Virus record (IMG/VR): IMGVR_UViG_3300035665_000036 | Span: 1-61,490 of that record | Reading direction: 5' to 3' (one strand) | Source of the DNA: a virus | Lineage: Duplodnaviria > Caudoviricetes | Length of the DNA stretch: 61,490 bases | Part shown: positions 1-61,490 of the stretch, one piece after another | Position numbering within the stretch: the stretch's first letter is position 1 | How the letters are laid out: each line of letters begins with the position of its first letter | Translations under genes and position numbers: made by a program | The notes under the pieces: model-generated | The model's input: only the letters and a program-made list of their open reading frames with translations | Databases searched by the model: none | Told to the model about the DNA's origin: nothing

Positions 1-414
1 CACAATTTCTTTACGAGCCATTTCTACAGCTTTTTCATTTCTGAATTGATAACTTGACAAGGCAGATTGAACATCTCGATCACGAGTGAGTTCTACATTC
101 CGTCTTTCCAACGCTTCTTTCTCAGCTTTGATTTCAGCTAATTGTAACTCATAAGCTTCTTTGTGTTTACCTTCATCTTGTAAACGTTGTAATTCTGCTT
201 CTTTTTCTTTTTGTTTGTAAGTGGCAAGTTCTTTTAACACATCGTCTCTTGCACCGTATGCTTTATCTAACTTACCTTTAATGTCTTTGAGACTTTCCTC
301 CAACCGTTCTTGTACAAGTTTTTCAATTAAATCTTTTTCAGAATCAGTGTTGCCAGTGGTTTTATCATCAACATTTGTATTTTCTGGATCTGTATTATCA
401 GTGTTTGTAGTCAT
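1..414 (-). CDS. Probable capsid scaffolding protein (runs off the window edge; not in the ORF track)
   Basis: My translation from ATG 414: MTTNTDNTDPENTNVDDKTTGNTDSEKDLIEKLVQERLEESLKDIKGKLDKAYGARDD... It has an acidic N-terminus and coiled-coil character, an AAGGT RBS, follows portal-MuF, and has its own promoter motif. Confidence 0.7.
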   Translation of the reverse strand, partial: MTTNTDNTDPENTNVDDKTTGNTDSEKDLIEKLVQERLEESLKDIKGKLDKAYGARDDVLKELATYKQKEKEAELQRLQDEGKHKEAYELQLAEIKAEKEALERRNVELTRDRDVQSALSSYQFRNEKAVEMARKEIV

Positions 415-512
415 TGTTTTACCTTGAGTACGACTCGTTATGAGAAAAATACAATTTTTCTCTTGGAATTCATTTAGTATAATTTTGTATTTAATTACAA
501 CTTCTATTATAC

Positions 513-528
513 GGGTTAATTTAACGGG
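513..528 (-). promoter_or_regulatory. Class B phage promoter-like motif CCCGTTAAATTAACCC (copy 1)
   Basis: Exact 16-mer present 5 times, always at a gene boundary and in the same orientation. This copy lies between the MuF-RNAP stop and the scaffold gene. Confidence 0.8.
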
Positions 529-533
529 TTTCG

Positions 534-3500
534 TTAACCTACTCCGTACCATCCGTAATCATTTTTGAAATCTGAAGGAACTTCTTTTACAATGTCTTCT
601 TTCAAAAGAATATCAGACTCTTTAAGAACCTTTCCTCCGACAACAGACCTACCTGCAATCGGAATCAAACCGATGTCTATTGCTTCGTTCAGATACTGAT
701 CGTAAAGTTCTTGAGGTAAACCTCTTGCCCTCATCTCATCCAGAGTAGACACTATAACATTTCTGTCCAGTGTTTTTGCATAGATTTTTCTCAAAGCATT
801 TCTGGCATTCAACATATCAGCTGCATTTGCAAAGAAAGCGTCATGAATAGTGCTCGTGGGAATGTTATTTTCCCTTCCCCATAGATGAAAATTTTTAACA
901 ATTGTCGCGTCGTTAGAATGGTTCCCGTTAACTGCAAAGGCAGTACGCGCTCTTGTTGAATCGGCAATATCATTTATTTTACCGTCCTTATTCATCATCT
1001 CTTCCCACCAAGTTACTTCAGTTTTTTGAGGTACTTGCAATATATTGGTGGTCCACTCGCCTTGTTTATTCTTATAAAAAAGCCTTTCTTCAAATTGTTG
1101 TGTGAAATTTTGTTCGATCACTTTACCATCAAAATTAACCCAAGGAACGTTTGTCCATGATTTAGGCATTTTATTGGCACTCAGTAATTCCACTTCAAAC
1201 ACATCTTGCTCTTGAATAAACTTACCTTTTAGTAAATTAGAAGGTGTTGGCAATGCAGGTCTTAAGAAAGACAATTTAAAGTATTTACCACCTGTACGTC
1301 TTGTTTCCGGTGTTGCTGCACCATAAAGAATGTCATGTAGGTTACTATTTGGCTTATAAAAACTTAAGCGTTTCAAAGCTTTCTCACTTAAAGATTCTCC
1401 AGCTTTTAAGCCTAAGATTCTGCTAAGTGTATCTGGCAGAACATACCCTTTCTTTTTACTGCCAAACACTTTTTCTCTCACAATTGCATTCCAATCAAAA
1501 GCAGCTGTGGATGGCTTTGCATTATTCAGATAGTCTTCTGCAAGTCTGCCAAAGAACTTTGTAAAGTCTTTTAAGATAGGTACTTGCTCTCTCAGATGTT
1601 CGCTCATTATTTTTGCAATATCTTTAAAATCACCTGGAGTGACAATCCTTTCATAATTTAGAGAAAGTTTCTCCACAAGATCTTTTGTCTTAGGCTCCAA
1701 GAAATAAAGCTGATCTAAAATCTCATCACCTGGATCTAAACCTTTATTAAAGATGTCTTTAACGTTTTCTCTAAGTGCTCTTAGTTCATCTGCAGTCACT
1801 TGATCAAACTTATCGTACCTTGCAATACGAGCTGATATCTCATTGAGTACAGTTTCACGATCTGAAGCCTTAACAACTAACGTATCCTTATCTTTGCCAA
1901 GGACTTTTGATAATTTACCTTCTACATTAAGTGTGCCAGTCCTTTCACCAGCACCATAGAACGTAACCATATTTTGCGCCTTGGCAGCCTTACGCAAATC
2001 TTTCTCTGTAAGGCCTAGCTTTTCGTTGATTACTTTGAATCGCGGATCGTTGAATGTTGAAGCTGCAATCTCATCATACAATCTTCGCTTTTGATTTGTA
2101 GGTACTACATTTGACAACTCAGCAAGCTGTTTGTTACGGGTGGTCAACGCGATAATTTGGGCACCAGATGATGACGCATCTTGTTCGAGAGCTAAGGATA
2201 TTTTGTAATTACGAAGTTTTTCTAAGTTCTGAGAAGAATATGGATCAACACTTGTGATCTTTTTCCAGTTCCACCCATATAACTCTGCCTCATTGTTTCC
2301 ATAAGTGTATTTAAAAGGTTTTTCAATAGCAGCGCCAACCTGAATTTCACCGAGCAGCTCTACCTCCACAGGCTCCGTTACCCATTTTTCGTTTGTAATA
2401 TCTACATCAGGTACTTGAGTCTTTGTAGGATTTGTGAATTTAGTATCACTAGGTGCTTTATACACGTATAGCTTTTTACCTTTTAAATTCATTGACATTG
2501 CCTTTAATGCTGAATCAATATCACCTGCGAATGAAATTCTTTTTGTTGTATTATCTTCAAATCCTTGCTTAGTTAAAAAGTTAGAAGGTATACGGGGTGT
2601 GAATTTTGTATCTGTAAGTGGTACTGTGCTTATATGAAACAATTCGCCTCTGTCTGGAAAATTGCCTGCAGTCTTTTTGAGATAGTTATCAATCTTAGCT
2701 TGCTCTATGGCAAACCTGAAAAATTTACCCAGTTCTTCACCTTCAATCATATGTGTTATGTCAGCTTCAAGGATCGCTCTGATATCTGCAGGCTTCTTTG
2801 ATAACATCAAATTACCAATTCTGACAATTTCAGGTCTCCACTTTTCAGCAACCTTTTGTCTTCCAGTGATTGTGAGTGAATTATATTTACCTTCAAACTC
2901 ATCACTGAGACCACCTAAGAAAGCACCTATTTGATCTTGGAAATCTTTGAATTCTTCTGGACTGAAATTCTTTGCTTCTGCTGTATTGAGGAACGGTCTA
3001 AACGTCTCTCCAGATTGTGGTCCGATAAGACCTCTGTCATATATCCTTGCTCGATGATCGATAAAAGGATGATTTGAAAAAGAGCGTCCATTAGCTCGTA
3101 ACCACTGCATAGCTTTAAAGCGCTCATAAGCATCACCACGAGATGCGATATACTTTCTGTACTCATTACGCTCATCATAGAACTGAGCTTTTCCTCGATC
3201 ATCTTTGAAGTAGAGTAATTTATCAATGAAATCATAAAAGTCTTCATCCACTTTGTATTTTGTCTTAGATGCCCATGTCAACGCATCCACCATATTCTTG
3301 TCAATAAACTCTTCAGGAAATTCGCTGAAGCTTGAAGATGAAGTGATTGGAATTCTTGTGTCTTCCAAACCCAATATGCCTCTATCCATCCAGTAAGTTT
3401 TATAACCTTCTCTAAATAATAATCGATTATCATCTCTTGTTACGCTTACACGTAAGCCTAAATCTACTTTACGGTTTAGTCGGGAGTACTCTTGTATACG

Positions 3501-5630
3501 TGGATCTGTGACCCTTATATTATACGACATTGTATCATAATATGGACCAAAATAAGCGCCACTCACACGGCTTTTCATTCTGCGTTTTTGAATACCAAAT
3601 GGTTCAACTTCAAAGAATTTATCAACCTTTTTGCTCTCAAGTATTTTCATGCCAAGATCAAACCACTGACGTCTCCAACCATTTAGGTTTGCCATGTTGT
3701 AAAGATCTCTGCCTAACATTACAGCAAATTGATCTCTGTCTGGACTGTCAGCCAAACTTAACCTGTGAGCAAATCTCAAGTAAAATTGATGCAAGTCATC
3801 TTCAGATAATCTGCTTCTGATTTTAATTGGAATTTGAGGATCTAAAAATGTTCTTAATTCATTAGCGATCTTAGGAGCAACTTTATCTTCCCATTGATTT
3901 CTTGCTCTTATATTTTTATAAAAGTTATCGTGCAAATCATCAAGTTGAGTAGCGCCTAAAACAGGATCAATATAATTGTCTTGAAGTAATCGTTTCATCA
4001 CATCTGTATCTTTTCGCAGTTGTGTTTCAATTGCGTCAGAGACGTTCATCACATCAAATTTTATTTGTGACTGAACAACGGCTTTGAAATTACCCCAGAC
4101 TTCTTTATTATCTCGATATCTGCCAAATACAATTCTCAAGTTATCTGCAATTACGGCTCTTTCATTAACACTCATTGTGTCTGATAACTCGTTCACAAAC
4201 TTGGTTATGAATTCCTTATCTCTGTCCAAGAGCTTATCGCTGTCTTTAATTAATTGTAAATTGTTATTGAGTACATAAGTGTTTGGTTGATAAAACCGGA
4301 CGTCTTCATATCTACCTGTGGCAGGATTGAATTTAATCTGGTCTTCTCTCGGTGCAGAGGTTAGCATCCTATTTCTAGTAGCTTTCTTATTGTGAAGGAG
4401 AGTGCCACGATAATTAGTATAAGAGAGTGTTCCTTCAAGCTCTTTAGTTTGTAATATGTAGTAATCAAGTAATGTTTTCCTCAATTTATCATTCTGAATA
4501 AAATCATCCGGTGTGGTTGCCCATAACTGCATTGCATCTAATTTCGCCTTAGCGTTGGCAAACTTAATTGTGTCGCCATTTAACTCATAAGTAGAATCTG
4601 TTGCGGCTCTCAGTTGTTTAACGCCTAGACTCTCGCCCTTATAATTCACAAATTGATCCACAGTCAGTTTACCTGTGTTCAAAAGATCAACTTTTTGATA
4701 ATCACCTAAATGTTTAAATTGAGTATCTCTCGGTTGTCGCATGAGCCAATCATTATAGCTTTCTTTCAGTGGCGTTTGACCATCATAATAGGCAATTTGC
4801 TCTTTTGTTAAACCTTCTAAGTTTCTTCGTCTCACTTGAGCAACACCTTCTAGCTTAGAAATGTCATCCCAGGATTTAAAAACTGGAACTGTTGTGGAGC
4901 GGCAATTAAAGTGCGCAGGAGGCAGATGCTCCGTGTCCCCCATGTCATAGATATGCCCATCGCGGTGCGCACACAGAGGCGTGGTCCTCGCGTCCAGAAC
5001 GGCCACATACTGCCACCCTCTGAGTGCCTTTTCGTTGGCACGGTAAACAGCGTGGTCAACCTGAGCGTGGACACTGGTGATTGCAGTAACCACTAATGAT
5101 CTAGACTGCATTCTGGTTATATTGTGAATGTTGCCTTTACGAATTTCTAAAGCAATTTCATTTGTTGTCTTACCTTCAGAAATACCTTTGCGAATCAAGG
5201 CTTCAATTCTTTTCTTTTCAGAAGTACTCACACCTGACCAACCAGAAGCAAGTGTTCTATTTTCAAACAACGGTTTTTCAAGAACAATCTCTTCTGATAT
5301 ACGTCTTTGCGGTCTTTCTGTGCGCCAGATTTTACCCATCGTTGTTTCGACAGTTTGATACGCGAAAGATGCTTGATCTGCTGCGAAGTCTAGTAAAGAA
5401 CGCTTTGATGTATTATGAGCTTCACGATAAGTACGTAATAGCTCTTTATCCAAAGCGTCTTTGAATTTCTTTGATTTTAAATCGGAGGAACCTACCAACT
5501 TGTCTAACCTAATAACGTGGCCATCAATGATTACTTCAATCTTATCATTGACACCTTTCTCAAATAAGCGTATCATTGCCGCTCTGTCTAGTGCTTTGTC
5601 ATATATTTCAGTATTTACATTAATGGCCAT
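534..5630 (-). CDS. MuF/SPP1 gp7-like head morphogenesis protein fused to a T7-family DNA-directed RNA polymerase (putative virion RNAP) with an internal ART-like insertion
   Basis: MuF motifs: WQYVAVLDARTTPLC...PPAHFNCRS (C243) and ESYNDWLMRQP. RNAP motifs: IDHRARIY...PQSGE (D858), motif A EQDASSSGAQ (D1151), motif B RKAAKAQNMVTFYG, NGNHSNDA, motif C TIHDAF (H1596/D1597). Located after the portal gene. Confidence 0.92.
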   Translation of the reverse strand: MAINVNTEIYDKALDRAAMIRLFEKGVNDKIEVIIDGHVIRLDKLVGSSDLKSKKFKDALDKELLRTYREAHNTSKRSLLDFAADQASFAYQTVETTMGKIWRTERPQRRISEEIVLEKPLFENRTLASGWSGVSTSEKKRIEALIRKGISEGKTTNEIALEIRKGNIHNITRMQSRSLVVTAITSVHAQVDHAVYRANEKALRGWQYVAVLDARTTPLCAHRDGHIYDMGDTEHLPPAHFNCRSTTVPVFKSWDDISKLEGVAQVRRRNLEGLTKEQIAYYDGQTPLKESYNDWLMRQPRDTQFKHLGDYQKVDLLNTGKLTVDQFVNYKGESLGVKQLRAATDSTYELNGDTIKFANAKAKLDAMQLWATTPDDFIQNDKLRKTLLDYYILQTKELEGTLSYTNYRGTLLHNKKATRNRMLTSAPREDQIKFNPATGRYEDVRFYQPNTYVLNNNLQLIKDSDKLLDRDKEFITKFVNELSDTMSVNERAVIADNLRIVFGRYRDNKEVWGNFKAVVQSQIKFDVMNVSDAIETQLRKDTDVMKRLLQDNYIDPVLGATQLDDLHDNFYKNIRARNQWEDKVAPKIANELRTFLDPQIPIKIRSRLSEDDLHQFYLRFAHRLSLADSPDRDQFAVMLGRDLYNMANLNGWRRQWFDLGMKILESKKVDKFFEVEPFGIQKRRMKSRVSGAYFGPYYDTMSYNIRVTDPRIQEYSRLNRKVDLGLRVSVTRDDNRLLFREGYKTYWMDRGILGLEDTRIPITSSSSFSEFPEEFIDKNMVDALTWASKTKYKVDEDFYDFIDKLLYFKDDRGKAQFYDERNEYRKYIASRGDAYERFKAMQWLRANGRSFSNHPFIDHRARIYDRGLIGPQSGETFRPFLNTAEAKNFSPEEFKDFQDQIGAFLGGLSDEFEGKYNSLTITGRQKVAEKWRPEIVRIGNLMLSKKPADIRAILEADITHMIEGEELGKFFRFAIEQAKIDNYLKKTAGNFPDRGELFHISTVPLTDTKFTPRIPSNFLTKQGFEDNTTKRISFAGDIDSALKAMSMNLKGKKLYVYKAPSDTKFTNPTKTQVPDVDITNEKWVTEPVEVELLGEIQVGAAIEKPFKYTYGNNEAELYGWNWKKITSVDPYSSQNLEKLRNYKISLALEQDASSSGAQIIALTTRNKQLAELSNVVPTNQKRRLYDEIAASTFNDPRFKVINEKLGLTEKDLRKAAKAQNMVTFYGAGERTGTLNVEGKLSKVLGKDKDTLVVKASDRETVLNEISARIARYDKFDQVTADELRALRENVKDIFNKGLDPGDEILDQLYFLEPKTKDLVEKLSLNYERIVTPGDFKDIAKIMSEHLREQVPILKDFTKFFGRLAEDYLNNAKPSTAAFDWNAIVREKVFGSKKKGYVLPDTLSRILGLKAGESLSEKALKRLSFYKPNSNLHDILYGAATPETRRTGGKYFKLSFLRPALPTPSNLLKGKFIQEQDVFEVELLSANKMPKSWTNVPWVNFDGKVIEQNFTQQFEERLFYKNKQGEWTTNILQVPQKTEVTWWEEMMNKDGKINDIADSTRARTAFAVNGNHSNDATIVKNFHLWGRENNIPTSTIHDAFFANAADMLNARNALRKIYAKTLDRNVIVSTLDEMRARGLPQELYDQYLNEAIDIGLIPIAGRSVVGGKVLKESDILLKEDIVKEVPSDFKNDYGWYGVG

Positions 5631-5642
5631 TTATTTATCTCT

Positions 5643-5906
5643 TTATTTTAAAAATCCAACAGAACCAATTCTGCGAGTTGCTGTACCTAGTTTATAACCT
5701 GTTTTACCCATTCCAAGTTTTTCATACTTAGCTGTTGCAGTTGCTCTGTGCTCTGGTCTGTGCAAAACACCGGAAATAAAACCACCGGTATTGGCTAACA
5801 TAATTTTTCTTACGCGCTTCCCGCTAGCATTTTTGTTACCTTTTAATGCAGTGGATAATTTTGCATTTTTAATACTTTTACCATGACCTGTGAATCTTGT
5901 GTTCAT
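5643..5906 (-). CDS. Small, very basic hypothetical protein
   Basis: 87-aa K/R/G-rich ORF with an RBS, translationally coupled to the upstream ORF. Confidence 0.6.
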   Translation of the reverse strand: MNTRFTGHGKSIKNAKLSTALKGNKNASGKRVRKIMLANTGGFISGVLHRPEHRATATAKYEKLGMGKTGYKLGTATRRIGSVGFLK

Positions 5907-6046
5907 TTCTTTTTCCTCTTTTGTTTAGTATGTTTAGCCACATCTAACGCAATTGCAATTGCCTGTTTTTGTGGTTTACCTACTTTCATCTCGGTAGAAA
6001 TATTCTCAGAGACAGTTTTCTTTGAATAACCTTTCTTAAGGGGCAT
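5903..6046 (-). CDS. Small basic phage protein, 47 aa (MPLKKGYSKKTVSENISTEMKVGKPQKQAIAIAL...), below the ORF-track cutoff
   Basis: My translation. It overlaps the portal stop and has an ATGA overlap with the next gene. It resembles small MPLKKG..KQA.AIAL proteins of phage head modules. Confidence 0.75.
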   Translation of the reverse strand: MPLKKGYSKKTVSENISTEMKVGKPQKQAIAIALDVAKHTKQKRKKK

Positions 6047-7610
6047 TATTTGCTCCTATTGCGTTTGCATTTTCTGCATTCTGATCTGTTGGCATCAACA
6101 ATTTATCGGCAGTTATCTCTTGAATAGCTTCCTCATCATTGTAATCAGGTGACACCAAATCATTTTGCTTAAGTAAAACCAACCAAACAGATCTCGGCAA
6201 TAAGCCTTGTTGATACCATTCGGTTGCCAATCGTAACCAATCAGCTCCAATTGGAACAGGGTTGAAATCTGTGGACAATGAAAACTCTATTTCAGAAACT
6301 CTTAATTGCAAGTCATAACGCCAATTCACCATAAACACAATTACTTGTGCCATGATATTACTCACTTTATTATTCAAGGTACCCAACTGCGCTGTCTGAG
6401 CTGCATTTCTGATTTCCAATGCAACGCCTGATTGTTCAGTTTCAGGACTTAACATTCGGATACCCAGTTTAGCCATCTCTTCAATACTGGAAGCAATTGC
6501 TCTGTCCATGTCTTGAAGTGCTGCTGTTGGAGTTTCCAAGACCTTGGCATCATCACCTTGTCTCAAACGCAGCCATGTACCTAAACCACCACTCACAATT
6601 TCATCAAATTCTTCGTCAGTCATGTCTGAAATAATCACTGGTGTATAGGTTGCAGCGCCATAAAGTAAATGATTACGTCTGCTGATTTTGTTGTATAGAC
6701 TCACTTCTTTGTCAATAATGGCGGATAACATTGGTTCGACTAAGTCTATTGAACCATTTAGGGGCCAAGCTGGTATTATATTAATTGGCTCCCCATTTGC
6801 CAAAATATTACTGAAAGTATCAATCAAATCAAATTTAATTGCATTATTTGCAATTTCAACATTTTGCTTAGTTCCTCCGATTACAGGAACACTGGTGGTA
6901 TTCGAAGATCTTTGGAATTTTCTTATCTGATATTTACTTTCAACAAGTTCATGGACGTATACAGTGTCTTTGAATGTTGGATGAAACTCATTCTCATCAT
7001 AAGATTCTTCAAACACTCTGACAATTACCCTGTCCAAAATTGCCTTGCCATACTGATTCTCGCTAACTCTCCAGTTCACAACCTGTTCAGCTTTTCTGAG
7101 CACTGGATATGGTTTAAAGTTTAACAATTCTTCTTTTGTGTATGATTCTGCATTTTCCACAACAGGATAATCCACAAAAACCCATGCCCTAGATGTTTGC
7201 ACTTCTTCCCAAAGAGCTGCATCTAAAAATGCAGCCAAAGGAGAATCATCCTTGCCAAATTCGTTTATGATCCAATCATAAGCTTCTTCAGGAATGCCAT
7301 CAGGTAACTCTAATAAAGGCTTCTTTCTGAGCAATCCACCAATAATCATTTTTGCAAATTGTGCAGTGATACCTGGTAATTCAGCTTCAGCTTTGTAAAA
7401 TTTGTATTGAGCTTGACTCATACTTGGTGAAAACGGTATCAAAAGATTCTTGAATGTTAATACATCAATATTCGCATCAAAGTCTTTTACATACTGTTCA
7501 CCACTGCACACAGCTCTGCATTTTTGCCATAAAGGGCTCAATGACTCATAAGCTGCATTTGGATCTGCGACTGTTTTAACAGCCGATTGTGCTGCATTTG
7601 TTACTGCCAT
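6036..7610 (-). CDS. Portal protein (DUF4055-like)
   Basis: 524 aa, located between terL and MuF. The motifs QYKFYKAEAELPG, SRAWVFVDYP and EQSGVALEIR are typical of this portal type. Confidence 0.85.
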   Translation of the reverse strand: MAVTNAAQSAVKTVADPNAAYESLSPLWQKCRAVCSGEQYVKDFDANIDVLTFKNLLIPFSPSMSQAQYKFYKAEAELPGITAQFAKMIIGGLLRKKPLLELPDGIPEEAYDWIINEFGKDDSPLAAFLDAALWEEVQTSRAWVFVDYPVVENAESYTKEELLNFKPYPVLRKAEQVVNWRVSENQYGKAILDRVIVRVFEESYDENEFHPTFKDTVYVHELVESKYQIRKFQRSSNTTSVPVIGGTKQNVEIANNAIKFDLIDTFSNILANGEPINIIPAWPLNGSIDLVEPMLSAIIDKEVSLYNKISRRNHLLYGAATYTPVIISDMTDEEFDEIVSGGLGTWLRLRQGDDAKVLETPTAALQDMDRAIASSIEEMAKLGIRMLSPETEQSGVALEIRNAAQTAQLGTLNNKVSNIMAQVIVFMVNWRYDLQLRVSEIEFSLSTDFNPVPIGADWLRLATEWYQQGLLPRSVWLVLLKQNDLVSPDYNDEEAIQEITADKLLMPTDQNAENANAIGANNAP

Positions 7611-7633
7611 TAGTCCTCCATTTCATTGCGCAA

Positions 7634-7864
7634 TTAAGCTCTTAATGCAATATTAAAATCTGCAACAGAACCTTCATAAGTTTCACCAGACAAGCTATTA
7701 CGAGCTTCAATAACACCATCTGCATCTGTTGGTTTGATCACCCAGTTTGATGGAACAGTGTCAATAAATTCAATCACAGTTTCTTGCAATTCAATCACAG
7801 GTTCTTGTACCGCAACTGCTTGTCTTACAGGAGCAGGTTTGTTAATTTTTGATTCATCAGCCAT
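7634..7864 (-). CDS. Hypothetical protein
   Basis: 76-aa ORF coupled to the endolysin. Confidence 0.55.
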   Translation of the reverse strand: MADESKINKPAPVRQAVAVQEPVIELQETVIEFIDTVPSNWVIKPTDADGVIEARNSLSGETYEGSVADFNIALRA

Positions 7865-8291
7865 AGCGTCTTTTTCCGTTTTTGTTAATTATTAAAGCTT
7901 CCATTCTGCATTTAGCGTCAGGAAAGTTTGGTACTGAGATATGAACCCAACGGTCATATTCTAAGATCAATTGATCATATTTTATATCTGATTCGAATAT
8001 TGCTTGCATAACCACACTGGCTTCAAGACCTTTCACTTTAAAGTCAGCCGCACAACCAAGCGTGTGTTGGCTATTTGGTTGGCCTTTCACTGCTCTATTC
8101 AATACTTCACAACGATAACCTGAAGAGATGATTATGGGCTTACTGACCAATACTCTTACTTCTTCAAGCTTGTGTGATGTTCTTTTTAAATTTTCAATTA
8201 TGAGCTCTGTAGGACTGTTATCAATTGACATCCTGATAGCTTCATCACTTTCTAAAAATTCTCTAAGTGTAAAATGTTCACTCAATTGCAT
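7857..8291 (-). CDS. Endolysin, peptidase M15A family
   Basis: LSEHFTLREF, ISSGYRC, SQHTLGCAADF and WVHIS zinc-peptidase motifs. Confidence 0.9.
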   Translation of the reverse strand: MQLSEHFTLREFLESDEAIRMSIDNSPTELIIENLKRTSHKLEEVRVLVSKPIIISSGYRCEVLNRAVKGQPNSQHTLGCAADFKVKGLEASVVMQAIFESDIKYDQLILEYDRWVHISVPNFPDAKCRMEALIINKNGKRRYG

Positions 8292-8299
8292 AATTATCC

Positions 8300-10375
8300 T
8301 TACCTGAAAAACATTAAAAAATTACTCACATTTGTGACAAGTGACCACAACCAACCTGTATTGTTACCACTATCCACATTTCCATTTGAAGTAAGTGCTC
8401 TCCACGTTGCTCCACCAGTCACATTGGTATCTTGCAATGTACAATAAGACAATTCAATCACTCCAGAAACCTTTGATATATTTGCTTTTGTTCCTGCTGT
8501 GCTGCTCTTAATGGTTATTTGATTTCCTGAAGTCCCAGCCAAGCCGAATATGCTTGAAATAATTGTGGTTACTGCTGCAGGAAAAATTACAATTGCAGGA
8601 GAGACACTATTGGAGATGCCATAAAAGGTATTGGCACCTGTTATTGTGAGATTACCTAAACCACCCTGATTAAGCAAACAATTGTAGGTTGAATTACCTC
8701 CAACAAATGTTTTAGCAGCCGCACTTGTCAGCGTAATTGTGCCCACTCCAGTCCCTGCCGTTGTTGTAAATCCAGCAGGTACAGCATTATTAAAAGCTGT
8801 TGTACCACTCAAAGCCAATGTTCCGCCATTGAACGTGATATTTTTTGTGCCTGCTGCTGTTGTAAAGGTAGTTCTGCTCATTTGGAAACCTGCCAAATTT
8901 AACGTACCATTGGTCAGAGTTATTGCTGCGTTACTGACACAATTACTGGCCAAAACAATTGTACTTGAAACTGCATTTATGTTAAAAGGTTGTGTCCAAT
9001 TTACTGTTCCAGAATTGATTGTTTGAGTTTTAGAGCGGCCTCCGAATGTAACCGTACTAGTACCTGTCAGCGTATTAGTTGGATTTAATATGACATTACC
9101 ATAGATAGTTGGCGCTGCTAAAAAGTTAAGTGCAAGGGGTCCTGGTAACACTGAGAAATCCAAAGTCCCTATATTATAGCTATAGTTAATCTCAAGGTTT
9201 GAAACATTGCTGGTAGATCGCACATTAATTGTGTCTTGAGCTAACGGAAAACTCTCACGTACAGGTGTAGCACTCGCTGTTGGACACCATGTAAGGCTAC
9301 TGTAGGTTATGCCTGCTGCAGTATTCCATAAATAAACAGTTTTAGCGGCTGGAAATGTTATACCAGTATTACCCCCACAATCACCCAACCTGGTTCCTGT
9401 CCATGCTGTTCCTGTATTATTTATGTTTATAAAATCTGCATCAGTCAGACTAACAGTAACAGCTGTAATTGTGTAAGTAGTGGTTACAGAGTTCGTTTTA
9501 AAAAAGAGTCTAGAAGAACCGAGAGTGGTTGGCGCAGAAGCTGTTAGCGTTCCCGTAATTGTTTGATTGCCTGAGAAGATTATGGAACTTATACCAACAG
9601 CGGCTCTTCCTTTAAAATATAGGTTTACAAATGTATTAACACCTGATATGGTTGCTGTTCCAATTGAGGATGCCATAAAATTAACAGTGCCATATGATTT
9701 TCCACCACCTGCAAAAGTGGGTGACGTACCCGTGAGTGTGAAAGTCGAAGAGCTAGCATTAAGAGTTCCGACCGTTGCACTGGCAGTCCAAGCAGTACCG
9801 CTTAAACCCAATGTAATCACTGATGTACCTAAATCTACAGTTTTTGCTGTGGTTGTTGTGAACTCTGCAGCACCTGCCATTGTTATATTAAAGTTTCCAG
9901 AATTAAAGCTGCCACCCGCTAATGATAAATTACTTGCGGTCAATGCCGAACCCAATGTCCAACCACCAGAAGCACTGTTGAAAACAACGTTTGTGTTTGT
10001 CAGTGTAACACCATTGGTGGTTACAGTATTCCCTGTTGTGGTTGCCAAAAAGCGAATGGTATTACCGCCAAATGAAGATATCGCAAAATTTGTCGAAGGA
10101 TTCACCCAGCTACCGTAAACATCTAAATATGACAGATTAGGCGTACTGAATGTCACTGAAAAGTCCATTGCACTTATTGTGATATTTTTACAACTTACCG
10201 TTGCTGCTAAGAAAGTTACTGTAAATGCTACTCCCGAATCAGAACCACTGTCAAATATAACATCGTCTGCCGAAGTGGGAACGCCTGCGCCTCCTGTGCC
10301 TCCAGATGTCAGTGACCAATGCGTATTTGTGGTATCCCAGTTTCCTGCACCGCCTACCCAATAATAAGTGGCCAT
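8300..10375 (-). CDS. Beta-helix-like virion fibre/adhesin protein
   Basis: 691 aa, T/G/S/N-rich. It begins YYWVGGAGNW...WSLTSGG.GGAGVPT.ADDVIFD and contains two internally similar halves. Confidence 0.6.
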   Translation of the reverse strand: MATYYWVGGAGNWDTTNTHWSLTSGGTGGAGVPTSADDVIFDSGSDSGVAFTVTFLAATVSCKNITISAMDFSVTFSTPNLSYLDVYGSWVNPSTNFAISSFGGNTIRFLATTTGNTVTTNGVTLTNTNVVFNSASGGWTLGSALTASNLSLAGGSFNSGNFNITMAGAAEFTTTTAKTVDLGTSVITLGLSGTAWTASATVGTLNASSSTFTLTGTSPTFAGGGKSYGTVNFMASSIGTATISGVNTFVNLYFKGRAAVGISSIIFSGNQTITGTLTASAPTTLGSSRLFFKTNSVTTTYTITAVTVSLTDADFININNTGTAWTGTRLGDCGGNTGITFPAAKTVYLWNTAAGITYSSLTWCPTASATPVRESFPLAQDTINVRSTSNVSNLEINYSYNIGTLDFSVLPGPLALNFLAAPTIYGNVILNPTNTLTGTSTVTFGGRSKTQTINSGTVNWTQPFNINAVSSTIVLASNCVSNAAITLTNGTLNLAGFQMSRTTFTTAAGTKNITFNGGTLALSGTTAFNNAVPAGFTTTAGTGVGTITLTSAAAKTFVGGNSTYNCLLNQGGLGNLTITGANTFYGISNSVSPAIVIFPAAVTTIISSIFGLAGTSGNQITIKSSTAGTKANISKVSGVIELSYCTLQDTNVTGGATWRALTSNGNVDSGNNTGWLWSLVTNVSNFLMFFR

Positions 10376-10545
10376 TATATCTCCTCATTGGTAGAATTGA
10401 TAAAGCTGAGCCAACTCAAATATCTAGCTTCTTTCATATTCTCTATGTCTGCTTCAGTGTAAGAATGATCTGAAGGTAAAATTATGGCGTCTCTGTAAGT
10501 ATTATCATCTCTGATAATTTCAAAAGAAATTGATATAGTCTCCAT
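10375..10545 (-). CDS. Small hypothetical protein (probable true start ATG 10545, METISISF...)
   Basis: AAGGA RBS upstream. This start avoids overlap with 10550..10918. Confidence 0.55.
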   Translation of the reverse strand: METISISFEIIRDDNTYRDAIILPSDHSYTEADIENMKEARYLSWLSFINSTNEEI

Positions 10546-10549
10546 CAGG

Positions 10550-10918
10550 TTATCCTTGTTGTGCAACAGCAACAACATCCCAAAATAGATCCATTGCATT
10601 GTATATACAACCGATATAAAGCGTTTTTCCTGCAACTGTTGTGGTTGGAAGTGTATTACCCACACCTCTATAGCCACCGGAAGCTGTTGTCCAAGTAATT
10701 GCTGCGGCAGTTCCATTATCTTCTAACTTAAGCAATAACTTTTGACCATCAGTGGGTGTACCTGAAGGAGTTGTCAGTGTTATTGCACCACTAATTCCTG
10801 TTAAGTTGAAATGGTCTGTTATTGCTGCGTTTGGTGCAATTGTCCCAGAAGTGGTTCCAGATGTTTCTGGTCTTATTTGTATGCCGTTCTTGGCTAAAAA
10901 TTTCTTCGCGGTGGCCAT
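10550..10918 (-). CDS. Small virion fibre-associated protein
   Basis: PSGTPTDGQKLLLKLEDNGT...WDVVAV is typical of fibre C-terminal-like domains. Its N-terminus (AKKFLAKNG) resembles that of the adjacent fibre (QKRFLATNG). Confidence 0.55.
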   Translation of the reverse strand: MATAKKFLAKNGIQIRPETSGTTSGTIAPNAAITDHFNLTGISGAITLTTPSGTPTDGQKLLLKLEDNGTAAAITWTTASGGYRGVGNTLPTTTVAGKTLYIGCIYNAMDLFWDVVAVAQQG

Positions 10919-10943
10919 AGTTCTCTATCCCATATGGTTATTG

Positions 10944-12797
10944 TTAAATATCAATTAAGGTTTTGATCAGTTTAAATGTGGTTGTTGCATTTGCAGGACT
11001 TGTTAATAAGCGTAAGTTACCTGCATTAATATCAGCATCAAATGTGGCTAAAGGTGCGCCTGTGTACATTTCACCGTAAGTGGTGATATACGCAGTTGTT
11101 CCATCATGCATAACATCAATTGTCACCATGTGATACGCGGTACCTGATGTGATTTGAACTTTGTAACTTGCCGCACGATATGTGGCAACTGCTTCAGAAC
11201 TTAACACTTGGTTTGCTGTTGTTGCAGAAGTCACTAAAGTTGCAGTGGCTATCTCACCGTGAGTTAACGGAACGTTTGTATTTGTAGCTGTACTCAATGC
11301 ATCTGTAATGCCATATCCAGCCAATGTTGTTGGATTTGTGCCGGATGTCACTAAGCCTTTAGCATTAATTGTGACAGATTTATAAGTACCTGCCGTTGCA
11401 ACAGTTGCTAAGGTTAATGCACTGGAACCAGCGGATGATGTAGCATCACCTGTGAAAGCAGGTAATCTAGCAGCGGCCAATGTTCCGGATCCAATATTTG
11501 TTGCATTAGTTGTATCAGTTGTTGCAGATGCAGCCAGACCGGATACAGCGCTAGAAGCAATCGCAATTGCTGTAGATGCGGCTGCAGTCAATTGACCTTG
11601 AGCATTTACTGTAAATGTGGCCACACTTGAAGCAGAGCCATAAGAAGTAGCAGTCACGGCAGTATTTGTGATACTTAATGTGTTGCCCGATTTGGTCAAC
11701 CCTGTACCAGCTGTAATTTGACCTGCGCCAGAGAATTGAACAAAAGTGATAGCTGTTGTACCTAATGTGCCACCTGCATCTGATGTACATAAAAATCCAT
11801 TGTCTGCTTGTGAGCCCTTTTCAACAAACACATAGGCACTTGGTACTTCTGACCAAACAGACATATCAGTGCTACGAGTCCATGCACCTGCCGCTACCAA
11901 ATAAATACCATTCTCTGCAGGTAATGTTTGGTTTTTGACAAGAACTCTGTCACCTGCAACTACAGCAATAGTATCAATTGTTTGTGGAGCAGATAATGTA
12001 ATATTTGCAGTGGTTGCTGCAACAACAGAGCCTTTAGGATCTAACCCTTGAACCAATGTATCTATTTCAGTCTTGGTATATGCATCTGTGATACCATAAC
12101 CTGAAATGGTTGTTGGATTGGTACCTCCAGTAACTAACCCTTTAGCATTAACTGTGACAGACTTGTAAGTACCTGCAGTAACACCTGAAGCTGCCAAGGT
12201 TGTGGCAACTGCACCCGCAACTGTTGTAATGTCACCTGTTAAAGCTGGCATACGAGCAGCAGGCAATGTGCCTGATGTGATTGCCGTTGCAGCAAGCGCA
12301 ATTGCTGTGTTTGATGCGGCTGTTATACGACCTTTACTGTCCACAGTAAATGTGGCAACAGCTGTGGCAGAACCATAATTACCTGTTGTCACAGCTGTAT
12401 CGGCCAAGGTTGTTGTGATACTTGTGCCGGTATCACCTGTGCCTGATAAATCACCTGACAATGTGACAGTGGTGCTGATTGCTGTATTCGAAGCACTTGT
12501 GATACGACCTTTTGAATCCACGGTCAGCGTTGGAATCTGATTGCCAGAGCCGTAAGTTCCAGCCGTCACGCCACTTAACGCTAAGGTAAGAACTGCAGAA
12601 CCTACTGATGATGATACATCGCCACCTGTAATAGCAGGTAATCTGGCTGCATCAAGTGTACCTGAACTTAAGTTTGTTGCATTTATCGAAAACGCCTTTG
12701 AAACGGCATCTTGAGCATTTACAGGATCTGACACATTCGTGATGGTTTTACTGTTTGCATCAAGACCATTTGTGGCTAAAAATCTTTTTTGTGCCAT
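10944..12797 (-). CDS. Tail fibre protein with internal repeats
   Basis: Repeats: TAGTY(G/K)S...TVDSKGRIT, NPTT(I/L)(S/A)GYGITDA x2, SGTL.AAR(L/M)PA.TG x3. Also contains a GDRVLVKNQT..AENGIY block. Confidence 0.8.
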   Translation of the reverse strand: MAQKRFLATNGLDANSKTITNVSDPVNAQDAVSKAFSINATNLSSGTLDAARLPAITGGDVSSSVGSAVLTLALSGVTAGTYGSGNQIPTLTVDSKGRITSASNTAISTTVTLSGDLSGTGDTGTSITTTLADTAVTTGNYGSATAVATFTVDSKGRITAASNTAIALAATAITSGTLPAARMPALTGDITTVAGAVATTLAASGVTAGTYKSVTVNAKGLVTGGTNPTTISGYGITDAYTKTEIDTLVQGLDPKGSVVAATTANITLSAPQTIDTIAVVAGDRVLVKNQTLPAENGIYLVAAGAWTRSTDMSVWSEVPSAYVFVEKGSQADNGFLCTSDAGGTLGTTAITFVQFSGAGQITAGTGLTKSGNTLSITNTAVTATSYGSASSVATFTVNAQGQLTAAASTAIAIASSAVSGLAASATTDTTNATNIGSGTLAAARLPAFTGDATSSAGSSALTLATVATAGTYKSVTINAKGLVTSGTNPTTLAGYGITDALSTATNTNVPLTHGEIATATLVTSATTANQVLSSEAVATYRAASYKVQITSGTAYHMVTIDVMHDGTTAYITTYGEMYTGAPLATFDADINAGNLRLLTSPANATTTFKLIKTLIDI

Positions 12798-12814
12798 TTA
12801 AATTTCCTTGTAAA

Positions 12815-13330
12815 TTAATTAGTTATCAATGTTCGTATCACTTTATAAGTGATATTTGCAAAAGGACAATCCACAATCAATTTCATTGTATTGTCTTGTA
12901 TTTCAAAATGATACTGACCAAGAGGTTCGTCTGTAGCCATCATAGCGTATTCAGTGCTGTGTATGGTTTCTCCATCGTGCAAAATCAACAACTCACACAC
13001 TTGTCTTCTACCGAAAGATGTTGCGTAAATAATATATTTTGCGACACCAAACTCTGTATGTTGAAATGTGTCTAAGACAGCTTCTCCTGTTGTATTTGAA
13101 GTAAATAATTTTGAAGAGAAGTTGCCATACTCTAACGGTAATTGAGGTTGAGGATACTCAGGATCAAACGCTCTACCTGATGGACCTTGCTTGGCAGAGA
13201 CTATTAAGACAGGCTTTGCTGTCTTAAGTTGTAAAACAACTCTGTCGGATTCTTTTGCAAGTATTGTACTTGTGGTTGTGACGTTTAAGCCACTGGAAGC
13301 TGTTTTTATATTGACATTTAAGATGCTCAT
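12815..13330 (-). CDS. Virion structural protein related to the fibre C-terminal domain
   Basis: AKYIIYAT...LILHDGETIHSTEY resembles the fibre C-terminus ASYKVQIT...VMHDGTTAYITTY. Confidence 0.55.
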   Translation of the reverse strand: MSILNVNIKTASSGLNVTTTSTILAKESDRVVLQLKTAKPVLIVSAKQGPSGRAFDPEYPQPQLPLEYGNFSSKLFTSNTTGEAVLDTFQHTEFGVAKYIIYATSFGRRQVCELLILHDGETIHSTEYAMMATDEPLGQYHFEIQDNTMKLIVDCPFANITYKVIRTLITN

Positions 13331-13701
13331 TAACGCTCCCTAAGTGTCACTGTACCTATTGCCAATGTGTTTACGAAGCCATTAAGTTCAGTTGTGACAA
13401 TACTCAGCTCGAATACACCTGCACCAAGACTTTGTGTCATTGCGCTAGTCACTTCAGACCGTATGTTATATCCATTAGGTATGTCGTGATTCAACTCTAC
13501 GGTTGGTTGCTGTAAGACAACGCCATTCTGTTTAATGGTCACTGCAACACCCCATCCAGCTAGATCATAAGGTATTCCTGTATCTTCATCGCCATAACCA
13601 AGCTCAATCAAAAGTGTATCACCGACAAACTCTTTATAGTGCAACACAGCTGTTTCGCTTTCTAATGTAGCTTCTGTGCTACTCGTTGCGGATCTGGCCA
13701 T
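13330..13701 (-). CDS. Hypothetical beta-rich structural protein (BppU N-terminal-like)
   Basis: VGDTLLIEL...PYDLAGW...GVFELSI...GTVTL pattern. Confidence 0.45.
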   Translation of the reverse strand: MARSATSSTEATLESETAVLHYKEFVGDTLLIELGYGDEDTGIPYDLAGWGVAVTIKQNGVVLQQPTVELNHDIPNGYNIRSEVTSAMTQSLGAGVFELSIVTTELNGFVNTLAIGTVTLRER

Positions 13702-14057
13702 TAATAACCTTCCTTGTCGGCCTTGCGATCAAGCTTACTTTCTATTGAATCTAGCTTCTTAAAAATAGCTTCACCAAGTTTACCGACATCTTCTTTCTTT
13801 GCGTATTTGTCAACTATTAAAAGTTCAAGATTTTCCAATTTTTCAAGCTTGCTTAAAATAACTTTAAGCACACTCTCCATTTCAGTTTTCTTTACGTAAT
13901 CGCTCGTCATGGTAATCTCCATACTGCTTATTTTAGCGGTTGTTTCTTTGTCCGCTTTTTGAAGATCTTTAAGACTAGCCCATACTTCCTTTAGTAGCCA
14001 ACCCCCGAAAAATGATACTATTCCAAGAAGAATATTTATATATTCTTGTGTGGACAT
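13701..14057 (-). CDS. Membrane-anchored coiled-coil protein (holin/antiholin-like)
   Basis: Single N-terminal TM segment (INILLGIVSFFGGWLL) and a duplicated Y(V/A)KK..L(E/D)K motif. Confidence 0.5.
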   Translation of the reverse strand: MSTQEYINILLGIVSFFGGWLLKEVWASLKDLQKADKETTAKISSMEITMTSDYVKKTEMESVLKVILSKLEKLENLELLIVDKYAKKEDVGKLGEAIFKKLDSIESKLDRKADKEGY

Positions 14058-14069
14058 AATATTCCCCTA

Positions 14070-15416
14070 TTAAAAATTAAAACCACGAGAAGTTCTTTTA
14101 CTTCCCGAATTTATTGGAAATAAGTATTCAACACCATACCTTATTCCGTCTGAAAAGTGCTCAATGCCCTCTGATTTATCAATCGTGGCGGTATCTGGAT
14201 TCTTATCAACCCACTTTGTACGTTCTAATGATTGTATCGTTCCTACACATCTAGGATGGATGTATATGTCGATATCTCCAGCGGCTGTCATTAATTTCTT
14301 ATTAACTGCAGCAACACTGTCCACTATCGGTGGAGCTTTAGGGTGAGCCAAACATTTAATACCATATGACTCAAGAATACTGAAATCTGTTCTACCTACA
14401 GCGGCAGAAGTCTTACGAGCCTTTCCTGAAGGATCAGGGTAAGCGAATATTCGGTGCCCTTTATACTTAGTACTTAAGGCTATGGCCAATGTTTCTGTGT
14501 CTGGGTGCCCTTTCATTTCATCTAAGAAATGCATTTGCTTGCCTCTGACAGCAAATATGGATGTGGCCTGTATACCAACGTTAAAGTCGATACACACATG
14601 TACATCCTCTCCTTTTTCTTGTCCTTGTGGTGCCAAAAAGTCTTCAAGATCATTTGTGATATGCTTTCTTCTGTCAAAGCAATAGAACACATTGTTACCT
14701 GAATCTGCAAATGAAGCTAAATACTCGGAAGCAAATTCAATTGGATCGATTGTGTGCTTGATACGCTCAATCTCGGCCACATCTAGATAAGGCGATTGTT
14801 TATAGTCATAGTGATATGACTTCCAATTCTTGTCTGTGGATTCATATGTGTGCATCTCATGAAAGAAGTTATAGCCTTTTGGTGTACTGATTATTAATGC
14901 TCTACCTGGAGCAGGGGCACCGTATGATAAAGCCCTTTCGTTTGACCACCTTGTGATAATACATGGTTGGATAACACCTTGCCATGCTTCTTTTGGGGAT
15001 ATCCCTTTCTTACATGAAGATACTTCATCCCATACAACAAAATACGCACCTTTACCTCTCATCCGTTCAACGGCTTCGTAAGATAGCAACCGGAGTTCCA
15101 CGTTATTCGGAAACACAAATCTACCCAAATCACGAGAAGACTTGATTGCCCAATGTTCAAGCCCCAAATCATAATTGAGTAACGGATAATAAATATCAGT
15201 CACCTGATCATAAGTTGGGGCTATAATATAAACGGTTTTGTTTGGTATATTTGCTCTCAATTGCAGCAGTTCTGCAATGGCAGTCACAGCAACAGTTGCA
15301 GCTAAATAAGACTTACCAAAACCACGAGAGCAACACATCACGGCAAATCTACATACTTGACCATAGAACAAATCTTCATACACTTCTGATTGTCCAGCAT
15401 GTAAATTAATGGCCAT
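14070..15416 (-). CDS. terL: Terminase large subunit
   Basis: Walker A CSRGFGKS, Walker B FVVWDE, coupling motif ISTPKG, nuclease residues IDFN and EHFSDGIRY. A GGAGG RBS precedes ATG 15416. Confidence 0.95.
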   Translation of the reverse strand: MAINLHAGQSEVYEDLFYGQVCRFAVMCCSRGFGKSYLAATVAVTAIAELLQLRANIPNKTVYIIAPTYDQVTDIYYPLLNYDLGLEHWAIKSSRDLGRFVFPNNVELRLLSYEAVERMRGKGAYFVVWDEVSSCKKGISPKEAWQGVIQPCIITRWSNERALSYGAPAPGRALIISTPKGYNFFHEMHTYESTDKNWKSYHYDYKQSPYLDVAEIERIKHTIDPIEFASEYLASFADSGNNVFYCFDRRKHITNDLEDFLAPQGQEKGEDVHVCIDFNVGIQATSIFAVRGKQMHFLDEMKGHPDTETLAIALSTKYKGHRIFAYPDPSGKARKTSAAVGRTDFSILESYGIKCLAHPKAPPIVDSVAAVNKKLMTAAGDIDIYIHPRCVGTIQSLERTKWVDKNPDTATIDKSEGIEHFSDGIRYGVEYLFPINSGSKRTSRGFNF

Positions 15417-15572
15417 CGAAATGATCCTCCACAAATTCACACTCAAACATTCTTCTATATTCCTTTTGATCTCTGATTAGCGTCTTCGGAGGCTCTGCTT
15501 TTGGAGGCCAAATAATGTCCTTGGGTTTTTCTTTCAGCTCGTTCAATTCATAAAACATAGATTCTCTTCTTG

Positions 15573-15767
15573 TCATTCGATTGTTCCTATGTGATTTGGA
15601 TACTCAAAGAATTTACTTTTTATATGGCCACCGTAGCTTATGTGCAAGACCACACCTTGTGGCGTGTCATAATACACATACACATCATTTACCGATTTTT
15701 CTTTTTTGATTGTGGTCAAAAGATTATCCACAAAAGTTTTCTTTGGATCATGCATCAAAGTCTCCAT
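15573..15767 (-). CDS. Hypothetical protein
   Basis: ORF track, on the coding strand, packed between neighbours. Confidence 0.4.
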   Translation of the reverse strand: METLMHDPKKTFVDNLLTTIKKEKSVNDVYVYYDTPQGVVLHISYGGHIKSKFFEYPNHIGTIE

Positions 15768-15999
15768 TAAGTAATCTATGCAGAAATGTGGTCACTTGAT
15801 AACAAATTTGTGCTTTCTCAGCAGATGTGGACCAATACATATCTTTACCATCTTTTGTTTTGGCAACAATCACAATGGACTTAATATTGTCTTGTTGTTT
15901 TACCACATCTTCAAGTATTTCTTTTGTTTCCACCAAAGCTGAAGGTAAATGTCTAATGTTTGAAGTCGTCATCATTACCACCAAAATAAAAGTAAACAC
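15748..15999 (-). CDS. Hypothetical protein
   Basis: ORF track, on the coding strand. Confidence 0.45.
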   Translation of the reverse strand: MFTFILVVMMTTSNIRHLPSALVETKEILEDVVKQQDNIKSIVIVAKTKDGKDMYWSTSAEKAQICYQVTTFLHRLLNGDFDA

Positions 16000-16049
16000 C
16001 TAGGTAAAAACTCAGTGCAAATACAATGTACGATATAAATAGTACATCA

Positions 16050-16499
16050 TCAATTTTCATAAAAATCACCTTCAATTACATCGAATGCATCATCATCTGG
16101 CTGCACTTCATTTACACAATATTGTTCACCTTTCTTTGTCAAATTGACAATCAAAGGCATGGGTGCCTTTTCAGATTGATCAACATTTTCTGGCACTCTG
16201 CCGTATCCATATCTCAATAAGGCTTCACCTATTTTTATTCTTTTATCATAAAGAGCCATATGAGCTTCTGCAACATATGATCTTGCTTTACCTGTCGAGG
16301 TTAACGGCACAATTGTACCATCACGCCAACCTTCATAATACACCAATTCTTCTTCCAATTTACGATATGTGGCAACAAGCTCACCAATAGGGTCAAACCC
16401 AAGGTTCTCCAGTCGTTTAACACTCCTTTTTCCACCCATCATATAATTTGGCTTACCAAGTTTACCACTCTTTGGTTGAGTGATTTGTTTATCAACCAT
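16050..16499 (-). CDS. Probable terminase small subunit
   Basis: 149 aa, first gene after a class B motif and upstream of terL. Basic N-terminus, helical core ending EALLRYGYGRVP, acidic tail. Confidence 0.55.
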   Translation of the reverse strand: MVDKQITQPKSGKLGKPNYMMGGKRSVKRLENLGFDPIGELVATYRKLEEELVYYEGWRDGTIVPLTSTGKARSYVAEAHMALYDKRIKIGEALLRYGYGRVPENVDQSEKAPMPLIVNLTKKGEQYCVNEVQPDDDAFDVIEGDFYEN

Positions 16500-16584
16500 A
16501 CAAATGTACCTTTAATTTCATCAACTTAACAAAAAGCACATCCATTAGTACAAAGTGTCCTTCAAGAACACTAACGATTGTAAT

Positions 16585-16704
16585 TCAATCTCTCTTTTGT
16601 TTGTTTTAAACAATTAACACTGATTAAAGTGATTTATCATTAACAAACTCAATCTCTCTTTTGTTTGTTTTAAACAATTAACACTGATTAAAGTGATTTA
16701 TCAT
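16585..16704. repeat. Tandem direct repeat: two identical 56-nt copies, period 64
   Basis: TCAATCTCTCTTTTGTTTGTTTTAAACAATTAACACTGATTAAAGTGATTTATCAT at 16585-16640 and 16649-16704. Confidence 0.95.
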
Positions 16705-16849
16705 CAACAATTAACAAACTCAATCAAAAGAGATTAAAGAATCTGATGTACTAAAAGATATACTCTAACTAATCTGTAACCCAGGCAAAGCCTAAGTATA
16801 CCCTTATTGTTCTATCTTTTCTCGGTGTTCCATTTCGGAGAAACACTTT

Positions 16850-16865
16850 GGGTTAATTTAACGGG
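16850..16865 (-). promoter_or_regulatory. Class B promoter-like motif (copy 2), head of the packaging/late module
   Basis: Exact 16-mer. Confidence 0.8.
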
Positions 16866-16894
16866 TTTGTCATAACCTGAATTGCCTTTCAGAT

Positions 16895-16950
16895 AAAAAA
16901 AAAAAAAAATCTTCCCTCATGACCACCATAAAGGCAGCCACGAGGGAAGA
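16895..16950 (-). terminator. Intrinsic terminator with a 15-nt U tract
   Basis: Stem TCTTCCCTC/GAGGGAAGA next to A15 on the plus strand. Confidence 0.75.
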
Positions 16951-17068
16951 GTCAAAGGGTTATGAAATGATTATCAAGATCGACCTTACCAGTGGGTACG
17001 CCTTCAGCAGAGATTCGCCAATCCTCACTGTCACCTTGTCATCCACTTTCAGATCCTCTCATTCAACC

Positions 17069-17248
17069 AAATCATTGGGCGTTCATCAACATAGCTTCCT
17101 TCAGGAGTCCAACTTTCCATGCACCATTTCTCCTTATCAATCGCTAGAACCGCACCATGTATAGGGTACTCACCACCACCGTCCACACAGTAGATTCTCA
17201 CAGGTTTCCGTCACGTGTTTTGTATGTTTTGTTCAAATCAATGATCAT
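17069..17248 (-). pseudogene. Frameshifted member of the KYKTRDG domain family (or sequencing error)
   Basis: Reads MIIDLNKTYKTRDG / PVRIYCVDGGGEYPIHGAV...WTPEGSY / NDLVE if one A is added in each of two A runs. Confidence 0.6.
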
Positions 17249-17538
17249 TATCTAATCTCCTCAATTTTGACTTTATTCAGTAACACAAATTTATTTATTC
17301 TTCCAAGAGCACATTTATTAAAATCTTCATTGGAGATTTCGCAGGAGTTTTCCACCTCTGTTGGCCCATGAAACCTATTACCATTATTGAGGCTGATTAA
17401 CGCAATCGAGTCATTGTAAACTCGTGAAAGAATATAAAGCCCCTTCTCATGCCAATCATCTGTGTACTGGTAAATGTTACCAACTTTATGAACACTTTCT
17501 TTTCCCTTTTGTTCCACATTTATGATAATTTCAGTCAT
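17248..17538 (-). CDS. Hypothetical protein
   Basis: ORF track, coupled to neighbours. Confidence 0.55.
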   Translation of the reverse strand: MTEIIINVEQKGKESVHKVGNIYQYTDDWHEKGLYILSRVYNDSIALISLNNGNRFHGPTEVENSCEISNEDFNKCALGRINKFVLLNKVKIEEIR

Positions 17539-18193
17539 TGATGATCTCCACGTCCCAGCTTGTCAAGTCAAAATTTATGGTGCCAAATGCTGACCAACTG
17601 GTTGCACCATCACAAAATACTTTTATTTTATTCTTGTCAGCCACCCCTGCAAAATATCTTTTGGTGCTTGTACGAGGTGATAGGCTAGTGAGCCTCAATT
17701 TGGTGTCCACAGGAACTTTACTCCAATCGATTTCTTCAACTTCAACCTCAACAAGATCAAAAGGCATTTCGTCATTTTTACCGTAATAAAAACCATCGAT
17801 GGTCCAATGTGCCATGATCCAGCTATTGGTGTGGCGTTCTCTTATTGCACCCATGACAGCATAAGATTGATCAGGCAATATTTCGTAAAGTTTTACTTCA
17901 CCACCGTCCTTTGTTTTGTACTTCTTACCAATTTCAATTTGCATTGTTGTGTCCTCCACTAAGTCAAAAGGGTTTTCAACACCGTTGTAGAGATATTTGC
18001 CGTCTTTTGTGCAATAACATTCAATCCAGTCTCCACTATTCGACAGATACTCGAATTTGACAGGATATTTATGCTCACCGCAATCCAGAACCAACAAGTT
18101 TACTTTATGACCATCTCTTGTTTTATACTTTTTACGTATGTTAAGAATCATTGCATTCTGCATCTCTCTTTGCCCCTTATTTACATCAATCAT
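17531..18193 (-). CDS. Hypothetical protein with two KYKT(R/K)DG...FDLVE repeats
   Basis: Internal duplication visible in the translation. Confidence 0.7.
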   Translation of the reverse strand: MIDVNKGQREMQNAMILNIRKKYKTRDGHKVNLLVLDCGEHKYPVKFEYLSNSGDWIECYCTKDGKYLYNGVENPFDLVEDTTMQIEIGKKYKTKDGGEVKLYEILPDQSYAVMGAIRERHTNSWIMAHWTIDGFYYGKNDEMPFDLVEVEVEEIDWSKVPVDTKLRLTSLSPRTSTKRYFAGVADKNKIKVFCDGATSWSAFGTINFDLTSWDVEIIND

Positions 18194-18627
18194 TTCTTTT
18201 CCTCCTTAGGCTCTTCCAAATATTTATCAAGCTCTTTATTCACGATTTGAATGACCTTACCCGATATGTTGTCTGACTCATCGTAAATCTTGTGAGCCAA
18301 ATCGGTGTCAGATAAACTTTGCACTATGTAAGCGCCTGCCATCATGTACCCAGTTTTCTTTGAAGGTACAAGAAATACCATAAATACGATGGCCAACAAG
18401 ATCAATAAACTACCAAAAATCTTTTTCTTGCACCATTCAATCTTGGCTTTGTGTTTATTAATCACTTCCTCTTTGTTGTATATATCTGTAGCCTCTACAG
18501 CATTATATATCCAGTATCCACACAAAAATAGTATCCAGAATAACACAACACCCGATATATCATGCATCATGTCATGGAATCTCTCTAAAGAATCCAACAA
18601 ATAAATCAATAAAGCTAAACTCATCAT
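18190..18627 (-). CDS. Membrane protein
   Basis: Two to three hydrophobic segments and a VPSKKTGYMMAGAY motif. Confidence 0.65.
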   Translation of the reverse strand: MMSLALLIYLLDSLERFHDMMHDISGVVLFWILFLCGYWIYNAVEATDIYNKEEVINKHKAKIEWCKKKIFGSLLILLAIVFMVFLVPSKKTGYMMAGAYIVQSLSDTDLAHKIYDESDNISGKVIQIVNKELDKYLEEPKEEKK

Positions 18628-19637
18628 TCACACTCCCAAATATATTTTGTAATATCATCTAAAGAGATCGGATTGGCGAATAACCATTCCTTATCATTTA
18701 TGTCTATGTAGAAAGTGCCATTGAAATGTTTTACCAAAACAACAGATTCAGCTCCAGCCGAATTTTCAACACGACAAAGCACCTTGTCTTTGATTTTAAA
18801 TTCATCCCATTTTGGTGGCTCTTGATATTTCTCATAAGCATTTATGTCAGAAAAGATGTTGATTGTATCCCGTTCGCCACTCCCATCATTGGCTTTAATT
18901 TTACCTTTGTCAAACCAATAAATTATTTTAGTGTCTTTAGAGATGATCTTAAAGCCCTCCACAAGCCATTTCCATATTTCCCATTGAGAGTCAAAGTCTC
19001 TGGCCATATCATCCACATTGACTTCCTCCAAAGGTTCAGGAGCCAATCCAATAATATCCCCTTCACTTTCTTCGTCATAAAACACAAAACCTCTGTAACC
19101 AAGAGTATAGATATAATTATTACTACCCATAAAAGACAACCCGTTATCATTATGATCAAATAGGGTTATTACTGAGCCACTTCTTGTTAAATATTTAACA
19201 CCTACTTCCAGTTTTATACCAGAGTATTTTTCTCCAATATATTCTTCAATCAAGTCAAGCTCCTCTTCTGAACTTGTGACCATCCATATGCCTTCTTCTG
19301 TCCAAGTCCTGGTTATGCCTTCGACTGTGCCTATAAATTTGTAAAGAGTTTCGGTCTCATTGTTAAAAATCAATGGAGTTGTGACAAAACCACTTCTGCT
19401 TTTATAACGTTTGCCAGCTTTTAATTTAAAAGTAGCTTCACTCACGATGTTCCATTTGTGATCTCGTTGATCAGACCAATAATATCCGCTTGGGGTGTAT
19501 ACAGATTTTTGATAATACCCTGTGGCATCCCTGATTGTGCAATTGAATGCATAATGGTCTGCATTCTCTAAGAGAGACTCTACAGTGACGATAGCTCCAT
19601 TAGAGGTGATATATTTTTTACCGATTTCTAACAACAT
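18624..19637 (-). CDS. Hypothetical protein with three GKKY.T..G repeats
   Basis: LEIGKKYITSNG, LKAGKRYKSRSG, LEVGVKYLTRSG. Confidence 0.7.
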   Translation of the reverse strand: MLLEIGKKYITSNGAIVTVESLLENADHYAFNCTIRDATGYYQKSVYTPSGYYWSDQRDHKWNIVSEATFKLKAGKRYKSRSGFVTTPLIFNNETETLYKFIGTVEGITRTWTEEGIWMVTSSEEELDLIEEYIGEKYSGIKLEVGVKYLTRSGSVITLFDHNDNGLSFMGSNNYIYTLGYRGFVFYDEESEGDIIGLAPEPLEEVNVDDMARDFDSQWEIWKWLVEGFKIISKDTKIIYWFDKGKIKANDGSGERDTINIFSDINAYEKYQEPPKWDEFKIKDKVLCRVENSAGAESVVLVKHFNGTFYIDINDKEWLFANPISLDDITKYIWECE

Positions 19638-19638
19638 T

Positions 19639-20262
19639 TTATCTCTCCTTTCTATAGTTAAAAAATTGTTTAAGATGTTTCCATCCTAATTTTTCATAAT
19701 ACTCATCAAAGTCTTGAGCATGTCCAAAACTTCTGCCGAGCATTTCCACCTTCTTAAAATAATAATTCAAAATCTCTTTTGAGTCCTTCACAGTAACCAC
19801 ATAACGAGTCTCTCCAAATTGCAATATGAAACGTTTCTTTTTGTAATCATTCAAATCCAATTCCAGGGGATTGTCCGATTGAACAAAGGCAGCTGTTTTT
19901 AATGAAGTCACCTTCGTCGTCAACGCCTGACAGAAAGCAACTTGCAATAAAGATTGTTGCAAATACCACTTTGGTGAATCTTCCTTGGCAATCTTGTATT
20001 CAATGATTTCTAATGATTTACCCTTGACTCTTATTTCATCAAACGTAAAATAAAGAGCCTTATCACATCTGCCCTGAAGCTTGCCTTGCATTTCATAGTA
20101 TTCAGATGTTGTCATTCTGTCTGCAAAGTCTTGCCCTTTTTGCATCCATTCAGACACTTCTTTCTTTGGAGAAAAATTTGATTTACCACCATTCTGCACG
20201 AAGTTATATCGATTGTGCTTGGCCGTCAATTTAACCAACAGAGCTGCGGAATAGATTGTCAT
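19639..20262 (-). CDS. Putative PD-(D/E)XK nuclease
   Basis: FDEI...IIEYK followed by Q..LQVAF, which resembles the RecB/Cas4-like motif arrangement. Confidence 0.5.
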   Translation of the reverse strand: MTIYSAALLVKLTAKHNRYNFVQNGGKSNFSPKKEVSEWMQKGQDFADRMTTSEYYEMQGKLQGRCDKALYFTFDEIRVKGKSLEIIEYKIAKEDSPKWYLQQSLLQVAFCQALTTKVTSLKTAAFVQSDNPLELDLNDYKKKRFILQFGETRYVVTVKDSKEILNYYFKKVEMLGRSFGHAQDFDEYYEKLGWKHLKQFFNYRKER

Positions 20263-20672
20263 TGGTCATCCTTAAAGTATAAAGCACAAAAGTCTTTTAA
20301 TTTCGACAAAAATCTCGGTGAATTGGACATCAATACATGTTTCGCATTCCCACGCACTATTGTGATCAGCTTGGCTTCACTGAAGACTTTGTGATCTTCC
20401 AATTGGACGACCAAATCGTTGAAATTCCAGAATAAAAGTGTGTGGAATGCATTGGAATCTTTTGCAAGATATATACCATCAACTATATCTCCCTTTTTTG
20501 CAGTCGTCTCCCACTTTGGTTTACCCACAATGGTCAATTCACCCGTGGCCAAGTTGACCGCAAACTTATCACCTCGATTGATGACTTCATGCACCATTGT
20601 GCTCTTGGACAAAGCCTTGGTGGGTGTGACCACCCAAAAGAACTTACCCTCTTTTTCTAAGATTTCTTTCAT
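20259..20672 (-). CDS. Hypothetical protein
   Basis: ORF track. Confidence 0.55.
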   Translation of the reverse strand: MKEILEKEGKFFWVVTPTKALSKSTMVHEVINRGDKFAVNLATGELTIVGKPKWETTAKKGDIVDGIYLAKDSNAFHTLLFWNFNDLVVQLEDHKVFSEAKLITIVRGNAKHVLMSNSPRFLSKLKDFCALYFKDDQ

Positions 20673-20885
20673 GCTAATTCTCCCATTTTAACTCTTTTAT
20701 CGTTGGCATCTTGATCAGTCACTTTGAATTCAGAATAGTTTCTTGCATATTCAAGAAGTGTCTCAAGGTCTTGGTATATAACAATTGGATCTTTATCCTG
20801 GCCATTGTTGGCATTTCTCACCACATTCAAGACTTTGTAAAAGCCACCTGTTTTGATATTTCAATCCTGCGTATATAACTTTCAT
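20669..20885 (-). pseudogene. DUF1653-like small protein with a frameshift in an A run
   Basis: Reads MKVIYAGLKYQK / TGGFYKVLNVVRNANN...VIYQDL...YARNYSEF if one A is added near 20853. Confidence 0.55.
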
Positions 20886-20886
20886 A

Positions 20887-22077
20887 TTAATGCACCTTTG
20901 TTTCACTTATTTCAAGCTTAATGATATTACCCAGAGATTCTAACATCAACTGAGCCAATTGACACTCCGTAGAGTAATACTGCATATTGTGTTTTCTATT
21001 TTTCCAAACAGTTTCTAATGCCAGTGCAGTGTCTGTCGCTAAATTGTGATGTGTTATGATAGAGTCAAAAACTTGTTCCATTACCTGAGGCTTTTTGTTG
21101 TGCAACCTCTCCCACATTGTTTGAGGTTTTTCGAACACAAATTTAGACCTCACCACCAGCATCAGTGTGTATTTTGGCATTTCTCCTTCTCCTCTTTAAA
21201 ATCTTGTTTAAGTAATCTGCGGACGCAGCATAATGAGCTGATTGCTTTCTGAATTTATCCACCGCAAGTTGCAACTCTTTGTCAGATAATGCACTGGCTC
21301 TCAGATCAAAATACTCTTTCTCTTTATTTGTGAGTAAACACATATTAACCTCAAAATAAAACCGGACACAACCCTTTAAGGTAATGTCCGGTATTTTACT
21401 TATGCCAAGCGGCTTGCTGTGTTATATCCACTTGGATATTCTTTCTTAGTACCTTTGTGAGCATAGTTTCTGCCGATTACACTTGGGCCTTTCTTTTTAG
21501 GTGGCTTGGCGCCCTTCATGATGTTGTTGATCATGTGAGCCAACATTTGGTGGCCTGGATAATCTTTCATCAATTGCTCACTTTGTCTACACGCTGCGTC
21601 ATATGAAATCATTGTTACATCTCCTTTTCTAAAATATCTAAAATTGCCAATGCTTCTTCGTATTCTTTATTCTCAAGGTCATCCAGGTAACCATTTTCAA
21701 TTGCAAAGTTTATCAAGCCCCATAAAAGATTCAAATCTGTGGTCAAATCGACCATCCCATTGTTGCTTGTTATGATTACTTCTTTAACATTATCCATTAA
21801 TTTCCACCAATTTATTTCTGATTAGACCAATTTTTTGTTTTCCTTTATACTCGATGATATCCTCTCTCACATTGAAATCTTTTGCGAAATCTTTACCGTC
21901 AAATGAAGAGTAGAAACTATTGTTTATTACACTTCTCACAACTGTGGCCATTGAACTATGGCACCCTCTTGTCAACAGGAAGATCAAACTTGCTCTTTGT
22001 TGGTTGTTCAACGGAAGTCTGTTGTTGATTAACACTTGTAAGTTCATAATGTGCCTTTTCAGCGATGTCGTGACCAA
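20887..22077 (-). CDS. Cluster of five small hypothetical proteins (20887-21180, 21143-21343, 21400-21612, 21615-21797, and 21790 to about 22050-22077)
   Basis: Tightly packed ORFs on the coding strand. Confidence 0.5.
21353..21397 (-). terminator. Intrinsic terminator
   Basis: ACCGGACA/TGTCCGGT stem flanked by A/T tracts. Confidence 0.65.
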
Positions 22078-22167
22078 ATTGAATGCCGACGATAGCCACC
22101 AGCAATATACATAACGAAATACTCAATACTCTTAAAAATAATAACATACTCTTAGTTTTGAAGGTTG

Positions 22168-22203
22168 AAAAAAGCCCCACGAAATAAATCCGTGGGGGAA
22201 AAA
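22168..22203 (-). terminator. Intrinsic terminator
   Basis: CCCCCACG/CGTGGGGG stem with A6 on the plus strand. Confidence 0.7.
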
Positions 22204-22265
22204 CAAATAGCATTGCATGCTACGTAAAGGAGGAACGTTTAGGTGCAAGGATTGTTTTATGAGGA

Positions 22266-22292
22266 GAGCAGTTTTCATGTCATGCTCAGGAC
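22266..22292 (-). ncRNA. Candidate small H-type pseudoknot RNA element (copy 1)
   Basis: GUC-CUGAGCAU-GAC-AUGAAAAC-UGCUC. A covarying copy lies at 46194-46220. Confidence 0.5.
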
Positions 22293-22338
22293 GTTCTTTT
22301 GATTAAGAATGACACACAACCGTGGTCATAAGTGGTTC

Positions 22339-22914
22339 TTAATCTTCTTCAACTTCACTGTCGTCTTCACCAGCTTCTTTAGCAGCTTTTTCAGCCGCTT
22401 TCTTAGCACGATAAGCTGCCAAGCCTTCAGAAGCCGCAGGATTGACTTGACGTTTTTCAACACCAGCTTCGTATGCTTCTAAGATAGCATCTTTGACTGT
22501 GATGATCCAAACTGCCAATTCTTCACTACCGCCTTCAAGAGCCTGTAGAGTATTGCGGATAGCCAATTCTCTTTCAGAATCAACCATACGTTTTACAGGC
22601 TTGTACTTTACATCTATTTCTGGCCAGATTTCCAACAGGAACTCTGTACCTTTGATTTTTGCCTCTTTGATTGCTTCAATTGCTTTTGCAATTTTAGCCG
22701 CATCAGATTTTGTGATACGTCTCATGGCACCGGTATCGAAAGCATTTTTGATCGCTTTTGAATTTTCGATCAACCATTCAGACAATGATGCATCTTTTGT
22801 AAAAGCATTCAAAGCGGCTTCAATCTTTGGCTTACGCATATAGCTCAAAGCTTCTGCTTTAGTGTCAAAAGTTGTGCCGTCAGCCGCTTGAAATACTTGC
22901 TTTAATTGTGTCAT
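22339..22914 (-). CDS. Hypothetical helical protein, likely highly expressed
   Basis: Has its own class B motif upstream, an AAGGA RBS and a terminator downstream. Starts with QVFQAADGTTFDTKAEA. Confidence 0.75.
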   Translation of the reverse strand: MTQLKQVFQAADGTTFDTKAEALSYMRKPKIEAALNAFTKDASLSEWLIENSKAIKNAFDTGAMRRITKSDAAKIAKAIEAIKEAKIKGTEFLLEIWPEIDVKYKPVKRMVDSERELAIRNTLQALEGGSEELAVWIITVKDAILEAYEAGVEKRQVNPAASEGLAAYRAKKAAEKAAKEAGEDDSEVEED

Positions 22915-23023
22915 TTGATTTTCCTTTTGATAAAAAATAGTGGCGATATTGCCAATTTATGAAATGTCGATATAACCATCGACGTGGTTTGAAACTCGAA
23001 CACTACGATCATTTTTCGTAATA

Positions 23024-23039
23024 GGGTTAATTTAACGGG
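23024..23039 (-). promoter_or_regulatory. Class B promoter-like motif (copy 3)
   Basis: Exact 16-mer overlapping the stop codon of 23032..23388. Confidence 0.8.
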
Positions 23040-23388
23040 CTTGGAGCCGCTTCAACAACTCTGTGAGTTCGAGCAGTTTTTCCTGCACTTTAGCCGTTTC
23101 TGCAGCCGCTGGGCATGCGTCTCGACGTTTTTTGGGGCAGGTAAAGTCACAGCCATGCCGTGCGTCGCCCGTGACAAAATCCAAAGGCTTTAATTTGCCC
23201 TCTTGAATATTGTGCTGGACTATTGAAGAGTTGCCCTTCTCGATGCACAATCTACATATCCATACTCGCCTCCCAGGTTTTGTTTTAAACTCCAAATATG
23301 CACCACTTTGACACAAAGTCGAACTGCATAATCTGCAAATCTTTTCGTGATGTTCAAAGCTTATATTTCTTACATTTGGGTGTCTCAT
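23032..23388 (-). CDS. Cys-rich hypothetical protein
   Basis: Two CRLC motifs and an ATGA overlap with the upstream gene. Confidence 0.5.
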   Translation of the reverse strand: MRHPNVRNISFEHHEKICRLCSSTLCQSGAYLEFKTKPGRRVWICRLCIEKGNSSIVQHNIQEGKLKPLDFVTGDARHGCDFTCPKKRRDACPAAAETAKVQEKLLELTELLKRLQAR

Positions 23389-24281
23389 ATCTTTGCCAAT
23401 GGATGATCTCTCGAAACCCTAAATCCTGCTGCGTGTTCATGACCGCCACCTCCGTAATTGGCTGCGATTTTTGCCACGTTCAGACCATCTTTCGTAGATC
23501 TTAAGCTGAAGTTACGATGTGTTTCCGTGTCGTAATATGTACCTCCGACACCATGTATTTTTTGCTTTGCAAGTAGATTGCCGACGTCAGAAGAATACAT
23601 GTGATTTGCATTTGCCATTTGCACAAGCAACCTTTGACCTTCATCCAAACTAACCTCGTTATCTAACACAAACGGTCTGGCACAAGTTGCAACTATCCGT
23701 TCCACATTTGCGTCATGGTCTTTGATCAAGGCACTTCCAATCAACTTCAAGCGAGATAATGTCAAATCTGTTAAGTTTTTGTATGTGGGTTGTCCCGAAT
23801 ACAAAGCTGCACAAATTTCTCTTGTGCCTTCCATTTCAAATTTCCATAAGTCTCTGTCTTCGATGTGACGATAAAGTTGTGAAGGTCTGACTCCGAATTG
23901 ATACTCCCAAGCAATTATGCAACCGGATTTTGTTGTTGTACAGTGGCTCATGTTCAAATTGCCATACTCGATAGGTATCTTGTGTAACTCATTTATTGCA
24001 GACTCATGGTGATCCAAGACATTCACCACAGAGGCTTGTTTCAAAATCTCAATCATCTCAGGCATTTTATAACTGAAATCCAACATGTACACAACACGGT
24101 CTTTCACGTCTGGTATAGGCTCTCCGTATACACCTTCAAAGTATTCGTAATAATCGCCTGCGGCATCATAAAATGCGGCTGCAGCCGCAATACCATCCAA
24201 ACAACCTTTGTGATAAATTACTAACGGTTTATTGTTCATTTGTTTCTCCTTATTTAGTGTGTCTAGCCAATACTTCAGCAA
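23385..24281 (-). CDS. DHH/DHHA1 family phosphoesterase (probable start MNNKPLVIYH)
   Basis: YHKGCLDG, MLDFS, VLDHH, IEDRDLW, FSLRS and GGGGHEHAAGF motifs. Confidence 0.92.
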   Translation of the reverse strand: MLKYWLDTLNKEKQMNNKPLVIYHKGCLDGIAAAAAFYDAAGDYYEYFEGVYGEPIPDVKDRVVYMLDFSYKMPEMIEILKQASVVNVLDHHESAINELHKIPIEYGNLNMSHCTTTKSGCIIAWEYQFGVRPSQLYRHIEDRDLWKFEMEGTREICAALYSGQPTYKNLTDLTLSRLKLIGSALIKDHDANVERIVATCARPFVLDNEVSLDEGQRLLVQMANANHMYSSDVGNLLAKQKIHGVGGTYYDTETHRNFSLRSTKDGLNVAKIAANYGGGGHEHAAGFRVSRDHPLAKI

Positions 24282-24367
24282 TCAATGCGACCAACTCATT
24301 TTGCCCCATGTATTTTCTTTTTTATTTCTTCAAGCAATTCTTGTATAACAGTCATATAGTCTCCTTT

Positions 24368-24394
24368 AAAATAAAAGCCCTCCGTTAAGAGGGC
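24368..24394 (-). terminator. Intrinsic terminator
   Basis: GCCCTC/GAGGGC stem plus an A tract on the plus strand. Confidence 0.65.
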
Positions 24395-24402
24395 AAGTTG
24401 TG

Positions 24403-24603
24403 TCAATTTGTTTTTGAAATTAAGTCATATGGATGAGGAAACTTAGGTCCATTTATCAAACCTTCTTTCGTGTAAGCCACAAGAACTTTCTTGTCATTCA
24501 TACCAACAACAGGTTTTTCGCCTTCGTAGGTATTGATGATTGTGATTCTGGAGCCTGATCTATCCAACCAAGTTTCACCGATTTTTGGATTCATTGTTTT
24601 CAT
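24403..24603 (-). CDS. Single-domain member of the GKKY.TR.G family
   Basis: KIGETWLDRSG...PVVG...YTKEG...HPYDLI. Confidence 0.55.
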   Translation of the reverse strand: MKTMNPKIGETWLDRSGSRITIINTYEGEKPVVGMNDKKVLVAYTKEGLINGPKFPHPYDLISKTN

Positions 24604-25514
24604 TCAAATATTGTGTCAATTAATTTAGCTAAGTAAAGTTGGTCAATTCTGTCTGACTTATTCTTGTCCAACTCGTGAAGTAAAGTGCCCATAAATACGC
24701 TGTCAACGCCTATGAGCTGCTCTTTCAATACAGCAGGATCATGAAGGTCTATATCATGTGCCTGCCATATCATTTTCAGCATTTGTCCCGCTGTAATTCT
24801 CCATCCTCTCGAGATGAATTTTCGTGTTCTGAAAATTGAAGCGAGAGGATACAAACTACCCTGATAGATTAATGTTTTGGAAAGCATTGCTTCCAAGGCA
24901 TCTTGAGGTAACACAAGGTTTCTTGCGTTGTAGTCATAATAACACTTACAATGAGCGAAATCATAATTTTCATGTATTTCGCTTGGTTCACCAAAGAACC
25001 TTATCACGATCTGAACTCTATCTTTTAGAGTGATTGCATTGTCTGTGAGGAAAACAGGTCTATATTTGTCTTTCTTATCCCTGGCGACATTGACGAGTTC
25101 TTCAGCTTCTTCCAGTGTGTCAGACTCTTCAAATTCTGTGAGAAGTACGTTTTCAATATCTCCGGCCACACCTTCACTTTTGACGATGATTTTTATGCGA
25201 TCCTCGTCAATCCCTTTGATGTTTGTTATCACTGCTTTTTCGACTTGAATATGCTTTTTAGTAGTCTCCGACTCCATGTTGCTTTTATATTTCTCGACAT
25301 AATATTCTGTGGCCGACAATGCGGTTTCATAGTTACGAAAATAGATGTCGTAGTCATTGACTTTTTCACCCAATAACATTGACGTGATACAACCACCGCT
25401 TACGATGATGTTTTGTCTCATTAATTCAACGAGCTCTGGATTATCAATTGTCTTCAATAAAGCATCCACTTTGTTTCTGATGACCATTTCAATCGTAGAC
25501 TTTTTCATACCCAT
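24600..25514 (-). CDS. Pol-beta-superfamily nucleotidyltransferase
   Basis: IIVSGGCITSML...NDYDIYF (GG...DxD) and YDFAHC motifs. Confidence 0.75.
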   Translation of the reverse strand: MGMKKSTIEMVIRNKVDALLKTIDNPELVELMRQNIIVSGGCITSMLLGEKVNDYDIYFRNYETALSATEYYVEKYKSNMESETTKKHIQVEKAVITNIKGIDEDRIKIIVKSEGVAGDIENVLLTEFEESDTLEEAEELVNVARDKKDKYRPVFLTDNAITLKDRVQIVIRFFGEPSEIHENYDFAHCKCYYDYNARNLVLPQDALEAMLSKTLIYQGSLYPLASIFRTRKFISRGWRITAGQMLKMIWQAHDIDLHDPAVLKEQLIGVDSVFMGTLLHELDKNKSDRIDQLYLAKLIDTIFE

Positions 25515-25515
25515 T

Positions 25516-26850
25516 TTAAATCTCCTTTACAATTTGTTGAATTCTTTCTAATGTGTCTGCTGTATTTTTGTCAAAACGCTCTTCTTCGAACCTTGGACTA
25601 AACAAAGACCAACCCAGTTTTCTATCATTGATTACTTCATTGAATTTGACTGATATAATCGAATCTCTCCATTTTTCTCTGTTTAGGTGAATTTCCAATC
25701 TCTTTGCATCCGTAAATCCAGACACCGCAGCAGACAATTCTCCACATTCAGACACACACAGTAATGAACCAAACGTATCATAGTTTTTACCTGTACCTGG
25801 AAGAAAATCGAGCACTCTCAGCTCACACACAGATTCGTTCTTTAACTTAACTTGATCTTTTGATGTGTGTGATTTCCAAATACCTTCAAGAGTCTTTGCC
25901 ACCGCACCTTCTTTTCCAAGCTTACGCGCTTCTTTGTAAAATTCAATTGCTTCACGATAACTTGTGACTAAGCGTGTTTCAATCAAAGAAATATCTTTAC
26001 AGTAAGATACAGGGTCTCTTAAGCGTGCAAGTCTTGAATAATAAGGGGTGACGGATTGTTTGGCTATATACTCCGTTGTATCCACTATGTCCCAAAGCTT
26101 TAAGATTGGTTTTTCATTATTATCAAACTCACCTCCCTTCATCACATGATTAATTACTCCATTACCTTCTTTACGAGACAAGACTACACCATCTCTCATC
26201 ACCAATACTTCCCCCATTGAAACTGTATTATTTGGAAATTCTTTGAAATACTCATCTTGAATGGTCTTGAAAGGCTTGTCGGGAAATTGTTGACCATTTC
26301 TGGTTTGCATTACAGTGGTTGCCGTGAATTTCATCATATTGCAAAACAGACCATCGGCTTTTTCTTGCACAATAATACCACCTTTCCAATCCCAACGTTC
26401 AAGATTCACTTCGCTTGGTAATGAACATCGCATATATGGAAATTCAGGTATTGTGCCCTTTCTTGCCTTGTTGATGGATTTTACGTCAAAACCTGCTCTC
26501 AAATCCTTATTCAATATGTTCAGCAGCAAGAGACGAGACATATACGAGAGCCTCTCAAGCTCTTTTGATACAGCATCTCTTGCAGCATTCCCTGTCAGTT
26601 CTCTCTTTTGCAAAGCTCTCAGCAGAGAATTGGTTCCAAAATTGAATTGACCTTCTCCTCTTTCAAAGGTCAACTCGATATTTTTGACACCAAATGTGAT
26701 GAATGGATCATAAGCTTTTCTGATGACGTCCAGAAAAAATTCATCTTTCATTAGCTCCTTGAGATATTCAATCTTGGAATTCTTGCTCGGTTCTTCGGCC
26801 AATTGTGACAGAGCCAAAAATACTTCATCACTTCCCATCTTCACTCCCAA
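25516..26850 (-). CDS. lig: ATP-dependent DNA ligase
   Basis: QEKADG adenylation motif, MGEV, LWDIV, KEGAVAK, VKLK, LFSPRF...RFDK. Confidence 0.93.
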   Translation of the reverse strand: MGVKMGSDEVFLALSQLAEEPSKNSKIEYLKELMKDEFFLDVIRKAYDPFITFGVKNIELTFERGEGQFNFGTNSLLRALQKRELTGNAARDAVSKELERLSYMSRLLLLNILNKDLRAGFDVKSINKARKGTIPEFPYMRCSLPSEVNLERWDWKGGIIVQEKADGLFCNMMKFTATTVMQTRNGQQFPDKPFKTIQDEYFKEFPNNTVSMGEVLVMRDGVVLSRKEGNGVINHVMKGGEFDNNEKPILKLWDIVDTTEYIAKQSVTPYYSRLARLRDPVSYCKDISLIETRLVTSYREAIEFYKEARKLGKEGAVAKTLEGIWKSHTSKDQVKLKNESVCELRVLDFLPGTGKNYDTFGSLLCVSECGELSAAVSGFTDAKRLEIHLNREKWRDSIISVKFNEVINDRKLGWSLFSPRFEEERFDKNTADTLERIQQIVKEI

Positions 26851-27050
26851 TTAGGTTCAACATATGCGTAAAAATCACCGTTCTCAAAAGCTTTGCTCAG
26901 CTCTTCTTGGACTCTCATTGTTTCGAGCATTTTCAAATGATGCAAAATACTGTCTGCAATGACAAAAGAAGTGCCGTTCAGCACTTTATCAATCTCATAT
27001 TTTTTTACGAGTTCATCCAGATCTTTTATTAATGCAGGATCGTTGATCAT
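26841..27050 (-). CDS. Hypothetical protein
   Basis: ORF track. Confidence 0.55.
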   Translation of the reverse strand: MINDPALIKDLDELVKKYEIDKVLNGTSFVIADSILHHLKMLETMRVQEELSKAFENGDFYAYVEPNWE

Positions 27051-27805
27051 AGTGTTTTGAACTCCACCTTAGGCTCTTCCGCCTTATACTCCCCGATCAC
27101 TGTGTAAATAAACACAGACTTGCCAGGATTGATCATTGCCAATCTTCTGGCCTCTGTGTCTGCAGCTGATCTTGACTTGTGAACCTTTGTCGGAAGCCCC
27201 CTTCCAATGACCTCTAATAAGTATCTGTGATTATCAATTTCAACTGGCATTTCTTTTTCCTTATAAATGAATTTGCAACTTGTATAATCAGGCGCAAAAG
27301 GGCAACTTTCTGTCAATTCACAACCATCACATGAGCGTGTTAATTCTTCTTTCACTGGTATATATAATTTACCATTCACCATGATTTCATTTTCTAGCAT
27401 TTTCTTCTCCTTTTTCTCTTTCAATTTAAATATAAGTGAACTGCAGCCGCCAGTGTTTGCGGATGATATACAGGCCTCTGCAAGATTATCATCTTCGAAT
27501 TCACAGCCATCGCAACCACTTCTACTTTTCTCCGCAATATACTCCACACCCTCGTATAAAAAGACATCGCCACTTTCTCTCGCCCTCATTTTATAAATAA
27601 ATTTACAAGTTCCTTCACGCTCATCATAAGGACATTTTCCTTGAAGTTCACACCCATCACATGCGCCTTCGATTTGCTCTCGTCTTGCCACATAAGTCTT
27701 ATTTTCTATGACAATTTCACTGCCCAGCATGCTCCTCTCCTTTTTCAAAATAAAAGGGATACACCGAAATGTATCCCATATTGTATTACTGAGGTTTTTC
27801 CACAA
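27047..27805 (-). CDS. Protein with three CDGCE Cys-rich repeats and a C-terminal H.S...A..EA.RLA..NPG domain
   Basis: Repeats visible in the translation. The true start is probably MLGSEIVI. Confidence 0.65.
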   Translation of the reverse strand: MWKNLSNTIWDTFRCIPFILKKERSMLGSEIVIENKTYVARREQIEGACDGCELQGKCPYDEREGTCKFIYKMRARESGDVFLYEGVEYIAEKSRSGCDGCEFEDDNLAEACISSANTGGCSSLIFKLKEKKEKKMLENEIMVNGKLYIPVKEELTRSCDGCELTESCPFAPDYTSCKFIYKEKEMPVEIDNHRYLLEVIGRGLPTKVHKSRSAADTEARRLAMINPGKSVFIYTVIGEYKAEEPKVEFKTL

Positions 27806-28247
27806 ATCCCAAGATGCCTGTTGCTCTCCGAGCCAAGTCGAAGAAATTATTTCTCACAAAATCACTGCAGTTGGTCACATCGGTGCCGCTTGCAACATTC
27901 GCAATTGCGACCAAACCATCCATGACTGCTTTGTTAGATCCAATATCTACCTGCAAGAAGGCAATATCTGCGTTCAAAGACTCCTTCACGGCTTCCGACT
28001 GTAAAAAGCTCTGTTGCACCGCAGTCAACATGAACAACAATGGTTCGCCTATATTATCTTGGATGACTGTGTTGATATATTCCAAGTCAGCTCTCGCCTC
28101 ATCATTGTCAAAACGATTTTCAACTGATGCTTCTTGGATTTCAACCGTATTTTCTTCGACCAATACTTCTTGATTATTTTCCATTTTTATTCCTTTATTT
28201 AATTGGGCAAATGCCGCTTGCACACTCATCATTTGACTCGTAATCAA
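27786..28247 (-). CDS. Hypothetical acidic protein (true start probably MENNQE)
   Basis: An AAGGA RBS precedes the internal ATG. Confidence 0.55.
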   Translation of the reverse strand: MITSQMMSVQAAFAQLNKGIKMENNQEVLVEENTVEIQEASVENRFDNDEARADLEYINTVIQDNIGEPLLFMLTAVQQSFLQSEAVKESLNADIAFLQVDIGSNKAVMDGLVAIANVASGTDVTNCSDFVRNNFFDLARRATGILGFVEKPQ

Positions 28248-30937
28248 TGTTACCGGTCAGTGATGAGATGATTTTTGTTTTACCGACAAGATCATTGAAT
28301 TGTTCTTTTGTTATCGTTTCGAAAGGCGCTTGAGCAAACCCATGATCAGAATGTAATAAGAACGACAATGATTTGTGATTATGCTTGTAGTTTTCTCTTA
28401 GATATTGTTTGATATCTTCAATCTCTTCCTTGCGATAATACACGGTGCAACTTACACTGTTATCAGACCAAATTGATTGCAGCTTTTTGATCATCTTTAA
28501 CTGATCAATTGCTGTCATTTCTTTAGCCAATACAGTACCTTCTGGATAACTGAAAGGAAATGTCACCACCACTGTGTTGTAATCTTCAGAACCATCAAAG
28601 TTCTTCACGAATTCCACAGGGTAACCATTTTCTTTACATACACCGACTAAAGAATGCGAAGCCGCGATGCGTATTCTTCTGTACATATACTGTGCATATG
28701 CAGGATGAATACCTGGAGTCACACCTGGTAACAGTGATAATGTTCCAGAAGGTTTTACGGTTGTCAACTTGATTGAACGGTTCATGTTGTTTTCTTCTGA
28801 ATATTCTTCATCAAATATTCTTAAGAATTCATAACATTCATCCAACCAATCGATTTGTTCTTCAGTTGCTTGGAGAATACCAGTGACACCGATACCCATT
28901 CGCATGTTCTTGTGAACAATATGTTCTGTTTCTCTATTATGAGAAGGTAAGAGCAATGAATGTTTGTTTATGCGATACAGCAATTGAGCTACGTCAAATA
29001 ACTCTTCTTTCGATTCAATATTTGGCAAGAAAATTTCTGCCAAACAGCATGTCTCAAAATTTGCCAATGATTGTTCAGCACCTCTATTGTTACCTGCATT
29101 TGCAGGGATTAGTCATTTCTGCTAATCTCTATGTGTCGCCACATAGAACAGACTATATCACCACCCTTTTCAGGGGTTTATCATCCGAGCTTGTATTGAA
29201 ATGATGGAAGAACATACTCAGAAACTATTTCTTCAAACAATTCTGAGTGTGCATTTGGTACAGCTAAATCATATTTATTACCCTTTTTTCTGGTATTTAT
29301 TTCCAGACCAAAGGTATCTTTCAATGATCTTTTAATTAACATTAAATCACCATAAGATAAATTATTTAAATGCAATCGATAAGAAGGTTTTGAATTAGCC
29401 CATCTTTTATCTTGGTAACGGCTCCCATCTGCCATGAATGCTATTGCTAGCATTTCTTCATCCATCATTGTTAACATATGGGGATCAATTACCTTCCTAC
29501 CATCTAAATAAATTCTTTCTGCTATCTTTGTTAATTTAGGATGATTTTTAGATTGCAACCTTAACTGTTGCTCTCTGTTAAAGCCATCTGCTGTGTAAAT
29601 TTTAGGTTCCGTTAATTTATAACCTAACGGAATCTCTTCCAGTGTTAATATTACTTTTTCTAGATAATCTCTATGTTTTTCTAACATATTAATTACCAAA
29701 CATGCATTAATTGATTCTCCAAAATACTGAAGACATCCATCAAACATTGCATAAGAATACAAACGTTTATTCAAATCTTTACTCATAGTCGTTGCTCCTC
29801 CCATATCGGGTTGGATCAGGATTGTCTATAAAGACTTCCCCTGAATTTAGATAAATTAATTCAAAATAGATTACTCTATTAGGCCGCTAGCTTTAACGGA
29901 TTATAACCTTCTACGTCTGGGTCTGGATACTCAAATTCTCCAAGTCTACCTATTTTACGTGAAAGATCTAGATTAATAAGGCCATAGGGCTCAGAGCCTC
30001 CTTCATAGCCTCTCCAGAAATACTCATGCAAATCATTGATATCATTACATATTACACTGTTATTGCTCATTGCACGATATGATGGTATATTCCCCATGCT
30101 CCAGTTTTTTGCCAATAGATACTCAACGTCATCGGGATCACCAATTGCAATTTGAGCACTTCTACGGACATTACCGGCCACAATAATTGCACCGATAACA
30201 TTCATAATATCCAATGCATCTACAGGTCTGATCTTCTTTCCTTTCTTGTTTTCGAGTATTTTGGATATTTCACCGATACCCCAGCAGAGATCTTCTGGAC
30301 CGCTTGCAACTCCGCCAAAACCTTTAATTGGAGTTCCCTTACCACGGATGGCTTGTGTGGAATACGTAAAAGTGCCATTGTCTGCTGTCTCACTTAAAAA
30401 TGCAGACTTAAGAACTTTACCCAAGAATTTAACCCAACCTTCTCTTGAGTCCGGAATGATGTAATCTGCACCACCATTGTCAACTCTTGTCGGTGCTCTG
30501 AACCAATCTTTGACCGCAGGCAGCTTTTCCACATTCTTTTTCTGAATGTTAAAACCCACACCACTGCCTAAAGCCAGCATGTCCATCGCCCATGTGAATG
30601 GTCTGACAGGGCTATCGATTGTTGTGAAGGCACAATTTTGCAATGAAGCCAACCCATATCTACCAACTGTTGCTGTACCAGCTTGCCACCAATAGCGACC
30701 TGCCACAGAGCCTTTTAAACCCAATAAATGTAAAGCCAATCGGTATTCTTCATCTTTTGTGAAGCCACAACCAAATTGTTCGTCACATGCATTGATTACA
30801 CGTAACACAGTGTCAGGAAATTCCTCTGTCTCATCTGACACTTCGTTCAGCTTTCTTGCATAGGTTCTTTTGTAAGTTAAATAACCCACAGTTGACCAAG
30901 GAGTTTCGATCTTCGGTAATTCTTCTTTTGTTAGCAT
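28195..30937 (-). CDS. nrdJ: Class II (adenosylcobalamin-dependent, monomeric type) ribonucleotide reductase; exons 30937-29896 and 29081-28195, 642 aa spliced
   Basis: SLQNCAF, GGVASGP, VAGNVRRSA, the spliced motif GYNP-C-AEQSL..ETCCL, TTVKPSGT and C-terminal CASGICPIK. Confidence 0.93.
29082..29895 (-). mobile_element. Group I intron in nrdJ
   Basis: The 5' exon ends CCGU and pairs with IGS GCGG (U.G wobble). Core elements AAATTCAGGGGAA..GACAATCCTGA, GCAACGACTA and GATATAGTCT (P7) are present, with a terminal G. Removal restores the catalytic Cys codon T^GT. Confidence 0.9.
29181..29786 (-). CDS. Intron-encoded LAGLIDADG homing endonuclease (two-motif type)
   Basis: LYSYAMFDG and LAIAFMADG motifs. 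A GGAGGAG RBS precedes ATG 29786. Confidence 0.85.
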   Translation of the reverse strand: MSKDLNKRLYSYAMFDGCLQYFGESINACLVINMLEKHRDYLEKVILTLEEIPLGYKLTEPKIYTADGFNREQQLRLQSKNHPKLTKIAERIYLDGRKVIDPHMLTMMDEEMLAIAFMADGSRYQDKRWANSKPSYRLHLNNLSYGDLMLIKRSLKDTFGLEINTRKKGNKYDLAVPNAHSELFEEIVSEYVLPSFQYKLG

Positions 30938-30951
30938 TTTTATTCCTTTGT

Positions 30952-32574
30952 TTAAATAGAAGTGAACTCGTCATCGTGTGGAGCCTCAATCATTCTTCCA
31001 GTTTCATGTACGTAAAACAAGTCCCCACATGGGCCAGTTTGACCTGTTGTACGCGCCTTAAGTACAGAAGTATGTACTGTGTTTCTTTCATTCTCAGTTT
31101 CGGCTGCCATATTTCTTGCAAAGGCTATAATGTCATAACTGATTTGCTTAATGGAGCCTGAACCTTTGATATCATCCAATGATGGTAATCTACCCTCCTC
31201 AAATGACTTACCACCACTTGGAGCTTTTCTCAAGTGAGATACTAAGCCAATCCACACAGGATGCTTCTGAACAATTCTTGATAAATCATTCATCATCTTG
31301 TCTTGTGCTTCATTGCCTGTTAAATCTGCAACACCTTCAGAGACCAAGATTGTGATGTGATCTATGAATACATATCTGCATCCAATTAAACACATATAAA
31401 CAATCTTGTCCAGAATTGAACCATCCGTGAAGTTGCCTTCATGGTTCAGAAGTACAACTCTGTTATCACCGAAGACTTTATCAAAACCTTCTCTCAGCTC
31501 TTCCAGTGGTATTTCCTCATTTGCAGGGTTTCTACTGATTGCCATACCAGAAAGCTTAGAGCCTGTTTCAGCCGGTGTTTCTTCCAATGATATAATGCCA
31601 ATTTTATCTTCTGTTATGGCTAAGTTATTTAACATTATCTCTCTTAGCAGTGTTGATTTGCCCGATCCTGTACCGGATATAAATAAAGTTATCTCATTGA
31701 GTCTTTGACCTTTGAGCTTCTTATTTATTCGAGACATACAGTCAGGGTATGGTGTTGCAGGTATTTTGTCACGTTCTTCAATTGCTTTCCATATTTCATC
31801 TGGAGTTATGATTCCAGACGGTACATAAGGAGCTGCATCAAATATGACTTGCAATAACTTATTTCCACCCAATTCAAGAAGAATCTTGTTTGGATCTTTG
31901 AGCGGCAATTTAGCTATTTTGACCTTATCAATGCCAATGATCTTGATTGCTTCTTCAGTGGCTTTTTGACCAGCCTCATCAGAATCAAGACACAACACAA
32001 CTTCATTGAAAGACCTGATCCAATCACGATGTTCAATCAGAGATTTCACCATACTTGCAGACGACATACCTACCACGGGATAAATCTTTTTGTATTTATC
32101 CAGGGAAGCTTGTGCAACAGACATTGCATCAATCTCACCTTCCGTAATTATGAGTCTTCGACCTGCACCGTTGAACTTGTCTCTACCAAATAGCTCATCA
32201 GATTTGTTTACCCAGCTGAATGTCTTTGGAAGCTTACGTATTTTGTAAGCTTTGTCTTTGTCGTACGGATAATAGTGAGTGTCAATTTCACCGTTTTCTC
32301 CGTATGCGACTCTGACTCCAAAGAATTCAGTGACATCTTTTGAAATATCACGCTCAGCAAAGCCTCTGCACGGAAGCTCTTTTATGTCATCAACTGTCAA
32401 CTTCTTTGAATATTCTTTCTTATGTTCCACATAATCCTCATGGTCTTGTTTTGGAAAGAATGATTGGCAAGAGAAGCAGAAAGAAGTGCCGTCTTCATAT
32501 ATCTGACGAGCATCTGACGATCCACAACTCTTACTCAAACAAGGCTGATCTTTTACGACAACCTTACCCATCAA
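30952..32574 (-). CDS. T7 gp4-like primase-helicase
   Basis: Zn finger (C..SC...FCFSC), TOPRIM ITEGEIDA and LDSD, Walker A SGTGSGKST, FIDHI, SHLRK, GSGSIKQ. Confidence 0.95.
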   Translation of the reverse strand: MMGKVVVKDQPCLSKSCGSSDARQIYEDGTSFCFSCQSFFPKQDHEDYVEHKKEYSKKLTVDDIKELPCRGFAERDISKDVTEFFGVRVAYGENGEIDTHYYPYDKDKAYKIRKLPKTFSWVNKSDELFGRDKFNGAGRRLIITEGEIDAMSVAQASLDKYKKIYPVVGMSSASMVKSLIEHRDWIRSFNEVVLCLDSDEAGQKATEEAIKIIGIDKVKIAKLPLKDPNKILLELGGNKLLQVIFDAAPYVPSGIITPDEIWKAIEERDKIPATPYPDCMSRINKKLKGQRLNEITLFISGTGSGKSTLLREIMLNNLAITEDKIGIISLEETPAETGSKLSGMAISRNPANEEIPLEELREGFDKVFGDNRVVLLNHEGNFTDGSILDKIVYMCLIGCRYVFIDHITILVSEGVADLTGNEAQDKMMNDLSRIVQKHPVWIGLVSHLRKAPSGGKSFEEGRLPSLDDIKGSGSIKQISYDIIAFARNMAAETENERNTVHTSVLKARTTGQTGPCGDLFYVHETGRMIEAPHDDEFTSI

Positions 32575-32772
32575 TTACGCCTCATCTTTATTTAACAATT
32601 TTGAAATGGCTCTTATTGCAAAAATACAAAGAAGCATTACTGCCAAATAATCCTGTGAAGCAAATTCAGATAAGTCATGTAGATGAAGTGCCAATTTAAA
32701 ACCTGTATAGAAAAATTCTACAGCAAGACCCAGTAAAACAAAAGCTCCAATTACACGTGCAATAATTTTCAT
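32575..32772 (-). CDS. Small two-TM membrane protein
   Basis: Two hydrophobic segments. Confidence 0.55.
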   Translation of the reverse strand: MKIIARVIGAFVLLGLAVEFFYTGFKLALHLHDLSEFASQDYLAVMLLCIFAIRAISKLLNKDEA

Positions 32773-32773
32773 T

Positions 32774-33244
32774 TTATATTTCTCCTTTGAAATCGCCCCA
32801 AGACAGGGCTTTGTTTAAACGTTCTTTATGTCTTTCGGTTATATTTTCACTCACATTCCAAGAAATCTTTTCGATACGTTTGTTGTACCATTCCTTCTTG
32901 GTCGGTGCTTCCACGTGGCACAAAGACCATGTTTCTGCGTATGAAAGTGCTCCTTTGGCTTTGTATTGCTCTATGCAAATGAACTCAAAATCAGTCTTTG
33001 GTCTTTCGGCCAACATTTCTGAAATTGAATTACTTGAAGAGCAATATGTTTTCCAATTTGATTCTTGACCTTTATTTAACTTACCTGAGCCTTTGAAAAG
33101 TTTCTTTCCAAGATAGAAGCGTTTCATAAAGGGATCTCGAATCACATATATGAAACCCGAATAAGCATCTTTGTCCATCGGTTCTTCAAAATGCCAATGT
33201 CCATTTTTACTCAACGGTTTCACGATTACTTTAGGAATCACCAT
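32774..33244 (-). CDS. GIY-YIG-family endonuclease
   Basis: GFIYVI...FYLGKK...WKTYCSSS...E...WYN. Confidence 0.75.
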   Translation of the reverse strand: MVIPKVIVKPLSKNGHWHFEEPMDKDAYSGFIYVIRDPFMKRFYLGKKLFKGSGKLNKGQESNWKTYCSSSNSISEMLAERPKTDFEFICIEQYKAKGALSYAETWSLCHVEAPTKKEWYNKRIEKISWNVSENITERHKERLNKALSWGDFKGEI

Positions 33245-34106
33245 TTATGCTCCTAATAATATCCCAATGTGAACAACAGAAGTAGTCATTCATGTCTTTT
33301 TGTAAATACAACATCTTACCGTTTGCCAGCAAATATTCAAGCCATTCGTCTCCGTAAGCTCTCATATATTCTTCCACGACCACATACTGAAACTCATCTT
33401 CAATCGAAACATCAGCAAGTAGCTTTTTAGCCTTTACATCACCGACACGAGGTATGCCAGGAATATTGTCAGTCGGATCACCTTTCAAAAGTTGTTCATA
33501 GAATAACCTATGCGCATCTTCTTCAGAAACCTCTGTCAACTCCTGTTTCTTCATGTTGTAATGCTTACCTGGAATACAACGAAGATCCTTGTCTATGGAG
33601 CAGATGATGAAGTCTATGCCTTTTGAGCGTGCTTCTTCAGCCCAGATCCTCATGAGATCATCGGCTTCTCTACCATGTGCTTCCACAGCAAGTTCTTCGT
33701 GTACCAAAAGCTTTCTAAGCACAGGGACAAAACTATTTTGTTTATTCGGGTCTTTATGACGATTCATTTTATAACCCTCGTACATCAGGTTCCTAAAATT
33801 GTCTTCGCCTTTGACACCCATTAAAGCATCTGTTGCGTAGAACCTGTCACAAAGCTCTTGAAAGTCTTTTTTAACGTTGTCCAAACACTCTCTCAAATAT
33901 TTTGCGTCTTCCTCCTTAGTATATTCAAGAGCCTTTCTTTTACCATCTTCATCAAGCTCAATTATCGGTACTTCTTGTTCTTCACCGTCCAATGACGTGA
34001 CTGTTTGATATTGAACTTTTGTTTGCCACCTTGCTTTACAGGCTTGGTAGCAAAGAACATCACCATCAATTATTAGAAGGACGCTCATCCAATGCTCCCA
34101 ATTCAA
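33231..34106 (-). CDS. 5'-3' exonuclease / RNase H (T7 gp6-like)
   Basis: IIDGD, NFR..YK.NR, EADD, SIDKDL and GDPTDNIPG motifs. Confidence 0.92.
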   Translation of the reverse strand: MNWEHWMSVLLIIDGDVLCYQACKARWQTKVQYQTVTSLDGEEQEVPIIELDEDGKRKALEYTKEEDAKYLRECLDNVKKDFQELCDRFYATDALMGVKGEDNFRNLMYEGYKMNRHKDPNKQNSFVPVLRKLLVHEELAVEAHGREADDLMRIWAEEARSKGIDFIICSIDKDLRCIPGKHYNMKKQELTEVSEEDAHRLFYEQLLKGDPTDNIPGIPRVGDVKAKKLLADVSIEDEFQYVVVEEYMRAYGDEWLEYLLANGKMLYLQKDMNDYFCCSHWDIIRSINGDS

Positions 34107-34371
34107 CTGAGGTTTCCATGTAACGTAAGGTTCTGTCTATCTTTTCTGCCATTCGATCTGGATAAGGCTCCACATCCAAACCACAAACGGCTTTCAGCAG
34201 AGCCGTTATTGCAAACACATCAGACAATTCCATTTTCAACTCTTCAAAGTTGGTTCTTGGATAACCTGGTGCAGTGTGATGCGGTGTGAACCTTTGGCAT
34301 TTGGAAACACATTGTTGCACTTCTGCAAGCTCTTCTGACAAACAAGCCAGTAAATATTCTTGAACGTTCAT
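34066..34371 (-). CDS. MazG-like NTP pyrophosphohydrolase-fold protein
   Basis: EELAEV...ELSDV acidic motif. Confidence 0.65.
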   Translation of the reverse strand: MNVQEYLLACLSEELAEVQQCVSKCQRFTPHHTAPGYPRTNFEELKMELSDVFAITALLKAVCGLDVEPYPDRMAEKIDRTLRYMETSVELGALDERPSNN

Positions 34372-34380
34372 TTAATCTCC

Positions 34381-34920
34381 TTAATCAAAAAATGAAACTA
34401 ACACAACTCTGCGATTTTTGCAGTGAAACGGATATCTTCCATGAAACAGGTTTGCTTTGTATAGAAAAATTGAATTTTCAATGGCTGGATTGAAATGCCA
34501 TACTTCAAAATCCTCCATACTATTGAATATCTTGTCTTTAGTCAGTGCCCTGTCCCCATGGGTATTAGACGTGAATAAAGCAGTTCCGCTTTCATTGTCA
34601 GTTTCCAAATACAGCACAGAAGCCCATTTGGGTCTCCTGCCGAATATATTTCCATCAGAATGTATACGAATGCTTGTATCTTTTGTCTCATCGTTCAACC
34701 TTGCGAAAGATGCAATTGTTCTTTGCTGCCTTCCAAGTTCTTTTGACACAGCCAACTCTATACACGACTTTACTCTAAAGCTCAGGTCAGAATAATACAA
34801 GTCAGTACCGCCTATATCAATTGGCGTAAATAAATTATTAGAATACCTATCTTTTACTTGCTCCAGTTCATTGTTAGATAATACATTCTTTATCACCCTA
34901 TAATCATCAATGGATATCAT
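34381..34920 (-). CDS. 2OG-Fe(II) oxygenase-fold protein
   Basis: IHSD (HxD), VLYL...SGT, LFHGR (distal His), and an Arg on the last strand (RRVVLVSF). Confidence 0.75.
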   Translation of the reverse strand: MISIDDYRVIKNVLSNNELEQVKDRYSNNLFTPIDIGGTDLYYSDLSFRVKSCIELAVSKELGRQQRTIASFARLNDETKDTSIRIHSDGNIFGRRPKWASVLYLETDNESGTALFTSNTHGDRALTKDKIFNSMEDFEVWHFNPAIENSIFLYKANLFHGRYPFHCKNRRVVLVSFFD

Positions 34921-36778
34921 ACCACGAGTCTCCAATTTTACCATCACCGTCCATAATATTAACTCCGAATAGTTTTGGCCCCTCTCTGAAGGCGTTTACT
35001 CCAATTTCTCGTGCTCTTTCTGCATGTTCTTCAGGTACCATGAAGTCTATTTCATCGTGCATGAATATAAGTGGAATATATGGAATATTTTCTTTTTCCA
35101 AGTTTTCCATCGCAAGCATAACCGCTGCACTGCAAGTGATTTTCTCACAAGACTGCAAAAGATATACAAGCAACTTATGAAAGGAATCAACGTAAATGCG
35201 ATTACCAGCGATAGAAGGTATGTAGCCCTCTCCATTTTTACTTGTGCTCCCGTAAATTTTCTCAAGTTTTTCAGTTAACATCTTGAACCCTGGAACAGCC
35301 TTCACAAAGCCTTCCTTAAGTTTCTTGCCTTTTTTATCGTCAAAATATCCAAAGATATAACTCCAAAGTTTTGATCCACTTGCTCCAAACAAGAAAGCAT
35401 ATAGAATACGCTTTGCGACAGATCTTGGCACAACATGGTTAATTCCCATATCAGCAAGTACCCCTGTCAGCGTATCTGCGTTAAACTGATGAATATCTCC
35501 GTGTAGTAGTGTATCAATAAAAGTCTGATCTCCCAAGTAGTGCGCCAAACCTCTGGCTTGATTACCTGCAGAGTCACAACCAACAAGCTTCCAACCAGGA
35601 AGACAGCTGAACAAGCTTCTCATTTCTTTGCCCCACTTGCTGTCAGCAGACGGAACGTTCACGATGATGGAATGTCTGGCTCTCATACTGGGTGTCCCAA
35701 TTGTCATGCAGTCTCCATGAAGTCTGCCATTAGAATCTGTGTTTTCGATCCAACCTTTCAACACAGCCAATCTGGAACTTGCAGTCAAGAAATCAACGTA
35801 AAGTTTACCGTCACCTCCAAGGAATTCTAAACTGTCTTCCGTAATCTTTGGAGACATTTGGATTTTCTTGAATGTAATTGGATCTGTTTTGTAGTTGTAT
35901 TCTGTGGGAACCCAACCATTTCTGAACAGGAAAAGCTTTACGTCGGTGATTGAATCGAGGCTCAATTCTTTGAATTCCACTCTGGAGTATGGTCCAAGAA
36001 TCATTCTTTCTTCACCTTCAAAACCGCTATAAGGATCAATTTCAAACCAGTTTGCAGTGTGAGAATTGTAACAACCTTGCTTAGTCCATTTTGGTTCTTT
36101 CCACTCAACTTTGCCCAACTTCTTATCCTTGGCGACACACTTGATTCCAAGTCTAAAAGACAGTGCAGCATATGCCTTGTCTTTCTCAGCTTCAAGTCTC
36201 TTGACCATCTCAAGAGCATAGTCAAGATCAAATGGCCAACCCTCAAGAGAAGCCACGGCACACCACATAGACACTGCATGTTCGGCCTTGAGATACAATA
36301 CAATTTGAGGTGCTTTTTGCATTAATACAGTCAGCTCATCCACAAGGACATCATAGATCATCAAATTCAGATCCACGTCTCGTTCACCATATTCAAGCAT
36401 TTCTTGACTGAATTGTGTCCAATCATGGAAATCAATTTTTGGAAAACCAAGAGCTTGACCCCACACATCCAAACTATGACCTGCGTTGCCGAATCGCTTA
36501 TAATCTAAAACTTGTGACATTACCAAAGTGTCGTGAATACTGCAGTCTCTTGGCAGTCTCACATTAAATAACTTACGAAGTACCATTAAGTCATAACCAA
36601 TGATGTTATGACCTATCACCAAGGTAGCTTTTTCAAATATTGATTTCCAGCGAAGATCGTCCTCTAAGAAGTATTGTTTATCGCCTGTGTCAATGTCAAT
36701 GATCCACATGAGATGCATCTCCGTGACATCTCTCAGCAGATTATCTGTCTCGATGTCAAAGAGTATTCTCATCGTCAT
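34907..36778 (-). CDS. Family A (T7-like) DNA polymerase with 3'-5' exonuclease
   Basis: Exonuclease motifs FDIET, GHNIIGYD and Y.ERD. Motif A GCDSAGNQAR, motif B RSVAKRILYAFLFG, motif C MHDE. Confidence 0.95.
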   Translation of the reverse strand: MTMRILFDIETDNLLRDVTEMHLMWIIDIDTGDKQYFLEDDLRWKSIFEKATLVIGHNIIGYDLMVLRKLFNVRLPRDCSIHDTLVMSQVLDYKRFGNAGHSLDVWGQALGFPKIDFHDWTQFSQEMLEYGERDVDLNLMIYDVLVDELTVLMQKAPQIVLYLKAEHAVSMWCAVASLEGWPFDLDYALEMVKRLEAEKDKAYAALSFRLGIKCVAKDKKLGKVEWKEPKWTKQGCYNSHTANWFEIDPYSGFEGEERMILGPYSRVEFKELSLDSITDVKLFLFRNGWVPTEYNYKTDPITFKKIQMSPKITEDSLEFLGGDGKLYVDFLTASSRLAVLKGWIENTDSNGRLHGDCMTIGTPSMRARHSIIVNVPSADSKWGKEMRSLFSCLPGWKLVGCDSAGNQARGLAHYLGDQTFIDTLLHGDIHQFNADTLTGVLADMGINHVVPRSVAKRILYAFLFGASGSKLWSYIFGYFDDKKGKKLKEGFVKAVPGFKMLTEKLEKIYGSTSKNGEGYIPSIAGNRIYVDSFHKLLVYLLQSCEKITCSAAVMLAMENLEKENIPYIPLIFMHDEIDFMVPEEHAERAREIGVNAFREGPKLFGVNIMDGDGKIGDSWYDIH

Positions 36779-36971
36779 ATCTCCATAATACTATTTCTTC
36801 ACCTCTGAGTTCTACCACAATACCAACTGAAATAATACCTAAAAGAGGGAGTAAAATAAAATGAAATATAAAATCTTTCAGTGTAAATTTATACCATACG
36901 TTACATTTATATTCAATGAAGGATGCAATTACACCTAGAATAACCCATATTATCAACAAAGTAGTTAGCAT
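36756..36971 (-). CDS. Small membrane protein
   Basis: Two hydrophobic segments. Confidence 0.5.
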   Translation of the reverse strand: MLTTLLIIWVILGVIASFIEYKCNVWYKFTLKDFIFHFILLPLLGIISVGIVVELRGEEIVLWRYDDENTL

Positions 36972-37477
36972 CTCTCATCTCCAAAGATTTTTTGAACATC
37001 TTTCGCCAGAATGGGTTGATTATCATTTTCAATGTACATGATCAAGTACTGAAGATAAAATCTCGCCTTTTTGAGTTCTTGCAGCGGTGCATCTTTTTTA
37101 CCATTCCTGTCAAGATATTTCCTGATTTGAAGTTCCAAGGCTGTTTGAAAACTTTTTGGATCTTTCATTGTGGGCAACCTAGACATTGCATCAATCCATT
37201 GATAATCATCAATGTAATTTTGATAATGACTCGGAGTGACTGCATGCACGAATTTTTGACTCCATGCAAAATTCTTTTCAAGCTTGGAACGCCACTCTTC
37301 ATATTCAGCCACCGAATATAATGATCCAACATAATCATCTCCGTTATGTTGTTTTCTGAATACTTGCGTATACCCTGTCTTAATTAAATCTTCGTACGGA
37401 ATTGCATCAAAATTGGTGGTTTTGAGATGAATCTCGCCAGTCTCACTATTTATAAAAACATACTCATAATTGTTCAT
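36965..37477 (-). CDS. DUF3310-like (T7 gp1.7-related) protein
   Basis: VTPSHY...WIDAM...RKYLDRNGKKD...ELKKARFYL. A GGAGG RBS precedes ATG 37477. Confidence 0.75.
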   Translation of the reverse strand: MNNYEYVFINSETGEIHLKTTNFDAIPYEDLIKTGYTQVFRKQHNGDDYVGSLYSVAEYEEWRSKLEKNFAWSQKFVHAVTPSHYQNYIDDYQWIDAMSRLPTMKDPKSFQTALELQIRKYLDRNGKKDAPLQELKKARFYLQYLIMYIENDNQPILAKDVQKIFGDERC

Positions 37478-37495
37478 TTTTCCTCCTTTGGAAAT

Positions 37496-37521
37496 AAAAG
37501 GACTACCCGTCAAGGTAGTCC
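37496..37521 (-). terminator. Intrinsic terminator after ssb
   Basis: GGACTACC/GGTAGTCC stem plus a U-rich tail on the minus strand. Confidence 0.7.
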
Positions 37522-37534
37522 ATATTTGTGTCAA

Positions 37535-38056
37535 TTAGAATGCTGCAGCAGGTCTTCTTGAAGGTGGTGTTGGAGTTGCCGATGATGTTTCTTCTGAGAA
37601 ACTTTCTTCTTCCTCAGCATCATCGTAAGTTTCGAATCCATCAGAGTTCTGAGACTCATACTTCACGAGTTTCAAGATTTGAACGCCCAGTAGGATTTTG
37701 GCCTTGCTATCTTTTGGAGCCATGAAGCGAATATTGCCCAAAGAGCCGTTACCAATAGACCTTGGATCCACAGGTTGCATTTTACGATCCACAACTTCCA
37801 CAGGCTGATTTTCATTACCATCTTTGGAGTGTGTGTTCTTCTGAATGTTTGCTCTGTAATATAAACCACCGTTGACTTCGTCTTCCTCGGTTGTCACTTT
37901 AAAGCCGTAACCTTCCAATTCTTTCTTGGTGTCTTTGTTACTGGTTCTCATTTGTAATTCCCAGCGAGGATTCACTGTCTGCCCAGCCACTTTTGTGTTA
38001 GGGTGCTTAGGAGATAATTTTGACCACCAGATTTCCACTTCTTTAATAATTGGCAT
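37535..38056 (-). CDS. Probable single-stranded DNA-binding protein (T7 gp2.5-like)
   Basis: PVEVVD...IGNGS...L.GVQILKLVKY, with an acidic tail ending in Phe. First gene after a class B motif. Confidence 0.75.
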   Translation of the reverse strand: MPIIKEVEIWWSKLSPKHPNTKVAGQTVNPRWELQMRTSNKDTKKELEGYGFKVTTEEDEVNGGLYYRANIQKNTHSKDGNENQPVEVVDRKMQPVDPRSIGNGSLGNIRFMAPKDSKAKILLGVQILKLVKYESQNSDGFETYDDAEEEESFSEETSSATPTPPSRRPAAAF

Positions 38057-38087
38057 AATTCTTTACTCTTTTATAAAATTCACATGA

Positions 38088-38103
38088 GGGTTAATTTAAC
38101 GGG
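38088..38103 (-). promoter_or_regulatory. Class B promoter-like motif (copy 4), head of the replication module
   Basis: Exact 16-mer. Here it extends to AATTAACCCTCA, identical to the upstream half of the T3 promoter. Confidence 0.85.
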
Positions 38104-38111
38104 CTGCCTGA

Positions 38112-39991
38112 TTAAGCATCAAACATTTCATCCCATTCTTCATCTATGATGCCCGACTTTATGAATTCCCGTTGAGCATCAGTTAGATTTGGCATTGCCT
38201 TTTGAATCAATTCACCATTGTACCAGCTATCAAGTTGTTCTTGAGTTACAGGCATTTCAAGTGTTCTTGTTTCTCCAGATATTTTAGAGGTTCTTGTTAT
38301 TAACATATTGAACCTTAATCTATGGAGTATTGGGCAATTTCTCCGTCATTGGAGAGTCTAATACTTTTTTCAATATTCAAACATGTGTTTGCAATTACGC
38401 GAGGAATGTACCAAATAGGTCCTCCTGCGTTATTTGTGATCATGCAGAATACTGCAAAATTTCCAGAAGCTGTGTACCGCGCTTCGTCAAATGTAGAAGC
38501 TACTTCTGTGATATCTAACCATTTGCTATTGGCTTCATCTTCCACCATTGTGAAAATTTGTTTCAGATCCTCTTCAGTTTCAACCAAAAAGAAATCACCA
38601 CCGTAAAGGCTTATGAAAGATTCGTCTGAAAGGTTCACTCCATCATCTTCGGTGGAATGTACCAAGTTATCGGCTTCCATCAACATTTCTTTTGGACAAC
38701 TTTCGTCCATTCTTATTTGCATTAAGTTTTTATACTGCTTCATTTTCTTTCTCCTTGAATTCATTTGCCAAACGCACTGTTGTATAACCATCGCGTGAAA
38801 GCTCATTTTCAATTAGCTCGTATTTTCCGATCTCTTTTAGATATTCAACTGCTTTCTCATAACCTTCGGGAGTATACTCAAACATCTTTGTGTTTCTCCT
38901 TTCTCATTGTTGTCAAATCATAATAAGCATTTTTCAATGTTACACCTTCAGGCACAAGCTCTTCACCGCCAACTTGCACCACCTTTGCCAGATTGAAACC
39001 AAACCTGTCGGGTATTTCCACGACGACAAGTTGATTTTTAACAGGTGTTTCTCCAAAGTATCTGTATGCGTATGCTCTAGCCCTTCCGGGTTCAAATACT
39101 ACTTTTACTATCATCTGTATTGACCTATAAAATCGCTCATACCCTCTTTTGATGGTATCGGCTCAAACATGTTTAAAGACCATGTTGTGTATTTGCCATC
39201 AGGAAATACAACAAAGCCATGTGTTGAGACTCTTTGGTGCCCTCCATCTTCTTTCGGAAAGATGCAGTCAATAGATCTTCTAACACTCAAGTTTTTACAA
39301 TCTCTTGCTGAATATGAAAATTGATAAAGGATACCGACTGTTTTATGTTTTTTATGTCTCACAAAACAACATTTATCCATAAGCTTATTGGTGAACTTTT
39401 TCAGAGTTGCCTCTGTACCCTTCATAGCTTCCTCACTGAAGCCTCTGTTATGTGCCCACTTCCTGTTGAAAGTTTTGAATCGAAGCTTGGCCATATACCT
39501 TTCAAGTGCAATTATATTCCCTTCATTTGCCAATTCAGCAATTGCACGACTTCTCTTAGTGGATTGCGCTGTTGTACTTGAAATTTTGTTCAAAGGTGTA
39601 TTCTTCATTTTATATCTCCTGTTTAACAAATTGGACCTCTTTCTTTGAAAGAGTAATTATCTACATCTCTAAACGCTTCTTCCCATGTTATAAATTTTGC
39701 ATCTCCATTTTCAAACAATGTTTTCAAACTGGGGTTACGTCCTTTTATATCATAATGCACTCCACCATACTCAACCCATACATGAGATATTTCGCAACTA
39801 CTTACAAGTCTGCTACCAGCGAATGCATACCATAGCACCAATGCAAAATTGGCGCAATTACCTTTTGAAAATATTTCAGCTGTAATTTGACTAGTACCTC
39901 CTTCTTCACTGCCTCTTATAAGACGTATCATTTTGTCGATTGTGACTAACCTGTGCCATTCGTCTTCTGTACATTTACTTGCGGGTTTCAT
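38112..39991 (-). CDS. Cluster of hypothetical proteins (38112-38306, 38315-38812, 38878-39114, 39111-39629, 39623-39991)
   Basis: Packed ORFs on the coding strand with no recognised motifs. Confidence 0.55.
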
Positions 39992-40000
39992 TATTAACTC

Positions 40001-43000
40001 CTATGCAAAACAATATTCTGAGTCTAAAATTAAATTTAAGTCGAGCGTACCTATTTCTACATTACTAATATCTCCTTGTATATCATCCATAAGACTATTG
40101 AGAGGATCATTTGCATATAACTCCACAAATGTCTCTCTCACCAATTTAAACAGCTTCGGCATATCAGCTAACAAACATCCAAATGAATCATGTATGGTTG
40201 TCATTGGAAAATCAGCTCTGTATACCGTCAATGCCAAGTGTGCTGCATCCAAGCTGTGAATACAATTTGGACTCGCCCCTTGAGCTTGCTTACCTTTTGA
40301 TGGCACATGATCTTCAATGAAACACACTGCCAGTTGAAGCGTATTTTCAAAGTAACCTGAGCTGTTTCTTAAACCCAATGGCGGTCCATATTGCACCCAG
40401 ATTTTCTTCACTTTTCCCTCTGTATAGTGTTGTACCACAGGAAAATTGGTTATTGGAACAGTCCAAGAAAGAAATCTTTCTTCTGCTTCCGCCTTTTTGC
40501 CTGCTTCTTCAAATACAGTTAAGAGCTGCATAGGGCGTTCCAAGGCCGCTTTGCAAGTCTCCAGCACCATTCTGCCCATATAAGAACCCCACTTATGTTC
40601 CATAAATAGTAGAAGATCTATACCATGTTTTCTTGCATCATCAATTTGTTGTTGACCAAGCCCATATGCAGTTCCGCCATACGGCAACGTCATTACATTT
40701 CTTTTGACAACTTTTCTACGTTGTTTTACGTCTTTAACTCTGCACCAATATATAGGTGCAATTTTAGGTATTATATCTATGTTTTTGTCTCTAAATTCAC
40801 GAATACGCTCTAAAAGTTCTTTTCTTTGTTCACTTTTAAATTCAGCATTGTAAATATCCTTTTTCAATTGTATTAATGTATCTATTACAGTTTCGGCTTC
40901 TCCAATTTCTTTTTTGGTGAATTTTGATTTTTCAATTTCCAGCTTATCCCACACATAATCTGCAACATATTTATATAGATCTCCAGGCAACTCAAGAGGT
41001 ACTAAATTAACGTGCGGTGCAGTTATTTCATCTTTTGTAAGTGCAGATAAATGTTGACTACCGTTGTTCGACAATATCTTCGATAGTGGTCGTTATGCAC
41101 TATCCGCTTGGCGGCTAAATATGTGTCCAACTCTTGCCTACTCGTATTGAGTAAATACAACCACAAGAAACTCCAAAAAGCTTGCCTATTTCAGTATTTG
41201 AATAGCCATTTTTTATGAGTTTTTTTATTTCAATTACATCATCATTGGTCAGTTTTACAGCCTTTCCTGCCTTTCTGTTTTCACCGATACTGTGTAAACC
41301 TGTTTTAAAAGCATGCCTGTGATTGTCACCAACCGACATCCATTCTAAATTAGAAACCTCGTTGTTGGTTTTTATACCGTCAATATGATTAACTGTCTCT
41401 AATTTATCGGGATTTTCTAAAAATGCTTCCGCAACAAGTCTGTGTACTTTTCTTGTCAGTGCCTTACCTTTTACGTGAAGTGTCACCAACTCATAGCCAT
41501 AGCGATCAAGCCTTGTTCTCATTATCAAATTTCTTTTATTGCTTATAACTATTCCATCATAAGTGATAGAATACTCTCCGTTTGTATTTTCTATTTCTTT
41601 TATCATTTTAATTACCTTGTTTAAATAAAAATCAGCCGCCAAGCTGCTGCAAATTACTCTGCAGATGAGACTATATCTTGCATAATAAATATGCCCCTGT
41701 GTTTCGAGCCACTCGGCCCTACATAATAGTCGTTACACCTAAGAACGTCTGAGGACGTTATTTTGGCTCGGTATTGTCCTTTGCAGGAGTTTCACCGAAT
41801 TTACAGGATTTAACGACGGCTCTTACAAACCGTCAACAAAGCACTCTAAACTTGAAGAATACCCAAAATCATTGAATGGATCTAGATGGAATCCATGCTT
41901 TATTTGCCACTCTCTCAATTTTTTAAGCTCATTACATGCCGCAAGGAATTGCCAAGGTTTATCTGCTTTCATCCAGCCTTGATTCACCTTGGGTTGCATT
42001 GCGTAATCAAGTAATATGTCTTCATTATCTGTGGACCATAAATACCTGTCCTTGAGTGGAATCTTATCCGTTTTTGCCCCGTCTTCTCTTCCAGATGCTC
42101 CTGCCCAATTTGAAGCAATACTGACCATAAGCCAAAAGAAACCCTCCTTTCCAATCTCCTTTTTGTCTTCTCTCAGCAAAAGACCTTTTGCTAAGTCAGT
42201 ACCTTGTTCATGAAAATAAGCTGTTGCTGGATATCTTCTACCACGGAAGTCATAATAATAACGCATTTGTTCAGAAAATTTCGCTAATATTTTCTCGTTA
42301 ATTAACATGTGACCAATTTCTTCCTGTTCGTATACAGTTAATTGTGCCAGGATGCACACCGAATAATAATGCAATTTCTTTATTGGAAAAACCTGCAGAG
42401 AACATTGCTTTTATATCTCTCACGGACTCTTCATTTAATTTAGAATTTATTGCCGTGGTACCCTTCACCATCAATCCCAGATCTTTTGCATGTCTGACAT
42501 TTTCTAGTTGTGTGCACCATTCTAAATTATCAATATTATTATTCTTTTTGTTTGCATCTAAGTGATTTACTTTTGGCAATTTAAGCGGATTTGGTATAAA
42601 AACTAATGCCACTAATCTGTGAACCATTTCTTTCTTACTTTTACCGTTATAACTCAGTGGCACTTGTAAATAACCTAGACCATTGTCATTTTGTTTCAAG
42701 ATACGTCCGGCTTTTATATATTCCCCGCCAAAAGTACTTTTGACAATCCTATCTTTACTCTTTACATTGCCATAAGAAGAAACTTCATAATACTCATCAA
42801 AATCTTTCCAGATTTCCATAATAATCTCCGACTATTTTAAGTTAATTAACAGCTGTATATTACTATACAGTTCAGACTATATCATCTTGGCATCCGCCAA
42901 GCTCCGCGCTTCCACTAAGCTATTAGTGTACTCTACTAAGATTAACAAACATCCGTCTGTTCTTTTCGATAGTCGTTGCACCTTTTGAAGGCTCAGGATT

Positions 43001-43795
43001 GTCCTAAGGATGTTTCCTGAATTCACGGAGTTTACTACCACCGAAATATTAATGGTAGAAAGTTTTCCCAATGAACCTTTTCGCAATATTTCCGATGGCT
43101 TTTGCTTCTCTCAGCTTAGTGGCTTTTGCTTCAGGATTTTGAGAATCCCATATATCAGAAAATGCTTCTGTTTTATTTCGAAGCGCCCAACTGTACATGT
43201 GAAACACGTCATTGTTAACACGCCAACCCATTGCTTGAGATCTATTTATGCACTCAAATATGATCGGGTGTGTTTCTGGAGTGACTTTTGACATCACTTC
43301 CTTGCTACCTGTCTTAATCATAACAACACCGGATTCATGCCTCAAATTTGTCCAAGGCGCATACGGTGTTAATGACGGTAATTTTTCCACGGCATTTACT
43401 TCGACTTTCTCCCACAATTCGCATATGATTTCATCATTTAGCACTTGAATGATGTACGCTGCATGTTTGCCATTTGACTTGCCCAAGAGTACTGTGAGCA
43501 CTTCAAGCTCTTCAAATGAGTAAAGTAAGAATGCCCCTGTCTTTGCAGCCAAGGAAGAGTCTTTTTTCATCTTGTATTTGCTTCTGACTCCATGTCCAAT
43601 TGCAGAAATAACTTCGGTTAGATAAATGGTGTTCTTTTTTGAACCCTTTTTTGACCTTGTATATAGATAGACGATTGATACAAGAACATCGAAGTAGTCT
43701 TCCACTTCAAGCTCCTTCAAGTATTTCAAAGGATTTTGATTTGATATTTCATTTGCCAATCTGGATTTCAATGATGATATTAATATTTGTCTCAT
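40001..43795 (-). CDS. T7-family single-subunit RNA polymerase (RNAP2); exons 43795-43052, 42263-41829 and 41071-40001, 749 aa spliced
   Basis: Spliced motifs FYH^RYYYDFRGRRY...EQGTDLAKGLL and motif A FVDG^SNNGSQH. Also KPWQFLAAC, motif B RKVVKRNVMTLPYG, PNCIHSLDA and motif C TIHDSFG. Confidence 0.93.
41072..41828 (-). mobile_element. Group I intron 2 of RNAP2, inserted in motif A
   Basis: Exon GACGGU pairs with IGS GCCGUC (U.G). Core elements AAATTCGGTGAAA..GACAATACCGAGCC, GTAACGACTA and AAGATATAGTCT are present, with a terminal G at 41072. Confidence 0.92.
41115..41606 (-). CDS. Intron-encoded HNH homing endonuclease with a C-terminal HTH-like domain
   Basis: VHRLVAEAF...VNHIDGIKTNN.VSNLEW...N. 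An AAGGT RBS precedes ATG 41606. Confidence 0.92.
   Translation of the reverse strand: MIKEIENTNGEYSITYDGIVISNKRNLIMRTRLDRYGYELVTLHVKGKALTRKVHRLVAEAFLENPDKLETVNHIDGIKTNNEVSNLEWMSVGDNHRHAFKTGLHSIGENRKAGKAVKLTNDDVIEIKKLIKNGYSNTEIGKLFGVSCGCIYSIRVGKSWTHI
42264..43051 (-). mobile_element. Group I intron 1 of RNAP2
   Basis: Exon CUACCAU pairs with IGS GUGGUAG (U.G), and a P10 pairing UAAUA/UAUUA is possible. Core elements GAATTCAGGAAA..GACAATCCTGAGCC, GTGCAACGACTA and GATATAGTCTG are present, with a terminal G at 42264. Confidence 0.92.
42298..42819 (-). CDS. Intron-encoded NUMOD4-HNH homing endonuclease
   Basis: EIWKD...YEVSSYGNVKS (NUMOD4) and VHRLVA..F...VNHLDANKKNN..NLEW. Confidence 0.93.
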   Translation of the reverse strand: MEIWKDFDEYYEVSSYGNVKSKDRIVKSTFGGEYIKAGRILKQNDNGLGYLQVPLSYNGKSKKEMVHRLVALVFIPNPLKLPKVNHLDANKKNNNIDNLEWCTQLENVRHAKDLGLMVKGTTAINSKLNEESVRDIKAMFSAGFSNKEIALLFGVHPGTINCIRTGRNWSHVN

Positions 43796-44036
43796 AATGA
43801 ACTAACCATTTTCAGTATTATTAATAAACATGCAAAAATTACAAATATCGCCAGAAATTTTATCATAATTGCAAGCATTGCAATTAATAAAATCATCTTA
43901 GTAATTGCGATATTGTTTCTTTTTGTCATGTCAGCCTCTTTGGTTTTAAATTAAATTCTCATATAGTATAATTCCCGTATTTTTAGTTTGTTTGATTTTA
44001 AATCTCAACGGATCAAGGTAGTTTGCACAGAGCAGT

Positions 44037-44090
44037 AAAAAAAAAAAAAAAAAAAAAAAAAAGTAAGCGCATGGGGCCCCGAAGGGCCCC
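44037..44090 (-). terminator. Terminator-like element: UUCG hairpin and a 26-nt U tract
   Basis: Minus strand reads GGGGCCC-TTCG-GGGCCCC, a 10-nt spacer, then T26. Confidence 0.7.
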
Positions 44091-44096
44091 AAAAAT

Positions 44097-45028
44097 TTAA
44101 TTTTCTCTCTTATAAAACACAATATTAACAACAAAACTAAATACAAAAAGTATTTTAATTATTATTACATATTCTGCAAATATAACTATAGTACTCCCTA
44201 GCCTTGGAAAGAGCATTACCATCAAGCCTATTACGCAGCCACATACAATTAGACTTTTTGCCAATGCATCAGCAATACGATTCATTGCTCTTCTCCCGAT
44301 AGTCTACTGTTAATTAATTCTTTTTCAAGAAAATCAATATAGTCTAAATATTGAGAATTCTCCTTTTCAACTGCTTTAATTTTCTTTTTATTCTTGACGT
44401 GAATTGCATACGCTGCTCCGATAACACCGCCAAGAATCATACCAGCACCGCCAGGTGTTGCCGCAAAAAGAAGTGCTTTTGTCATCCCAGCACCAAGTGC
44501 GGATGATTTCAAACCTTCTACTATAACTGTACTCATTTCTCACCTCCATTTGCTTTGTCTCGCTCTTTTTGATAAAAAGCCCAACCTACGCTAACCAGGC
44601 TCACTACTACAAGAACTACACCAGCTGGTGTAGTTGCCATTAATACAGCTCTTGTTGCTATGACCGCTATTGCTGATGACGTCAACATATCTTTGTGCAT
44701 TTGTTTCATTGTATTAACCCCAAATTGTTTCGATCGTAAATAAAATAATTACGAACCACTGAATTGCAATTGTGATTCTTTGTGTTTTGATGATTTCCAA
44801 AGGTCTGTTTTCAACCTCAAGCTTTTCTTCAACCATTCTTCGAAATGCATTGTCGCGCATTTCTCTTTCTTTTGCAAGTCTTTTTTGCTGAAAACTTTTT
44901 ACGTCATTCATAACTGCGCTCATGTCAATCTCCTTAAGCAAACAATTCAAGTTCAACAATTTTGACGCTGTCAAATGTCCAACCCATTTTAGCCAAAATT
45001 TCTGACTGCATAATTTCTTCCTGTTCAC
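44097..45028 (-). CDS. Cluster of small early membrane proteins (44097-44285, 44282-44536, an unlisted ORF ending near 44533, and 44714 to about 44923-45028)
   Basis: Each has a hydrophobic segment. Two share an A(A/T)TP(G/A)G motif. Confidence 0.55.
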
Positions 45029-45126
45029 TCATTGCGATCACTTCCATAGTTTCGCCATTTTGATTTTTGTAAATGTGATAATATTGTTTCATTTTCTTTC
45101 CTCTAAAAAATTATAGTTATTGATGT

Positions 45127-45153
45127 TATCATATAAGATACCATATTTTCCGC
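45127..45153 (-). promoter_or_regulatory. Class A (early) promoter-like motif, copy 1
   Basis: GCGGAAAATATGGTATCTTATATGATA, intergenic. Three copies fit GCGnAAAnTnnnGTATCTTATATGATA. Confidence 0.75.
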
Positions 45154-45154
45154 A

Positions 45155-45457
45155 TCAAATTCCACGTGAATCTATGATGACTTGCTGTTTTCTTTTACGT
45201 ATTTTGCGTGTGTATGTCACTGTGTTTGCTCCAGGGACATTTTCAGTGACTAAATGTACAGGTTCGACAGATCTGTTTACATACCCATTTTCCATTTGCA
45301 TTTTATTTGCAACCAACTCAGTTTGAATACTTTTCAATCTATTACTTATAACGCCGTTTGCTGCCACTACATTTTTTCTATCCATACTACCATCTAAAAG
45401 ACCTTGTAAAAGTGCTTCTAAAACTGCATCTATATCTTTTGTTGTTTTTAAACTCAT
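45155..45457 (-). CDS. Hypothetical protein
   Basis: ORF track with a GGAG RBS. Confidence 0.6.
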   Translation of the reverse strand: MSLKTTKDIDAVLEALLQGLLDGSMDRKNVVAANGVISNRLKSIQTELVANKMQMENGYVNRSVEPVHLVTENVPGANTVTYTRKIRKRKQQVIIDSRGI

Positions 45458-45468
45458 TATACTTCTCC

Positions 45469-46164
45469 TTATTTAACTTCTCTTAATGCTCTTTGTAATC
45501 TCAAATTAGTGCGGTACATATTTATCCAATCTTTTGTAATACTTTTTCTTCTTAATCCTATTCTCTTAAATAGACGCAATTCTACAATTCTCTTACTCAC
45601 ATATTCGTCTGTTAATGTATCTCTTGCTTTTTCATAATGATTTTTACTATTTTTTGCTTGCCTCTCCATATCTTTTTCTTTGAAATCAATATTACTGGCT
45701 CGTTTATTTTTTCTAGCTTGCCAAGCATTTCTTGCATGTGCTTTTACTTTTTCAGGGTTATTGAGACGCCATTCTTTTTGGCATGATTTACAAATATTTG
45801 AAATATTAAACGACATACCAGGTGCTTTTGAAAAACATTTTATAGGTAATTCTTCATTACACTTTATACATGTCATCATTTTGGGAAGTTCTGAATATTC
45901 CACTTGTTTGCGTCGTTCATATCTCTCCTTTAAATATACTTTCATTTTTTCTTTATATTCAGGAGTCTCTCTTACATCATAATATTTTTTAGCATTTTCT
46001 CTTTTTTGCTGTTTCTTTTCTTCAGTGAGTGTTTGATAGCCATATCTTTCCTTACGGCATATTTTGCACATATAGTCAAACCCATCTTTACTTCGTTTGT
46101 TTTTTGTAAAATAAACTACTTCTTTCTCTTTATTACATGTACTGCATATTTTTGTTTCACACAT
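45469..46164 (-). CDS. Basic protein with two Cys4 zinc-ribbon repeats
   Basis: CSTC...F.KN..SKDG...CKIC and CIKC...F.K....CKSC. No nuclease motif seen. Confidence 0.7.
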   Translation of the reverse strand: MCETKICSTCNKEKEVVYFTKNKRSKDGFDYMCKICRKERYGYQTLTEEKKQQKRENAKKYYDVRETPEYKEKMKVYLKERYERRKQVEYSELPKMMTCIKCNEELPIKCFSKAPGMSFNISNICKSCQKEWRLNNPEKVKAHARNAWQARKNKRASNIDFKEKDMERQAKNSKNHYEKARDTLTDEYVSKRIVELRLFKRIGLRRKSITKDWINMYRTNLRLQRALREVK

Positions 46165-46193
46165 AATCTTTTCCTTTCAATTATAGTTATATT

Positions 46194-46220
46194 GAGCAGT
46201 TTAAAGACATACTCAGGTCT
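46194..46220 (-). ncRNA. Candidate H-type pseudoknot RNA element (copy 2)
   Basis: AGAC-CUGAGUAU-GUCU-UUAAAC-UGCUC, about 30 nt upstream of ATG 46164. Confidence 0.5.
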
Positions 46221-46330
46221 ATTACTATCTTTGTGGCCAATTGTTTGGATACACAGTCCACCCTCTTTTGTGCATCTCTGTTGCAACAAAAGGTGAGTTG
46301 GTGTATGTGACCAAATTGGCCTTTCTTAAT

Positions 46331-46996
46331 CTATACTTGCTCATTTACTTTACCCCTCAATTTTGCCAATTTTGCCATCCTTTCATTATACTTTTCAGTC
46401 AATCTTCTCTCCTCACGAACAATTAACTCAAGATTACGTTGTTTTGCCAAGGCCAGTAACTCCTCTTTATTGTTGGATATTTCACAGCAAAACATATTAG
46501 TTGTTTGAAGGTAGTACGGATGATCAAGACCTTGGCGGTAACCATCATCACATAGGTCATAAAGAAAATCTTCCAAGTCATCTTCCATCATTTCAAAACC
46601 CTCCTTTAATTACGATTGCAGGTTTACTCATTTGATCACCCTTGCGTGATATTTGAAATACTTATCTATCATGCAATCTTTTCCAAAAAGTTCCCTAAAA
46701 AGCACTGCTTCAGGACATTCGCAATGATGTGAAGAATTCATCGGAATAGTGAACTTAAATCCGATTACATCTTTGTAATCGTACCAAGCAGCTTTTATAG
46801 AGAACTTACCCTTGACACTTTTGCGACAACGCCTTTCTGAAATAATCATTACCTTTTGCGTATTAGCGAAATCAACAAAACCTCTAATTCTTTCGACAAT
46901 ATGTACAAGAATCAAGGCTTCCGCAGGATTTTTATTTATATTACCAAGAAGCTGTGTAGCTTCTTCTGTAAGTTCAATTGTGTATTCTATTTTCAT
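46331..46996 (-). CDS. Two hypothetical proteins (46331-46591, 46628-46996)
   Basis: ORF track with GGAGG RBSs. Confidence 0.55.
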
Positions 46997-47229
46997 TTTA
47001 AAAGTCCTCCTTTAATTGTCAATGCAGGTTTATGGTATTGAATATTCCCGAACTTATCCGCTTGGTATGTCTTACCGTGTTTAATCACTAGGTGTGGTTT
47101 ATTGTATTCCACATTACCAAACTTATCTGTCTGGTAAAGTTTCATTGTTGGTTGTTGCGCTTTGGCCTCCGGATTGAAAGCCACGATTGCTGAAACAACG
47201 GTTAAGGTTATTAAGATTTTTTTGAACAT
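46993..47229 (-). CDS. Small exported protein with two YQ.DK(F/Y)GN..Y.KP repeats
   Basis: Signal peptide ending in AKA. Paralog of 47923..48153. Confidence 0.75.
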   Translation of the reverse strand: MFKKILITLTVVSAIVAFNPEAKAQQPTMKLYQTDKFGNVEYNKPHLVIKHGKTYQADKFGNIQYHKPALTIKGGLLK

Positions 47230-47311
47230 TTTACTTCTCCTTTTTGATTTCTTGACATCTGCATAATATTATGAACGTGTCGCACAGTTCACATTTAGTT
47301 ATTTTCTCTTT

Positions 47312-47338
47312 TATCATATAAGATACTCAATTTTCCGC
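47312..47338 (-). promoter_or_regulatory. Class A (early) promoter-like motif, copy 2
   Basis: GCGGAAAATTGAGTATCTTATATGATA. Confidence 0.75.
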
Positions 47339-47557
47339 GTTTTCCTTCACCACAAACATTACATTCTCGTTATCATGACGCTCATACTCTTTACACAATA
47401 CACGTTCACAAATTTGAAATGATTTAATAAAGACACACCCAGTACAGGAACCATCAGAATTCCCGGCAACCTCTATGATCTCCCATGTGATATCATTCAT
47501 TTTCTTCGACCTCTCTGTATTTGTATATGACGTTTCTACCGTCGGTTCTTTCATCAT
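47327..47557 (-). CDS. Small Cys-rich protein (CTGCVF...C...C)
   Basis: ORF track. Resembles the repeat unit of 27047..27805. Confidence 0.5.
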   Translation of the reverse strand: MMKEPTVETSYTNTERSKKMNDITWEIIEVAGNSDGSCTGCVFIKSFQICERVLCKEYERHDNENVMFVVKENAEN

Positions 47558-47652
47558 CTGTGCATTTCATGATCCTGCACATCACTGGTTGGTTCAGAAA
47601 TATACAACCATCACAGCCAAGTTTATCAGTTTCAACTTCGATTATTTCTCTT

Positions 47653-47910
47653 TCACACATTTTCAATCTCCATTAAAGATTCTTTCCAATCTCCATTAAA
47701 CACACAATCGCCTAGATACTCCATGCAAGGTGTTGCTGATTGCCAGCATCCGTCAGATATCCAGGGTTCGTCTTGATAAACATACACACTACCGTCTTCG
47801 TCAGTCGCAATATACTGATTGGTTGACAATACCTGAAGAGATGTCCCGAAATACTCAATGGTATTGAGTACTAAATCACTTAGATTGAACTTGGTTATTT
47901 CGAATGTCAT
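47653..47910 (-). CDS. IATDEDG...GDWKESL family protein (paralog 1)
   Basis: Shares motifs with the 48225-48410 region and 48815-49069. Confidence 0.7.
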   Translation of the reverse strand: MTFEITKFNLSDLVLNTIEYFGTSLQVLSTNQYIATDEDGSVYVYQDEPWISDGCWQSATPCMEYLGDCVFNGDWKESLMEIENV

Positions 47911-47922
47911 GATTGGCCTCTG

Positions 47923-48153
47923 TTATCTGCGCTTGATGGAATAATGCGGTCTGTGGTATAAGATGTTGCCATATTTATCTGCTTGATACACTCTGTCACC
48001 TCTTAATTTTAAACTCGGTTTGTGGTACAAAATATTCCCATATTTATCCCTTTGGTATACTGTGTTGGGATCATCAGGCATTCTGTGATGCTTATAACCA
48101 CAACCTTGCAACAACAACAATACTGCAATGAAAAATAACGTATTAACTTTCAT
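47923..48153 (-). CDS. Small lipoprotein with two YQ.DKYGNILYH(K/R)P repeats
   Basis: Lipobox LLQGC after a hydrophobic core. Confidence 0.75.
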   Translation of the reverse strand: MKVNTLFFIAVLLLLQGCGYKHHRMPDDPNTVYQRDKYGNILYHKPSLKLRGDRVYQADKYGNILYHRPHYSIKRR

Positions 48154-48410
48154 TTTTAATCTCCATCAAAGACTCTTTCCAGTCACCATCAAAAGTGGCA
48201 TTTCCCAAACAATTGACATCAGGTTCAACACAACCCCGCCCCCCAATCCGTGACACCTAACCAGGGCTTATATGAGTAGGCATAGACATAACCATCTTCG
48301 TCTGTTGCAATCCAGTGGTGTTCACCCGATATTTGTAGAATTATCCCAAAATAATTGACAGATCGGAAAAGTTGTTGCTCTGCATCAAAATTGATTATCT
48401 TAAAGGTCAT
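48143..48410 (-). pseudogene. IATDEDG family paralog 2, frameshifted in a G run near 48233-48244
   Basis: The shifted frame continues GCVEPDVNCLGNATFDGDWKESLMEIKNES. Confidence 0.65.
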
Positions 48411-48848
48411 TTATTTCTCCTTTGTGAAACTTAATAAAGCGGCTCTGTGTTCTAACATAGCCTCTTTTGTTAAATGTATTAACCCATTACCTAAGAAACG
48501 ACAATCCATACTGCTGCCGTTCCATATATACGAGAAAACACCTTCTACAGGATTAACGAGATCCACAAAATAGTATCGCTCTCCGATTGATAAAGTTTCT
48601 TTCACTGGAACTGGTACATCATGCCCATTTATTTGGATGAATTCTGATTTTAATACCCAGAAATTGCCATGCAGAGGTCCGTTGTAATTATATATATCAC
48701 CATCCATATCTTTACATTGTAGCGTACCGTTCTTCAAGCTTAACTCTCCACGATTACCCATGATAAATGTACGTCCAGCCAATAAAGCTTCCATCACTTC
48801 TTTTTGGTTCATTTTTAGTCCTCCAATATCATTAGTGAGTCTCTCCAA
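48411..48848 (-). CDS. Hypothetical protein (IQINGHDVPVP...GLIHLTKEA..EH..ALL domain)
   Basis: ORF track. The true start is probably MNQKEV. Confidence 0.65.
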   Translation of the reverse strand: MERLTNDIGGLKMNQKEVMEALLAGRTFIMGNRGELSLKNGTLQCKDMDGDIYNYNGPLHGNFWVLKSEFIQINGHDVPVPVKETLSIGERYYFVDLVNPVEGVFSYIWNGSSMDCRFLGNGLIHLTKEAMLEHRAALLSFTKEK

Positions 48849-49069
48849 TCACCTTTATACTCACAACAGCCGATATGCTCACATGTGTCCAGCTCTGAAG
48901 CACCTTCTGTCCAATAATCAAATTGTAAGTCTAAATCTGGTTGAGTTTTAAAGGTGTATATCATTCCATTTCTATCAACTGCGATGAATGCTGCCTCCAT
49001 TTCCACTAAAATTTTTTTACCGCAATACTCAATAAGCTTACGATCTAGTTCAACTATTTCAAATGACAT
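48815..49069 (-). CDS. IA(T/V)D..G...GDW(K/R).SL family paralog 3
   Basis: An AGGAG RBS precedes MSFEIV. Confidence 0.65.
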   Translation of the reverse strand: MSFEIVELDRKLIEYCGKKILVEMEAAFIAVDRNGMIYTFKTQPDLDLQFDYWTEGASELDTCEHIGCCEYKGDWRDSLMILED

Positions 49070-49105
49070 ATCATTTCTCCTTTTTGCAAAATAAAAGGCT
49101 ACCAT

Positions 49106-49528
49106 TTAGGTAGCCGTATAGAACTTGTGGTGCTTGTAAACACCTAAATACACCAATTTCTTGGTCCACTTAGGTTTCACTTTTAAATTATGAAAATGAG
49201 TTGCTGTCTTAAACTTGGGTGGTATTTTAAATTTACCCTTGTATAAGTCCATCACAGACACTTTCAAAATTTCATTTAGATCTTTAGGTATCTTAGTAGA
49301 TACATTATAAGCAAACTGTTCAGGTTTACTCACAACTTTGCAGATCGTTTTCTCTTCGTGAGATCTATTAATTACCACGTTTGCAATTAACATCATCCCC
49401 AAAAGGTCTTCTCCTTTTGCTTCATTAAATGATGTTGTTGTCAAACATAATAAATCCCTCTTATTAATGTTAGCTTTTGTTGAAAAACTTATCAACAACA
49501 AACTGACCAATAATAATACTCTTATCAT
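49106..49528 (-). CDS. SleB-like cell wall hydrolase (Hydrolase_2) with a signal peptide
   Basis: CLTTTSFNEAKGE...IANVVINR...TICKVV..PEQF...ATHFH...PKW...HKFY. Confidence 0.85.
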   Translation of the reverse strand: MIRVLLLVSLLLISFSTKANINKRDLLCLTTTSFNEAKGEDLLGMMLIANVVINRSHEEKTICKVVSKPEQFAYNVSTKIPKDLNEILKVSVMDLYKGKFKIPPKFKTATHFHNLKVKPKWTKKLVYLGVYKHHKFYTAT

Positions 49529-49559
49529 AGTTTGCCTCCGTAAGATATCTTTTATCTGA

Positions 49560-49586
49560 TATCATATAAGATACCCAAATTTACGC
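49560..49586 (-). promoter_or_regulatory. Class A (early) promoter-like motif, copy 3
   Basis: GCGTAAATTTGGGTATCTTATATGATA at the head of the early region. Confidence 0.75.
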
Positions 49587-49689
49587 ACTTTGAGTATCCT
49601 TTAATTGGTTCTAGATTTCGTGATAAATAAAGAACCAACTAAAATAATTTTAATCTTCAGTTTCCTTCAGTGCACTGGAAGAACACTTA

Positions 49690-49705
49690 GGGTTAATTTA
49701 ACGGG
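49690..49705 (-). promoter_or_regulatory. Class B promoter-like motif (copy 5)
   Basis: Exact 16-mer. Shares the downstream AAGTGTT with copy 2. Confidence 0.8.
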
Positions 49706-49777
49706 CTTGGGTAATAAATGGGTGTACAAATGATTATGGTGTAAATCTCAATGAGAGCGCAAACTCAGAGGCTCGTC

Positions 49778-50254
49778 TCAAGAATCCACCCACTTTGTGG
49801 CAAGGTAGCCGCGTCTCGACCAACCAGCTCGTTCCAGCAGTTTTGCAAACACAAAATTTTCGTCCATGTGTGAGCCTGTGGAAATCAATCTTTTTAGTCC
49901 CATTTCTTTTGCCACAATCTCCATTTCATTGTGAAGTAAATGGACAGCCTTGGCAGCCTTAAGTCCTTTCACACTTGCGGCATAATACAGCTGTTGCATA
50001 CAAGATTCCGACAAATGCTCTTGTCTTGTTTTCTTGAAAAGTATCCATGCAATTATCACCCCGTCATCTTCCAGTACTCTCAATTTTGCACCTGCGCCTA
50101 AATGTTCTTTCATCCCTTTCATTGATGATTTCCTGCAGGCAGGCATGAATGTCTCATCATTCAATGACAAGTATAAATCAACACAAAATTCCAATTCCTT
50201 TAAATTTTCAATATTTCTAACTTTCATGAGATCTCCAAAATAAACCCTCACCAT
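49778..50254 (-). CDS. GNAT-fold acetyltransferase-like protein
   Basis: Pattern VIIAWILF...QLYY...L..EME..AKEMGLKRL...KLLERAGW. Confidence 0.55.
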   Translation of the reverse strand: MVRVYFGDLMKVRNIENLKELEFCVDLYLSLNDETFMPACRKSSMKGMKEHLGAGAKLRVLEDDGVIIAWILFKKTRQEHLSESCMQQLYYAASVKGLKAAKAVHLLHNEMEIVAKEMGLKRLISTGSHMDENFVFAKLLERAGWSRRGYLATKWVDS

Positions 50255-50270
50255 GAGATGAGGGTATTTG

Positions 50271-50684
50271 TTACTTAGTTCTTTTTGTGTCCACTTGTTT
50301 CAATTTCTCAGCAGTTCGGTAAGCGCCTAACCCAAGTAATCCGTACAGGATGTTCTCTTGAGCAACTGTGTCAACAATTGGTAATGGAGGTAAGTTGAAA
50401 CATAAGGCCAACCAACTCAAAAATGAGACCAAAACGCCTGAGTAGGCAAGTGTAAATACACCGACCCACATCGCTGCAGGTCTTGCACCCGCAACAAATA
50501 TGCTCGGATGCTTGGCTTCTTCGTTGTTGACCATTATTTGCTGTAGTTGCAACTGATAAGTATTATCAATTTCTCTTGCAGCCGCTTCAAGTTTCCCTTT
50601 CAATTCAGTGTCAGCATCTGGAAAGAACTTATCCAGACCTGTTTTTATCAAATCAAAACCGGCTGTCATTGGGTCAAAGCTCAT
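50271..50684 (-). CDS. Holin (3TM, GTA-holin-like)
   Basis: LDKFFPD...NNEEAKHPSIFVAGARPAAMWV...LLGLGAYRTAEK. Confidence 0.8.
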   Translation of the reverse strand: MSFDPMTAGFDLIKTGLDKFFPDADTELKGKLEAAAREIDNTYQLQLQQIMVNNEEAKHPSIFVAGARPAAMWVGVFTLAYSGVLVSFLSWLALCFNLPPLPIVDTVAQENILYGLLGLGAYRTAEKLKQVDTKRTK

Positions 50685-50750
50685 TTTAATACTCCTATAT
50701 CTTTGCAAGCAAAAAAGCATTCATTTAAATAGTCTAAATCAAATGACATA

Positions 50751-51375
50751 CTATTGACCTGTTTGAGCTGCGTACATCAATGTATCTTTCTCATCTGCTT
50801 TTGCTTTGCCGATTTTCTTGCCTTCTTTGAAAGCCTTATGCACAATGTTATTCAGTTGGATTTCAAAGTCGGCTTTCGCGGCCAACAATGCTTCTGCTTG
50901 AGATGTTGTGTCTGGATACACTGCAATTGCTGTGTCAACTAAAGTGTGATACAACTTATCTGCAGCCTCTTCTTTCACATATGCGGCATGTTTAATCTTA
51001 ATTGGACTGGCCATTAAAGCTCCTAAAATATTTCATGAAAGAACCAATCATGTCACGACCTTCTTTTGATTGTAAAAAGTCAGAAGCGACACGATCAATT
51101 TTATCTACGTTTCTTGCGAGTAAGTCTTTATCATCTTGTGATAAACATTCACTGAGAGCTTGCATCAACGGAATCTCTCTCGGTTTAGAAAGGCCCTCCA
51201 ATGAAGACAACTTCTTTTCAACTGCCTCATTGATCATGTCTTCAATACTTTTTTGAGGCACAATATTGCCTGTCGGTATTGACTCAATTACTGGCGGTGT
51301 CAAAGGAGGGGCTATAGGTATATTTCTAATTCTATCCAATTCTCTTTGTAAATCTTCCACAGAAGGGCTTGACAT
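50751..51375 (-). CDS. Two hypothetical proteins (50751-51014, 50998-51375)
   Basis: ORF track, coupled ORFs. Confidence 0.55.
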
Positions 51376-51527
51376 ATTATCTCCGATTAATCTTCTTTGT
51401 TTTCATTATTAGTATTGCCACTTTCTTCTTGCTCTTTTTCTTTTTCAGGCTCAGAACAAGATGCATTGGCATCTTCGTTATAAATGACCACGGTGTCCGC
51501 ATGGATGCAAATCATCAGATCATCCTC

Positions 51528-52286
51528 TCATGCAACACGTGTATTTGCTGCAGTTTGGCTGTTACCAGAAACTGTACCTGAACCAATGTTCAAAACACCT
51601 TGGGTCACACGTTGATCAGCTGACAACTGATGCACCAAACCGATCAAACCATTGATTTGTTGCTGCTGTTGTTGCTGCGTTTGCATTTGGTTCACGGTGG
51701 TTGTGACTTCAACATTGCCTGAGCGAATCGCACCAAACAATTCATTTTGTCTGTTGTTTGCTTGCGCGACACCCAATTGACGTTCCAAATCCAACTCTCT
51801 TGCAGATGGAATGCGATCAGCCAATGCTGCGATTGCGGCTCTGGTTTTGTCACCGTCATTCATCAAAGCAGTTGTACTTGCATTCAACTGTTGCATCAGA
51901 GTGATGGTGTTTTGAGTTGCACTGTCTTTTGCCATGGTGACGGTGTTTGTCAAAGCAGCTGCGACACCGGATAATTGATTAGATAGCTGACCAGTTTGTG
52001 CAGCATTATTTGCAACCATTGCTTCTGCGGCAACTGCCACAGCTTGTTTTACGTCACCGATGCCTGACATAATTGACATATTTGCTTGTGGTTGAGAAGC
52101 CACTGCAGCACCGTCAGCATTGTTGCCGAAGAGACCTCCACGGCTTTAAGCCAAGCCTAAGACCAAGCCCAAAGGCATTCCTGCTGAGTCGTTTCCAAAC
52201 AAATTTGACATAGTACCACCTTGTAATGCTGAGTTAAGTAATTGATTAAGGTCCATTCCTGAACCAGTTGTTGCATCAACAGCCAT
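51528..52286 (-). pseudogene. Gly/Ala/Gln-rich coiled-coil protein interrupted by an in-frame TAA at 52146-52148
   Basis: A GGAGG RBS and ATG 52286 are in frame with 51528..52103; the junction reads ...LGLVLGLA*SRGGLFG... Confidence 0.65.
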
Positions 52287-52333
52287 AAAACCTCCAGACT
52301 ATTGTAGTTGCCCAGTTAACGCTGGGCGTCGTT

Positions 52334-52876
52334 TTAGGCAATGTCGCCTAATTCTTTTTCAAAATTCTTCACCACAAGATCCATTTCAGATTCCAATGAC
52401 AAAGTCTCAAGTTGCGCTTTTGCCAAATTAGCCTTGGCTCTTATATCATCTATCCATGTTCGCATCGTTATCACTTCAGCAGAATCTTGCCCAAAGTCAT
52501 AAGGAGCATTCAGTTGATAATAATAAGGATATCTATACAAAATCTTGATATTTGAAGAGTTATTGATAAGCTCTTTTTTGACACTTTGCAATAATGCAAT
52601 TTTATTTGGAATATCTTGCCATTGTAAATTTTTAACAGACCACTCTTGATAATCATCCTTTTTCGGTAAATGCTGCTCAACTTCAAAACCATTGATGTGA
52701 TAGGTTTCAAAAATAGTTGAATTACTATCGACGGTATCCAAAATCCGGATAATGTCACCTGTAGGCAATACCTGCTTATCTTCATAAAGGCTATTAGCAG
52801 GATCTGTGACCTCACTGATTGTTGTCGGTAATCTTAAATCACCTTTAAATAATATTACTTTTTTCATATCATGCAT
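52334..52876 (-). CDS. Tail fibre assembly-like protein
   Basis: Position after the tail-tip genes, plus W....QWQD and YPYYYQLN...MRTWIDDIR motifs. Confidence 0.5.
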   Translation of the reverse strand: MHDMKKVILFKGDLRLPTTISEVTDPANSLYEDKQVLPTGDIIRILDTVDSNSTIFETYHINGFEVEQHLPKKDDYQEWSVKNLQWQDIPNKIALLQSVKKELINNSSNIKILYRYPYYYQLNAPYDFGQDSAEVITMRTWIDDIRAKANLAKAQLETLSLESEMDLVVKNFEKELGDIA

Positions 52877-53468
52877 TTAAAATTAAAATTCTATTAGGTT
52901 GTGGTTCAGTGTAGTTTCCAGATCCACCTGGTCCTAAGATTATTTGCGTTTGATCCATATTAAATATATTCTCAGAGAAAGATGCAACAATTACAAATGC
53001 ATTTGTATTTCCATTTAGTGTTCTGTTATATGTAGCTATTTTCAAAGAGTTACTATCAATATAATAGTTGCTACCAGGTCTTTTTTGAATCATAGTGTCA
53101 GTATATCTACCCCAATCGTTGTGCTGGAGAACATCCTTATTCAATGCGATTGCAGGATATTTTCTACTACTCTCAAATACAGTCAGATTATTTCCGTTAC
53201 GTATTTTTAATCCAAAACCAGATGTGACGTCTACTTCTTCACTTGTTGGGGTCATCCTTATAAATTCGAAAACACCACCATCAGTTGTGTATATCAAATT
53301 ATTAAGAGGGTTTTTATAAATCCCCGCTGCACTGTTCGATGCTCTCACAAAAATTGGACCAGAAGGCAATGTACCAGAAGAGGATGTACCTGAATAAATA
53401 TTCAGCATTGAATTTTCGGACACTTGTAAAATACCCATATCATTTCTTATATTTGCACCGAAACTCAT
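52869..53468 (-). CDS. Tail tip-associated protein
   Basis: FG..IRN..G motif repeated (SFGANIRND, GFGLKIRNG), typical of genes downstream of J. Confidence 0.6.
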   Translation of the reverse strand: MSFGANIRNDMGILQVSENSMLNIYSGTSSSGTLPSGPIFVRASNSAAGIYKNPLNNLIYTTDGGVFEFIRMTPTSEEVDVTSGFGLKIRNGNNLTVFESSRKYPAIALNKDVLQHNDWGRYTDTMIQKRPGSNYYIDSNSLKIATYNRTLNGNTNAFVIVASFSENIFNMDQTQIILGPGGSGNYTEPQPNRILILNA

Positions 53469-53469
53469 G

Positions 53470-53949
53470 TTAATACTCGTATAGTGTTAATTTAAATGTA
53501 AGTAAGTCAGTTCCAGCACCTCTGTCAGTTTCTAAATAAGGACCGCCACCAACATATATTCTCAGCGTATTACCTACTTGTTCAGTAAAGCCTTGAAAAG
53601 TGTAGCTAGTTTTCCAGATAGGGTGCCCATATACACTAGAAGCTACTCTTATTGTAATTTCAGAAATAAAACCAACTATACTAGAGGCTTGTGAAATATA
53701 ATTTGATATATCTAGATCAAATCTGTTATAAGCAATTGTACTAGAATTTTTCGAAGTATCTACCACTGAAGTTAAACCGCCAATTTGCCAAGTAGATACT
53801 TGAGTTACTGCATTGCCTCCTGCAGGAACCCATGTTACACCAAATGTATTTGTAGAATAAACAGTATTAGTCAAATACTTTAATACACGGTCACTTGTGT
53901 CTAGTCGTAATTGACCTTGATCATTCCACAATTTTAGTCCTGAACTCAT
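53470..53949 (-). CDS. Tail tip-associated protein
   Basis: N-terminus SGLKLWNDQGQLRLDTSDR; lies directly after J. Confidence 0.6.
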   Translation of the reverse strand: MSSGLKLWNDQGQLRLDTSDRVLKYLTNTVYSTNTFGVTWVPAGGNAVTQVSTWQIGGLTSVVDTSKNSSTIAYNRFDLDISNYISQASSIVGFISEITIRVASSVYGHPIWKTSYTFQGFTEQVGNTLRIYVGGGPYLETDRGAGTDLLTFKLTLYEY

Positions 53950-56900
53950 GTTGAAAGATCTCCCAATTGTACACGAAGAATGCCGCTCGCATCATATATC
54001 TTGATTGCTTTTTCATTCATTTCCATCCTGGCTCCTGCATCAGACGACTTGACGCTAAATTTATCTGCACCAACCAATGACAAAGACCCTATCATGGCGG
54101 CCTTGATTGCTGCATTATCTATATAAGTACTTGCATTGTCTGCCGTGATTTTGTTCACGTTGGCAAAAGCACCAGCAGCAGGGCCAGCGACATATGCGCT
54201 TGCCGTGGTTTGACTTGGGGCAGCTTCACCGAAATAAGGCTGTGTTATCCACATCCAACTGCTAACTTGACCAGCTTGGGTATTACCTTTTCTGAAACAG
54301 GGTTGTACATAAGCTGCGGTTGGGTCTGATACAAAGAAGACTGAGTATTGTGTATAATTACTCAAGTCCGGTCCACCTGATCCTGGTACATACCAAGAAC
54401 CATAAGGTAGTGACCAAGTACTTATATTATCCCCGTTTGAATTATATACAGCTACAAGCATTTCAATGCCGATACAGTTATGTGCAGCAATTCTAGCTGA
54501 AAATTCATATTTGGTATTAGGCTTAACTGCTATGCGTTGGTCATTAGTGCCCCAAATACCACCATTATAGATATCAATTGCTATATCGTTTGAACCTATA
54601 CCAGCTTGTTCTATAGCAAGAGCATTGCTGCCTTTCGGGCGCCAATACGCATCAACCCCCCAAATAGTAGTAGAATCATTGAACTGGACTATATTTGCAC
54701 CACCTGGATTCCAGCCATGAAACCAACCTGTAATGCCTTTGAAATCAGTATTGACTAATCTATTAGCACCCAATCCAGGTAAATTTGTTATGTCTGACCC
54801 ATAACTCACACTTGATTTGGTTGCCAATGCACCTTGATTCTTAATACTAGCAGCATCAATCAATGCATCTGCATAATCCTGTGTTACATTCTGTGGTGCA
54901 GAAGTAACAATATCAATCGCCCAACCTGTTTCCCACTGACTTCGTGCAAAGTTTAAATACCCAGCAATAAAGTCTTTAACCATTACTTTTGGATAACTCC
55001 AAGAGCTGGTAGGTTCACCGATATAAATACAACATTTACCCAGTGTGGAGTCATAACCAAATCTAACTCTGTTATCCGCAGCTGTTGAACCCAGTAAATT
55101 GGCTTCTGTGTTGTACCAAGTTCCTGAGTTATAGTGGTTATAACCTGCCAAGTTCAGACTAAAAGATTTATCAGAATTAAAGGTATAGACATTCACCGTG
55201 AATTTCATCATCGTATAGGTGAAACCTTGCGGTAATATAATTCTAATCATACCTGTAACAGCACTTTGATTATTGTTAAAACTGGCGCCTACAGGACGAG
55301 AAACTAATAAGGTATTATTTTCTTCAATAACATTTGAAACTCTTGCATCACTATAGTTAGTTACATCAGCATAATCAGCAGGTTTTCCAGTTCCACTTAC
55401 ATCAGACCACTTTTGTTGTGCATTTAATAATGCAGCATAGCCTAGGTTATCAAATAACTTACTCTCTGTACCATCTACTATTTCAACTGTTGGATAACCA
55501 AATACTTGTGTCTCTCCTGCGTTAGCACAGTAGTACTGGTAAGCACGTGTGCCTGTATATTCAACATCACTTGCCCAACAATAATTCCATCTTTCAGAAA
55601 CTAATTCACCAGTGGTCAAATCAAATATACCTGAACCAGCATTGGTATTTCCTGTACTTCCTGCGGGAAACACATAACCAACCAATAAATACCAACGGTT
55701 TGCCACAAGACCGCTTCTTCCCCCATACACAAAATATGGATTACTATTTTTATTACTTGTGTTTAAATCACAAACTGTAGTTTCACCAATACCCCAGAAG
55801 TAACTACCAGTACTTCCTCCGGTTATTTTGACCGGAACTGCAAATCTATATGGTTTATTTTTATCAACCTTGAACCAATTTTTACCAAAAGAAGGGTCTC
55901 CTTCATTTTTATACCAACCACCTGCTTCATTACCGTCAGCATTGGCTATGCATTTCCATACAGGAACTTTTACACCATTGACATCGGTATCATAATCAAT
56001 TGCATTTTCTGCGCTAGTCCCGTTAAGACCCCAAGGCGGTGTTTGGCCAACAACCCAAGCGCCAGTTTGTAGATTATTAAGAATTAAATCATTACTGGGT
56101 TGTCCTGAGATGTTAGTACCCCAAGTGGCACCGACAGTTGCATTTGCTGCAGGTAGGTTTGTACCACCTTCTGCCAACACGTTTGTCCAATTAAAACCTT
56201 CTCCAGATTTGAAAACCAAATTACCGTTGTTGCCTCTGATTTCAATATTCTTGAATGCTGCATAACCAGACTTGTCTATTCGCCAGCCCTCATACATCCC
56301 AACATTTGGGCCACTGGCGTGCGGCCATCCAAAAACAGATGATTCAATCACATTTCCGATCTGAGCCTTGTTTGTTATCAGAGTATCCGAAGCTAATTGA
56401 TTTGCACCAACTGTGCCCGCAAGCAATTGATCACCTGAAATGAATGCTTTGCCTTCATCAGCAGTCAATTCCGTACCACCTTTGTAAGTGGCCAAGATAC
56501 GACCTGTTACGGCAGTGGCCAATGACTCCGTGGCCAATACAGTGTTTGTTGACGTATTTAAATACAAATAAAACAACTTTCCAGATGTCCATGCAGTTGG
56601 CATTGTGCCGGATGACACGGTGACCAGAGCTGCCCCGTTTTTGGAGTATTGAAAAGAACTCCAAGAGACCTTGTTTGTCACTGCATCTGGGGTGAATTGC
56701 AATCCCGTGTAGGTGTATGTGTCTGCTTCCACTGAAGCAGCTATGACCTCAACTGAAGAACTTTCATCACCTGCACCGAATGCATCACAGAGAGTCACTG
56801 TGTATTTGAAAGTGGTTCCCGCAGTTGCTTCAAAATCAATGAAGCTGGATGTGGTTTCCACGCTCTTTTGTAAAACCGTACCTGCAGAATTATATTGCTT

Positions 56901-59900
56901 AAACACATACTTCAGTACATCTATGTCAGACACGACAGGAACTTTCAAATACGCTGCATTAAATACAGAAGTGAAATCCAAAGTCACAGCAGATGGTTTT
57001 GCATTGTCAAAAGTTGCATCCAAAGATGTCGATGACAAGTAGCCTGCGCTGTCCAACGCAAACAATTTTATTTTGAATTTACGAGTGGCAGTGCCGAATA
57101 TTGAAGCGTTCTTCTCAAAGCTCATTGAATATTGACCATCCAACTTGTTGTCGGGGGTTATCACTTCTGTGGCTTTCAAAGTGTTTGTGTCGTATGTATA
57201 GAATTGTAAAACATATTTATCCAACGTGACACTCTTTGCTTTGTTCGGTAGTGCATTCGACCAGGCAAACACTATATCTTTTGTATTGAAAGGGATTGTC
57301 AAAACTCCATTGGAGGTGATTGGCGCATCTTTTCCTTCCAAATGTAAATTTGTCGGAGGAAACAACTCAGAATTTTGCATCGTGTAAGCAATGCCACCAC
57401 TGTAAGTTCCGAGAATTTTGTTATTCTTCAAATCAGGCAGTAATGTCGTGGATCTCACTGTATACTGATTTGCGTCCGTTGATTTTATGTCAAAATACAA
57501 ATACAGAACACCTGTTGTCCATAATGCATCTCCTGCTGCAACCGTTTTCAGAAACACCCCATCTTTGTAAACATTGAATGCATTCCAAGCGATTCTGTTG
57601 GTACTTGAAGTCGGAGTCAACACAAGACCTTCGAATTTATACACAGTATCAATGAAAAATTCTGCTTCTTCTGTACTGCTATAAGTGAAGTTGGATAACT
57701 TTCCTGCTCTTGAGATTGTTCTGACTGCAAAGAAAGCACTTGGAGTGCTAAGCTTAGGCAATACAAAACTGGTATCTACTGCTCTACCTATTTCATTAAA
57801 TATTGGCAAGTTACCCGAAGTTCTTGGACCACCAGCTTCATACATATACAGCACATAACCAGCAAATTCAGAAAAACTCACAGGAGCCCAGGTCAGTGTA
57901 CCTGAAGAATTTGTCAGAGCATTATTACTAGGTTCGTACACAATCCATGCGGGTGCAGGTATTGACATTGAATAGATATTGTTTGGTTTTTGATATTCAT
58001 CATCTTTTTGATACCACGCTAAATGTGTATGATCAAACATTTGAGCTTGAACTTCGCAAGAATTTTCTTCAGTAATTTTTACACTATTAATTCTGAAATA
58101 TTCGTTGTAAAGCCCTAGTGTCTCACTTGTTAATGTGATAAAATCACCAGGCTCTAAATACTTTTCGTTTATTATGTATTTAAATTTAATACTGTAAGAT
58201 GTTCTACTTGTTCTAACAAGTTCTTCAGCTTTTGCCAAGGCATGGTATCTATCTGTTGCACCTTCAAAGAATTGCTCCATTTCCAAGGGTGTATTACTGT
58301 CTTCAAATAACATTGTTTGGTAAACAGTGTTATCCTTTATCACTGTTATTACTGAGCTATATGCAATCTCTCTGGTTGTCCAAATTACCTTTGAACCTTT
58401 TGTTAACTTTGCACCAATAGCCTTATCACCACCTGAATTACTGCCTGTAATAACAATTTTATAAACTTTGTCAGCACTGGCATTTCCAAGTGTGACTGTC
58501 TGAGAGCCAAGCGTTGTCCAATCACTTTTAGAATAAGTGTATAACTCAGTATTGCTGTCGTTGTAAATCTTGATTGTCATCGAGTCATCTGCAGTATACT
58601 CTAACACCATATCGCCAATGTCAACTTTTCTGATAATTATGTTGTAAGTTAATGTAGCGCTATTTGTGGCTGTTGACCATACACCGTAATTATTCAAAAA
58701 TCTGCCACCAACGTTTCCTTCATCATAGCTGTAATCTGCAAGTGGATAACGAGTACCGCCAATACCAACAAGAGAAGTCCCTGAATATTTTGGAGGCCAT
58801 GACACAGAATCTTCTTTAAAATTTTCTGTTTCATTACTGAATCTGACTATACAGTGATTCAGCCGTTCACTGGCAGTTGGCCAGGCCATTTCAATATCTT
58901 GGTCCATTATCAAATTATCTTCTGTCAATGCTGCGGCAAGAATGATATTTGAATTGGATTGGCCTGGATATTGTAGACTCAATTTATATTTACCACCTGA
59001 CCATACAAGCCTTGCATCTCCCATTGTTGCCAAGATTGCTTCAACATTCTCTCTGACAGGCTTCTTTGTATCAATCATGATGTTACATTCATACAGTGGT
59101 AAGCCTCTTGTAGATACATTTTTCTTACCATCGGTGGATTTCCAGATCTTACCACCCACTGTAACATTTGATTGAACCACTGTCTCAGCAATAGGTGCAG
59201 AAAATTCAAATGTAGTTAAGGCAATCTCAGTTACATCTACAGAACCACCTGATGTTGTGTCCATCAAATAGTCTAACAAGCACCATACAGGATTATTACT
59301 ATACTCCCATACTGTGTTCAAAACCCCATTGGTAACTTTGCGAATTAATTTACCTTCCACCAAAAACTGAAGACCTGGAACACCACTGAACTGAGGATCA
59401 TCTCTATCTATTCTGACAACTGCAGAGATATACGCCATTCCTGTGAAAGTGGCATTACTTCTATCAGGAAAGTTTTGTGAGATAATTGCATCAGATTTAT
59501 TCAGACCTGCTTCTGTATAGTGTGCGTCAATGCGCATTGCAGAGCGAGGTTTACTTGAGTCATTCCATTTAGTTTTTGAAGGATCTTCATCAGCTGTATA
59601 AGAATTACCTGCAGGTACAGAACCATAAGTACCCAGCGCAGGGTCATCCAAGTATCTGGATTCATCTATTATGACATCAATCACATCATTGATTGGGCCT
59701 ATACAAAGTGCTTGTTGGAAATATAAAAATTCATTTCTAGAGCCATTTGTGTAAGATCGATCAAGCATTGTGCTTGTACCGTACGCATAGTTGTGTGACA
59801 CAATAGCCGACTCGCCCGTGACTGAATTTGTCTCCAACATTGTGTAAGAGCCAGATTGCACCACAGCCGGTGTCAAGCTTTCTCCAAAACTTTTGTCAGC

Positions 59901-60176
59901 ATTTGAAGTCACAAAATTAAAATCACTTGAAGTGTTGTGATAAACCCTGATTCCGCCAACCTTTGCTCTACCATACACCAAGGCTAAGTGTCCTGGTTCT
60001 CCTTCAACAACAGTTTCAAAGCCTTTTCTAACTTCAGCTGCTTCATTATTCTGTGCAGGAGTTTTCTTTTTAGACTGTACCAGTTGGTAAATCATGGATG
60101 CAATCGTTAAAACAATTGCAACTGCTTGTAACCAGGCTCCCATTGCGGCCATGGCCATCCCTGTAGCATAACTCAT
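53946..60176 (-). CDS. Central tail fibre / host-specificity protein (lambda J-like)
   Basis: LVYGRAKVGG, YSNNPVWCLLDYL, FnIII-like region, and C-terminal ITADNASTYIDNAAI...IKIYDASGILRVQLG. Confidence 0.85.
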   Translation of the reverse strand: MSYATGMAMAAMGAWLQAVAIVLTIASMIYQLVQSKKKTPAQNNEAAEVRKGFETVVEGEPGHLALVYGRAKVGGIRVYHNTSSDFNFVTSNADKSFGESLTPAVVQSGSYTMLETNSVTGESAIVSHNYAYGTSTMLDRSYTNGSRNEFLYFQQALCIGPINDVIDVIIDESRYLDDPALGTYGSVPAGNSYTADEDPSKTKWNDSSKPRSAMRIDAHYTEAGLNKSDAIISQNFPDRSNATFTGMAYISAVVRIDRDDPQFSGVPGLQFLVEGKLIRKVTNGVLNTVWEYSNNPVWCLLDYLMDTTSGGSVDVTEIALTTFEFSAPIAETVVQSNVTVGGKIWKSTDGKKNVSTRGLPLYECNIMIDTKKPVRENVEAILATMGDARLVWSGGKYKLSLQYPGQSNSNIILAAALTEDNLIMDQDIEMAWPTASERLNHCIVRFSNETENFKEDSVSWPPKYSGTSLVGIGGTRYPLADYSYDEGNVGGRFLNNYGVWSTATNSATLTYNIIIRKVDIGDMVLEYTADDSMTIKIYNDSNTELYTYSKSDWTTLGSQTVTLGNASADKVYKIVITGSNSGGDKAIGAKLTKGSKVIWTTREIAYSSVITVIKDNTVYQTMLFEDSNTPLEMEQFFEGATDRYHALAKAEELVRTSRTSYSIKFKYIINEKYLEPGDFITLTSETLGLYNEYFRINSVKITEENSCEVQAQMFDHTHLAWYQKDDEYQKPNNIYSMSIPAPAWIVYEPSNNALTNSSGTLTWAPVSFSEFAGYVLYMYEAGGPRTSGNLPIFNEIGRAVDTSFVLPKLSTPSAFFAVRTISRAGKLSNFTYSSTEEAEFFIDTVYKFEGLVLTPTSSTNRIAWNAFNVYKDGVFLKTVAAGDALWTTGVLYLYFDIKSTDANQYTVRSTTLLPDLKNNKILGTYSGGIAYTMQNSELFPPTNLHLEGKDAPITSNGVLTIPFNTKDIVFAWSNALPNKAKSVTLDKYVLQFYTYDTNTLKATEVITPDNKLDGQYSMSFEKNASIFGTATRKFKIKLFALDSAGYLSSTSLDATFDNAKPSAVTLDFTSVFNAAYLKVPVVSDIDVLKYVFKQYNSAGTVLQKSVETTSSFIDFEATAGTTFKYTVTLCDAFGAGDESSSVEVIAASVEADTYTYTGLQFTPDAVTNKVSWSSFQYSKNGAALVTVSSGTMPTAWTSGKLFYLYLNTSTNTVLATESLATAVTGRILATYKGGTELTADEGKAFISGDQLLAGTVGANQLASDTLITNKAQIGNVIESSVFGWPHASGPNVGMYEGWRIDKSGYAAFKNIEIRGNNGNLVFKSGEGFNWTNVLAEGGTNLPAANATVGATWGTNISGQPSNDLILNNLQTGAWVVGQTPPWGLNGTSAENAIDYDTDVNGVKVPVWKCIANADGNEAGGWYKNEGDPSFGKNWFKVDKNKPYRFAVPVKITGGSTGSYFWGIGETTVCDLNTSNKNSNPYFVYGGRSGLVANRWYLLVGYVFPAGSTGNTNAGSGIFDLTTGELVSERWNYCWASDVEYTGTRAYQYYCANAGETQVFGYPTVEIVDGTESKLFDNLGYAALLNAQQKWSDVSGTGKPADYADVTNYSDARVSNVIEENNTLLVSRPVGASFNNNQSAVTGMIRIILPQGFTYTMMKFTVNVYTFNSDKSFSLNLAGYNHYNSGTWYNTEANLLGSTAADNRVRFGYDSTLGKCCIYIGEPTSSWSYPKVMVKDFIAGYLNFARSQWETGWAIDIVTSAPQNVTQDYADALIDAASIKNQGALATKSSVSYGSDITNLPGLGANRLVNTDFKGITGWFHGWNPGGANIVQFNDSTTIWGVDAYWRPKGSNALAIEQAGIGSNDIAIDIYNGGIWGTNDQRIAVKPNTKYEFSARIAAHNCIGIEMLVAVYNSNGDNISTWSLPYGSWYVPGSGGPDLSNYTQYSVFFVSDPTAAYVQPCFRKGNTQAGQVSSWMWITQPYFGEAAPSQTTASAYVAGPAAGAFANVNKITADNASTYIDNAAIKAAMIGSLSLVGADKFSVKSSDAGARMEMNEKAIKIYDASGILRVQLGDLST

Positions 60177-60781
60177 TAGATTTTCCCCCATTTTAGTGTT
60201 ATTGCGCCAGAACCTTCATATATTTGGTCACAACTAGAATCATTTACATTTTTTTCGCGAATAGAATCTCTGCTTAAAAATAAAGATTTCTTCAAATCTA
60301 AGTTTCTCATTGGGCTTGAGCCTGTTATTTGCAATAAATTTTCTCCAATTTCACTTGTTTTTATTAAATATGAAATACCATCTATTCGCCCTTTATAAAC
60401 AATTGGGCAGTCGGCAATTTCCAAATAGGGCAAACCCGTTACAAGATTGATAAACCCAAGTCTACCCTCCAGAGTTTTTCCAACTAAATTATTGCGAACA
60501 GCAGCCAGTTTAGAAAGTGTTGGATCTGCCAGGGTGATTTTATATTGTTCTCTGTCCACATTTGTGTTCATTTGTGGAGGGTCTACAGTTATCAGTGTGG
60601 CATCTGATGGATAAGAATAATTGACTAAGTCAACTCCATTATTTTTTAACTGAATATCTGCAAAGTGATTTGTTGTGCTGTGCATTATGCTGCTGTCGTA
60701 ATTCAAGATTCTCACCATGTAAAACGCTTCAATCGTCTCTTGTGATAATGCATTAAGAACATTTGCGCTGAAACTTATCAT
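60176..60781 (-). CDS. Minor tail / hub protein
   Basis: Position between the Dit-like gene and J; VYKGRID...D.SCD...LKWGK. Confidence 0.6.
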   Translation of the reverse strand: MISFSANVLNALSQETIEAFYMVRILNYDSSIMHSTTNHFADIQLKNNGVDLVNYSYPSDATLITVDPPQMNTNVDREQYKITLADPTLSKLAAVRNNLVGKTLEGRLGFINLVTGLPYLEIADCPIVYKGRIDGISYLIKTSEIGENLLQITGSSPMRNLDLKKSLFLSRDSIREKNVNDSSCDQIYEGSGAITLKWGKI

Positions 60782-61410
60782 TAAATTGCCTCCACCAATT
60801 TGACCGTACCGTTGTCCATCAATATGCCGTCTTCATAGACCATACCTATCACCGTATCTGTGTCATATTTACAATTCATTATCACATCATCTTGATACTT
60901 TATTGTCGTTCCTGCTGGAACCGCTGAACGCAATGCTGGATAGATATTCAGTGCAACTGTATTCAAAGTGTCTGACAGGATGGCATCAGTTGTAATCATG
61001 TATATTTTCGCATGATTACTGAATCTTATGAAAGTACCTTTAGGTATTTTCTTAGCATTGTTTGCGGCATTTGCACTTATAAGTAATTGAGAAGAGCTTG
61101 CAGCCACAGTATTAAATATTGTCACTGTACCTGTTGCTGTTTTTGCCTGTTTTGCACCATAGTTTTGGGGCATGTGAATCTGTAATGTTTCTGAGAAGCC
61201 TTTCGTAATAAAATTTACCATCAAATCTTGCGCAGAAGTGGAAAGTGGAAACAGTCTTGCTTCCACCTCCCATCTTTGAGTTGCTCTTCTAAAGGTATTT
61301 CTTTTTAATGAAAGGGTATCTGAAACAGTCACAGGTTGATTACTGCGAACTGTGAGGGGTGTCACAAATTCTGCAATAACTGTTGTTCCTTCTAAGATAC
61401 CGTATGGCAT
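60781..61410 (-). CDS. Distal tail-like protein
   Basis: QRWEVE, KGTFIRFSNHAKIYMIT.D, NIYPALR and terminal LVEAI motifs. Confidence 0.65.
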   Translation of the reverse strand: MPYGILEGTTVIAEFVTPLTVRSNQPVTVSDTLSLKRNTFRRATQRWEVEARLFPLSTSAQDLMVNFITKGFSETLQIHMPQNYGAKQAKTATGTVTIFNTVAASSSQLLISANAANNAKKIPKGTFIRFSNHAKIYMITTDAILSDTLNTVALNIYPALRSAVPAGTTIKYQDDVIMNCKYDTDTVIGMVYEDGILMDNGTVKLVEAI

Positions 61411-61490
61411 TATCTTCTATGACCTCTTTCTTTGTTATGATTATTTACACCTTCCGCGATATTGGGAAGCATTCTGTATATTTCTGCCTT
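61410..61490 (-). CDS. C-terminal fragment of the upstream gene, probably the tape measure protein
   Basis: KAEIYRMLPNIAEGVNNHNKERGHRR*, with a TAATG overlap. The call rests on position only. Confidence 0.45.
   Translation of the reverse strand, partial: KAEIYRMLPNIAEGVNNHNKERGHRR

Follow-up and report, generated by a model that had tools for sequence, protein, structure and literature searches.

The DNA analyzed here, referred to as the window, is the whole 61,490-nt stretch and represents the complete 61.5-kb genome of a lake-water phage, an origin indicated by sequencing runs X1 (a possible source) and X2. PHROGs annotation of the window divided its genes into the modules that the first-pass annotation had described. 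Two RNA polymerases (RNAPs) and two repeated motifs (class A and class B) that split by module had been reported there; motif counts, Pfam searches, and the PHROGs modules confirmed this observation. One polymerase forms part of a fusion protein (MuF-RNAP) and the other (RNAP2) is encoded by three exons (Table 1). RNA_pol scores lay above the Pfam cut-off in MuF-RNAP and in the RNAP2 pieces, which upholds the claim of two divergent T7-family enzymes. A megablast search with 6 kb of the window against isolated phages gave no match.

Table 1. Coordinates of polymerase genes, introns, motif sites, and terminator-like elements, counted from the first nucleotide of the window.
Feature	Position	Strand	Remarks
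MuF-RNAP fusion gene, 1698 aa	534..5630	-	between portal gene (6036-7610) and scaffold-like gene; Pfam
MuF-RNAP polymerase half, last 939 aa	537..3353	-	complete single-subunit RNAP fold (predicted); loop region ~1032-1139
RNAP2 exon 1	43052..43795	-	colinear with DSS3_VP1 gp080 residues 29-263; junction test
Group I intron 1, 788 nt	42264..43051	-	Rfam RF00028, 61.2 bits; HNH/NUMOD4 endonuclease ORF 42298-42819 (Pfam)
RNAP2 exon 2	41829..42263	-	Pfam RNA_pol profile positions 1-77; colinearity with gp080; junction test
Group I intron 2, 757 nt	41072..41828	-	Rfam RF00028, 51.9 bits; HNH endonuclease ORF 41115-41642 (Pfam)
RNAP2 exon 3	40001..41071	-	specificity loop, motif C (IHDSFG), C-terminus ...EYCFA
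Hydrophobic ORF, 45 aa	43792-43929	-	between T26 element and RNAP2
Putative terminator/attenuator	44037..44090	-	GC hairpin, 10-nt spacer, T26 (44062-44037)
Intrinsic-type terminator	16895..16950	-	18-bp hairpin followed directly by T15 (16909-16895); 30 nt before class B
Class A site 1	49560..49574	-	extended block 49550-49591; 31 nt upstream of first early gene (ATG 49528)
Class A site 2	47312..47326	-	extended block 47302-47343
Class A site 3	45127..45141	-	extended block 45117-45158
Class B	49690..49705	-	head of early region, 116 nt upstream of class A site 1; 33-nt extended form in common with 16850 site
Class B	38088..38103	-	ahead of replication module: nucleotide kinase, DNA polymerase, exonuclease, primase/helicase, RNR, ligase
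Class B	23024..23039	-	ahead of module of unknown genes (22914-17531)
Class B	16850..16865	-	ahead of packaging/structural operon: terminase, fibre-like protein, portal, MuF-RNAP
Class B	513..528	-	6 nt after MuF-RNAP stop; ahead of scaffold, capsid, and tail genes (running across contig ends)

The two polymerase genes

The MuF-RNAP protein contained a Phage_Mu_F domain (PF04233) at residues 141-247 (52.3 bits; cut-off 29.6) and an RNA_pol domain (PF00940) at residues 1540-1636 (41.7 bits; cut-off 22), and a portal gene (DUF4055) was annotated directly upstream (Pfam). A MuF domain encoded by a gene adjoining the portal places the protein in the MuF/SPP1 gp7 minor head protein family. An AF2 model of the polymerase half (pLDDT 72.5, pTM 0.69) predicted a right-hand polymerase fold with an N-terminal promoter-binding domain, and its best structural matches were T7 and mitochondrial RNAPs (Foldseek; E 2e-9, ~900-990 columns, 10-12% identity, TM 0.35-0.49). 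The phmmer search of this half against the PDB matched nothing, and a profile search reached T7 RNAP at E ~0.01 only, with T7 motif C aligned. The top profile match was to a PH1932 regulator (E 0.001) and is probably spurious. Across 26 relatives the catalytic motifs A (EQDASSSGAQ), B (K..NMVxFYGAG), and C (HDAFF) did not vary. The peptides quoted in the first-pass annotation mapped where it had put them, at 1115-1032(-) for MuF-RNAP and at 40435-40325(-), within exon 3, for RNAP2.

The RNAP2 pieces scored 151.6 and 52.1 bits against Pfam RNA_pol (cut-off 22), and exon 3 matched T7 RNAP (1aro) at E 1.8e-24 with the specificity loop aligned and the equivalent of R746 kept (phmmer). The IHDSFG motif aligns to T7 H811/D812, intron 2 is inserted in polymerase motif A (VDG|S), and joining the exons restores VDGS..GSQH. 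Joined, the exons formed an open frame of 749 aa with 0 stops; uninterrupted orthologues are colinear with it, are 743-744 aa long, and have no gaps within 15 aa of either junction. In the junction test the exons ended in T (U) and the introns in G. The group I intron scores came from stretches of 256 and 221 nt searched alone (Rfam gathering threshold 50), and neither intron was picked up by Rfam searches of the whole window and of 5.4 kb. Taken with the in-frame junctions, the RF00028 scores support the two splicing events proposed earlier for RNAP2, which is, as predicted from sequence, a full T7-like enzyme with a specificity loop.

Only two T-runs of seven or more occur on the gene strand of the window. 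One is the T15 before the class B site at 16850, and an analogous T-run stands ahead of a class B variant in EBPR siphovirus 1. The other, T26, lies with its hairpin between the last early genes and the 45-aa hydrophobic ORF, which RNAP2 follows. Their positions agree with the earlier suggestion of long-U terminators at module boundaries. The hairpin and long T-tract between class A and RNAP2, which had been missed as a conserved element, was kept in relatives of both clades compared below. Because it precedes RNAP2, expression of the enzyme seems to need read-through, and class A transcripts may reach RNAP2 inefficiently. The interval from the T-tract to RNAP2 yielded no conserved promoter, and the window has only degenerate look-alikes there (~44005-43960).

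Two motif classes in the window and its relatives

The class B motif (CCCGTTAAATTAACCC) had exactly five matches in the window, all exact and all on the minus strand. Allowing up to 3 mismatches gave no extra sites, and 0 of 100 shuffles reached five matches (mean 0.31). The five exact sites and the PHROGs modules bear out the earlier placement of class B at module heads, including that of the operon encoding MuF-RNAP. The site at 49690 heads the early region itself, a point that had been underplayed. The class B consensus was gA.CCCGTT-N3-TTAACCC; the central triplet varied, even inside one genome, and no element at a fixed downstream distance (e.g., -10) was conserved in relatives. The motif ends in CCC rather than in AT-rich sequence, an unusual composition for the bases immediately preceding a T7-type start. 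A likeness to the T3 promoter (AATTAACCCT) was dropped, as the bases at the would-be positions -8 to -1 were not conserved. Reading class B on the opposite strand (TTTAAC|GGGG) is unlikely because all sites would then fire antisense to all genes.

The class A motif (GTATCTTATATGATA) had three exact matches, all on the minus (gene) strand and all upstream of RNAP2, so that the earlier restriction of class A to the early region holds. At up to 3 mismatches there were 11 matches, a number reached by 0 of 100 shuffles; the other eight were the motif's own near-palindromic reverse reads or weak matches. The conserved block around class A spans 42 nt and its consensus was tGCGgaAAa-N4-GTATCTTATATGAwA. 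Across relatives the left arm was fixed and the right arm drifted to GAAA or GAAG. The layout of class A is T7-like (TATAT|G), so RNAP2 may be able to read it as well. N4-type hairpin promoters were ruled out by folding: DNA folds at two of the three sites (-0.5 and -2.8 kcal/mol) were no better than those of shuffles, and the third site has a flanking hairpin that is not conserved.

Both motifs, both enzymes, and the gene layout were found again in relatives. The MuF-RNAP family comprises at least 581 IMG/VR contig stretches and belongs to a large siphophage family with the Naomviridae among its members. DSS3_VP1 (Naomviridae), which infects Ruegeria pomeroyi, is a member of the MuF-RNAP family and an existing isolate; DSS3_PM1 is colinear with it and adds no independent data. 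When the VP1 RNAP was used as query to look for further members of its clade, VP1 alone was recovered. The common layout was class B, two to five class A sites, the hairpin and long T-tract, RNAP2, and again class B.

At loci found by protein, all non-window sites lay on the gene strand (class B, 74 of 74; class A, 27 of 27). Five genomes of 60-79 kb each carried four to eight class B and two to five class A sites, all on the gene strand, and reversed-pattern controls gave 0. Architecture was counted at 21 RNAP2 loci, in subsets of 12 or 20. Two or more class A sites preceded RNAP2 in 12/12 loci with at least 5 kb of upstream sequence, and the class A core occurred downstream of RNAP2 in 1/20 loci, as a coding look-alike. 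Class B was found within 3 kb downstream of RNAP2 in 15/20 loci and upstream of it in 8/12, always ahead of the first class A site, and it followed the MuF-RNAP stop codon in 40 of 78 loci. The direct-terminal-repeat flag that IMG/VR gives G001 failed to put the ends of that genome close to the early region.

DSS3_VP1 has 13 strong copies of its own motif (ATAGG..CGTTAAA|G), none of them in the early region or in the RNAP gene, and a weaker 14th copy at 38541, inside the early region. Used as a control, the 16-mer VP1 motif gave six stray single matches outside VP1 in IMG/VR, all chance matches in stretches without RNAP homologues, while class B was present in at least 118 stretches. The VP1 motif resembles the proven Syn5 promoter, ATTGGGCACCCGTAA|G (PMC3950665), and both it and class B have CCCGT(T)AA(A) in common with Syn5.

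A polyA metatranscriptome (X24, share 0.06) held related-strain contigs over 45013-47233 and 48268-49162 only, with neither strand information nor visible transcript starts. These contigs derive from a 95% relative and one of them crosses a class A site; the run held no contig over RNAP2.

In length, orientation, and position both classes would fit T7-type promoters, which are conserved blocks of ~17-23 nt at operon heads, oriented with the genes and ending immediately ahead of the start site. Strand-specific, asymmetric conservation that lacks a sigma70 signature or an N4-type hairpin fits promoters rather than operators. By the sequence comparisons, both motifs behave throughout a large phage family like promoters, being conserved and held in one orientation.

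Pairing of polymerases and motifs

Which enzyme reads which motif had been proposed from position only. Covariation across relatives now supports that assignment, from few independent contrasts, namely two clades and one odd genome. Between the window clade and DSS3_VP1, class A was similar (GGTATCTTATATGA vs GGCATCTATAATGA) and class B very different (CCCGTTAAATTAACCC vs ATAGGGTGCGTTAAAG). In the same comparison the MuF-RNAP loop was 35% identical (39-40% overall), whereas the RNAP2 loop was 14-23% identical with a 12-aa indel (38-40% overall).

Within the VP1 clade (VP1, G006, G007, and G009) the class A' core (GCATCTATAAT) was constant, in 2, 2, 3, and 4 copies. Identity in the MuF-RNAP loop was 71-79%, at or above the protein average, and in the RNAP2 loop 14-50%, below its own average of 52-64%. 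The class B type of G006 was not definable from 27.5 kb of its sequence.

The odd genome (G011/L251) has a class A core altered to G[TC]CATCT. Its MuF-RNAP loop carries E747N, at a position invariant in the 26-sequence alignment, together with changes at conserved sites (VPW to VPS, and N749S); its class B was unchanged and its RNAP2 loop had 0 unique substitutions. Genomes with an unchanged class A type thus combine a conserved MuF-RNAP loop with a hypervariable RNAP2 specificity loop, a pattern that supports MuF-RNAP as the candidate reader of class A and RNAP2 as that of class B. The rule relating R746 to C(-7) (PMC11880802), the position that the R746 equivalent contacts, was rejected as a discriminator: each motif can be placed in a register with C at -7, so that the rule does not tell them apart.

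A candidate transcription programme and its counterparts

The full model is a two-polymerase programme with MuF-RNAP acting on class A and then RNAP2 on class B, and we consider it the probable one, by a modest measure. Points that weigh against it are the small number of covariation contrasts, the T7-like look of class A, the class B site at the head of the early region, the hairpin and T-tract ahead of RNAP2, and the CCC end of class B. MuF-RNAP would be made late, built into the capsid via its MuF part, and carried into the cell with the DNA; packaging is indicated indirectly by the MuF domain, the location of the gene between those for portal and scaffold, and its late operon. Position and covariation suggest that it would then start at class A promoters, in the early region only, with the G of TATAT|GA as the likely start. 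Most early transcripts would meet the hairpin and long T-tract, elements that are seen in the sequence, and read-through would extend into the small membrane ORF and RNAP2, whose message would have to lose two self-splicing group I introns to yield the 749-aa T7-like enzyme. Covariation and the likeness to the Syn5 and DSS3_VP1 promoters suggest that RNAP2 would read class B promoters, driving the replication module, the unknown module, the packaging operon (with new MuF-RNAP), and the capsid/tail operon. As class B also stands ahead of the early region, RNAP2 could feed back on early genes and on itself. Host RNAP may be dispensable altogether. The earlier interpretation, a cascade from injected MuF-RNAP on class A to spliced RNAP2 on class B, is sustained in part: in the oriented promoter-like motifs, the limitation of class A to the region upstream of RNAP2, class B at module heads, the introns, and the assignment by covariation.

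A T7-like logic, in which host sigma70 RNAP reads class A to give early proteins and RNAP2, RNAP2 reads class B, and MuF-RNAP serves in DNA pulling, priming, or back-up, appears unlikely. Class A does include a -10-like TATGAT, which is a perfect TATAAT in the VP1-clade version, TTGCGG stands 16 nt upstream of it in about half of the relatives, and the hairpin with its T-tract looks like a bacterial intrinsic terminator. However, the best-conserved upstream bases are GCG and AAA, not TTG; the hexamer is TATGAA in many relatives, with the critical last T gone; and the "spacer" GGTATCT is conserved as strongly as the hexamer, which is unexpected for sigma70. The class A core is also kept in AT-rich and GC-rich phages with different hosts (the Ruegeria phage and lake-water phages) and covaries with the MuF-RNAP loop. 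Sigma70-like sites were not enriched (55 vs 60.1, 57 vs 57.3, and 74 vs 68.6), and the seven larger early-region ORFs scanned (at least 100 aa) included no sigma factor or HTH regulator. This last result, together with the lack of a fixed -10 element downstream of class B, also counts against the motifs being binding sites of phage regulators (repressor operators or activator boxes) or RNA-level elements instead of phage-polymerase promoters, a reading to which we attach very little probability. Its attraction is the partial palindrome in each core (GTTAA-A-TTAAC in one and TATC-N6-GATA, symmetric at 12 of 14 positions, in the other), but conservation does not follow the symmetry: class B varies at positions 4-6 and not at the mirror positions, and class A has a fixed left arm and a drifting right one. 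The sites have a single orientation (74 of 74 and 27 of 27), and RNA/DNA folds were no better than shuffles in five of six stretches (four class A, one of these on the opposite strand, and two class B).

In the swapped assignment, injected MuF-RNAP would first start at the class B site that precedes the early genes and afterwards at the remaining class B sites, with RNAP2 reading class A and boosting early genes only. It accords with the class B site that heads the early region, present in the window and in 8/12 relatives, with the T7-like TATAT|G of class A and its C at -7, and with the window clade's nearly invariant class B core, as MuF-RNAP too is highly conserved in that clade. We nevertheless hold it to be quite improbable, as covariation ran opposite to it in all three contrasts. 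The promoter of Syn5, a bona fide T7-like enzyme, is resembled by the VP1 motif and by class B in its left half; MuF-RNAP is only remotely T7-like in the profile search. A second polymerase for early genes alone would be redundant and, with new MuF-RNAP coming from the late operon, few injected copies would have to transcribe the entire genome.

Extended to the whole siphophage family (at least 581 IMG/VR stretches, including the marine Naomviridae), the two-polymerase programme is put forward tentatively, at a little under an even chance. The genome would be transcribed without host RNAP, a complete, highly divergent T7-type RNAP, carried in as C-terminal cargo of the MuF head protein, reading its own promoter class and activating RNAP2, a canonical T7-type enzyme, via a conserved T-tract attenuator and, in some members, obligatory splicing, and RNAP2 reading an orthogonal class. 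If true, this would be a new kind of virion RNAP, the first to pass down a long non-contractile tail as part of a MuF fusion, and a fourth independent bring-own-polymerase solution beside N4, the jumbo phages, and crAss/P23-45, with a T7-type enzyme fused to a common head protein. It would give a function to the largest "head morphogenesis" gene, both in the Naomviridae and in uncultured phages, hundreds of them, from freshwater and marine sources. It would also provide a testable link to dU-DNA genomes and may explain how uracil DNA is transcribed in dU-containing members. The conserved T-tract element and introns in catalytic motifs of both polymerases would hint at extra timing control. Each genome would offer two compact, naturally orthogonal polymerase-promoter pairs, in many natural variants, for synthetic-biology use.

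In N4 and the Schitoviridae, transcription passes from virion RNAP to RNAPII to host RNAP. N4 has three early promoters, which are DNA hairpins with a 5-7-bp stem and a 3-nt loop, and its second polymerase has two subunits, needs cofactors, and has no promoter specificity of its own. The window phage resembles this group in its two phage polymerases, a candidate virion enzyme among late genes, and few early promoters upstream of the second polymerase gene. Where N4, a podovirus, uses a 3500-aa ejection protein, the window phage has a genome of siphovirus type and carries its candidate virion enzyme as a fusion to a MuF head protein. RNAP2 is a single T7-like chain with a specificity loop and many putative promoters of its own, whereas N4 RNAPII is a heterodimer, and no sign was seen here of late genes returning to host RNAP. 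The "N4 logic built from different parts" proposed in the first-pass annotation stands in outline; its fit ends at class A, which lacks N4-type hairpins, and at RNAP2, which is not an RNAPII-type heterodimer. Both N4 polymerases are of the T7-like single-subunit superfamily, one of them within a large virion protein encoded among late genes (PMC4496689).

In Thermus phage P23-45, a tape-measure-fused virion RNAP reads a motif upstream of pre-early genes, including the second RNAP gene, and the non-virion RNAP reads a different motif; ChIP and ONT-cappable-seq established this (PMC10770324). Both P23-45 enzymes are of the two-barrel type and cellular-related, with a tape-measure partner and with host RNAP used for middle and late genes, whereas here both are right-hand T7-type (MuF-RNAP by prediction) and the partner is MuF. 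The phages phiKZ and AR9 have virion and non-virion multisubunit RNAPs in a two-stage, host-RNAP-independent programme (PMC5449584); these are multisubunit two-barrel enzymes in genomes >200 kb, unlike those of the window. AR9 DNA contains uracil, as does that of Naomviridae relatives of the window phage (PMC5449584, PMC8323127).

RNAP2 shares with the T7, T3, SP6, and Syn5 enzymes the catalytic HD, the specificity loop, and the FA C-terminus, and its putative promoters stand at operon heads as theirs do. It differs in being split twice by introns, in having no recognisable sigma70 promoters before its gene, and in being accompanied by another polymerase that is very divergent; the end of class B is TTAACCC, not TATA|G. 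MuF-RNAP resembles MuF/SPP1 gp7 proteins in its N-terminal MuF domain and in the location of its gene, with portal and scaffold genes on either side. Effector domains that are fused to MuF and enter with the DNA have been described (PMC5512222), and a MuF fusion to a T7-like RNAP is not mentioned in the six places of that article that name "RNA polymerase". The terms "RNA polymerase", "RNAP", and "MuF" do not occur in the main text of the Naomiviridae paper. Neither the fusion nor these motifs were found described in the literature searched, and the supplements of the Naomiviridae paper and of PMC11880802 (promoter predictions for 1757 phage genomes) may list them. Compared with MuF-fused polyvalent proteins, the cargo here is a complete 940-aa polymerase. 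The proposed transcription logic would be a variant of the N4, P23-45, and phiKZ schemes.

Genome layout and the two polymerases

The window is the entire assembly, a single contig of 61,490 bp, and all long ORFs are carried on its - strand (table). A scaffold-like ORF leaving the window at position 1 resumes in frame over the contig ends, which gives the contig the appearance of a complete phage genome, closed or permuted. The window was present in lake-water metagenome runs X1 (share 0.99) and X2 (share 0.83), and X1 may be its source run.

Order of promoter-like motifs, hairpins and genes in the window, coordinates read downwards
Feature	Position	Strand	Place in order
Class B	49705	-	First in order, ahead of early region
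Class A	49574	-	After class B 49705
Small early genes, with class A	47326 and 45141 (class A)	-	
Hairpin + T26	44090-44037	-	Between early genes and 45-aa ORF
45-aa hydrophobic ORF		-	Between hairpin + T26 and RNAP2
RNAP2	43795-40001	-	
Class B	38103	-	Between RNAP2 and replication genes
Replication genes (nucleotide kinase, DNA polymerase, exonuclease, primase/helicase, RNR, ligase, DHH phosphoesterase)		-	
Class B	23039	-	Followed by genes of unknown role
Hairpin + T15	16950-16895	-	After unknown genes, before class B 16865
Class B	16865	-	Ahead of terminase, fibre-like protein, portal, MuF-RNAP
MuF-RNAP gene	5630-534	-	Last in terminase/fibre-like/portal operon
Class B	528	-	After MuF-RNAP, ahead of scaffold, capsid, tail genes
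Scaffold, capsid, tail genes	Across contig ends down to 49778	-	

Two divergent T7-family RNA polymerases had been proposed in the first-pass annotation, and the peptides quoted there map to the two polymerase genes. MuF-RNAP is a 1698-aa fusion in which residues 141-247 formed a MuF domain and residues 1540-1636 matched RNA_pol. A single-sequence search of the PDB with the polymerase half gave no match, and a profile of 26 MuF-RNAP relatives got no further than E ~0.01 against T7 RNAP, the match covering the DxRGR and HD regions. The C-terminal 939 aa were modelled with AlphaFold (pLDDT 72.5, pTM 0.69); the model matched T7 and mitochondrial RNAPs (900-990 columns, E 2e-9, 10-12% identity), and polymerase motifs A, B, and C were invariant across the family. 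Because of the fold match and the invariant motifs, MuF-RNAP is taken to be a complete, very divergent single-subunit RNAP. Its MuF domain, the location of its gene between those for portal and scaffold, and the late operon to which the gene belongs suggest that the enzyme is packaged and injected. No virion proteomics for relatives was found in the literature, and RNA polymerases go unmentioned in the main text of the paper on Naomiviridae. The window's MuF-RNAP also has a ~165-aa insertion (residues ~980-1146; window about 2193-2693, -), absent from the family consensus, between conserved blocks; in the 939-aa segment the invariant columns skip K220 to A388 at this point, and the insertion was modelled as a beta-rich domain.

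RNAP2 is plainly a T7-like enzyme by its sequence, with exon 3 matching T7 RNAP at E 1.8e-24, the specificity loop aligned, the equivalents of R746 and Q758 retained, an IHDSFG motif, and the C-terminus ...CFA. Its three pieces were colinear with the uninterrupted RNAP of the isolated phage DSS3_VP1 (VP1), and an HNH endonuclease ORF lay inside each of the two insertions. Searched alone, the insertions scored 61.2 and 51.9 bits as Rfam group I introns (gathering 50); Rfam searches of larger stretches missed both. Joining 43795-43052, 42263-41829, and 41071-40001 gave 749 aa with 0 stops, gapless near the junctions against uninterrupted orthologues of 743-744 aa and with motif A restored. The exons ended in U and the introns in G. 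The earlier proposal that RNAP2 is made after two splicing events is supported by the two group I introns and the open joined frame, with splicing in vivo predicted; the sole RNA run gave contigs of a related strain covering part of the early region only.

Other homing elements were present. In total, the window carried at least four homing endonuclease genes from three families, among them a free-standing GIY-YIG SegE-like gene between the primase/helicase and exonuclease genes (32774-33244, -). The ribonucleotide reductase was split into 29879-30937 and 28195-29067 (-), covering PHROG 367 positions 26-369 and 397-697, with a LAGLIDADG endonuclease ORF (29181-29804) separating the pieces; this interruption (28195-30937) is probably another intron or intein-like insertion. 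In several relatives (loci L256, L314, L317, L318; L313, L315; L001 25771-31144) the MuF-RNAP ORF was broken exactly at motif B (restart TFYGAGERTG) or just before NHSNDA. The HNH gene gp48 splits the MuF-RNAP of EBPR siphovirus 1, an isolate whose enzyme was 58% identical to the window's. Within this family, homing elements therefore target the two polymerases at their catalytic motifs.

The two enzymes occurred together. Close relatives of the MuF-RNAP polymerase half were found in 123 IMG/VR stretches, and a profile search for it reached at least 581; RNAP2 was encoded at 21 loci (60-100% identity). Large contigs with one enzyme had the other too (5/5 and 3/3 tested). The isolated Naomviridae DSS3_VP1 and DSS3_PM1 encoded both enzymes (MuF-RNAP ~30%, RNAP2 ~38% identity), the MuF-RNAP of VP1 being gp108. 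Both enzymes were also encoded by four of five contigs of the VP1 clade, the fifth being a fragment.

Form and placement of the two motif classes

Class B had been described as repeated across modules and class A as limited to the early region, and both descriptions held. Class B, CCCGTTAAATTAACCC, had five exact copies in the window, all on the - strand, with no additional site at up to three mismatches; a count of five was reached by 0/100 shuffles. Class A, GTATCTTATATGATA, had three exact copies on the - strand, all within 45.1-49.6 kb, and a conserved block of 42 nt. Among non-redundant sites from loci picked by protein, not by motif, class B lay on the gene strand in 74/74 and class A in 27/27. 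Five 60-79-kb genomes each contained 4-8 class B and 2-5 class A sites, always on the gene strand, and reversed-pattern controls in these genomes gave zero. The exact class B 16-mer was found in at least 118 IMG/VR stretches, many with two or more copies; a comparable control 16-mer gave only six stray single matches.

Placement relative to the polymerase genes was also conserved. At least two class A sites lay 5' of RNAP2 in all 12 loci that had 5 kb or more of upstream sequence, and a class A core lay 3' of RNAP2 in only one of 20 loci, that one being a coding look-alike. Class B was found before the first class A site in 8/12 RNAP2 loci, within 3 kb downstream of RNAP2 in 15/20, and after the MuF-RNAP stop codon in 40/78 loci. 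EBPR siphovirus 1 had a variant class B after the MuF-RNAP gene and another after a long T-run before the terminase gene.

By sequence and placement, both classes behave as promoter-like elements. The class B consensus was gA.CCCGTT-NNN-TTAACCCt, its central triplet variable even inside one genome, and that of class A was tGCGgaAAa-N4-GTATCTTATATGAwA. Repeated motifs could instead be dimeric operators, which the asymmetric conservation argues against; in class A the left TATC was invariant and the right GATA drifted to GAAA or GAAG. A sigma70 signature was absent: the sequence downstream of class B had nothing conserved at a set spacing, class A carried GCG/AAA as its upstream block and a conserved "spacer", and sigma70-like sites were not enriched. 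An N4-type hairpin was not found at class A sites.

Several local features accompanied these sites. A longer form, …CCC[TA]AAGTGTT[CT][CT]TCC, was common to two of the window's five class B sites (49677-49709 and 16837-16869), and in relatives a C-rich box (e.g., AAAGCGGTCCCCC) followed the early-region class B or, where two class B sites stood in tandem ~114 nt apart, the first of them; the extended form is possibly a class B subclass with a conserved initial transcribed region. A second subfamily (G002, G003, G004) had one extra class A core outside the early region, ~620-700 nt upstream of class B (e.g., G003 12029 and 12660). Two tandem 64-nt repeats (97% identical, 16582-16709) sat within the 350-nt untranslated stretch from class B 16865 to the first packaging-operon gene; a pac-like site, an origin, and a leader RNA are possibilities. 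The first early gene (49106-49528, -) encoded a cell-wall hydrolase with a signal peptide (Pfam Hydrolase_2), an odd location for a lysis-type enzyme, and the DSS3_PM1 and DSS3_VP1 early regions also contained a cell-wall hydrolase gene (L338 8848-9243). Two early paralogue families were found: a lipoprotein-like pair (46993-47229 and 47923-48153, -) with internal YQxDKxGNxxYxKP repeats, and three proteins (47653-47910, 48225-48410, and 48815-49105, -) with the C-terminus GDW[KR][ED]SLM.

The hairpin and T-tract before RNAP2

Long-U terminators had been placed at module boundaries, and the window indeed contained exactly two gene-strand T-runs of at least 7 nt, both behind hairpins. A canonical terminator-like hairpin with T15 preceded class B 16865. 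The other, overlooked in the first-pass annotation, began with a GC hairpin, separated by a 10-nt spacer from T26, and lay about 240 nt ahead of the start of RNAP2; the assembled DNA-run contigs break at this homopolymer (44027-44073), so the length of T26 is approximate. Most relatives had a hairpin, a pyrimidine-rich spacer, and T10-T31 at the same place, a strict count giving T runs of at least 9 in 7/12 loci, with shorter runs in others; the VP1-clade genomes G006, G007, and G009 also had a hairpin and T-tract there.

Neither motif class had a conserved site between the T-tract and RNAP2, so expression of RNAP2 seems to require read-through past the hairpin and T-tract. Such dependence would delay or limit the switch to RNAP2. 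Degenerate look-alikes of both motifs (CCGTTGAGATTTAAAA, ACGGGAATTATACTATATGAGA) lay right after T26 (43960-44025, -); since they were not conserved in relatives, they may have arisen by chance or may form a weak RNAP2 promoter private to this phage.

Enzyme-motif assignment and comparison with known systems

The weakest step of the first-pass annotation was its assignment of class A to MuF-RNAP and class B to RNAP2, and the covariation check that it had proposed was applied. VP1 had 13 strong same-strand copies of ATAGG..CGTTAAA|GAGGGG, all outside the early region and RNAP gene, and one weaker copy (38541) within the early region. A likeness to the proven Syn5 promoter, ATTGGGCACCCGTAA followed by G+1 (PMC3950665), was seen in this motif and also in the left half of class B. 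The VP1 early region opened with two copies of AAAAAGTGAGAAAA-N5-GGCATCTATAATGA, clearly the counterpart of class A by sequence (class A'). In other genomes of the VP1 clade, class A' had four copies in G009, three in G007, and two in G006, followed in each by a hairpin and T-run and then RNAP2.

Between the window and VP1 clades, class A was little changed whereas class B was greatly changed. The RNAP2 specificity loop was 14-23% identical between the clades, with a 12-residue indel (whole protein 38-40%); the MuF-RNAP loop was colinear and 35% identical (whole protein 39-40%). The class A' core did not vary inside the VP1 clade. Within it, the MuF loop was 71-79% identical, equal to or higher than the average for the protein, and the RNAP2 loop was 14-50% identical, under its protein average of 52-64%. 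One odd relative (G011/L251) had class A cores with G[TC]CATCT... in place of GGTATCT.... Its MuF loop carried E747N at a position invariant in all 26 aligned sequences, and N749S and VPW to VPS at otherwise conserved positions (VPS also in L323 and EBPR siphovirus 1). Its class B was unchanged, and its RNAP2 loop had no unique substitution among 14 sequences. All three contrasts agreed with the proposed assignment. MuF-RNAP thus probably reads class A and RNAP2 class B, a grade kept short of firm because the contrasts are few. The equivalent of R746 pairs with C at -7 in 91% of T7-like pairs (PMC11880802); this rule was tried as a discriminator and set aside, as class A and class B both fit it.

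A virion RNAP that turns on a second RNAP, each with its own promoter class, is a design already known from N4, phiKZ/AR9, and P23-45, the last reported with two RNAPs, two promoter classes, and mapped starts (PMC10770324). No description of the MuF-RNAP/RNAP2 system was found in searches of the literature. The window differs from these systems in that the fusion partner is MuF, the family consists of siphophages of 60-80 kb, and both enzymes are T7-type. RNAP2 is predicted to be a full, promoter-specific polymerase, apparently serving middle and late genes alike, and, unlike its counterparts, it would be gated by a T-tract element and introns.

Follow-up and report, generated by a model that had tools for sequence, protein, structure and literature searches.

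A MuF head protein fused to a T7-type RNA polymerase is conserved among phages and is a probable virion-delivered polymerase

A MuF head module and a T7-type RNA polymerase in one reading frame

The window analyzed here, a 61,490-nucleotide stretch of phage DNA, encodes a MuF-type head protein fused to a T7-type RNA polymerase in one open reading frame, and this fusion is conserved across hundreds of phage contigs rather than being peculiar to the window phage. Since a head protein of the kind found next to the portal is joined to a T7-type polymerase that looks to be in working order, a widespread phage group probably injects its own polymerase along with its DNA. The reading that we favor, and consider likely, is that the product is a minor head protein whose MuF module loads an active C-terminal T7-type polymerase of ~860 residues into the procapsid. 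The conservation of the fusion, the presence of a second RNA polymerase gene, the existence of two classes of promoter-like motif, and the absence of a detected protease gene lend this proposal circumstantial strength.

The fusion gene is an uninterrupted frame of 1698 aa on the minus strand (534-5630, stop codon at 534-536), as a first-pass annotation made from the letters of the DNA had described without giving the strand. The N-terminal head-morphogenesis module (aa 1-576; 3903-5630, minus strand) matches the PHROGs family phrog_241 (head morphogenesis, E = 5e-61) and contains a MuF/SPP1-gp7 core at aa 141-251 (4878-5210, minus strand). This core is recognized both by Pfam Phage_Mu_F (PF04233; aa 141-247, E = 1.1e-13, 52.3 bits against a cut-off of 29.6) and by NCBIfam TIGR01641, phageSPP1_gp7 (aa 142-251, 62.8 bits against a cut-off of 39.65), so that the N-terminal MuF domain proposed earlier is borne out by Pfam, NCBIfam, and PHROGs alike. 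The MuF signature reads VLDARTTPLCAHRDGHIYDMGDTEHLPPAHFNCRS in the translation (aa ~211-245). With its domain above the curated cut-off and its slot in the head module adjoining the portal gene, the fusion belongs with the MuF family.

The polymerase core spans aa ~840-1698 (537-3113, minus strand). It is identified as a T7-type single-subunit RNA polymerase by its score above the gathering cut-off of Pfam RNA_pol (PF00940; E = 9.1e-11, 41.7 bits against a cut-off of 22), by a PDB profile search in which T7 RNAP matched four colinear stretches (E = 1.2e-9), and by hhalign against T7 gp1 (probability 97.7%, E = 2.4e-12, 431 columns, T7 residues 397-877); the PHROGs RNA polymerase family phrog_414 matches it as well (E = 6e-18). 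Profile comparison of the two halves recovered Phage_Mu_F and T7 RNAP, as the first-pass annotation had expected, and no match came from single-sequence PDB searches with either half or from megablast against a phage collection. The polymerase had also been called complete, which we uphold for the palm and fingers alone because only these align to T7. The stretch at aa ~577-840, in the place of the T7 N-terminal promoter-binding domain and thumb, gave no Pfam match and no hhalign alignment to T7. This linker region (aa ~577-839; 3114-3902, minus strand) matches no family and is conserved among relatives in alignments of both the polymerase part and the full-length protein.

Each of the T7-type catalytic motifs quoted in that annotation is present in the minus-strand translation and in the expected order: DxRxR as IDHRARIYDRG (D858), motif A as LEQDASSSGAQ (D1151, window 2178-2180), motif B as RKAAKAQNMVTFYG (R1213, K1217, Y1225, and G1226), then NGNHSNDA (H1571 and D1574), and motif C as TIHDAFF (H1596-D1597, with D1597 at window 840-842). 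Residues D1151, R1213, K1217, Y1225, G1226, H1571, and D1597 are invariant in an alignment of 27 sequences spanning 24-85% identity, and they are the equivalents of T7 D537, R627, K631, Y639, G640, H784, and D812. In T7 RNAP, Y639 is the tyrosine that selects rNTPs, and its counterpart is kept in the fusion as Y1225. The DxRGR motif, as it stands in the consensus of the relatives, reads DHRAR in the window protein alone. No part of the protein is better conserved than the polymerase core, and in nearly all of the 26 relatives compared, conservation at aa 1131-1375 and 1491-1698 equals or exceeds that of the MuF core (in relative P0004, 79% and 73%, respectively, compared with 71% for the MuF core).

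Just N-terminal of motif A, the polymerase carries an inserted domain of ~135 aa (phrog_5043; aa ~991-1130; 2241-2660, minus strand), which most relatives of the fusion lack and which has no match in Pfam, NCBIfam, or PDB. The same domain occurs alone, as proteins of 146-157 aa, and within proteins of ~2000 aa bearing GNAT, NUDIX, P-loop, and SNF2-helicase domains, and it is the sole part of the fusion common to such polyvalent-type proteins. Multidomain proteins of this type were predicted to be injected by Iyer et al. 2017 (PMC5512222).

Gene neighborhood and distribution of the fusion

The portal-MuF-scaffold slot assigned to the gene at the outset is confirmed by its neighbors. Upstream lies the portal protein gene (6036-7610, minus strand; phrog_145, E = 2.5e-55), separated from the fusion gene by an 87-aa ORF with no family match (5643-5906, minus strand). 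Downstream is a scaffolding-protein homolog cut by the contig end (1-414, minus strand, likely start Met at 412-414), which shares 47% identity (E = 6e-35) with the phrog_206 head scaffolding protein match at 12676-13359 of the related locus L024. Gene order in L024 runs from portal through fusion, scaffold, major head protein, and adaptor to, with other genes between, the major tail protein and then the tape measure, and in 17 related loci, the ORF immediately upstream of the fusion is of portal size. A prohead protease was detected in the head module of neither the window nor L024, and SPP1 is likewise not known to have one.

The fusion gene belongs to a late operon whose start is marked by a strong hairpin with a T-run, a terminator at 16950-16910, and then by a class I promoter-like motif (16865-16850; together 16850-16950, minus strand). 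From 16850, this operon comprises terminase, tail-fiber-like, endolysin, and portal genes and then the fusion gene. In 1-17100, sigma-70-like sites number 43 against 49.9 expected, no more than chance would give. As for the host, a scan of genome contigs gave one weak, irrelevant match and hence no clue; the one hint is the label "Flavobacterium sp." that UniRef and NCBI attach to fragments of one related cluster.

Looking for the same fusion in other phages, as the first-pass annotation had proposed, yielded 358 related proteins at E ≤ 1e-3 in a length band of 933-2972 aa. PF04233 and PF00940 occur together in 113 of the 120 best of these metagenomic relatives, which are protein clusters from several sources. 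Relatives are encoded at 154 viral-contig loci, and the 80 loci retrieved share the same architecture. The fusion is also carried by EBPR siphovirus 1 and by two roseophages in culture, DSS3_VP1 and DSS3_PM1 of the Naomviridae (host Ruegeria pomeroyi DSS-3), both of them dU-DNA phages (PMC8323127), and the DSS3_VP1 protein (YP_010105321) has both Pfam domains. In the two roseophages, the protein is annotated merely as "head morphogenesis", and database labels on such fusions read "head morphogenesis" or "minor capsid protein" alone.

Relatives down to 24% identity keep the MuF core, the 576-aa module, and the placement behind the portal gene, and no unfused full-length form was seen among relatives in the length band. 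Three candidates for such a form were rejected, P0011 and P0080 as fragments starting mid-sequence and P0144 since it sits within a 1504-aa ORF of its contig. A fusion of MuF to an RNA polymerase was described nowhere in the literature we searched, which included few subscription journals and no supplements. The paper on DSS3_VP1 has no mention of "RNA polymerase" and no virion proteomics in its main text (PMC8323127), and we found no virion proteomics for any relative.

A second, stand-alone T7-like polymerase

The window encodes a second, canonical T7-like RNA polymerase at 40001-43795 on the minus strand (phrog_414, E = 9e-67 and 5e-8; PF00940). Its gene lies in three coding pieces (ORFs at 43049-43795, 41823-42374, and 40001-41074, minus strand) with two group I introns (43097-42853 and 41874-41647, minus strand; Intron_gpI, 63.1 and 57.2 bits against a gathering threshold of 50), which came to light solely when a short stretch was scanned with permissive Rfam filters; a scan of the entire window at the Rfam gathering thresholds gave no match. 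Each intron is followed by an HNH homing-endonuclease ORF (42298-42819 and 41115-41642, minus strand). A stand-alone polymerase is present in DSS3_VP1 too, as a 735-aa frame (E = 1.3e-82), and both polymerases occur in the window, in DSS3_VP1, and in all seven near-complete relatives searched, with the stand-alone gene in the early/middle region every time. The phage thus has another polymerase besides the fused copy.

The two enzymes are far apart. Stand-alone copies score 146-272 bits against PF00940 compared with 41.7 for the fusion, and in a tree, the stand-alone enzyme groups with T7 gp1 with 100/100 support, at 3.4 substitutions per site from nine fused cores. We considered and rejected the fused polymerase as a recent duplicate of the stand-alone one, given a best local match of 26% identity over 153 aa and separate clades.

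Two classes of promoter-like motif

There are two distinct, conserved classes of promoter-like, T7-style motif. Class I is a 16-mer, CCCGTTAAATTAACCC on the coding strand, found at 513-528 (minus strand), 5 nt past the fusion stop, and in further exact, gene-oriented copies at 16850-16865, 23024-23039, 38088-38103, and 49690-49705; the window holds 5 exact copies against 0.34 expected. The copy just after the fusion gene is in the same position in 21 related loci. Among seven relatives, three have 4-7 gene-oriented copies, with zero in a reversed-pattern control, and class I is absent from the other four. In one relative, all 4 copies carry an identical single-base variant. One genome (G001) lacks class I although its stand-alone polymerase is as similar as that of another (G002).

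Class II, GCGGAAAA-N3-GGTATCTTATATG on the coding strand, is found at 45127-45142 (minus strand), with other copies at 47312-47327 and 49560-49575, and occurs nowhere but among the small ORFs of the early region that lies upstream of the gene for the stand-alone polymerase. Across 10 copies in 5 genomes, 12 contiguous bases are invariant, several copies immediately follow a hairpin and T-run, and in all five motif-bearing genomes, the stand-alone polymerase gene has a copy 1.3-6 kb upstream on its own strand. With up to one mismatch allowed, the class II core is absent from all five more distant records (G003, G006, G007, DSS3_VP1, and EBPR siphovirus 1). The class I copy at 49690 is also upstream of the class II copies. 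We considered N4-like hairpin promoters at the candidate class II sites and rejected them, as folding energies were -0.5 to -3.9 kcal/mol with no common hairpin; on the coding strand, two of the three candidate sites fold no better than shuffles. It is by position alone that we assign class II to the fused enzyme, and either the host RNA polymerase or the stand-alone polymerase could instead be its reader.

A predicted transcription cascade and its alternatives

If the fusion is a virion protein, it would be a late product of the operon beginning with the class I motif at 16850, and its N-terminal MuF/SPP1-gp7 module would load it into the procapsid at the portal. A few copies would be packed, probably uncleaved since no prohead protease was seen, and these would exit with the DNA via the portal and tail. 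In the new cell, the fused enzyme could then transcribe the first genes without host RNA polymerase, most likely starting at the class II motifs among the small ORFs at 45-50 kb, upstream of the second polymerase gene. The second polymerase would in turn serve the class I promoters before the replication, packaging, and head genes. The arrangement fits an N4-like cascade, in which an injected polymerase provides for early genes and a second polymerase and the latter for middle and late genes. N4 logic would here be built from other parts, with a short T7-like polymerase joined to an existing domain for capsid targeting.

The fusion might instead never be delivered, acting as a third, intracellular late polymerase that the MuF domain tethers to the procapsid or portal, or its MuF part might be a relic of gene fusion, perhaps removed after synthesis. 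The gene would be expressed with the late genes, and a class I motif stands right after it, before the scaffold and capsid genes. However, a stand-alone enzyme already serves as the intracellular polymerase in every complete genome examined, and a vestige would hardly be expected to retain the MuF core, the 576-aa module, and the post-portal position down to 24% identity. Relatives in the length band included no unfused full-length form (the short candidate P0144 lying within its 1504-aa ORF), and the head module had no detected protease gene, so we regard an undelivered polymerase as unlikely. We give still less credence to the possibility that the fusion is packed and ejected but serves to pull the genome in by transcribing it, or to prime replication, with early messages made by host RNA polymerase. 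T7 RNAP and the N4 vRNAP do pull in part of their genomes by transcription, the packaging evidence is the same as for our main explanation, and the enzyme would sit at the portal beside the DNA end. The relatives also include the dU-DNA phages DSS3_VP1 and DSS3_PM1 (PMC8323127), in which the entering genome may be handled unusually. On the other hand, the class II motif of the early region resembles a promoter of a single-subunit polymerase and precedes coding genes, no sequence feature points specifically to priming, and pulling DNA is in any case compatible with making early messages.

A catalytically dead polymerase part, retained for its bulk, for DNA binding, or as a structural element of the head, would account for DHRAR where the relatives show DxRGR and for the weak Pfam score (41.7 bits versus 146-272 for stand-alone copies). 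Yet both catalytic Asp residues, the motif B Arg, Lys, Tyr, and Gly, and the NGNHS His are invariant in 27 sequences, and polymerase segments conserved at least as well as the MuF core in nearly all 26 relatives make this very improbable. Mis-assembly is the remaining concern for a metagenome-derived, linear record estimated to be 89% complete, in which unrelated genes could have been joined. A chimera is effectively refuted because 113 of the 120 best-matching protein clusters, from several sources, have the architecture, as do 80 viral loci and two cultured phages sequenced independently.

If delivery of the MuF-polymerase fusion in the virion is correct, it would represent a further, independent solution to polymerase injection, which is known from N4-like podoviruses, crAss-like phages, jumbo phages, and one Thermus siphovirus. 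It would mean that a MuF head domain can load an enzyme of ~130 kDa, well beyond small toxins, and that host-independent early transcription is common in environmental siphoviruses. It would also offer a plausible reason for the ability of the dU-DNA roseophages to start infection, and of these, cultured isolates exist. If the motif assignments hold, the phage would contain two compact polymerase/promoter pairs, orthogonal to each other, that synthetic biology might use. New elements described here are the second polymerase with its two group I introns, the two motif classes, and an inserted domain shared with giant polyvalent-type proteins. In a bolder extension, which we think less likely than not, a large group of long-tailed and mostly uncultured phages including the abundant marine dU-DNA Naomviridae would run a host-independent cascade from an injected MuF-polymerase with its own 27-nt promoter class to an orthogonal T7-like polymerase with a different one, and the palm would offer a slot for interchangeable accessory domains also found in giant injected polyvalent proteins, allowing counter-defense delivery.

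Comparison with known systems

Phage N4 offers a similar logic, as its virion polymerase is followed by a second, T7-like phage polymerase, RNAPII, for later genes (PMC4496689). As in N4, the enzyme described here is a single-subunit member of the T7 superfamily, capsid-borne in N4 and predicted to be so here, and a second phage polymerase is again available for the next gene class. This amounts to shared logic rather than membership. The N4 vRNAP, of ~3500 aa, has N- and C-terminal domains of its own for ejection and encapsidation and lacks a MuF domain. Homology to the fusion received an hhalign probability of 0.17%, no N4 chain appeared among PDB profile matches at E ≤ 1, and phrog_2166 gave no match to the fusion protein. 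The fusion is not detectably related to the N4 vRNAP, which the first-pass annotation had named as an injected polymerase. Early promoters of N4 are DNA hairpins, whereas the candidate class II sites have no conserved stable hairpin, and N4 is short-tailed, whereas tail modules of the window type, with a major tail protein and tape measure as in L024, are long-tailed.

Phage T7 itself provides the model for the catalytic part, since the palm and fingers align (T7 397-877), the catalytic residues are all kept, and the putative promoters are short, conserved duplex motifs. T7 gp1, however, is a free early protein made from host RNA polymerase transcripts, the fused cores are far from the clade of T7 and the stand-alone enzymes, and no counterpart of the T7 N-terminal domain was detected in the fusion.

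For the head module, the resemblance is to SPP1 gp7 and Mu F, in a domain above the curated cut-offs, a gene between portal and scaffold, and the lack of a detected prohead protease. Ordinary MuF proteins have ~300-500 aa and no polymerase, in contrast to the 1698 aa of the fusion. Portal binding and ejection of gp7 are, to our knowledge, established in SPP1 only (work cited in PMC5512222). Fusions of MuF to effectors are known, with ADP-ribosyltransferase, RelA/SpoT, RNase, or other cargo thought to be co-delivered with DNA (PMC5512222, PMC7302621, PMC11806420). They share with the present protein an N-terminal MuF module followed by a variable enzymatic module, but the cargo here is a transcription enzyme of ~1100 aa for the phage's own genome rather than a small toxin or host-modifying enzyme, and an RNA polymerase cargo is not mentioned in the passages of those papers that we consulted. 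We considered classifying the fusion as a MuF polymorphic toxin or polyvalent protein and rejected this because its cargo is a polymerase and its downstream gene a scaffold, where a toxin would have an immunity gene.

A precedent for joining a polymerase to a structural protein is Thermus phage P23-45, whose virion polymerase gp96 is fused to the tape measure and transcribes the pre-early genes, including that for the second, non-virion polymerase gp64 (PMC10770324). The term "MuF" is absent from the main text of that paper. The P23-45 polymerases are two-barrel enzymes and the carrier is a tape measure, whereas here the polymerase is of T7 type and the carrier a MuF head protein. What the two systems would have in common is a polymerase that leaves the virion as part of a structural protein, which is reported for P23-45 and is predicted for the fusion.

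The fusion gene and its head-protein half

All long ORFs of the window lie on the minus strand, and the fusion gene among them (534-5630, minus strand) is, as the first-pass annotation had it without naming a strand, a single uninterrupted reading frame of 1698 aa, whose translation contains every sequence motif quoted there. By sequence, the N-terminus of the protein belongs to the MuF/gp7 family, matching Phage_Mu_F at aa 141-247 (Pfam; E 1.1e-13, 52.3 bits with the cut-off at 29.6) and TIGR01641 phageSPP1_gp7 at aa 142-251 (NCBIfam; 62.8 bits against 39.65). MuF had been placed in the first ~350 aa; the domain is indeed there, but the match to a PHROGs "head morphogenesis" family spans aa 1-576 (E 5e-61), so the capsid-protein part is about 576 aa long rather than 350.

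In reading order, the minus-strand genes run from the terminase large subunit (14070-15446) through a tail-fibre-like protein, a 691-aa protein of unknown function, an endolysin (7857-8291), the portal (6036-7610; phrog_145, E 2.5e-55), and an 87-aa ORF to the fusion gene, after which comes an ORF truncated where the contig ends. The truncated ORF is 47% identical (E 6e-35) to the next gene after the fusion gene in a relative that is 98% complete, and the relative's copy has its match in a head scaffolding family. With the portal upstream and a scaffold homologue downstream, the fusion gene does occupy the portal-MuF-scaffold slot originally proposed for it. In the same relative, major head protein, adaptor, major tail protein, and tape measure come after the scaffold gene, and none of the ten proteins scanned matched a prohead protease; we take this layout to be that of an SPP1-like head module, here in a long-tailed phage. 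In 17 related loci, counted among those long enough to tally, a fusion ORF of at least 1400 aa is immediately preceded by a portal-size ORF (506-532 aa). The relatives' capsid, connector, tail-tube, and tape-measure genes are absent from the window, which takes in the whole of a linear 61,490-base virus record, and their absence fits its estimated completeness of 89%. Toward its other end, a 2081-aa ORF (53946-60191, minus strand), presumed to encode a tail-tip or central-fibre protein from a weak Phage-tail_3 match and with no PHROG match, adjoins a distal tail protein gene (60781-61410).

The polymerase core

The core of the fusion protein is, judged by sequence, a member of the T7-type RNA polymerase (RNAP) family. 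RNA_pol (PF00940, Pfam) reaches 41.7 bits where the cut-off is 22, and phrog_414 "RNA polymerase" (PHROGs) matches the C-terminal half at E 6e-18. Neither half found a match in the PDB as a single sequence, and a profile of alignment A1, which joins window aa 700-1698 with 26 full-length relatives (24-85% identity), recovered T7 RNA polymerase there in four colinear stretches (E 1.2e-9); hhalign against T7 gp1 gave a probability of 97.7% (E 2.4e-12) across 431 columns that span T7 residues 397-877. None of the 27 rows departs from D1151, R1213, K1217, Y1225, G1226, H1571, and D1597 (numbered by hand from the alignment), the counterparts of T7 D537, R627, K631, Y639, G640, H784, and D812. The DxRGR motif reads IDHRARIY in the window protein against IDxRGRxY in the consensus. 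The initial description of a "complete" T7-family RNAP is borne out for the palm and fingers, which align to T7 with their conserved residues. The stretch aa ~577-840, a candidate for a promoter-binding domain, is conserved across relatives but matched no family and aligned by hhalign to no part of T7.

Directly before motif A, aa ~991-1130 make up an inserted domain of ~135 aa (2241-2660, minus strand; phrog_5043, function unknown) with no match in Pfam, NCBIfam, or PDB. Roughly three in four of the aligned relatives lack it, other relatives carry unrelated inserts at the same polymerase site, and it lies behind many of the 703 matches in a representative search. Its invariant positions are Ser, Pro, Asn, Glu, Arg, VPD, T-E-W, Gly, Tyr, and Trp. 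The domain also occurs free-standing in proteins of 146-157 aa, at protein N-termini, and within ~2000-aa proteins bearing GNAT, NUDIX, P-loop, and SNF2-helicase domains, an architecture of the type that the consulted parts of Iyer et al. 2017 (PMC5512222) term "polyvalent proteins" and predict to be injected.

Distribution of the fusion

The homolog search suggested at first pass found the same fusion in the cultured roseophages DSS3_VP1 and DSS3_PM1, in EBPR siphovirus 1, and in most of the best-matching proteins of a large collection. By tblastn, 1001 of 50,697 phage records match, almost all in the MuF part only; at least 80% of the protein is covered in four, from EBPR siphovirus 1 (58% identity), DSS3_VP1 (two records), and DSS3_PM1 (30-31% for both phages). 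The DSS3_VP1 protein, annotated only as "head morphogenesis", has both Pfam domains. A search of the protein collection with the polymerase part yielded 358 matches at E<=1e-3 with lengths of 933-2972 aa, and among the best 120 of these PF04233 and PF00940 occur together in 113, PF04233 alone in 1, and PF00940 alone in 6, which are shorter and of which two inspected begin mid-sequence. Source labels range over "SPP1 gp7 family putative phage head morphogenesis protein", "minor capsid protein", and "DNA-directed RNA polymerase [Flavobacterium sp.]". The 785-aa protein P0144 was rejected as an unfused form, since it sits inside a 1504-aa ORF of its contig.

Among relatives, this gene has itself been invaded. 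In EBPR siphovirus 1 the fusion gene (L001 6049-11422) is split by the HNH endonuclease gene gp48 into gp47, comprising MuF and the first polymerase part, and gp49, the rest of the polymerase. In several viral loci (L053, L055, L084), tblastn spans run 0.9-1.9 kb beyond the query length.

A second, stand-alone polymerase

A canonical T7-like RNAP is encoded in three coding pieces at 40001-43795 (minus strand; phrog_414, E 9e-67 for the last piece; PF00940, E 3.9e-44). Its gene holds two minus-strand group I introns (RF00028), at 43097-42853 and at 41874-41647, the latter splitting motif A, and an HNH homing-endonuclease ORF follows each; they score 63.1 and 57.2 bits against a GA of 50, as detected with permissive filters on a short stretch only, a whole-window scan not showing them. 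The gene is also in two separated frames in relatives G001, G002, and G006. The ribonucleotide reductase gene (28195-30937, minus strand) is in two ORFs (29879-30937 and 28195-29067), separated by a LAGLIDADG homing-endonuclease ORF (29181-29804).

The dU-DNA phage DSS3_VP1 (NC_055826) carries both a fused RNAP, at L002 6001-10392, and a stand-alone one, at record positions 43324-44556, the latter with a 735-aa frame (E 1.3e-82). All seven near-complete relatives examined (95-100% complete; from a set of 11 long ones) pair a strong canonical RNAP frame with a weak-scoring fused one; the EBPR record, which is partial, has the fused RNAP only. In a 13-row tree, in which the position of N4 vRNAP is unreliable, T7 gp1 forms a group (100/100) with the stand-alone RNAPs from the window and from DSS3_VP1, and a branch of 3.4 substitutions/site lies between this group and nine fused cores. 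Recent duplication as the origin of the two polymerases was rejected, their best local match being 26% identity over 153 aa.

Promoter-like motifs

Class I reads CCCGTTAAATTAACCC on the coding strand and is present in five exact copies in the window, where 0.34 would be expected even if up to three mismatches were allowed; all five are gene-oriented and lie within intergenic gaps or at their edges. One lies 5 nt past the fusion gene stop, and another at the head of the packaging/structural operon, directly after a strong terminator (16950-16910, minus strand; 18-bp stem and T-run). Of 80 related loci, 21 have the exact 16-mer shortly after the fusion gene, and three of seven near-complete relatives have 4-7 copies, always gene-oriented, where a reversed-pattern control gave zero; in one relative all four copies share the same single-base variant. 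The gene-free stretch 16500-17048 (549 nt) contains, in reading order, the strong terminator, the class I motif, and two tandem 64-nt repeats (16582-16709; 97% identical), and is possibly an origin or packaging-related site.

Class II, GCGGAAAA-N3-GGTATCTTATATG, has three window copies, confined to the small-ORF region at 45-50 kb and each some tens of bases 5' of a start codon. It is gene-oriented in four relatives, and ten copies from five genomes have 12 contiguous invariant bases in common, several directly following a GC hairpin and T-run. Each of the five genomes has a copy 1.3-6 kb upstream of the stand-alone RNAP gene and on its strand; allowing one mismatch, the motif is absent from five more distant records, including DSS3_VP1. 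No conserved hairpin accompanies these sites, which are thus not N4-type promoters. At 47026-48065 a 50-nt repeat occurs four times, in two pairs 69 nt apart (60-78% identical to the reference copy), probably because small early genes there are paralogous. Sigma-70-like sites in 1-17100 are not enriched (43 found against 49.9 expected), and the host may use another consensus.

A proposed packaging model for the fused polymerase

We consider it probable that the fused polymerase is delivered with the genome. The MuF module would bring the fusion protein, produced late, to the procapsid, where it would be packed uncleaved, to be ejected along with the DNA; the polymerase would then begin phage transcription without the host, probably at class II sites, leading to synthesis of the stand-alone RNAP, which would in turn drive the putative class I promoters.

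An enzyme that instead acts late inside the cell and is never delivered we regard as unlikely. Somewhat less likely again is an enzyme that is delivered but serves DNA internalisation or priming, not early messages. In nearly all 26 relatives, conservation of the core segments aa 1131-1375 and 1491-1698 equals or exceeds that of the MuF core, which argues for a working enzyme, and a dead polymerase part appears very improbable, even with its altered DxRGR motif. That the fusion is a chimera is barely credible beside its recurrence in cultured phages.

We found no description of a MuF-RNA polymerase fusion in the literature covered, which takes in few subscription journals and no supplements. 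The terms "RNA polymerase", "RNAP", and "MuF" are absent from the main text of the DSS3_VP1 paper and from a 2025 single-particle study of Naomiviridae, as are "RNA polymerase", "RNAP", "transcription", and "virion" from a 2025 paper on dU-DNA enzymes. The fusion is a real, conserved, and apparently undescribed variant of a known strategy, and cultured relatives exist in which it is testable.

Two known systems invite comparison. N4 resembles the proposed scheme in working order, a virion RNAP followed by RNAPII. The fusion protein lies outside the N4 family; N4 mini-vRNAP and the fused enzyme have no profile similarity (probability 0.17%). In Thermus phage P23-45, according to the portions of PMC10770324 consulted, the tape measure protein bears a fused two-barrel RNAP, by which a non-virion RNAP is switched on. 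The fusion protein falls outside that family as well, but the proposed logic is alike: an RNAP fused to a structural protein, and then a second RNAP.

Follow-up and report, generated by a model that had tools for sequence, protein, structure and literature searches.

How does an uncultured lake-water phage obtain an RNA polymerase from a gene that is interrupted twice, and what are the interrupting sequences? The window, i.e., the whole 61,490-nt stretch of viral DNA analyzed here, contains a T7-type single-subunit RNA polymerase (RNAP) gene that occupies three exons on the minus strand (43795-40001). We are confident that this locus is one RNAP gene carrying two related mobile group I introns, possibly of an IA-like phage type.

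An RNA polymerase gene in three exons

The features of the locus are as follows, in order of transcription:

43052 to 43795, minus strand: RNAP exon 1, aa 1-248, with the ATG at 43795 and the 3′ end TTC TAC CAT
42264 to 43051, minus strand: group I intron 1, 788 nt (Rfam RF00028, covariation)
42298 to 42819, minus strand: ORF in intron 1, 173 aa, with NUMOD4, HNH_3 and HTH_38 and GGAG upstream
41829 to 42263, minus strand: RNAP exon 2, aa 249-393, containing DFRGR, with the 3′ end GAC GGT (the D-G of motif A)
41072 to 41828, minus strand: group I intron 2, 757 nt (Rfam RF00028, covariation)
41115 to 41606, minus strand: ORF in intron 2, 163 aa from the ATG, with HNH_3 and HTH_38
40001 to 41071, minus strand: RNAP exon 3, aa 394-749, with the remainder of motif A, motifs B and C, and the C-terminus YCFA

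Joining the exons by script yields 2250 nt in frame, encoding 749 aa plus a stop (40001-40003) with zero internal stop codons. Across the junction peptides FYH/RYYYDFRGR and VDG/SNNG, the alignment with the RNAPs of phage DSS3_VP1 and Bordetella phage BB8, both uninterrupted, is free of gaps, and exon 1 aligns to the N-terminal part of uninterrupted homologs. The exon boundaries and 749-aa product proposed in an earlier note on this DNA are therefore exact.

Upon comparison with Pfam RNA_pol (PF00940), exon 2 covers profile positions 1-77 (3.8e-14) and exon 3 covers 93-373 (4.6e-44). In an alignment to T7 RNAP, exon 2 corresponds to T7 residues 418-526 and exon 3 to residues 541-594 and 626-853. 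The DxxGR, A, B and C motifs are collinear, with DFRGR equivalent to T7 421-425, the D-G to 537-538, and R/K/Y to 627/631/639; motif C reads HDSFG. The Asp, Lys and Tyr of these motifs, which we take to be catalytic as in T7 RNAP, are all present. Intron 1 lies between the equivalents of T7 residues 416 and 417, four codons upstream of the DxxGR motif. Intron 2 lies between the equivalents of G538 and S539, one codon past that of the catalytic Asp537, which places one of the introns inside motif A, as had been claimed. The gene follows a block of small ORFs and precedes the replication module, all on one strand.

Group I cores and the intron reading frames

The earlier note had suggested a group I covariance-model scan. 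Both introns score above the RF00028 gathering score of 50 bits in such a scan, in slices of ~250 nt only. Intron 1 gives a full-model match at 43061-42853 (61.2 bits, E 1.8e-15), and intron 2 gives one at 41849-41647 (51.9 bits, E 1.1e-12), only 1.9 bits over the threshold. The same model returned zero group I matches in a gathering scan of the whole window and in an E-value scan of 40800-43300 (2.5 kb), indicating that detection depended on slicing.

Intron 1 starts with an in-frame TAA. The P1 helix is CUACCAU/GUGGUAG in intron 1, where the final base of exon 1 supplies the U, and GACGGU/GCCGUC in intron 2; in both, a U·G pair marks the 5′ splice site. The last base of each intron is G, at the sole position that restores the conserved frame, and the same holds for related loci L018, L020, L021 and L024. 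The comparison covered eight related cores of introns in the window and in these four loci, representing 5 distinct intron types. With a structure chosen partly from the same eight sequences, standard pairs occupy 98.6% of 348 pair cells, compared to 30-41% when the partners are slid. Compensatory changes on both sides occur at 22/44 pairs, and the observed covariation was reached by 0/500 shuffles. At each of the four sites P1 changes in step with the adjoining exon: the U·G is present in 8/8 introns, and 5/7 P1 pairs show compensatory change together with the exon. P3, P4, P6, P7, a P7.2-like hairpin and P9 are 92.6-100% paired across the eight cores; P7 is invariant and thus contributes no covariation evidence. 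The P1 with U·G, the P7 and the terminal G that had been read from the sequence of both introns are consequently borne out, both in the window and across the eight cores.

Subgroup IA is defined by additional helices, P7.1/P7.2, between P7 and P3′. A hairpin at this position is present in 8/8 introns, with 6/6 of its pairs compensatory. By eye, a second P7-P3′ hairpin is seen in intron 1 and in the motif B introns of relatives, and none in intron 2. The P5 of intron 1 is very short (3 bp by eye). P8 was recognized by eye only, its register in our alignment (A1) differing between introns. No convincing P10 was found in either intron. The cores are ~69% identical to introns in the DNA polymerase genes of Aeromonas T4-like phages, and they resemble sequences beside HNH genes that lie between the annotated halves of Autographiviridae portal and large terminase genes.

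The intron 1 ORF matches NUMOD4 (4.6e-11), HNH_3 (1e-7) and HTH_38 (1.2e-5) in Pfam, PHROG 59 at 1.6e-52, and I-HmuI (PDB 1U3E) at E 1.1e-9. The intron 2 ORF, which can be extended upstream to a TTG at 41642 according to the ORF list, matches HNH_3 (6.4e-8) and HTH_38 (2.8e-5) without a NUMOD4 match. Both lie 3′ of P7 and P9 in a 3′ peripheral (P9.1) loop, which is closed by the palindromic 10-11 bp stem GTTAATTAAC in intron 1 and by the 13-bp stem GCTTGGCGGCTGA / TTAGCCGCCAAGC in intron 2; such a 10-13 bp stem brackets the ORF in 6/7 ORF-bearing introns. The two proteins share 41% identity (E 4e-32), and both end in the I..IR.G..W.H pattern. The proposal of related HNH ORFs 3′ of P7 that share this C-terminal pattern is thus borne out. 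We predict that both encode I-HmuI-like HNH homing endonucleases with a helix-turn-helix tail.

A gene with endonuclease DNA between its parts may instead function in pieces, with the three fragments translated separately and assembling, and the intervening DNA consisting of free-standing endonuclease genes. The N4/G7C-type RNAP is made of two polypeptides, and in G7C an HNH gene lies between the halves, as stated in the portion of PMC5418858 on which we draw. An in-frame ATG ends intron 1 just before exon 2, and an in-frame TTG ends intron 2 just before exon 3, so candidate starts for both downstream fragments are present. However, both intervening sequences are full group I cores with covariation, their P1 helices are built from exon ends, and one of the breaks falls one codon past the catalytic aspartate of motif A. 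A GGAG-like ribosome site is also absent before exons 2 and 3 and present before the HNH ORFs, a weak argument, since the start of the RNAP gene is itself preceded by a poor one. Taken together, we consider separately translated fragments highly improbable.

Elsewhere in the window, GATATAGTC at 10532 on the plus strand was considered as a fourth P7/S element. We treat it as a chance occurrence because the motif is antisense to the tail-fibre genes that contain it and gives no match to the intron HMM. We also note a conserved 16-mer in gene sense, CCCGTTAAATTAACCC.

Related loci with and without the introns

An HMM built from the eight cores was run with nhmmer to survey related loci for introns. 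Uninterrupted related genes covering every site number 22 (13 IMG/VR loci and 9 further metagenome loci). Close relatives carry other combinations. Intron 1 occurs in L018 (94-100% aa identity), which is without intron 2, shows synonymous differences at the intron 2 site (site B) and carries an intron in motif B. In L020, intron 2 is present and intron 1 is missing, and a 256-nt intron without an ORF lies in motif B. A further motif B intron occurs in L021, L024 and L049. Motif B of close relatives is occupied at two sites, and the clade has four to five occupied sites in total. In a related DNA contig from run X4, exactly 757 nt are missing at intron 2. DNA contigs from run X2, generated in a different study, span the four intron boundaries and show 0 differences; no RNA run was listed for the sequence. 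No match to the region was found by megablast against deposited phages. The comparison with intronless homologs that had been proposed as a check yields 22 uninterrupted relatives and a presence/absence polymorphism with exact boundaries, and comparison with relatives is the strongest evidence obtained.

The introns are dispensable, as intronless relatives exist and close relatives carry other intron sets. Their polymorphic distribution is consistent with homing, and they are best read as selfish homing elements.

The window contains a second, divergent RNAP domain within a 1698-aa protein, for which a PDB sequence search gave no match. This raises the alternative that the introns have decayed and the interrupted gene is a pseudogene, its role being covered by the second domain; the narrow margin of intron 2 over the Rfam threshold could be taken in the same direction. 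Yet all exons are open, and the catalytic motifs and C-terminus are intact and conserved in comparison with relatives at 55-100% identity. The ribozyme helices and both endonuclease ORFs are likewise intact, and the run X2 allele is identical. Decay is accordingly very hard to credit.

The earlier note had also proposed that splicing gates the early-to-middle switch, i.e., that the phage uses splicing efficiency to set when the RNAP appears, and through it when early transcription gives way to middle or late transcription. Based on the position of the gene, the RNAP is plausibly made early and needed for later genes, and with two serial introns in an essential enzyme a full-length product needs two splicing events. 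Splicing of T4 introns reportedly depends on translation and growth state, as Sandegren & Sjoberg are said to have described in 2007. However, as 22 related genes are intronless and the occupied sites are not the same in three close relatives, the transcription programme evidently runs without the introns. Moreover, the homing endonuclease gene is intact in each intron, as is characteristic of selfish elements, and no regulatory element was found. The proposed gate is therefore unsupported, and we regard it as unlikely. Splicing is required for the full-length enzyme, and nothing points to its being regulated.

We infer that both introns splice, and that their endonucleases are active and spread them by homing. 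In the mechanism we propose, a group I core would fold at each intron of the 3.8-kb primary transcript, and the upstream exon end would pair with the internal guide sequence to form P1, with the U·G at the cut site. An external guanosine would then attack, the terminal G of the intron would dock, and the exons would be ligated, giving the 2250-nt reading frame for the 749-aa enzyme. Each gene in a P9.1 loop would produce an I-HmuI-like HNH endonuclease. When a relative with an intronless RNAP allele infects the same cell, this enzyme would be expected to nick or cut that allele close to the insertion site, and repair would copy the intron in.

Significance and comparison with known systems

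A mobile group I intron is an ordinary selfish element; in a host gene of this kind, however, none seems to have been reported until now. The list of phage genes colonized by such introns would thereby extend to the T7/mitochondrial-type RNAP, a type of enzyme used throughout biotechnology. The clade also offers a natural allele series with none, one or two introns, at four to five sites, with and without an endonuclease gene, which would lend itself to work on how introns re-target, how homing sites evolve and how related phages compete by means of nucleases. The zero matches of the default whole-window Rfam scan are consistent with the earlier expectation that automated annotation would miss the introns. 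Default pipelines would annotate the gene as three fragments and two HNH genes, and single-subunit RNAPs in metagenomic phages may be under-called because of such fragmented annotation.

More tentatively, the locus may be a battleground, in which the ribozyme has been re-targeted through guide changes, the nucleases of variants disable the RNAP genes of rivals, and a first step is taken toward split N4-type RNAPs. That all three hold jointly is possible, although we lean against it. If so, one ribozyme family would occupy at least four, perhaps five, catalytic-motif sites (DxxGR, A, B), accompanied by two nuclease types: HNH-HTH enzymes at sites A and B, and, at the sites in motif B, an HNH enzyme that ends in an AP2-like tail. 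Co-occurring variants with different intron sets would use their nucleases against each other's RNAP gene during co-infection, as PhiPA3 does against PhiKZ, and the clade would show in living form the initial step suggested for how N4-type RNAPs came to be split.

The nearest named homolog is the RNAP of roseophage DSS3_VP1 (Naomviridae), with 38.5-38.8% identity over exon 3. It is 732 aa long compared to 749 aa here, with collinear motifs. Unlike the window gene it is uninterrupted, and it comes from a marine and distant phage, whereas the window phage derives from lake-water metagenomes.

Group I introns with I-HmuI-type HNH nickases are known from phage DNA polymerase genes (SPO1/SP82, Aeromonas T4-like gene 43, T7-like PhiI/W31, Pf-WMP3 and LUZ24). 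The introns described here share their ribozyme type and endonuclease family, and similarly interrupt a catalytic motif of an essential polymerase while being polymorphic among relatives. They differ in that the host gene encodes a T7-type RNAP, that one gene has two introns, and that the clade has four to five sites.

Few or no such introns had been expected in T7-type RNAP genes, and full-text literature searches found no report of one. Introns in multisubunit phage RNAP genes, however, are published. In the parts of the two papers drawn on here, the PhiPA3 gp210 intron is a group I intron in the gene for the beta subunit of a multisubunit phage RNAP (PMC11620839), and the virion RNAP beta′ genes of AR9/PBS1 contain introns of groups I and II (PMC12350094). 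As in the window, an intron with an HNH endonuclease adjoins catalytic residues of a phage RNAP gene, and according to the same passages the intron nuclease of such a gene can hit the intronless homolog of a co-infecting phage (PMC11620839, PMC12350094). Those enzymes, as presented there, are multisubunit, bacterial-like RNAPs of jumbo phages, whereas ours is of the single-subunit T7/mitochondrial type in a ~70-kb phage.

In N4/G7C RNAP1/RNAP2, as here, homing-endonuclease DNA interrupts a T7-family RNAP (PMC5418858). The halves are separate genes there and the consulted portion of that source describes no intron, whereas in the window complete ribozymes are expected to restore one polypeptide. 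By this analogy, and as far as that portion sets out its hypothesis, the present clade looks like the intron-bearing stage from which the hypothesis starts.

A split RNA polymerase gene

The window (61,490 bp, estimated completeness 89%, GC 38%) carries 72 of its 74 larger ORFs on the minus strand. Along the direction of transcription, a small-ORF block is followed by genes for the RNA polymerase (RNAP), a nucleotide kinase-like protein, DNA polymerase, exonuclease, primase-helicase, ribonucleotide reductase, ligase, terminase, tail fibres, portal and a very large head protein. A megablast search matched no deposited phage at the DNA level, and the nearest named RNAP relative, that of roseophage DSS3_VP1 (Naomviridae), is 38.5-38.8% identical across exon 3. 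The DNA runs containing the RNAP region are all labelled lake-water metagenomes. The T7-type single-subunit RNAP gene is laid out as follows.

RNAP gene of the window
43795-43052, minus strand, exon 1 (ORF)
43051-42264, minus strand, intron 1 (788 nt)
42263-41829, minus strand, exon 2 (ORF)
41828-41072, minus strand, intron 2 (757 nt)
41071-40001, minus strand, exon 3 (ORF)

Pfam RNA_pol spans pieces 2 and 3 collinearly (profile positions 1-77 and 93-373), and the exons joined by script give 2250 nt encoding 749 aa with no internal stop. Alignment to the uninterrupted RNAPs of DSS3_VP1 and Bordetella phage BB8 is gap-free at junction 1 (TFYH/RYYYDFRGR vs AFYHLYNFDFRGR; slashes mark the break) and junction 2 (FVDG/SNNGSQHL vs YIDGTNNGVQHL). 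By alignment to T7 RNAP chains, break 1 lies at T7 416/417, four codons ahead of D421-x-x-G-R425, and break 2 at G538/S539, one codon past Asp537, a catalytic residue.

No group I matches came from Rfam at default settings on the whole window or from an E-value scan of a 2.5-kb stretch. Using slices of ~250 nt, the full RF00028 model (gathering score 50) matched intron 1 at 43061-42853 (61.2 bits, E 1.8e-15) and intron 2 at 41849-41647 (51.9 bits, E 1.1e-12). Both matches begin inside the upstream exon, so P1 takes in the splice site. As read from the sequence, P1 pairs CUACCAU with GUGGUAG in intron 1 and GACGGU with GCCGUC in intron 2, each with the final exon U opposite G. An in-frame stop occurs at or soon after the start of each intron, the last base of each is G, and P7 is built from conserved R and S elements (..AACGACUAU.. 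and ..GAUAUAGUC..). Each intron ORF lies 3′ of P9 in a loop whose closing stem is long, at 10-11 bp for intron 1 and 13 bp for intron 2; downstream of the stem are a short hairpin and then the terminal G.

The eight intron cores compared represent five distinct kinds and have a mean column identity of 63%. RNAalifold recovered P1, P3, P4, a P7.2-like hairpin and P9, with compensatory pairs at 21/40. For pair counts, P6 and the P7 pseudoknot were added to these helices, and P8 is excluded on this alignment. Across these eight sequences, from which the structure itself was derived, standard pairs fill 98.6% of 348 cells compared to 30.5-40.7% with partners slid by 1-3 columns, and 22 of 44 pairs have both-sided changes. 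The observed pairing or covariation score was reached by 0/500 shuffles and the observed number of further pair types by 11/500. P6 and P7 are invariant across the eight cores; P1 covaries with exon sequence at every site, as expected because the internal guide sequence must match its exon.

Both RNAP interruptions are group I introns, and the earlier note, which had read the gene as an RNAP split by two such introns, described a real feature correctly. Because the ribozymes are complete and covarying and one break adjoins the catalytic aspartate, it is unlikely that the RNAP pieces are instead translated separately. Separate pieces of this kind do occur in the split N4-type RNAPs, as described in PMC5418858.

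Intron distribution and proposed homing

An IMG/VR search with exon 3 yielded 21 related loci and a metagenome scan 29 further loci, 13 of them flagged as sharing sequence with the IMG/VR set. The state of each RNAP gene was read by local tblastn with the joined protein.

RNAP gene state in related loci
L005, L006, L008-L013, L015-L017, L019, L022 (13, IMG/VR): full length, uninterrupted; includes near-identical pairs, e.g., L005/L011 and L009/L010
L030, L032, L034-L036, L039, L040, L042, L043 (9, metagenome): full length, uninterrupted
L007, L014 (IMG/VR): partial from aa 306/332, uninterrupted across covered part
L046 (metagenome): partial from aa 416, uninterrupted across covered part
L018 (close relative, 94-100% aa identity): intron 1 present, intron 2 absent, 738-nt motif B intron (2534-3271)
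L020 (close relative): intron 1 absent, intron 2 present, 256-nt ORF-less intron (1674-1929)
L051: intron at motif B Tyr codon (~750-1442)
L021 (1793-2512), L024 (5294-6000), L049 (~4305-5000): intron at ..VKR/NVM.., T7 632/633 (R632/S633)
L048 (1-40): begins within 3′ end of the ..VKR/NVM..-site intron
L053 (~380-461): begins with intron-like 3′ tail ending just ahead of QQQ (aa 532/533)
L023, L025, L054, L056: no coverage of any site
L044, L045, L055: duplicates or partial

The 738-nt intron of L018 splits the Tyr codon of motif B (MTLP-Y-GG), which aligns with T7 Tyr639, and the 256-nt intron of L020 interrupts the same codon. Relatives have two further sites, both in motif B (the Tyr639-equivalent codon and R632/S633), with introns of the same ribozyme family; the tail in L053, at G532/Q533, suggests a possible fifth insertion site, partly visible. 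With introns removed, the related RNAP genes are all open and their motifs continuous. Contigs from X2, a DNA sequencing run of a different study, cover the four exon-intron boundaries of the window's RNAP gene with 0 differences. A contig from a second run, X4, ~95% alike, keeps intron 1 and at intron 2 skips 764 nt with 7 letters between, exactly 757 nt fewer. Within its clade, the RNAP gene is a hotspot for introns of this kind. The proposal in the earlier note of an early-to-middle switch gated by splicing is unsupported, because the introns are missing in most relatives and variable among near-identical genomes.

The intron 1 ORF (173 aa) matches NUMOD4, HNH_3 and HTH_38, and its product matches the I-HmuI structure 1U3E (E 1.1e-9). 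The intron 2 ORF (163 aa from ATG) matches HNH_3 and HTH_38; the two products are 41% identical and both belong to PHROG 59. Judged by eye, the motif B intron ORFs look like another HNH type with an AP2-like tail. Beside the insertion site of intron 2 (41823-41835 / 41066-41074), the window reads GACGGT/TCGAAC vs GATGGA/AGCAAC in L018, which lacks intron 2 but is near-identical elsewhere; these several differences are synonymous, the proteins being identical there, and suggest co-conversion or selection for a nuclease-resistant target. Most likely, the whole RNAP gene would give a single transcript from which, we infer, both ribozymes excise themselves to yield one 749-aa polymerase, and the predicted nickases encoded by the intron ORFs would promote homing when a co-infecting relative brings in an intronless allele.

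Other elements of the window

An HMM of the RNAP introns found a third group I intron at 29082-29895 (minus strand) in the ribonucleotide reductase gene, whose halves match PHROG 367 at 29879-30937 and 28195-29067. Its LAGLIDADG_2 ORF (29181-29804) interrupts the core between the two strands of P7, and Rfam scores reached only 34.3 and 23.8 bits. With splice sites placed by eye and from a ribonucleotide reductase motif, the intron reads as splitting the Cys codon (T/GT) of an N-P-C motif. A free-standing SegE-like GIY-YIG endonuclease gene (32774-33244, minus strand), between the primase-helicase and exonuclease genes, is a further mobile element of the replication module.

The minus-strand gene at 534-5630 encodes a 1698-aa protein that carries a Mu F-like head-morphogenesis domain at its N-terminus. 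The last ~600 aa make up a very divergent RNAP domain of the T7 family (PF00940 at 9.1e-11), with motif A-, B- and C-like stretches that align to the 749-aa RNAP; a sequence search gave no PDB matches. The protein is possibly a virion-packaged RNAP, which would bring the single-subunit RNAPs of the phage to two.

An exact 16-mer, GGGTTAATTTAACGGG, occurs five times in the window where no copies are expected, always intergenic and at module boundaries. Kept in 18/56 loci, often flanking the RNAP gene on both sides, it is a candidate phage-specific promoter.

Copies of the 16-mer (plus strand; gene-sense on minus)
513-528
16850-16865
23024-23039
38088-38103
49690-49705

One copy adjoins a non-coding gap with a 64-nt unit twice in tandem (16582-16709, 97% identical). 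The small-ORF block upstream of the RNAP gene also contains three copies of a 42-nt repeat (45117-45158, 47302-47343 and 49550-49591; 71-100% identity), which might serve as early promoters or operators. A short stretch at 19693-19715 (minus strand) may be chance or a remnant.

Comparison with known introns

The RNAP intron cores are ~69% identical to those of introns in the DNA polymerase genes of Aeromonas T4-like phages. They also resemble sequences of Autographiviridae that neighbour HNH genes and separate the two annotated halves of the portal gene and of the large terminase gene; none of the 60 matches listed lies within an RNAP gene. A full-text search of the main texts of openly accessible papers turned up no T7-type single-subunit RNAP gene described as containing an intron. 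Published introns in phage RNAP genes, those of PhiPA3 (PMC11620839) and AR9/PBS1 (PMC12350094), interrupt multisubunit enzymes, unlike the single-subunit RNAP of the window. As an element, a mobile group I intron bearing an HNH gene is ordinary; its host gene here is apparently new.
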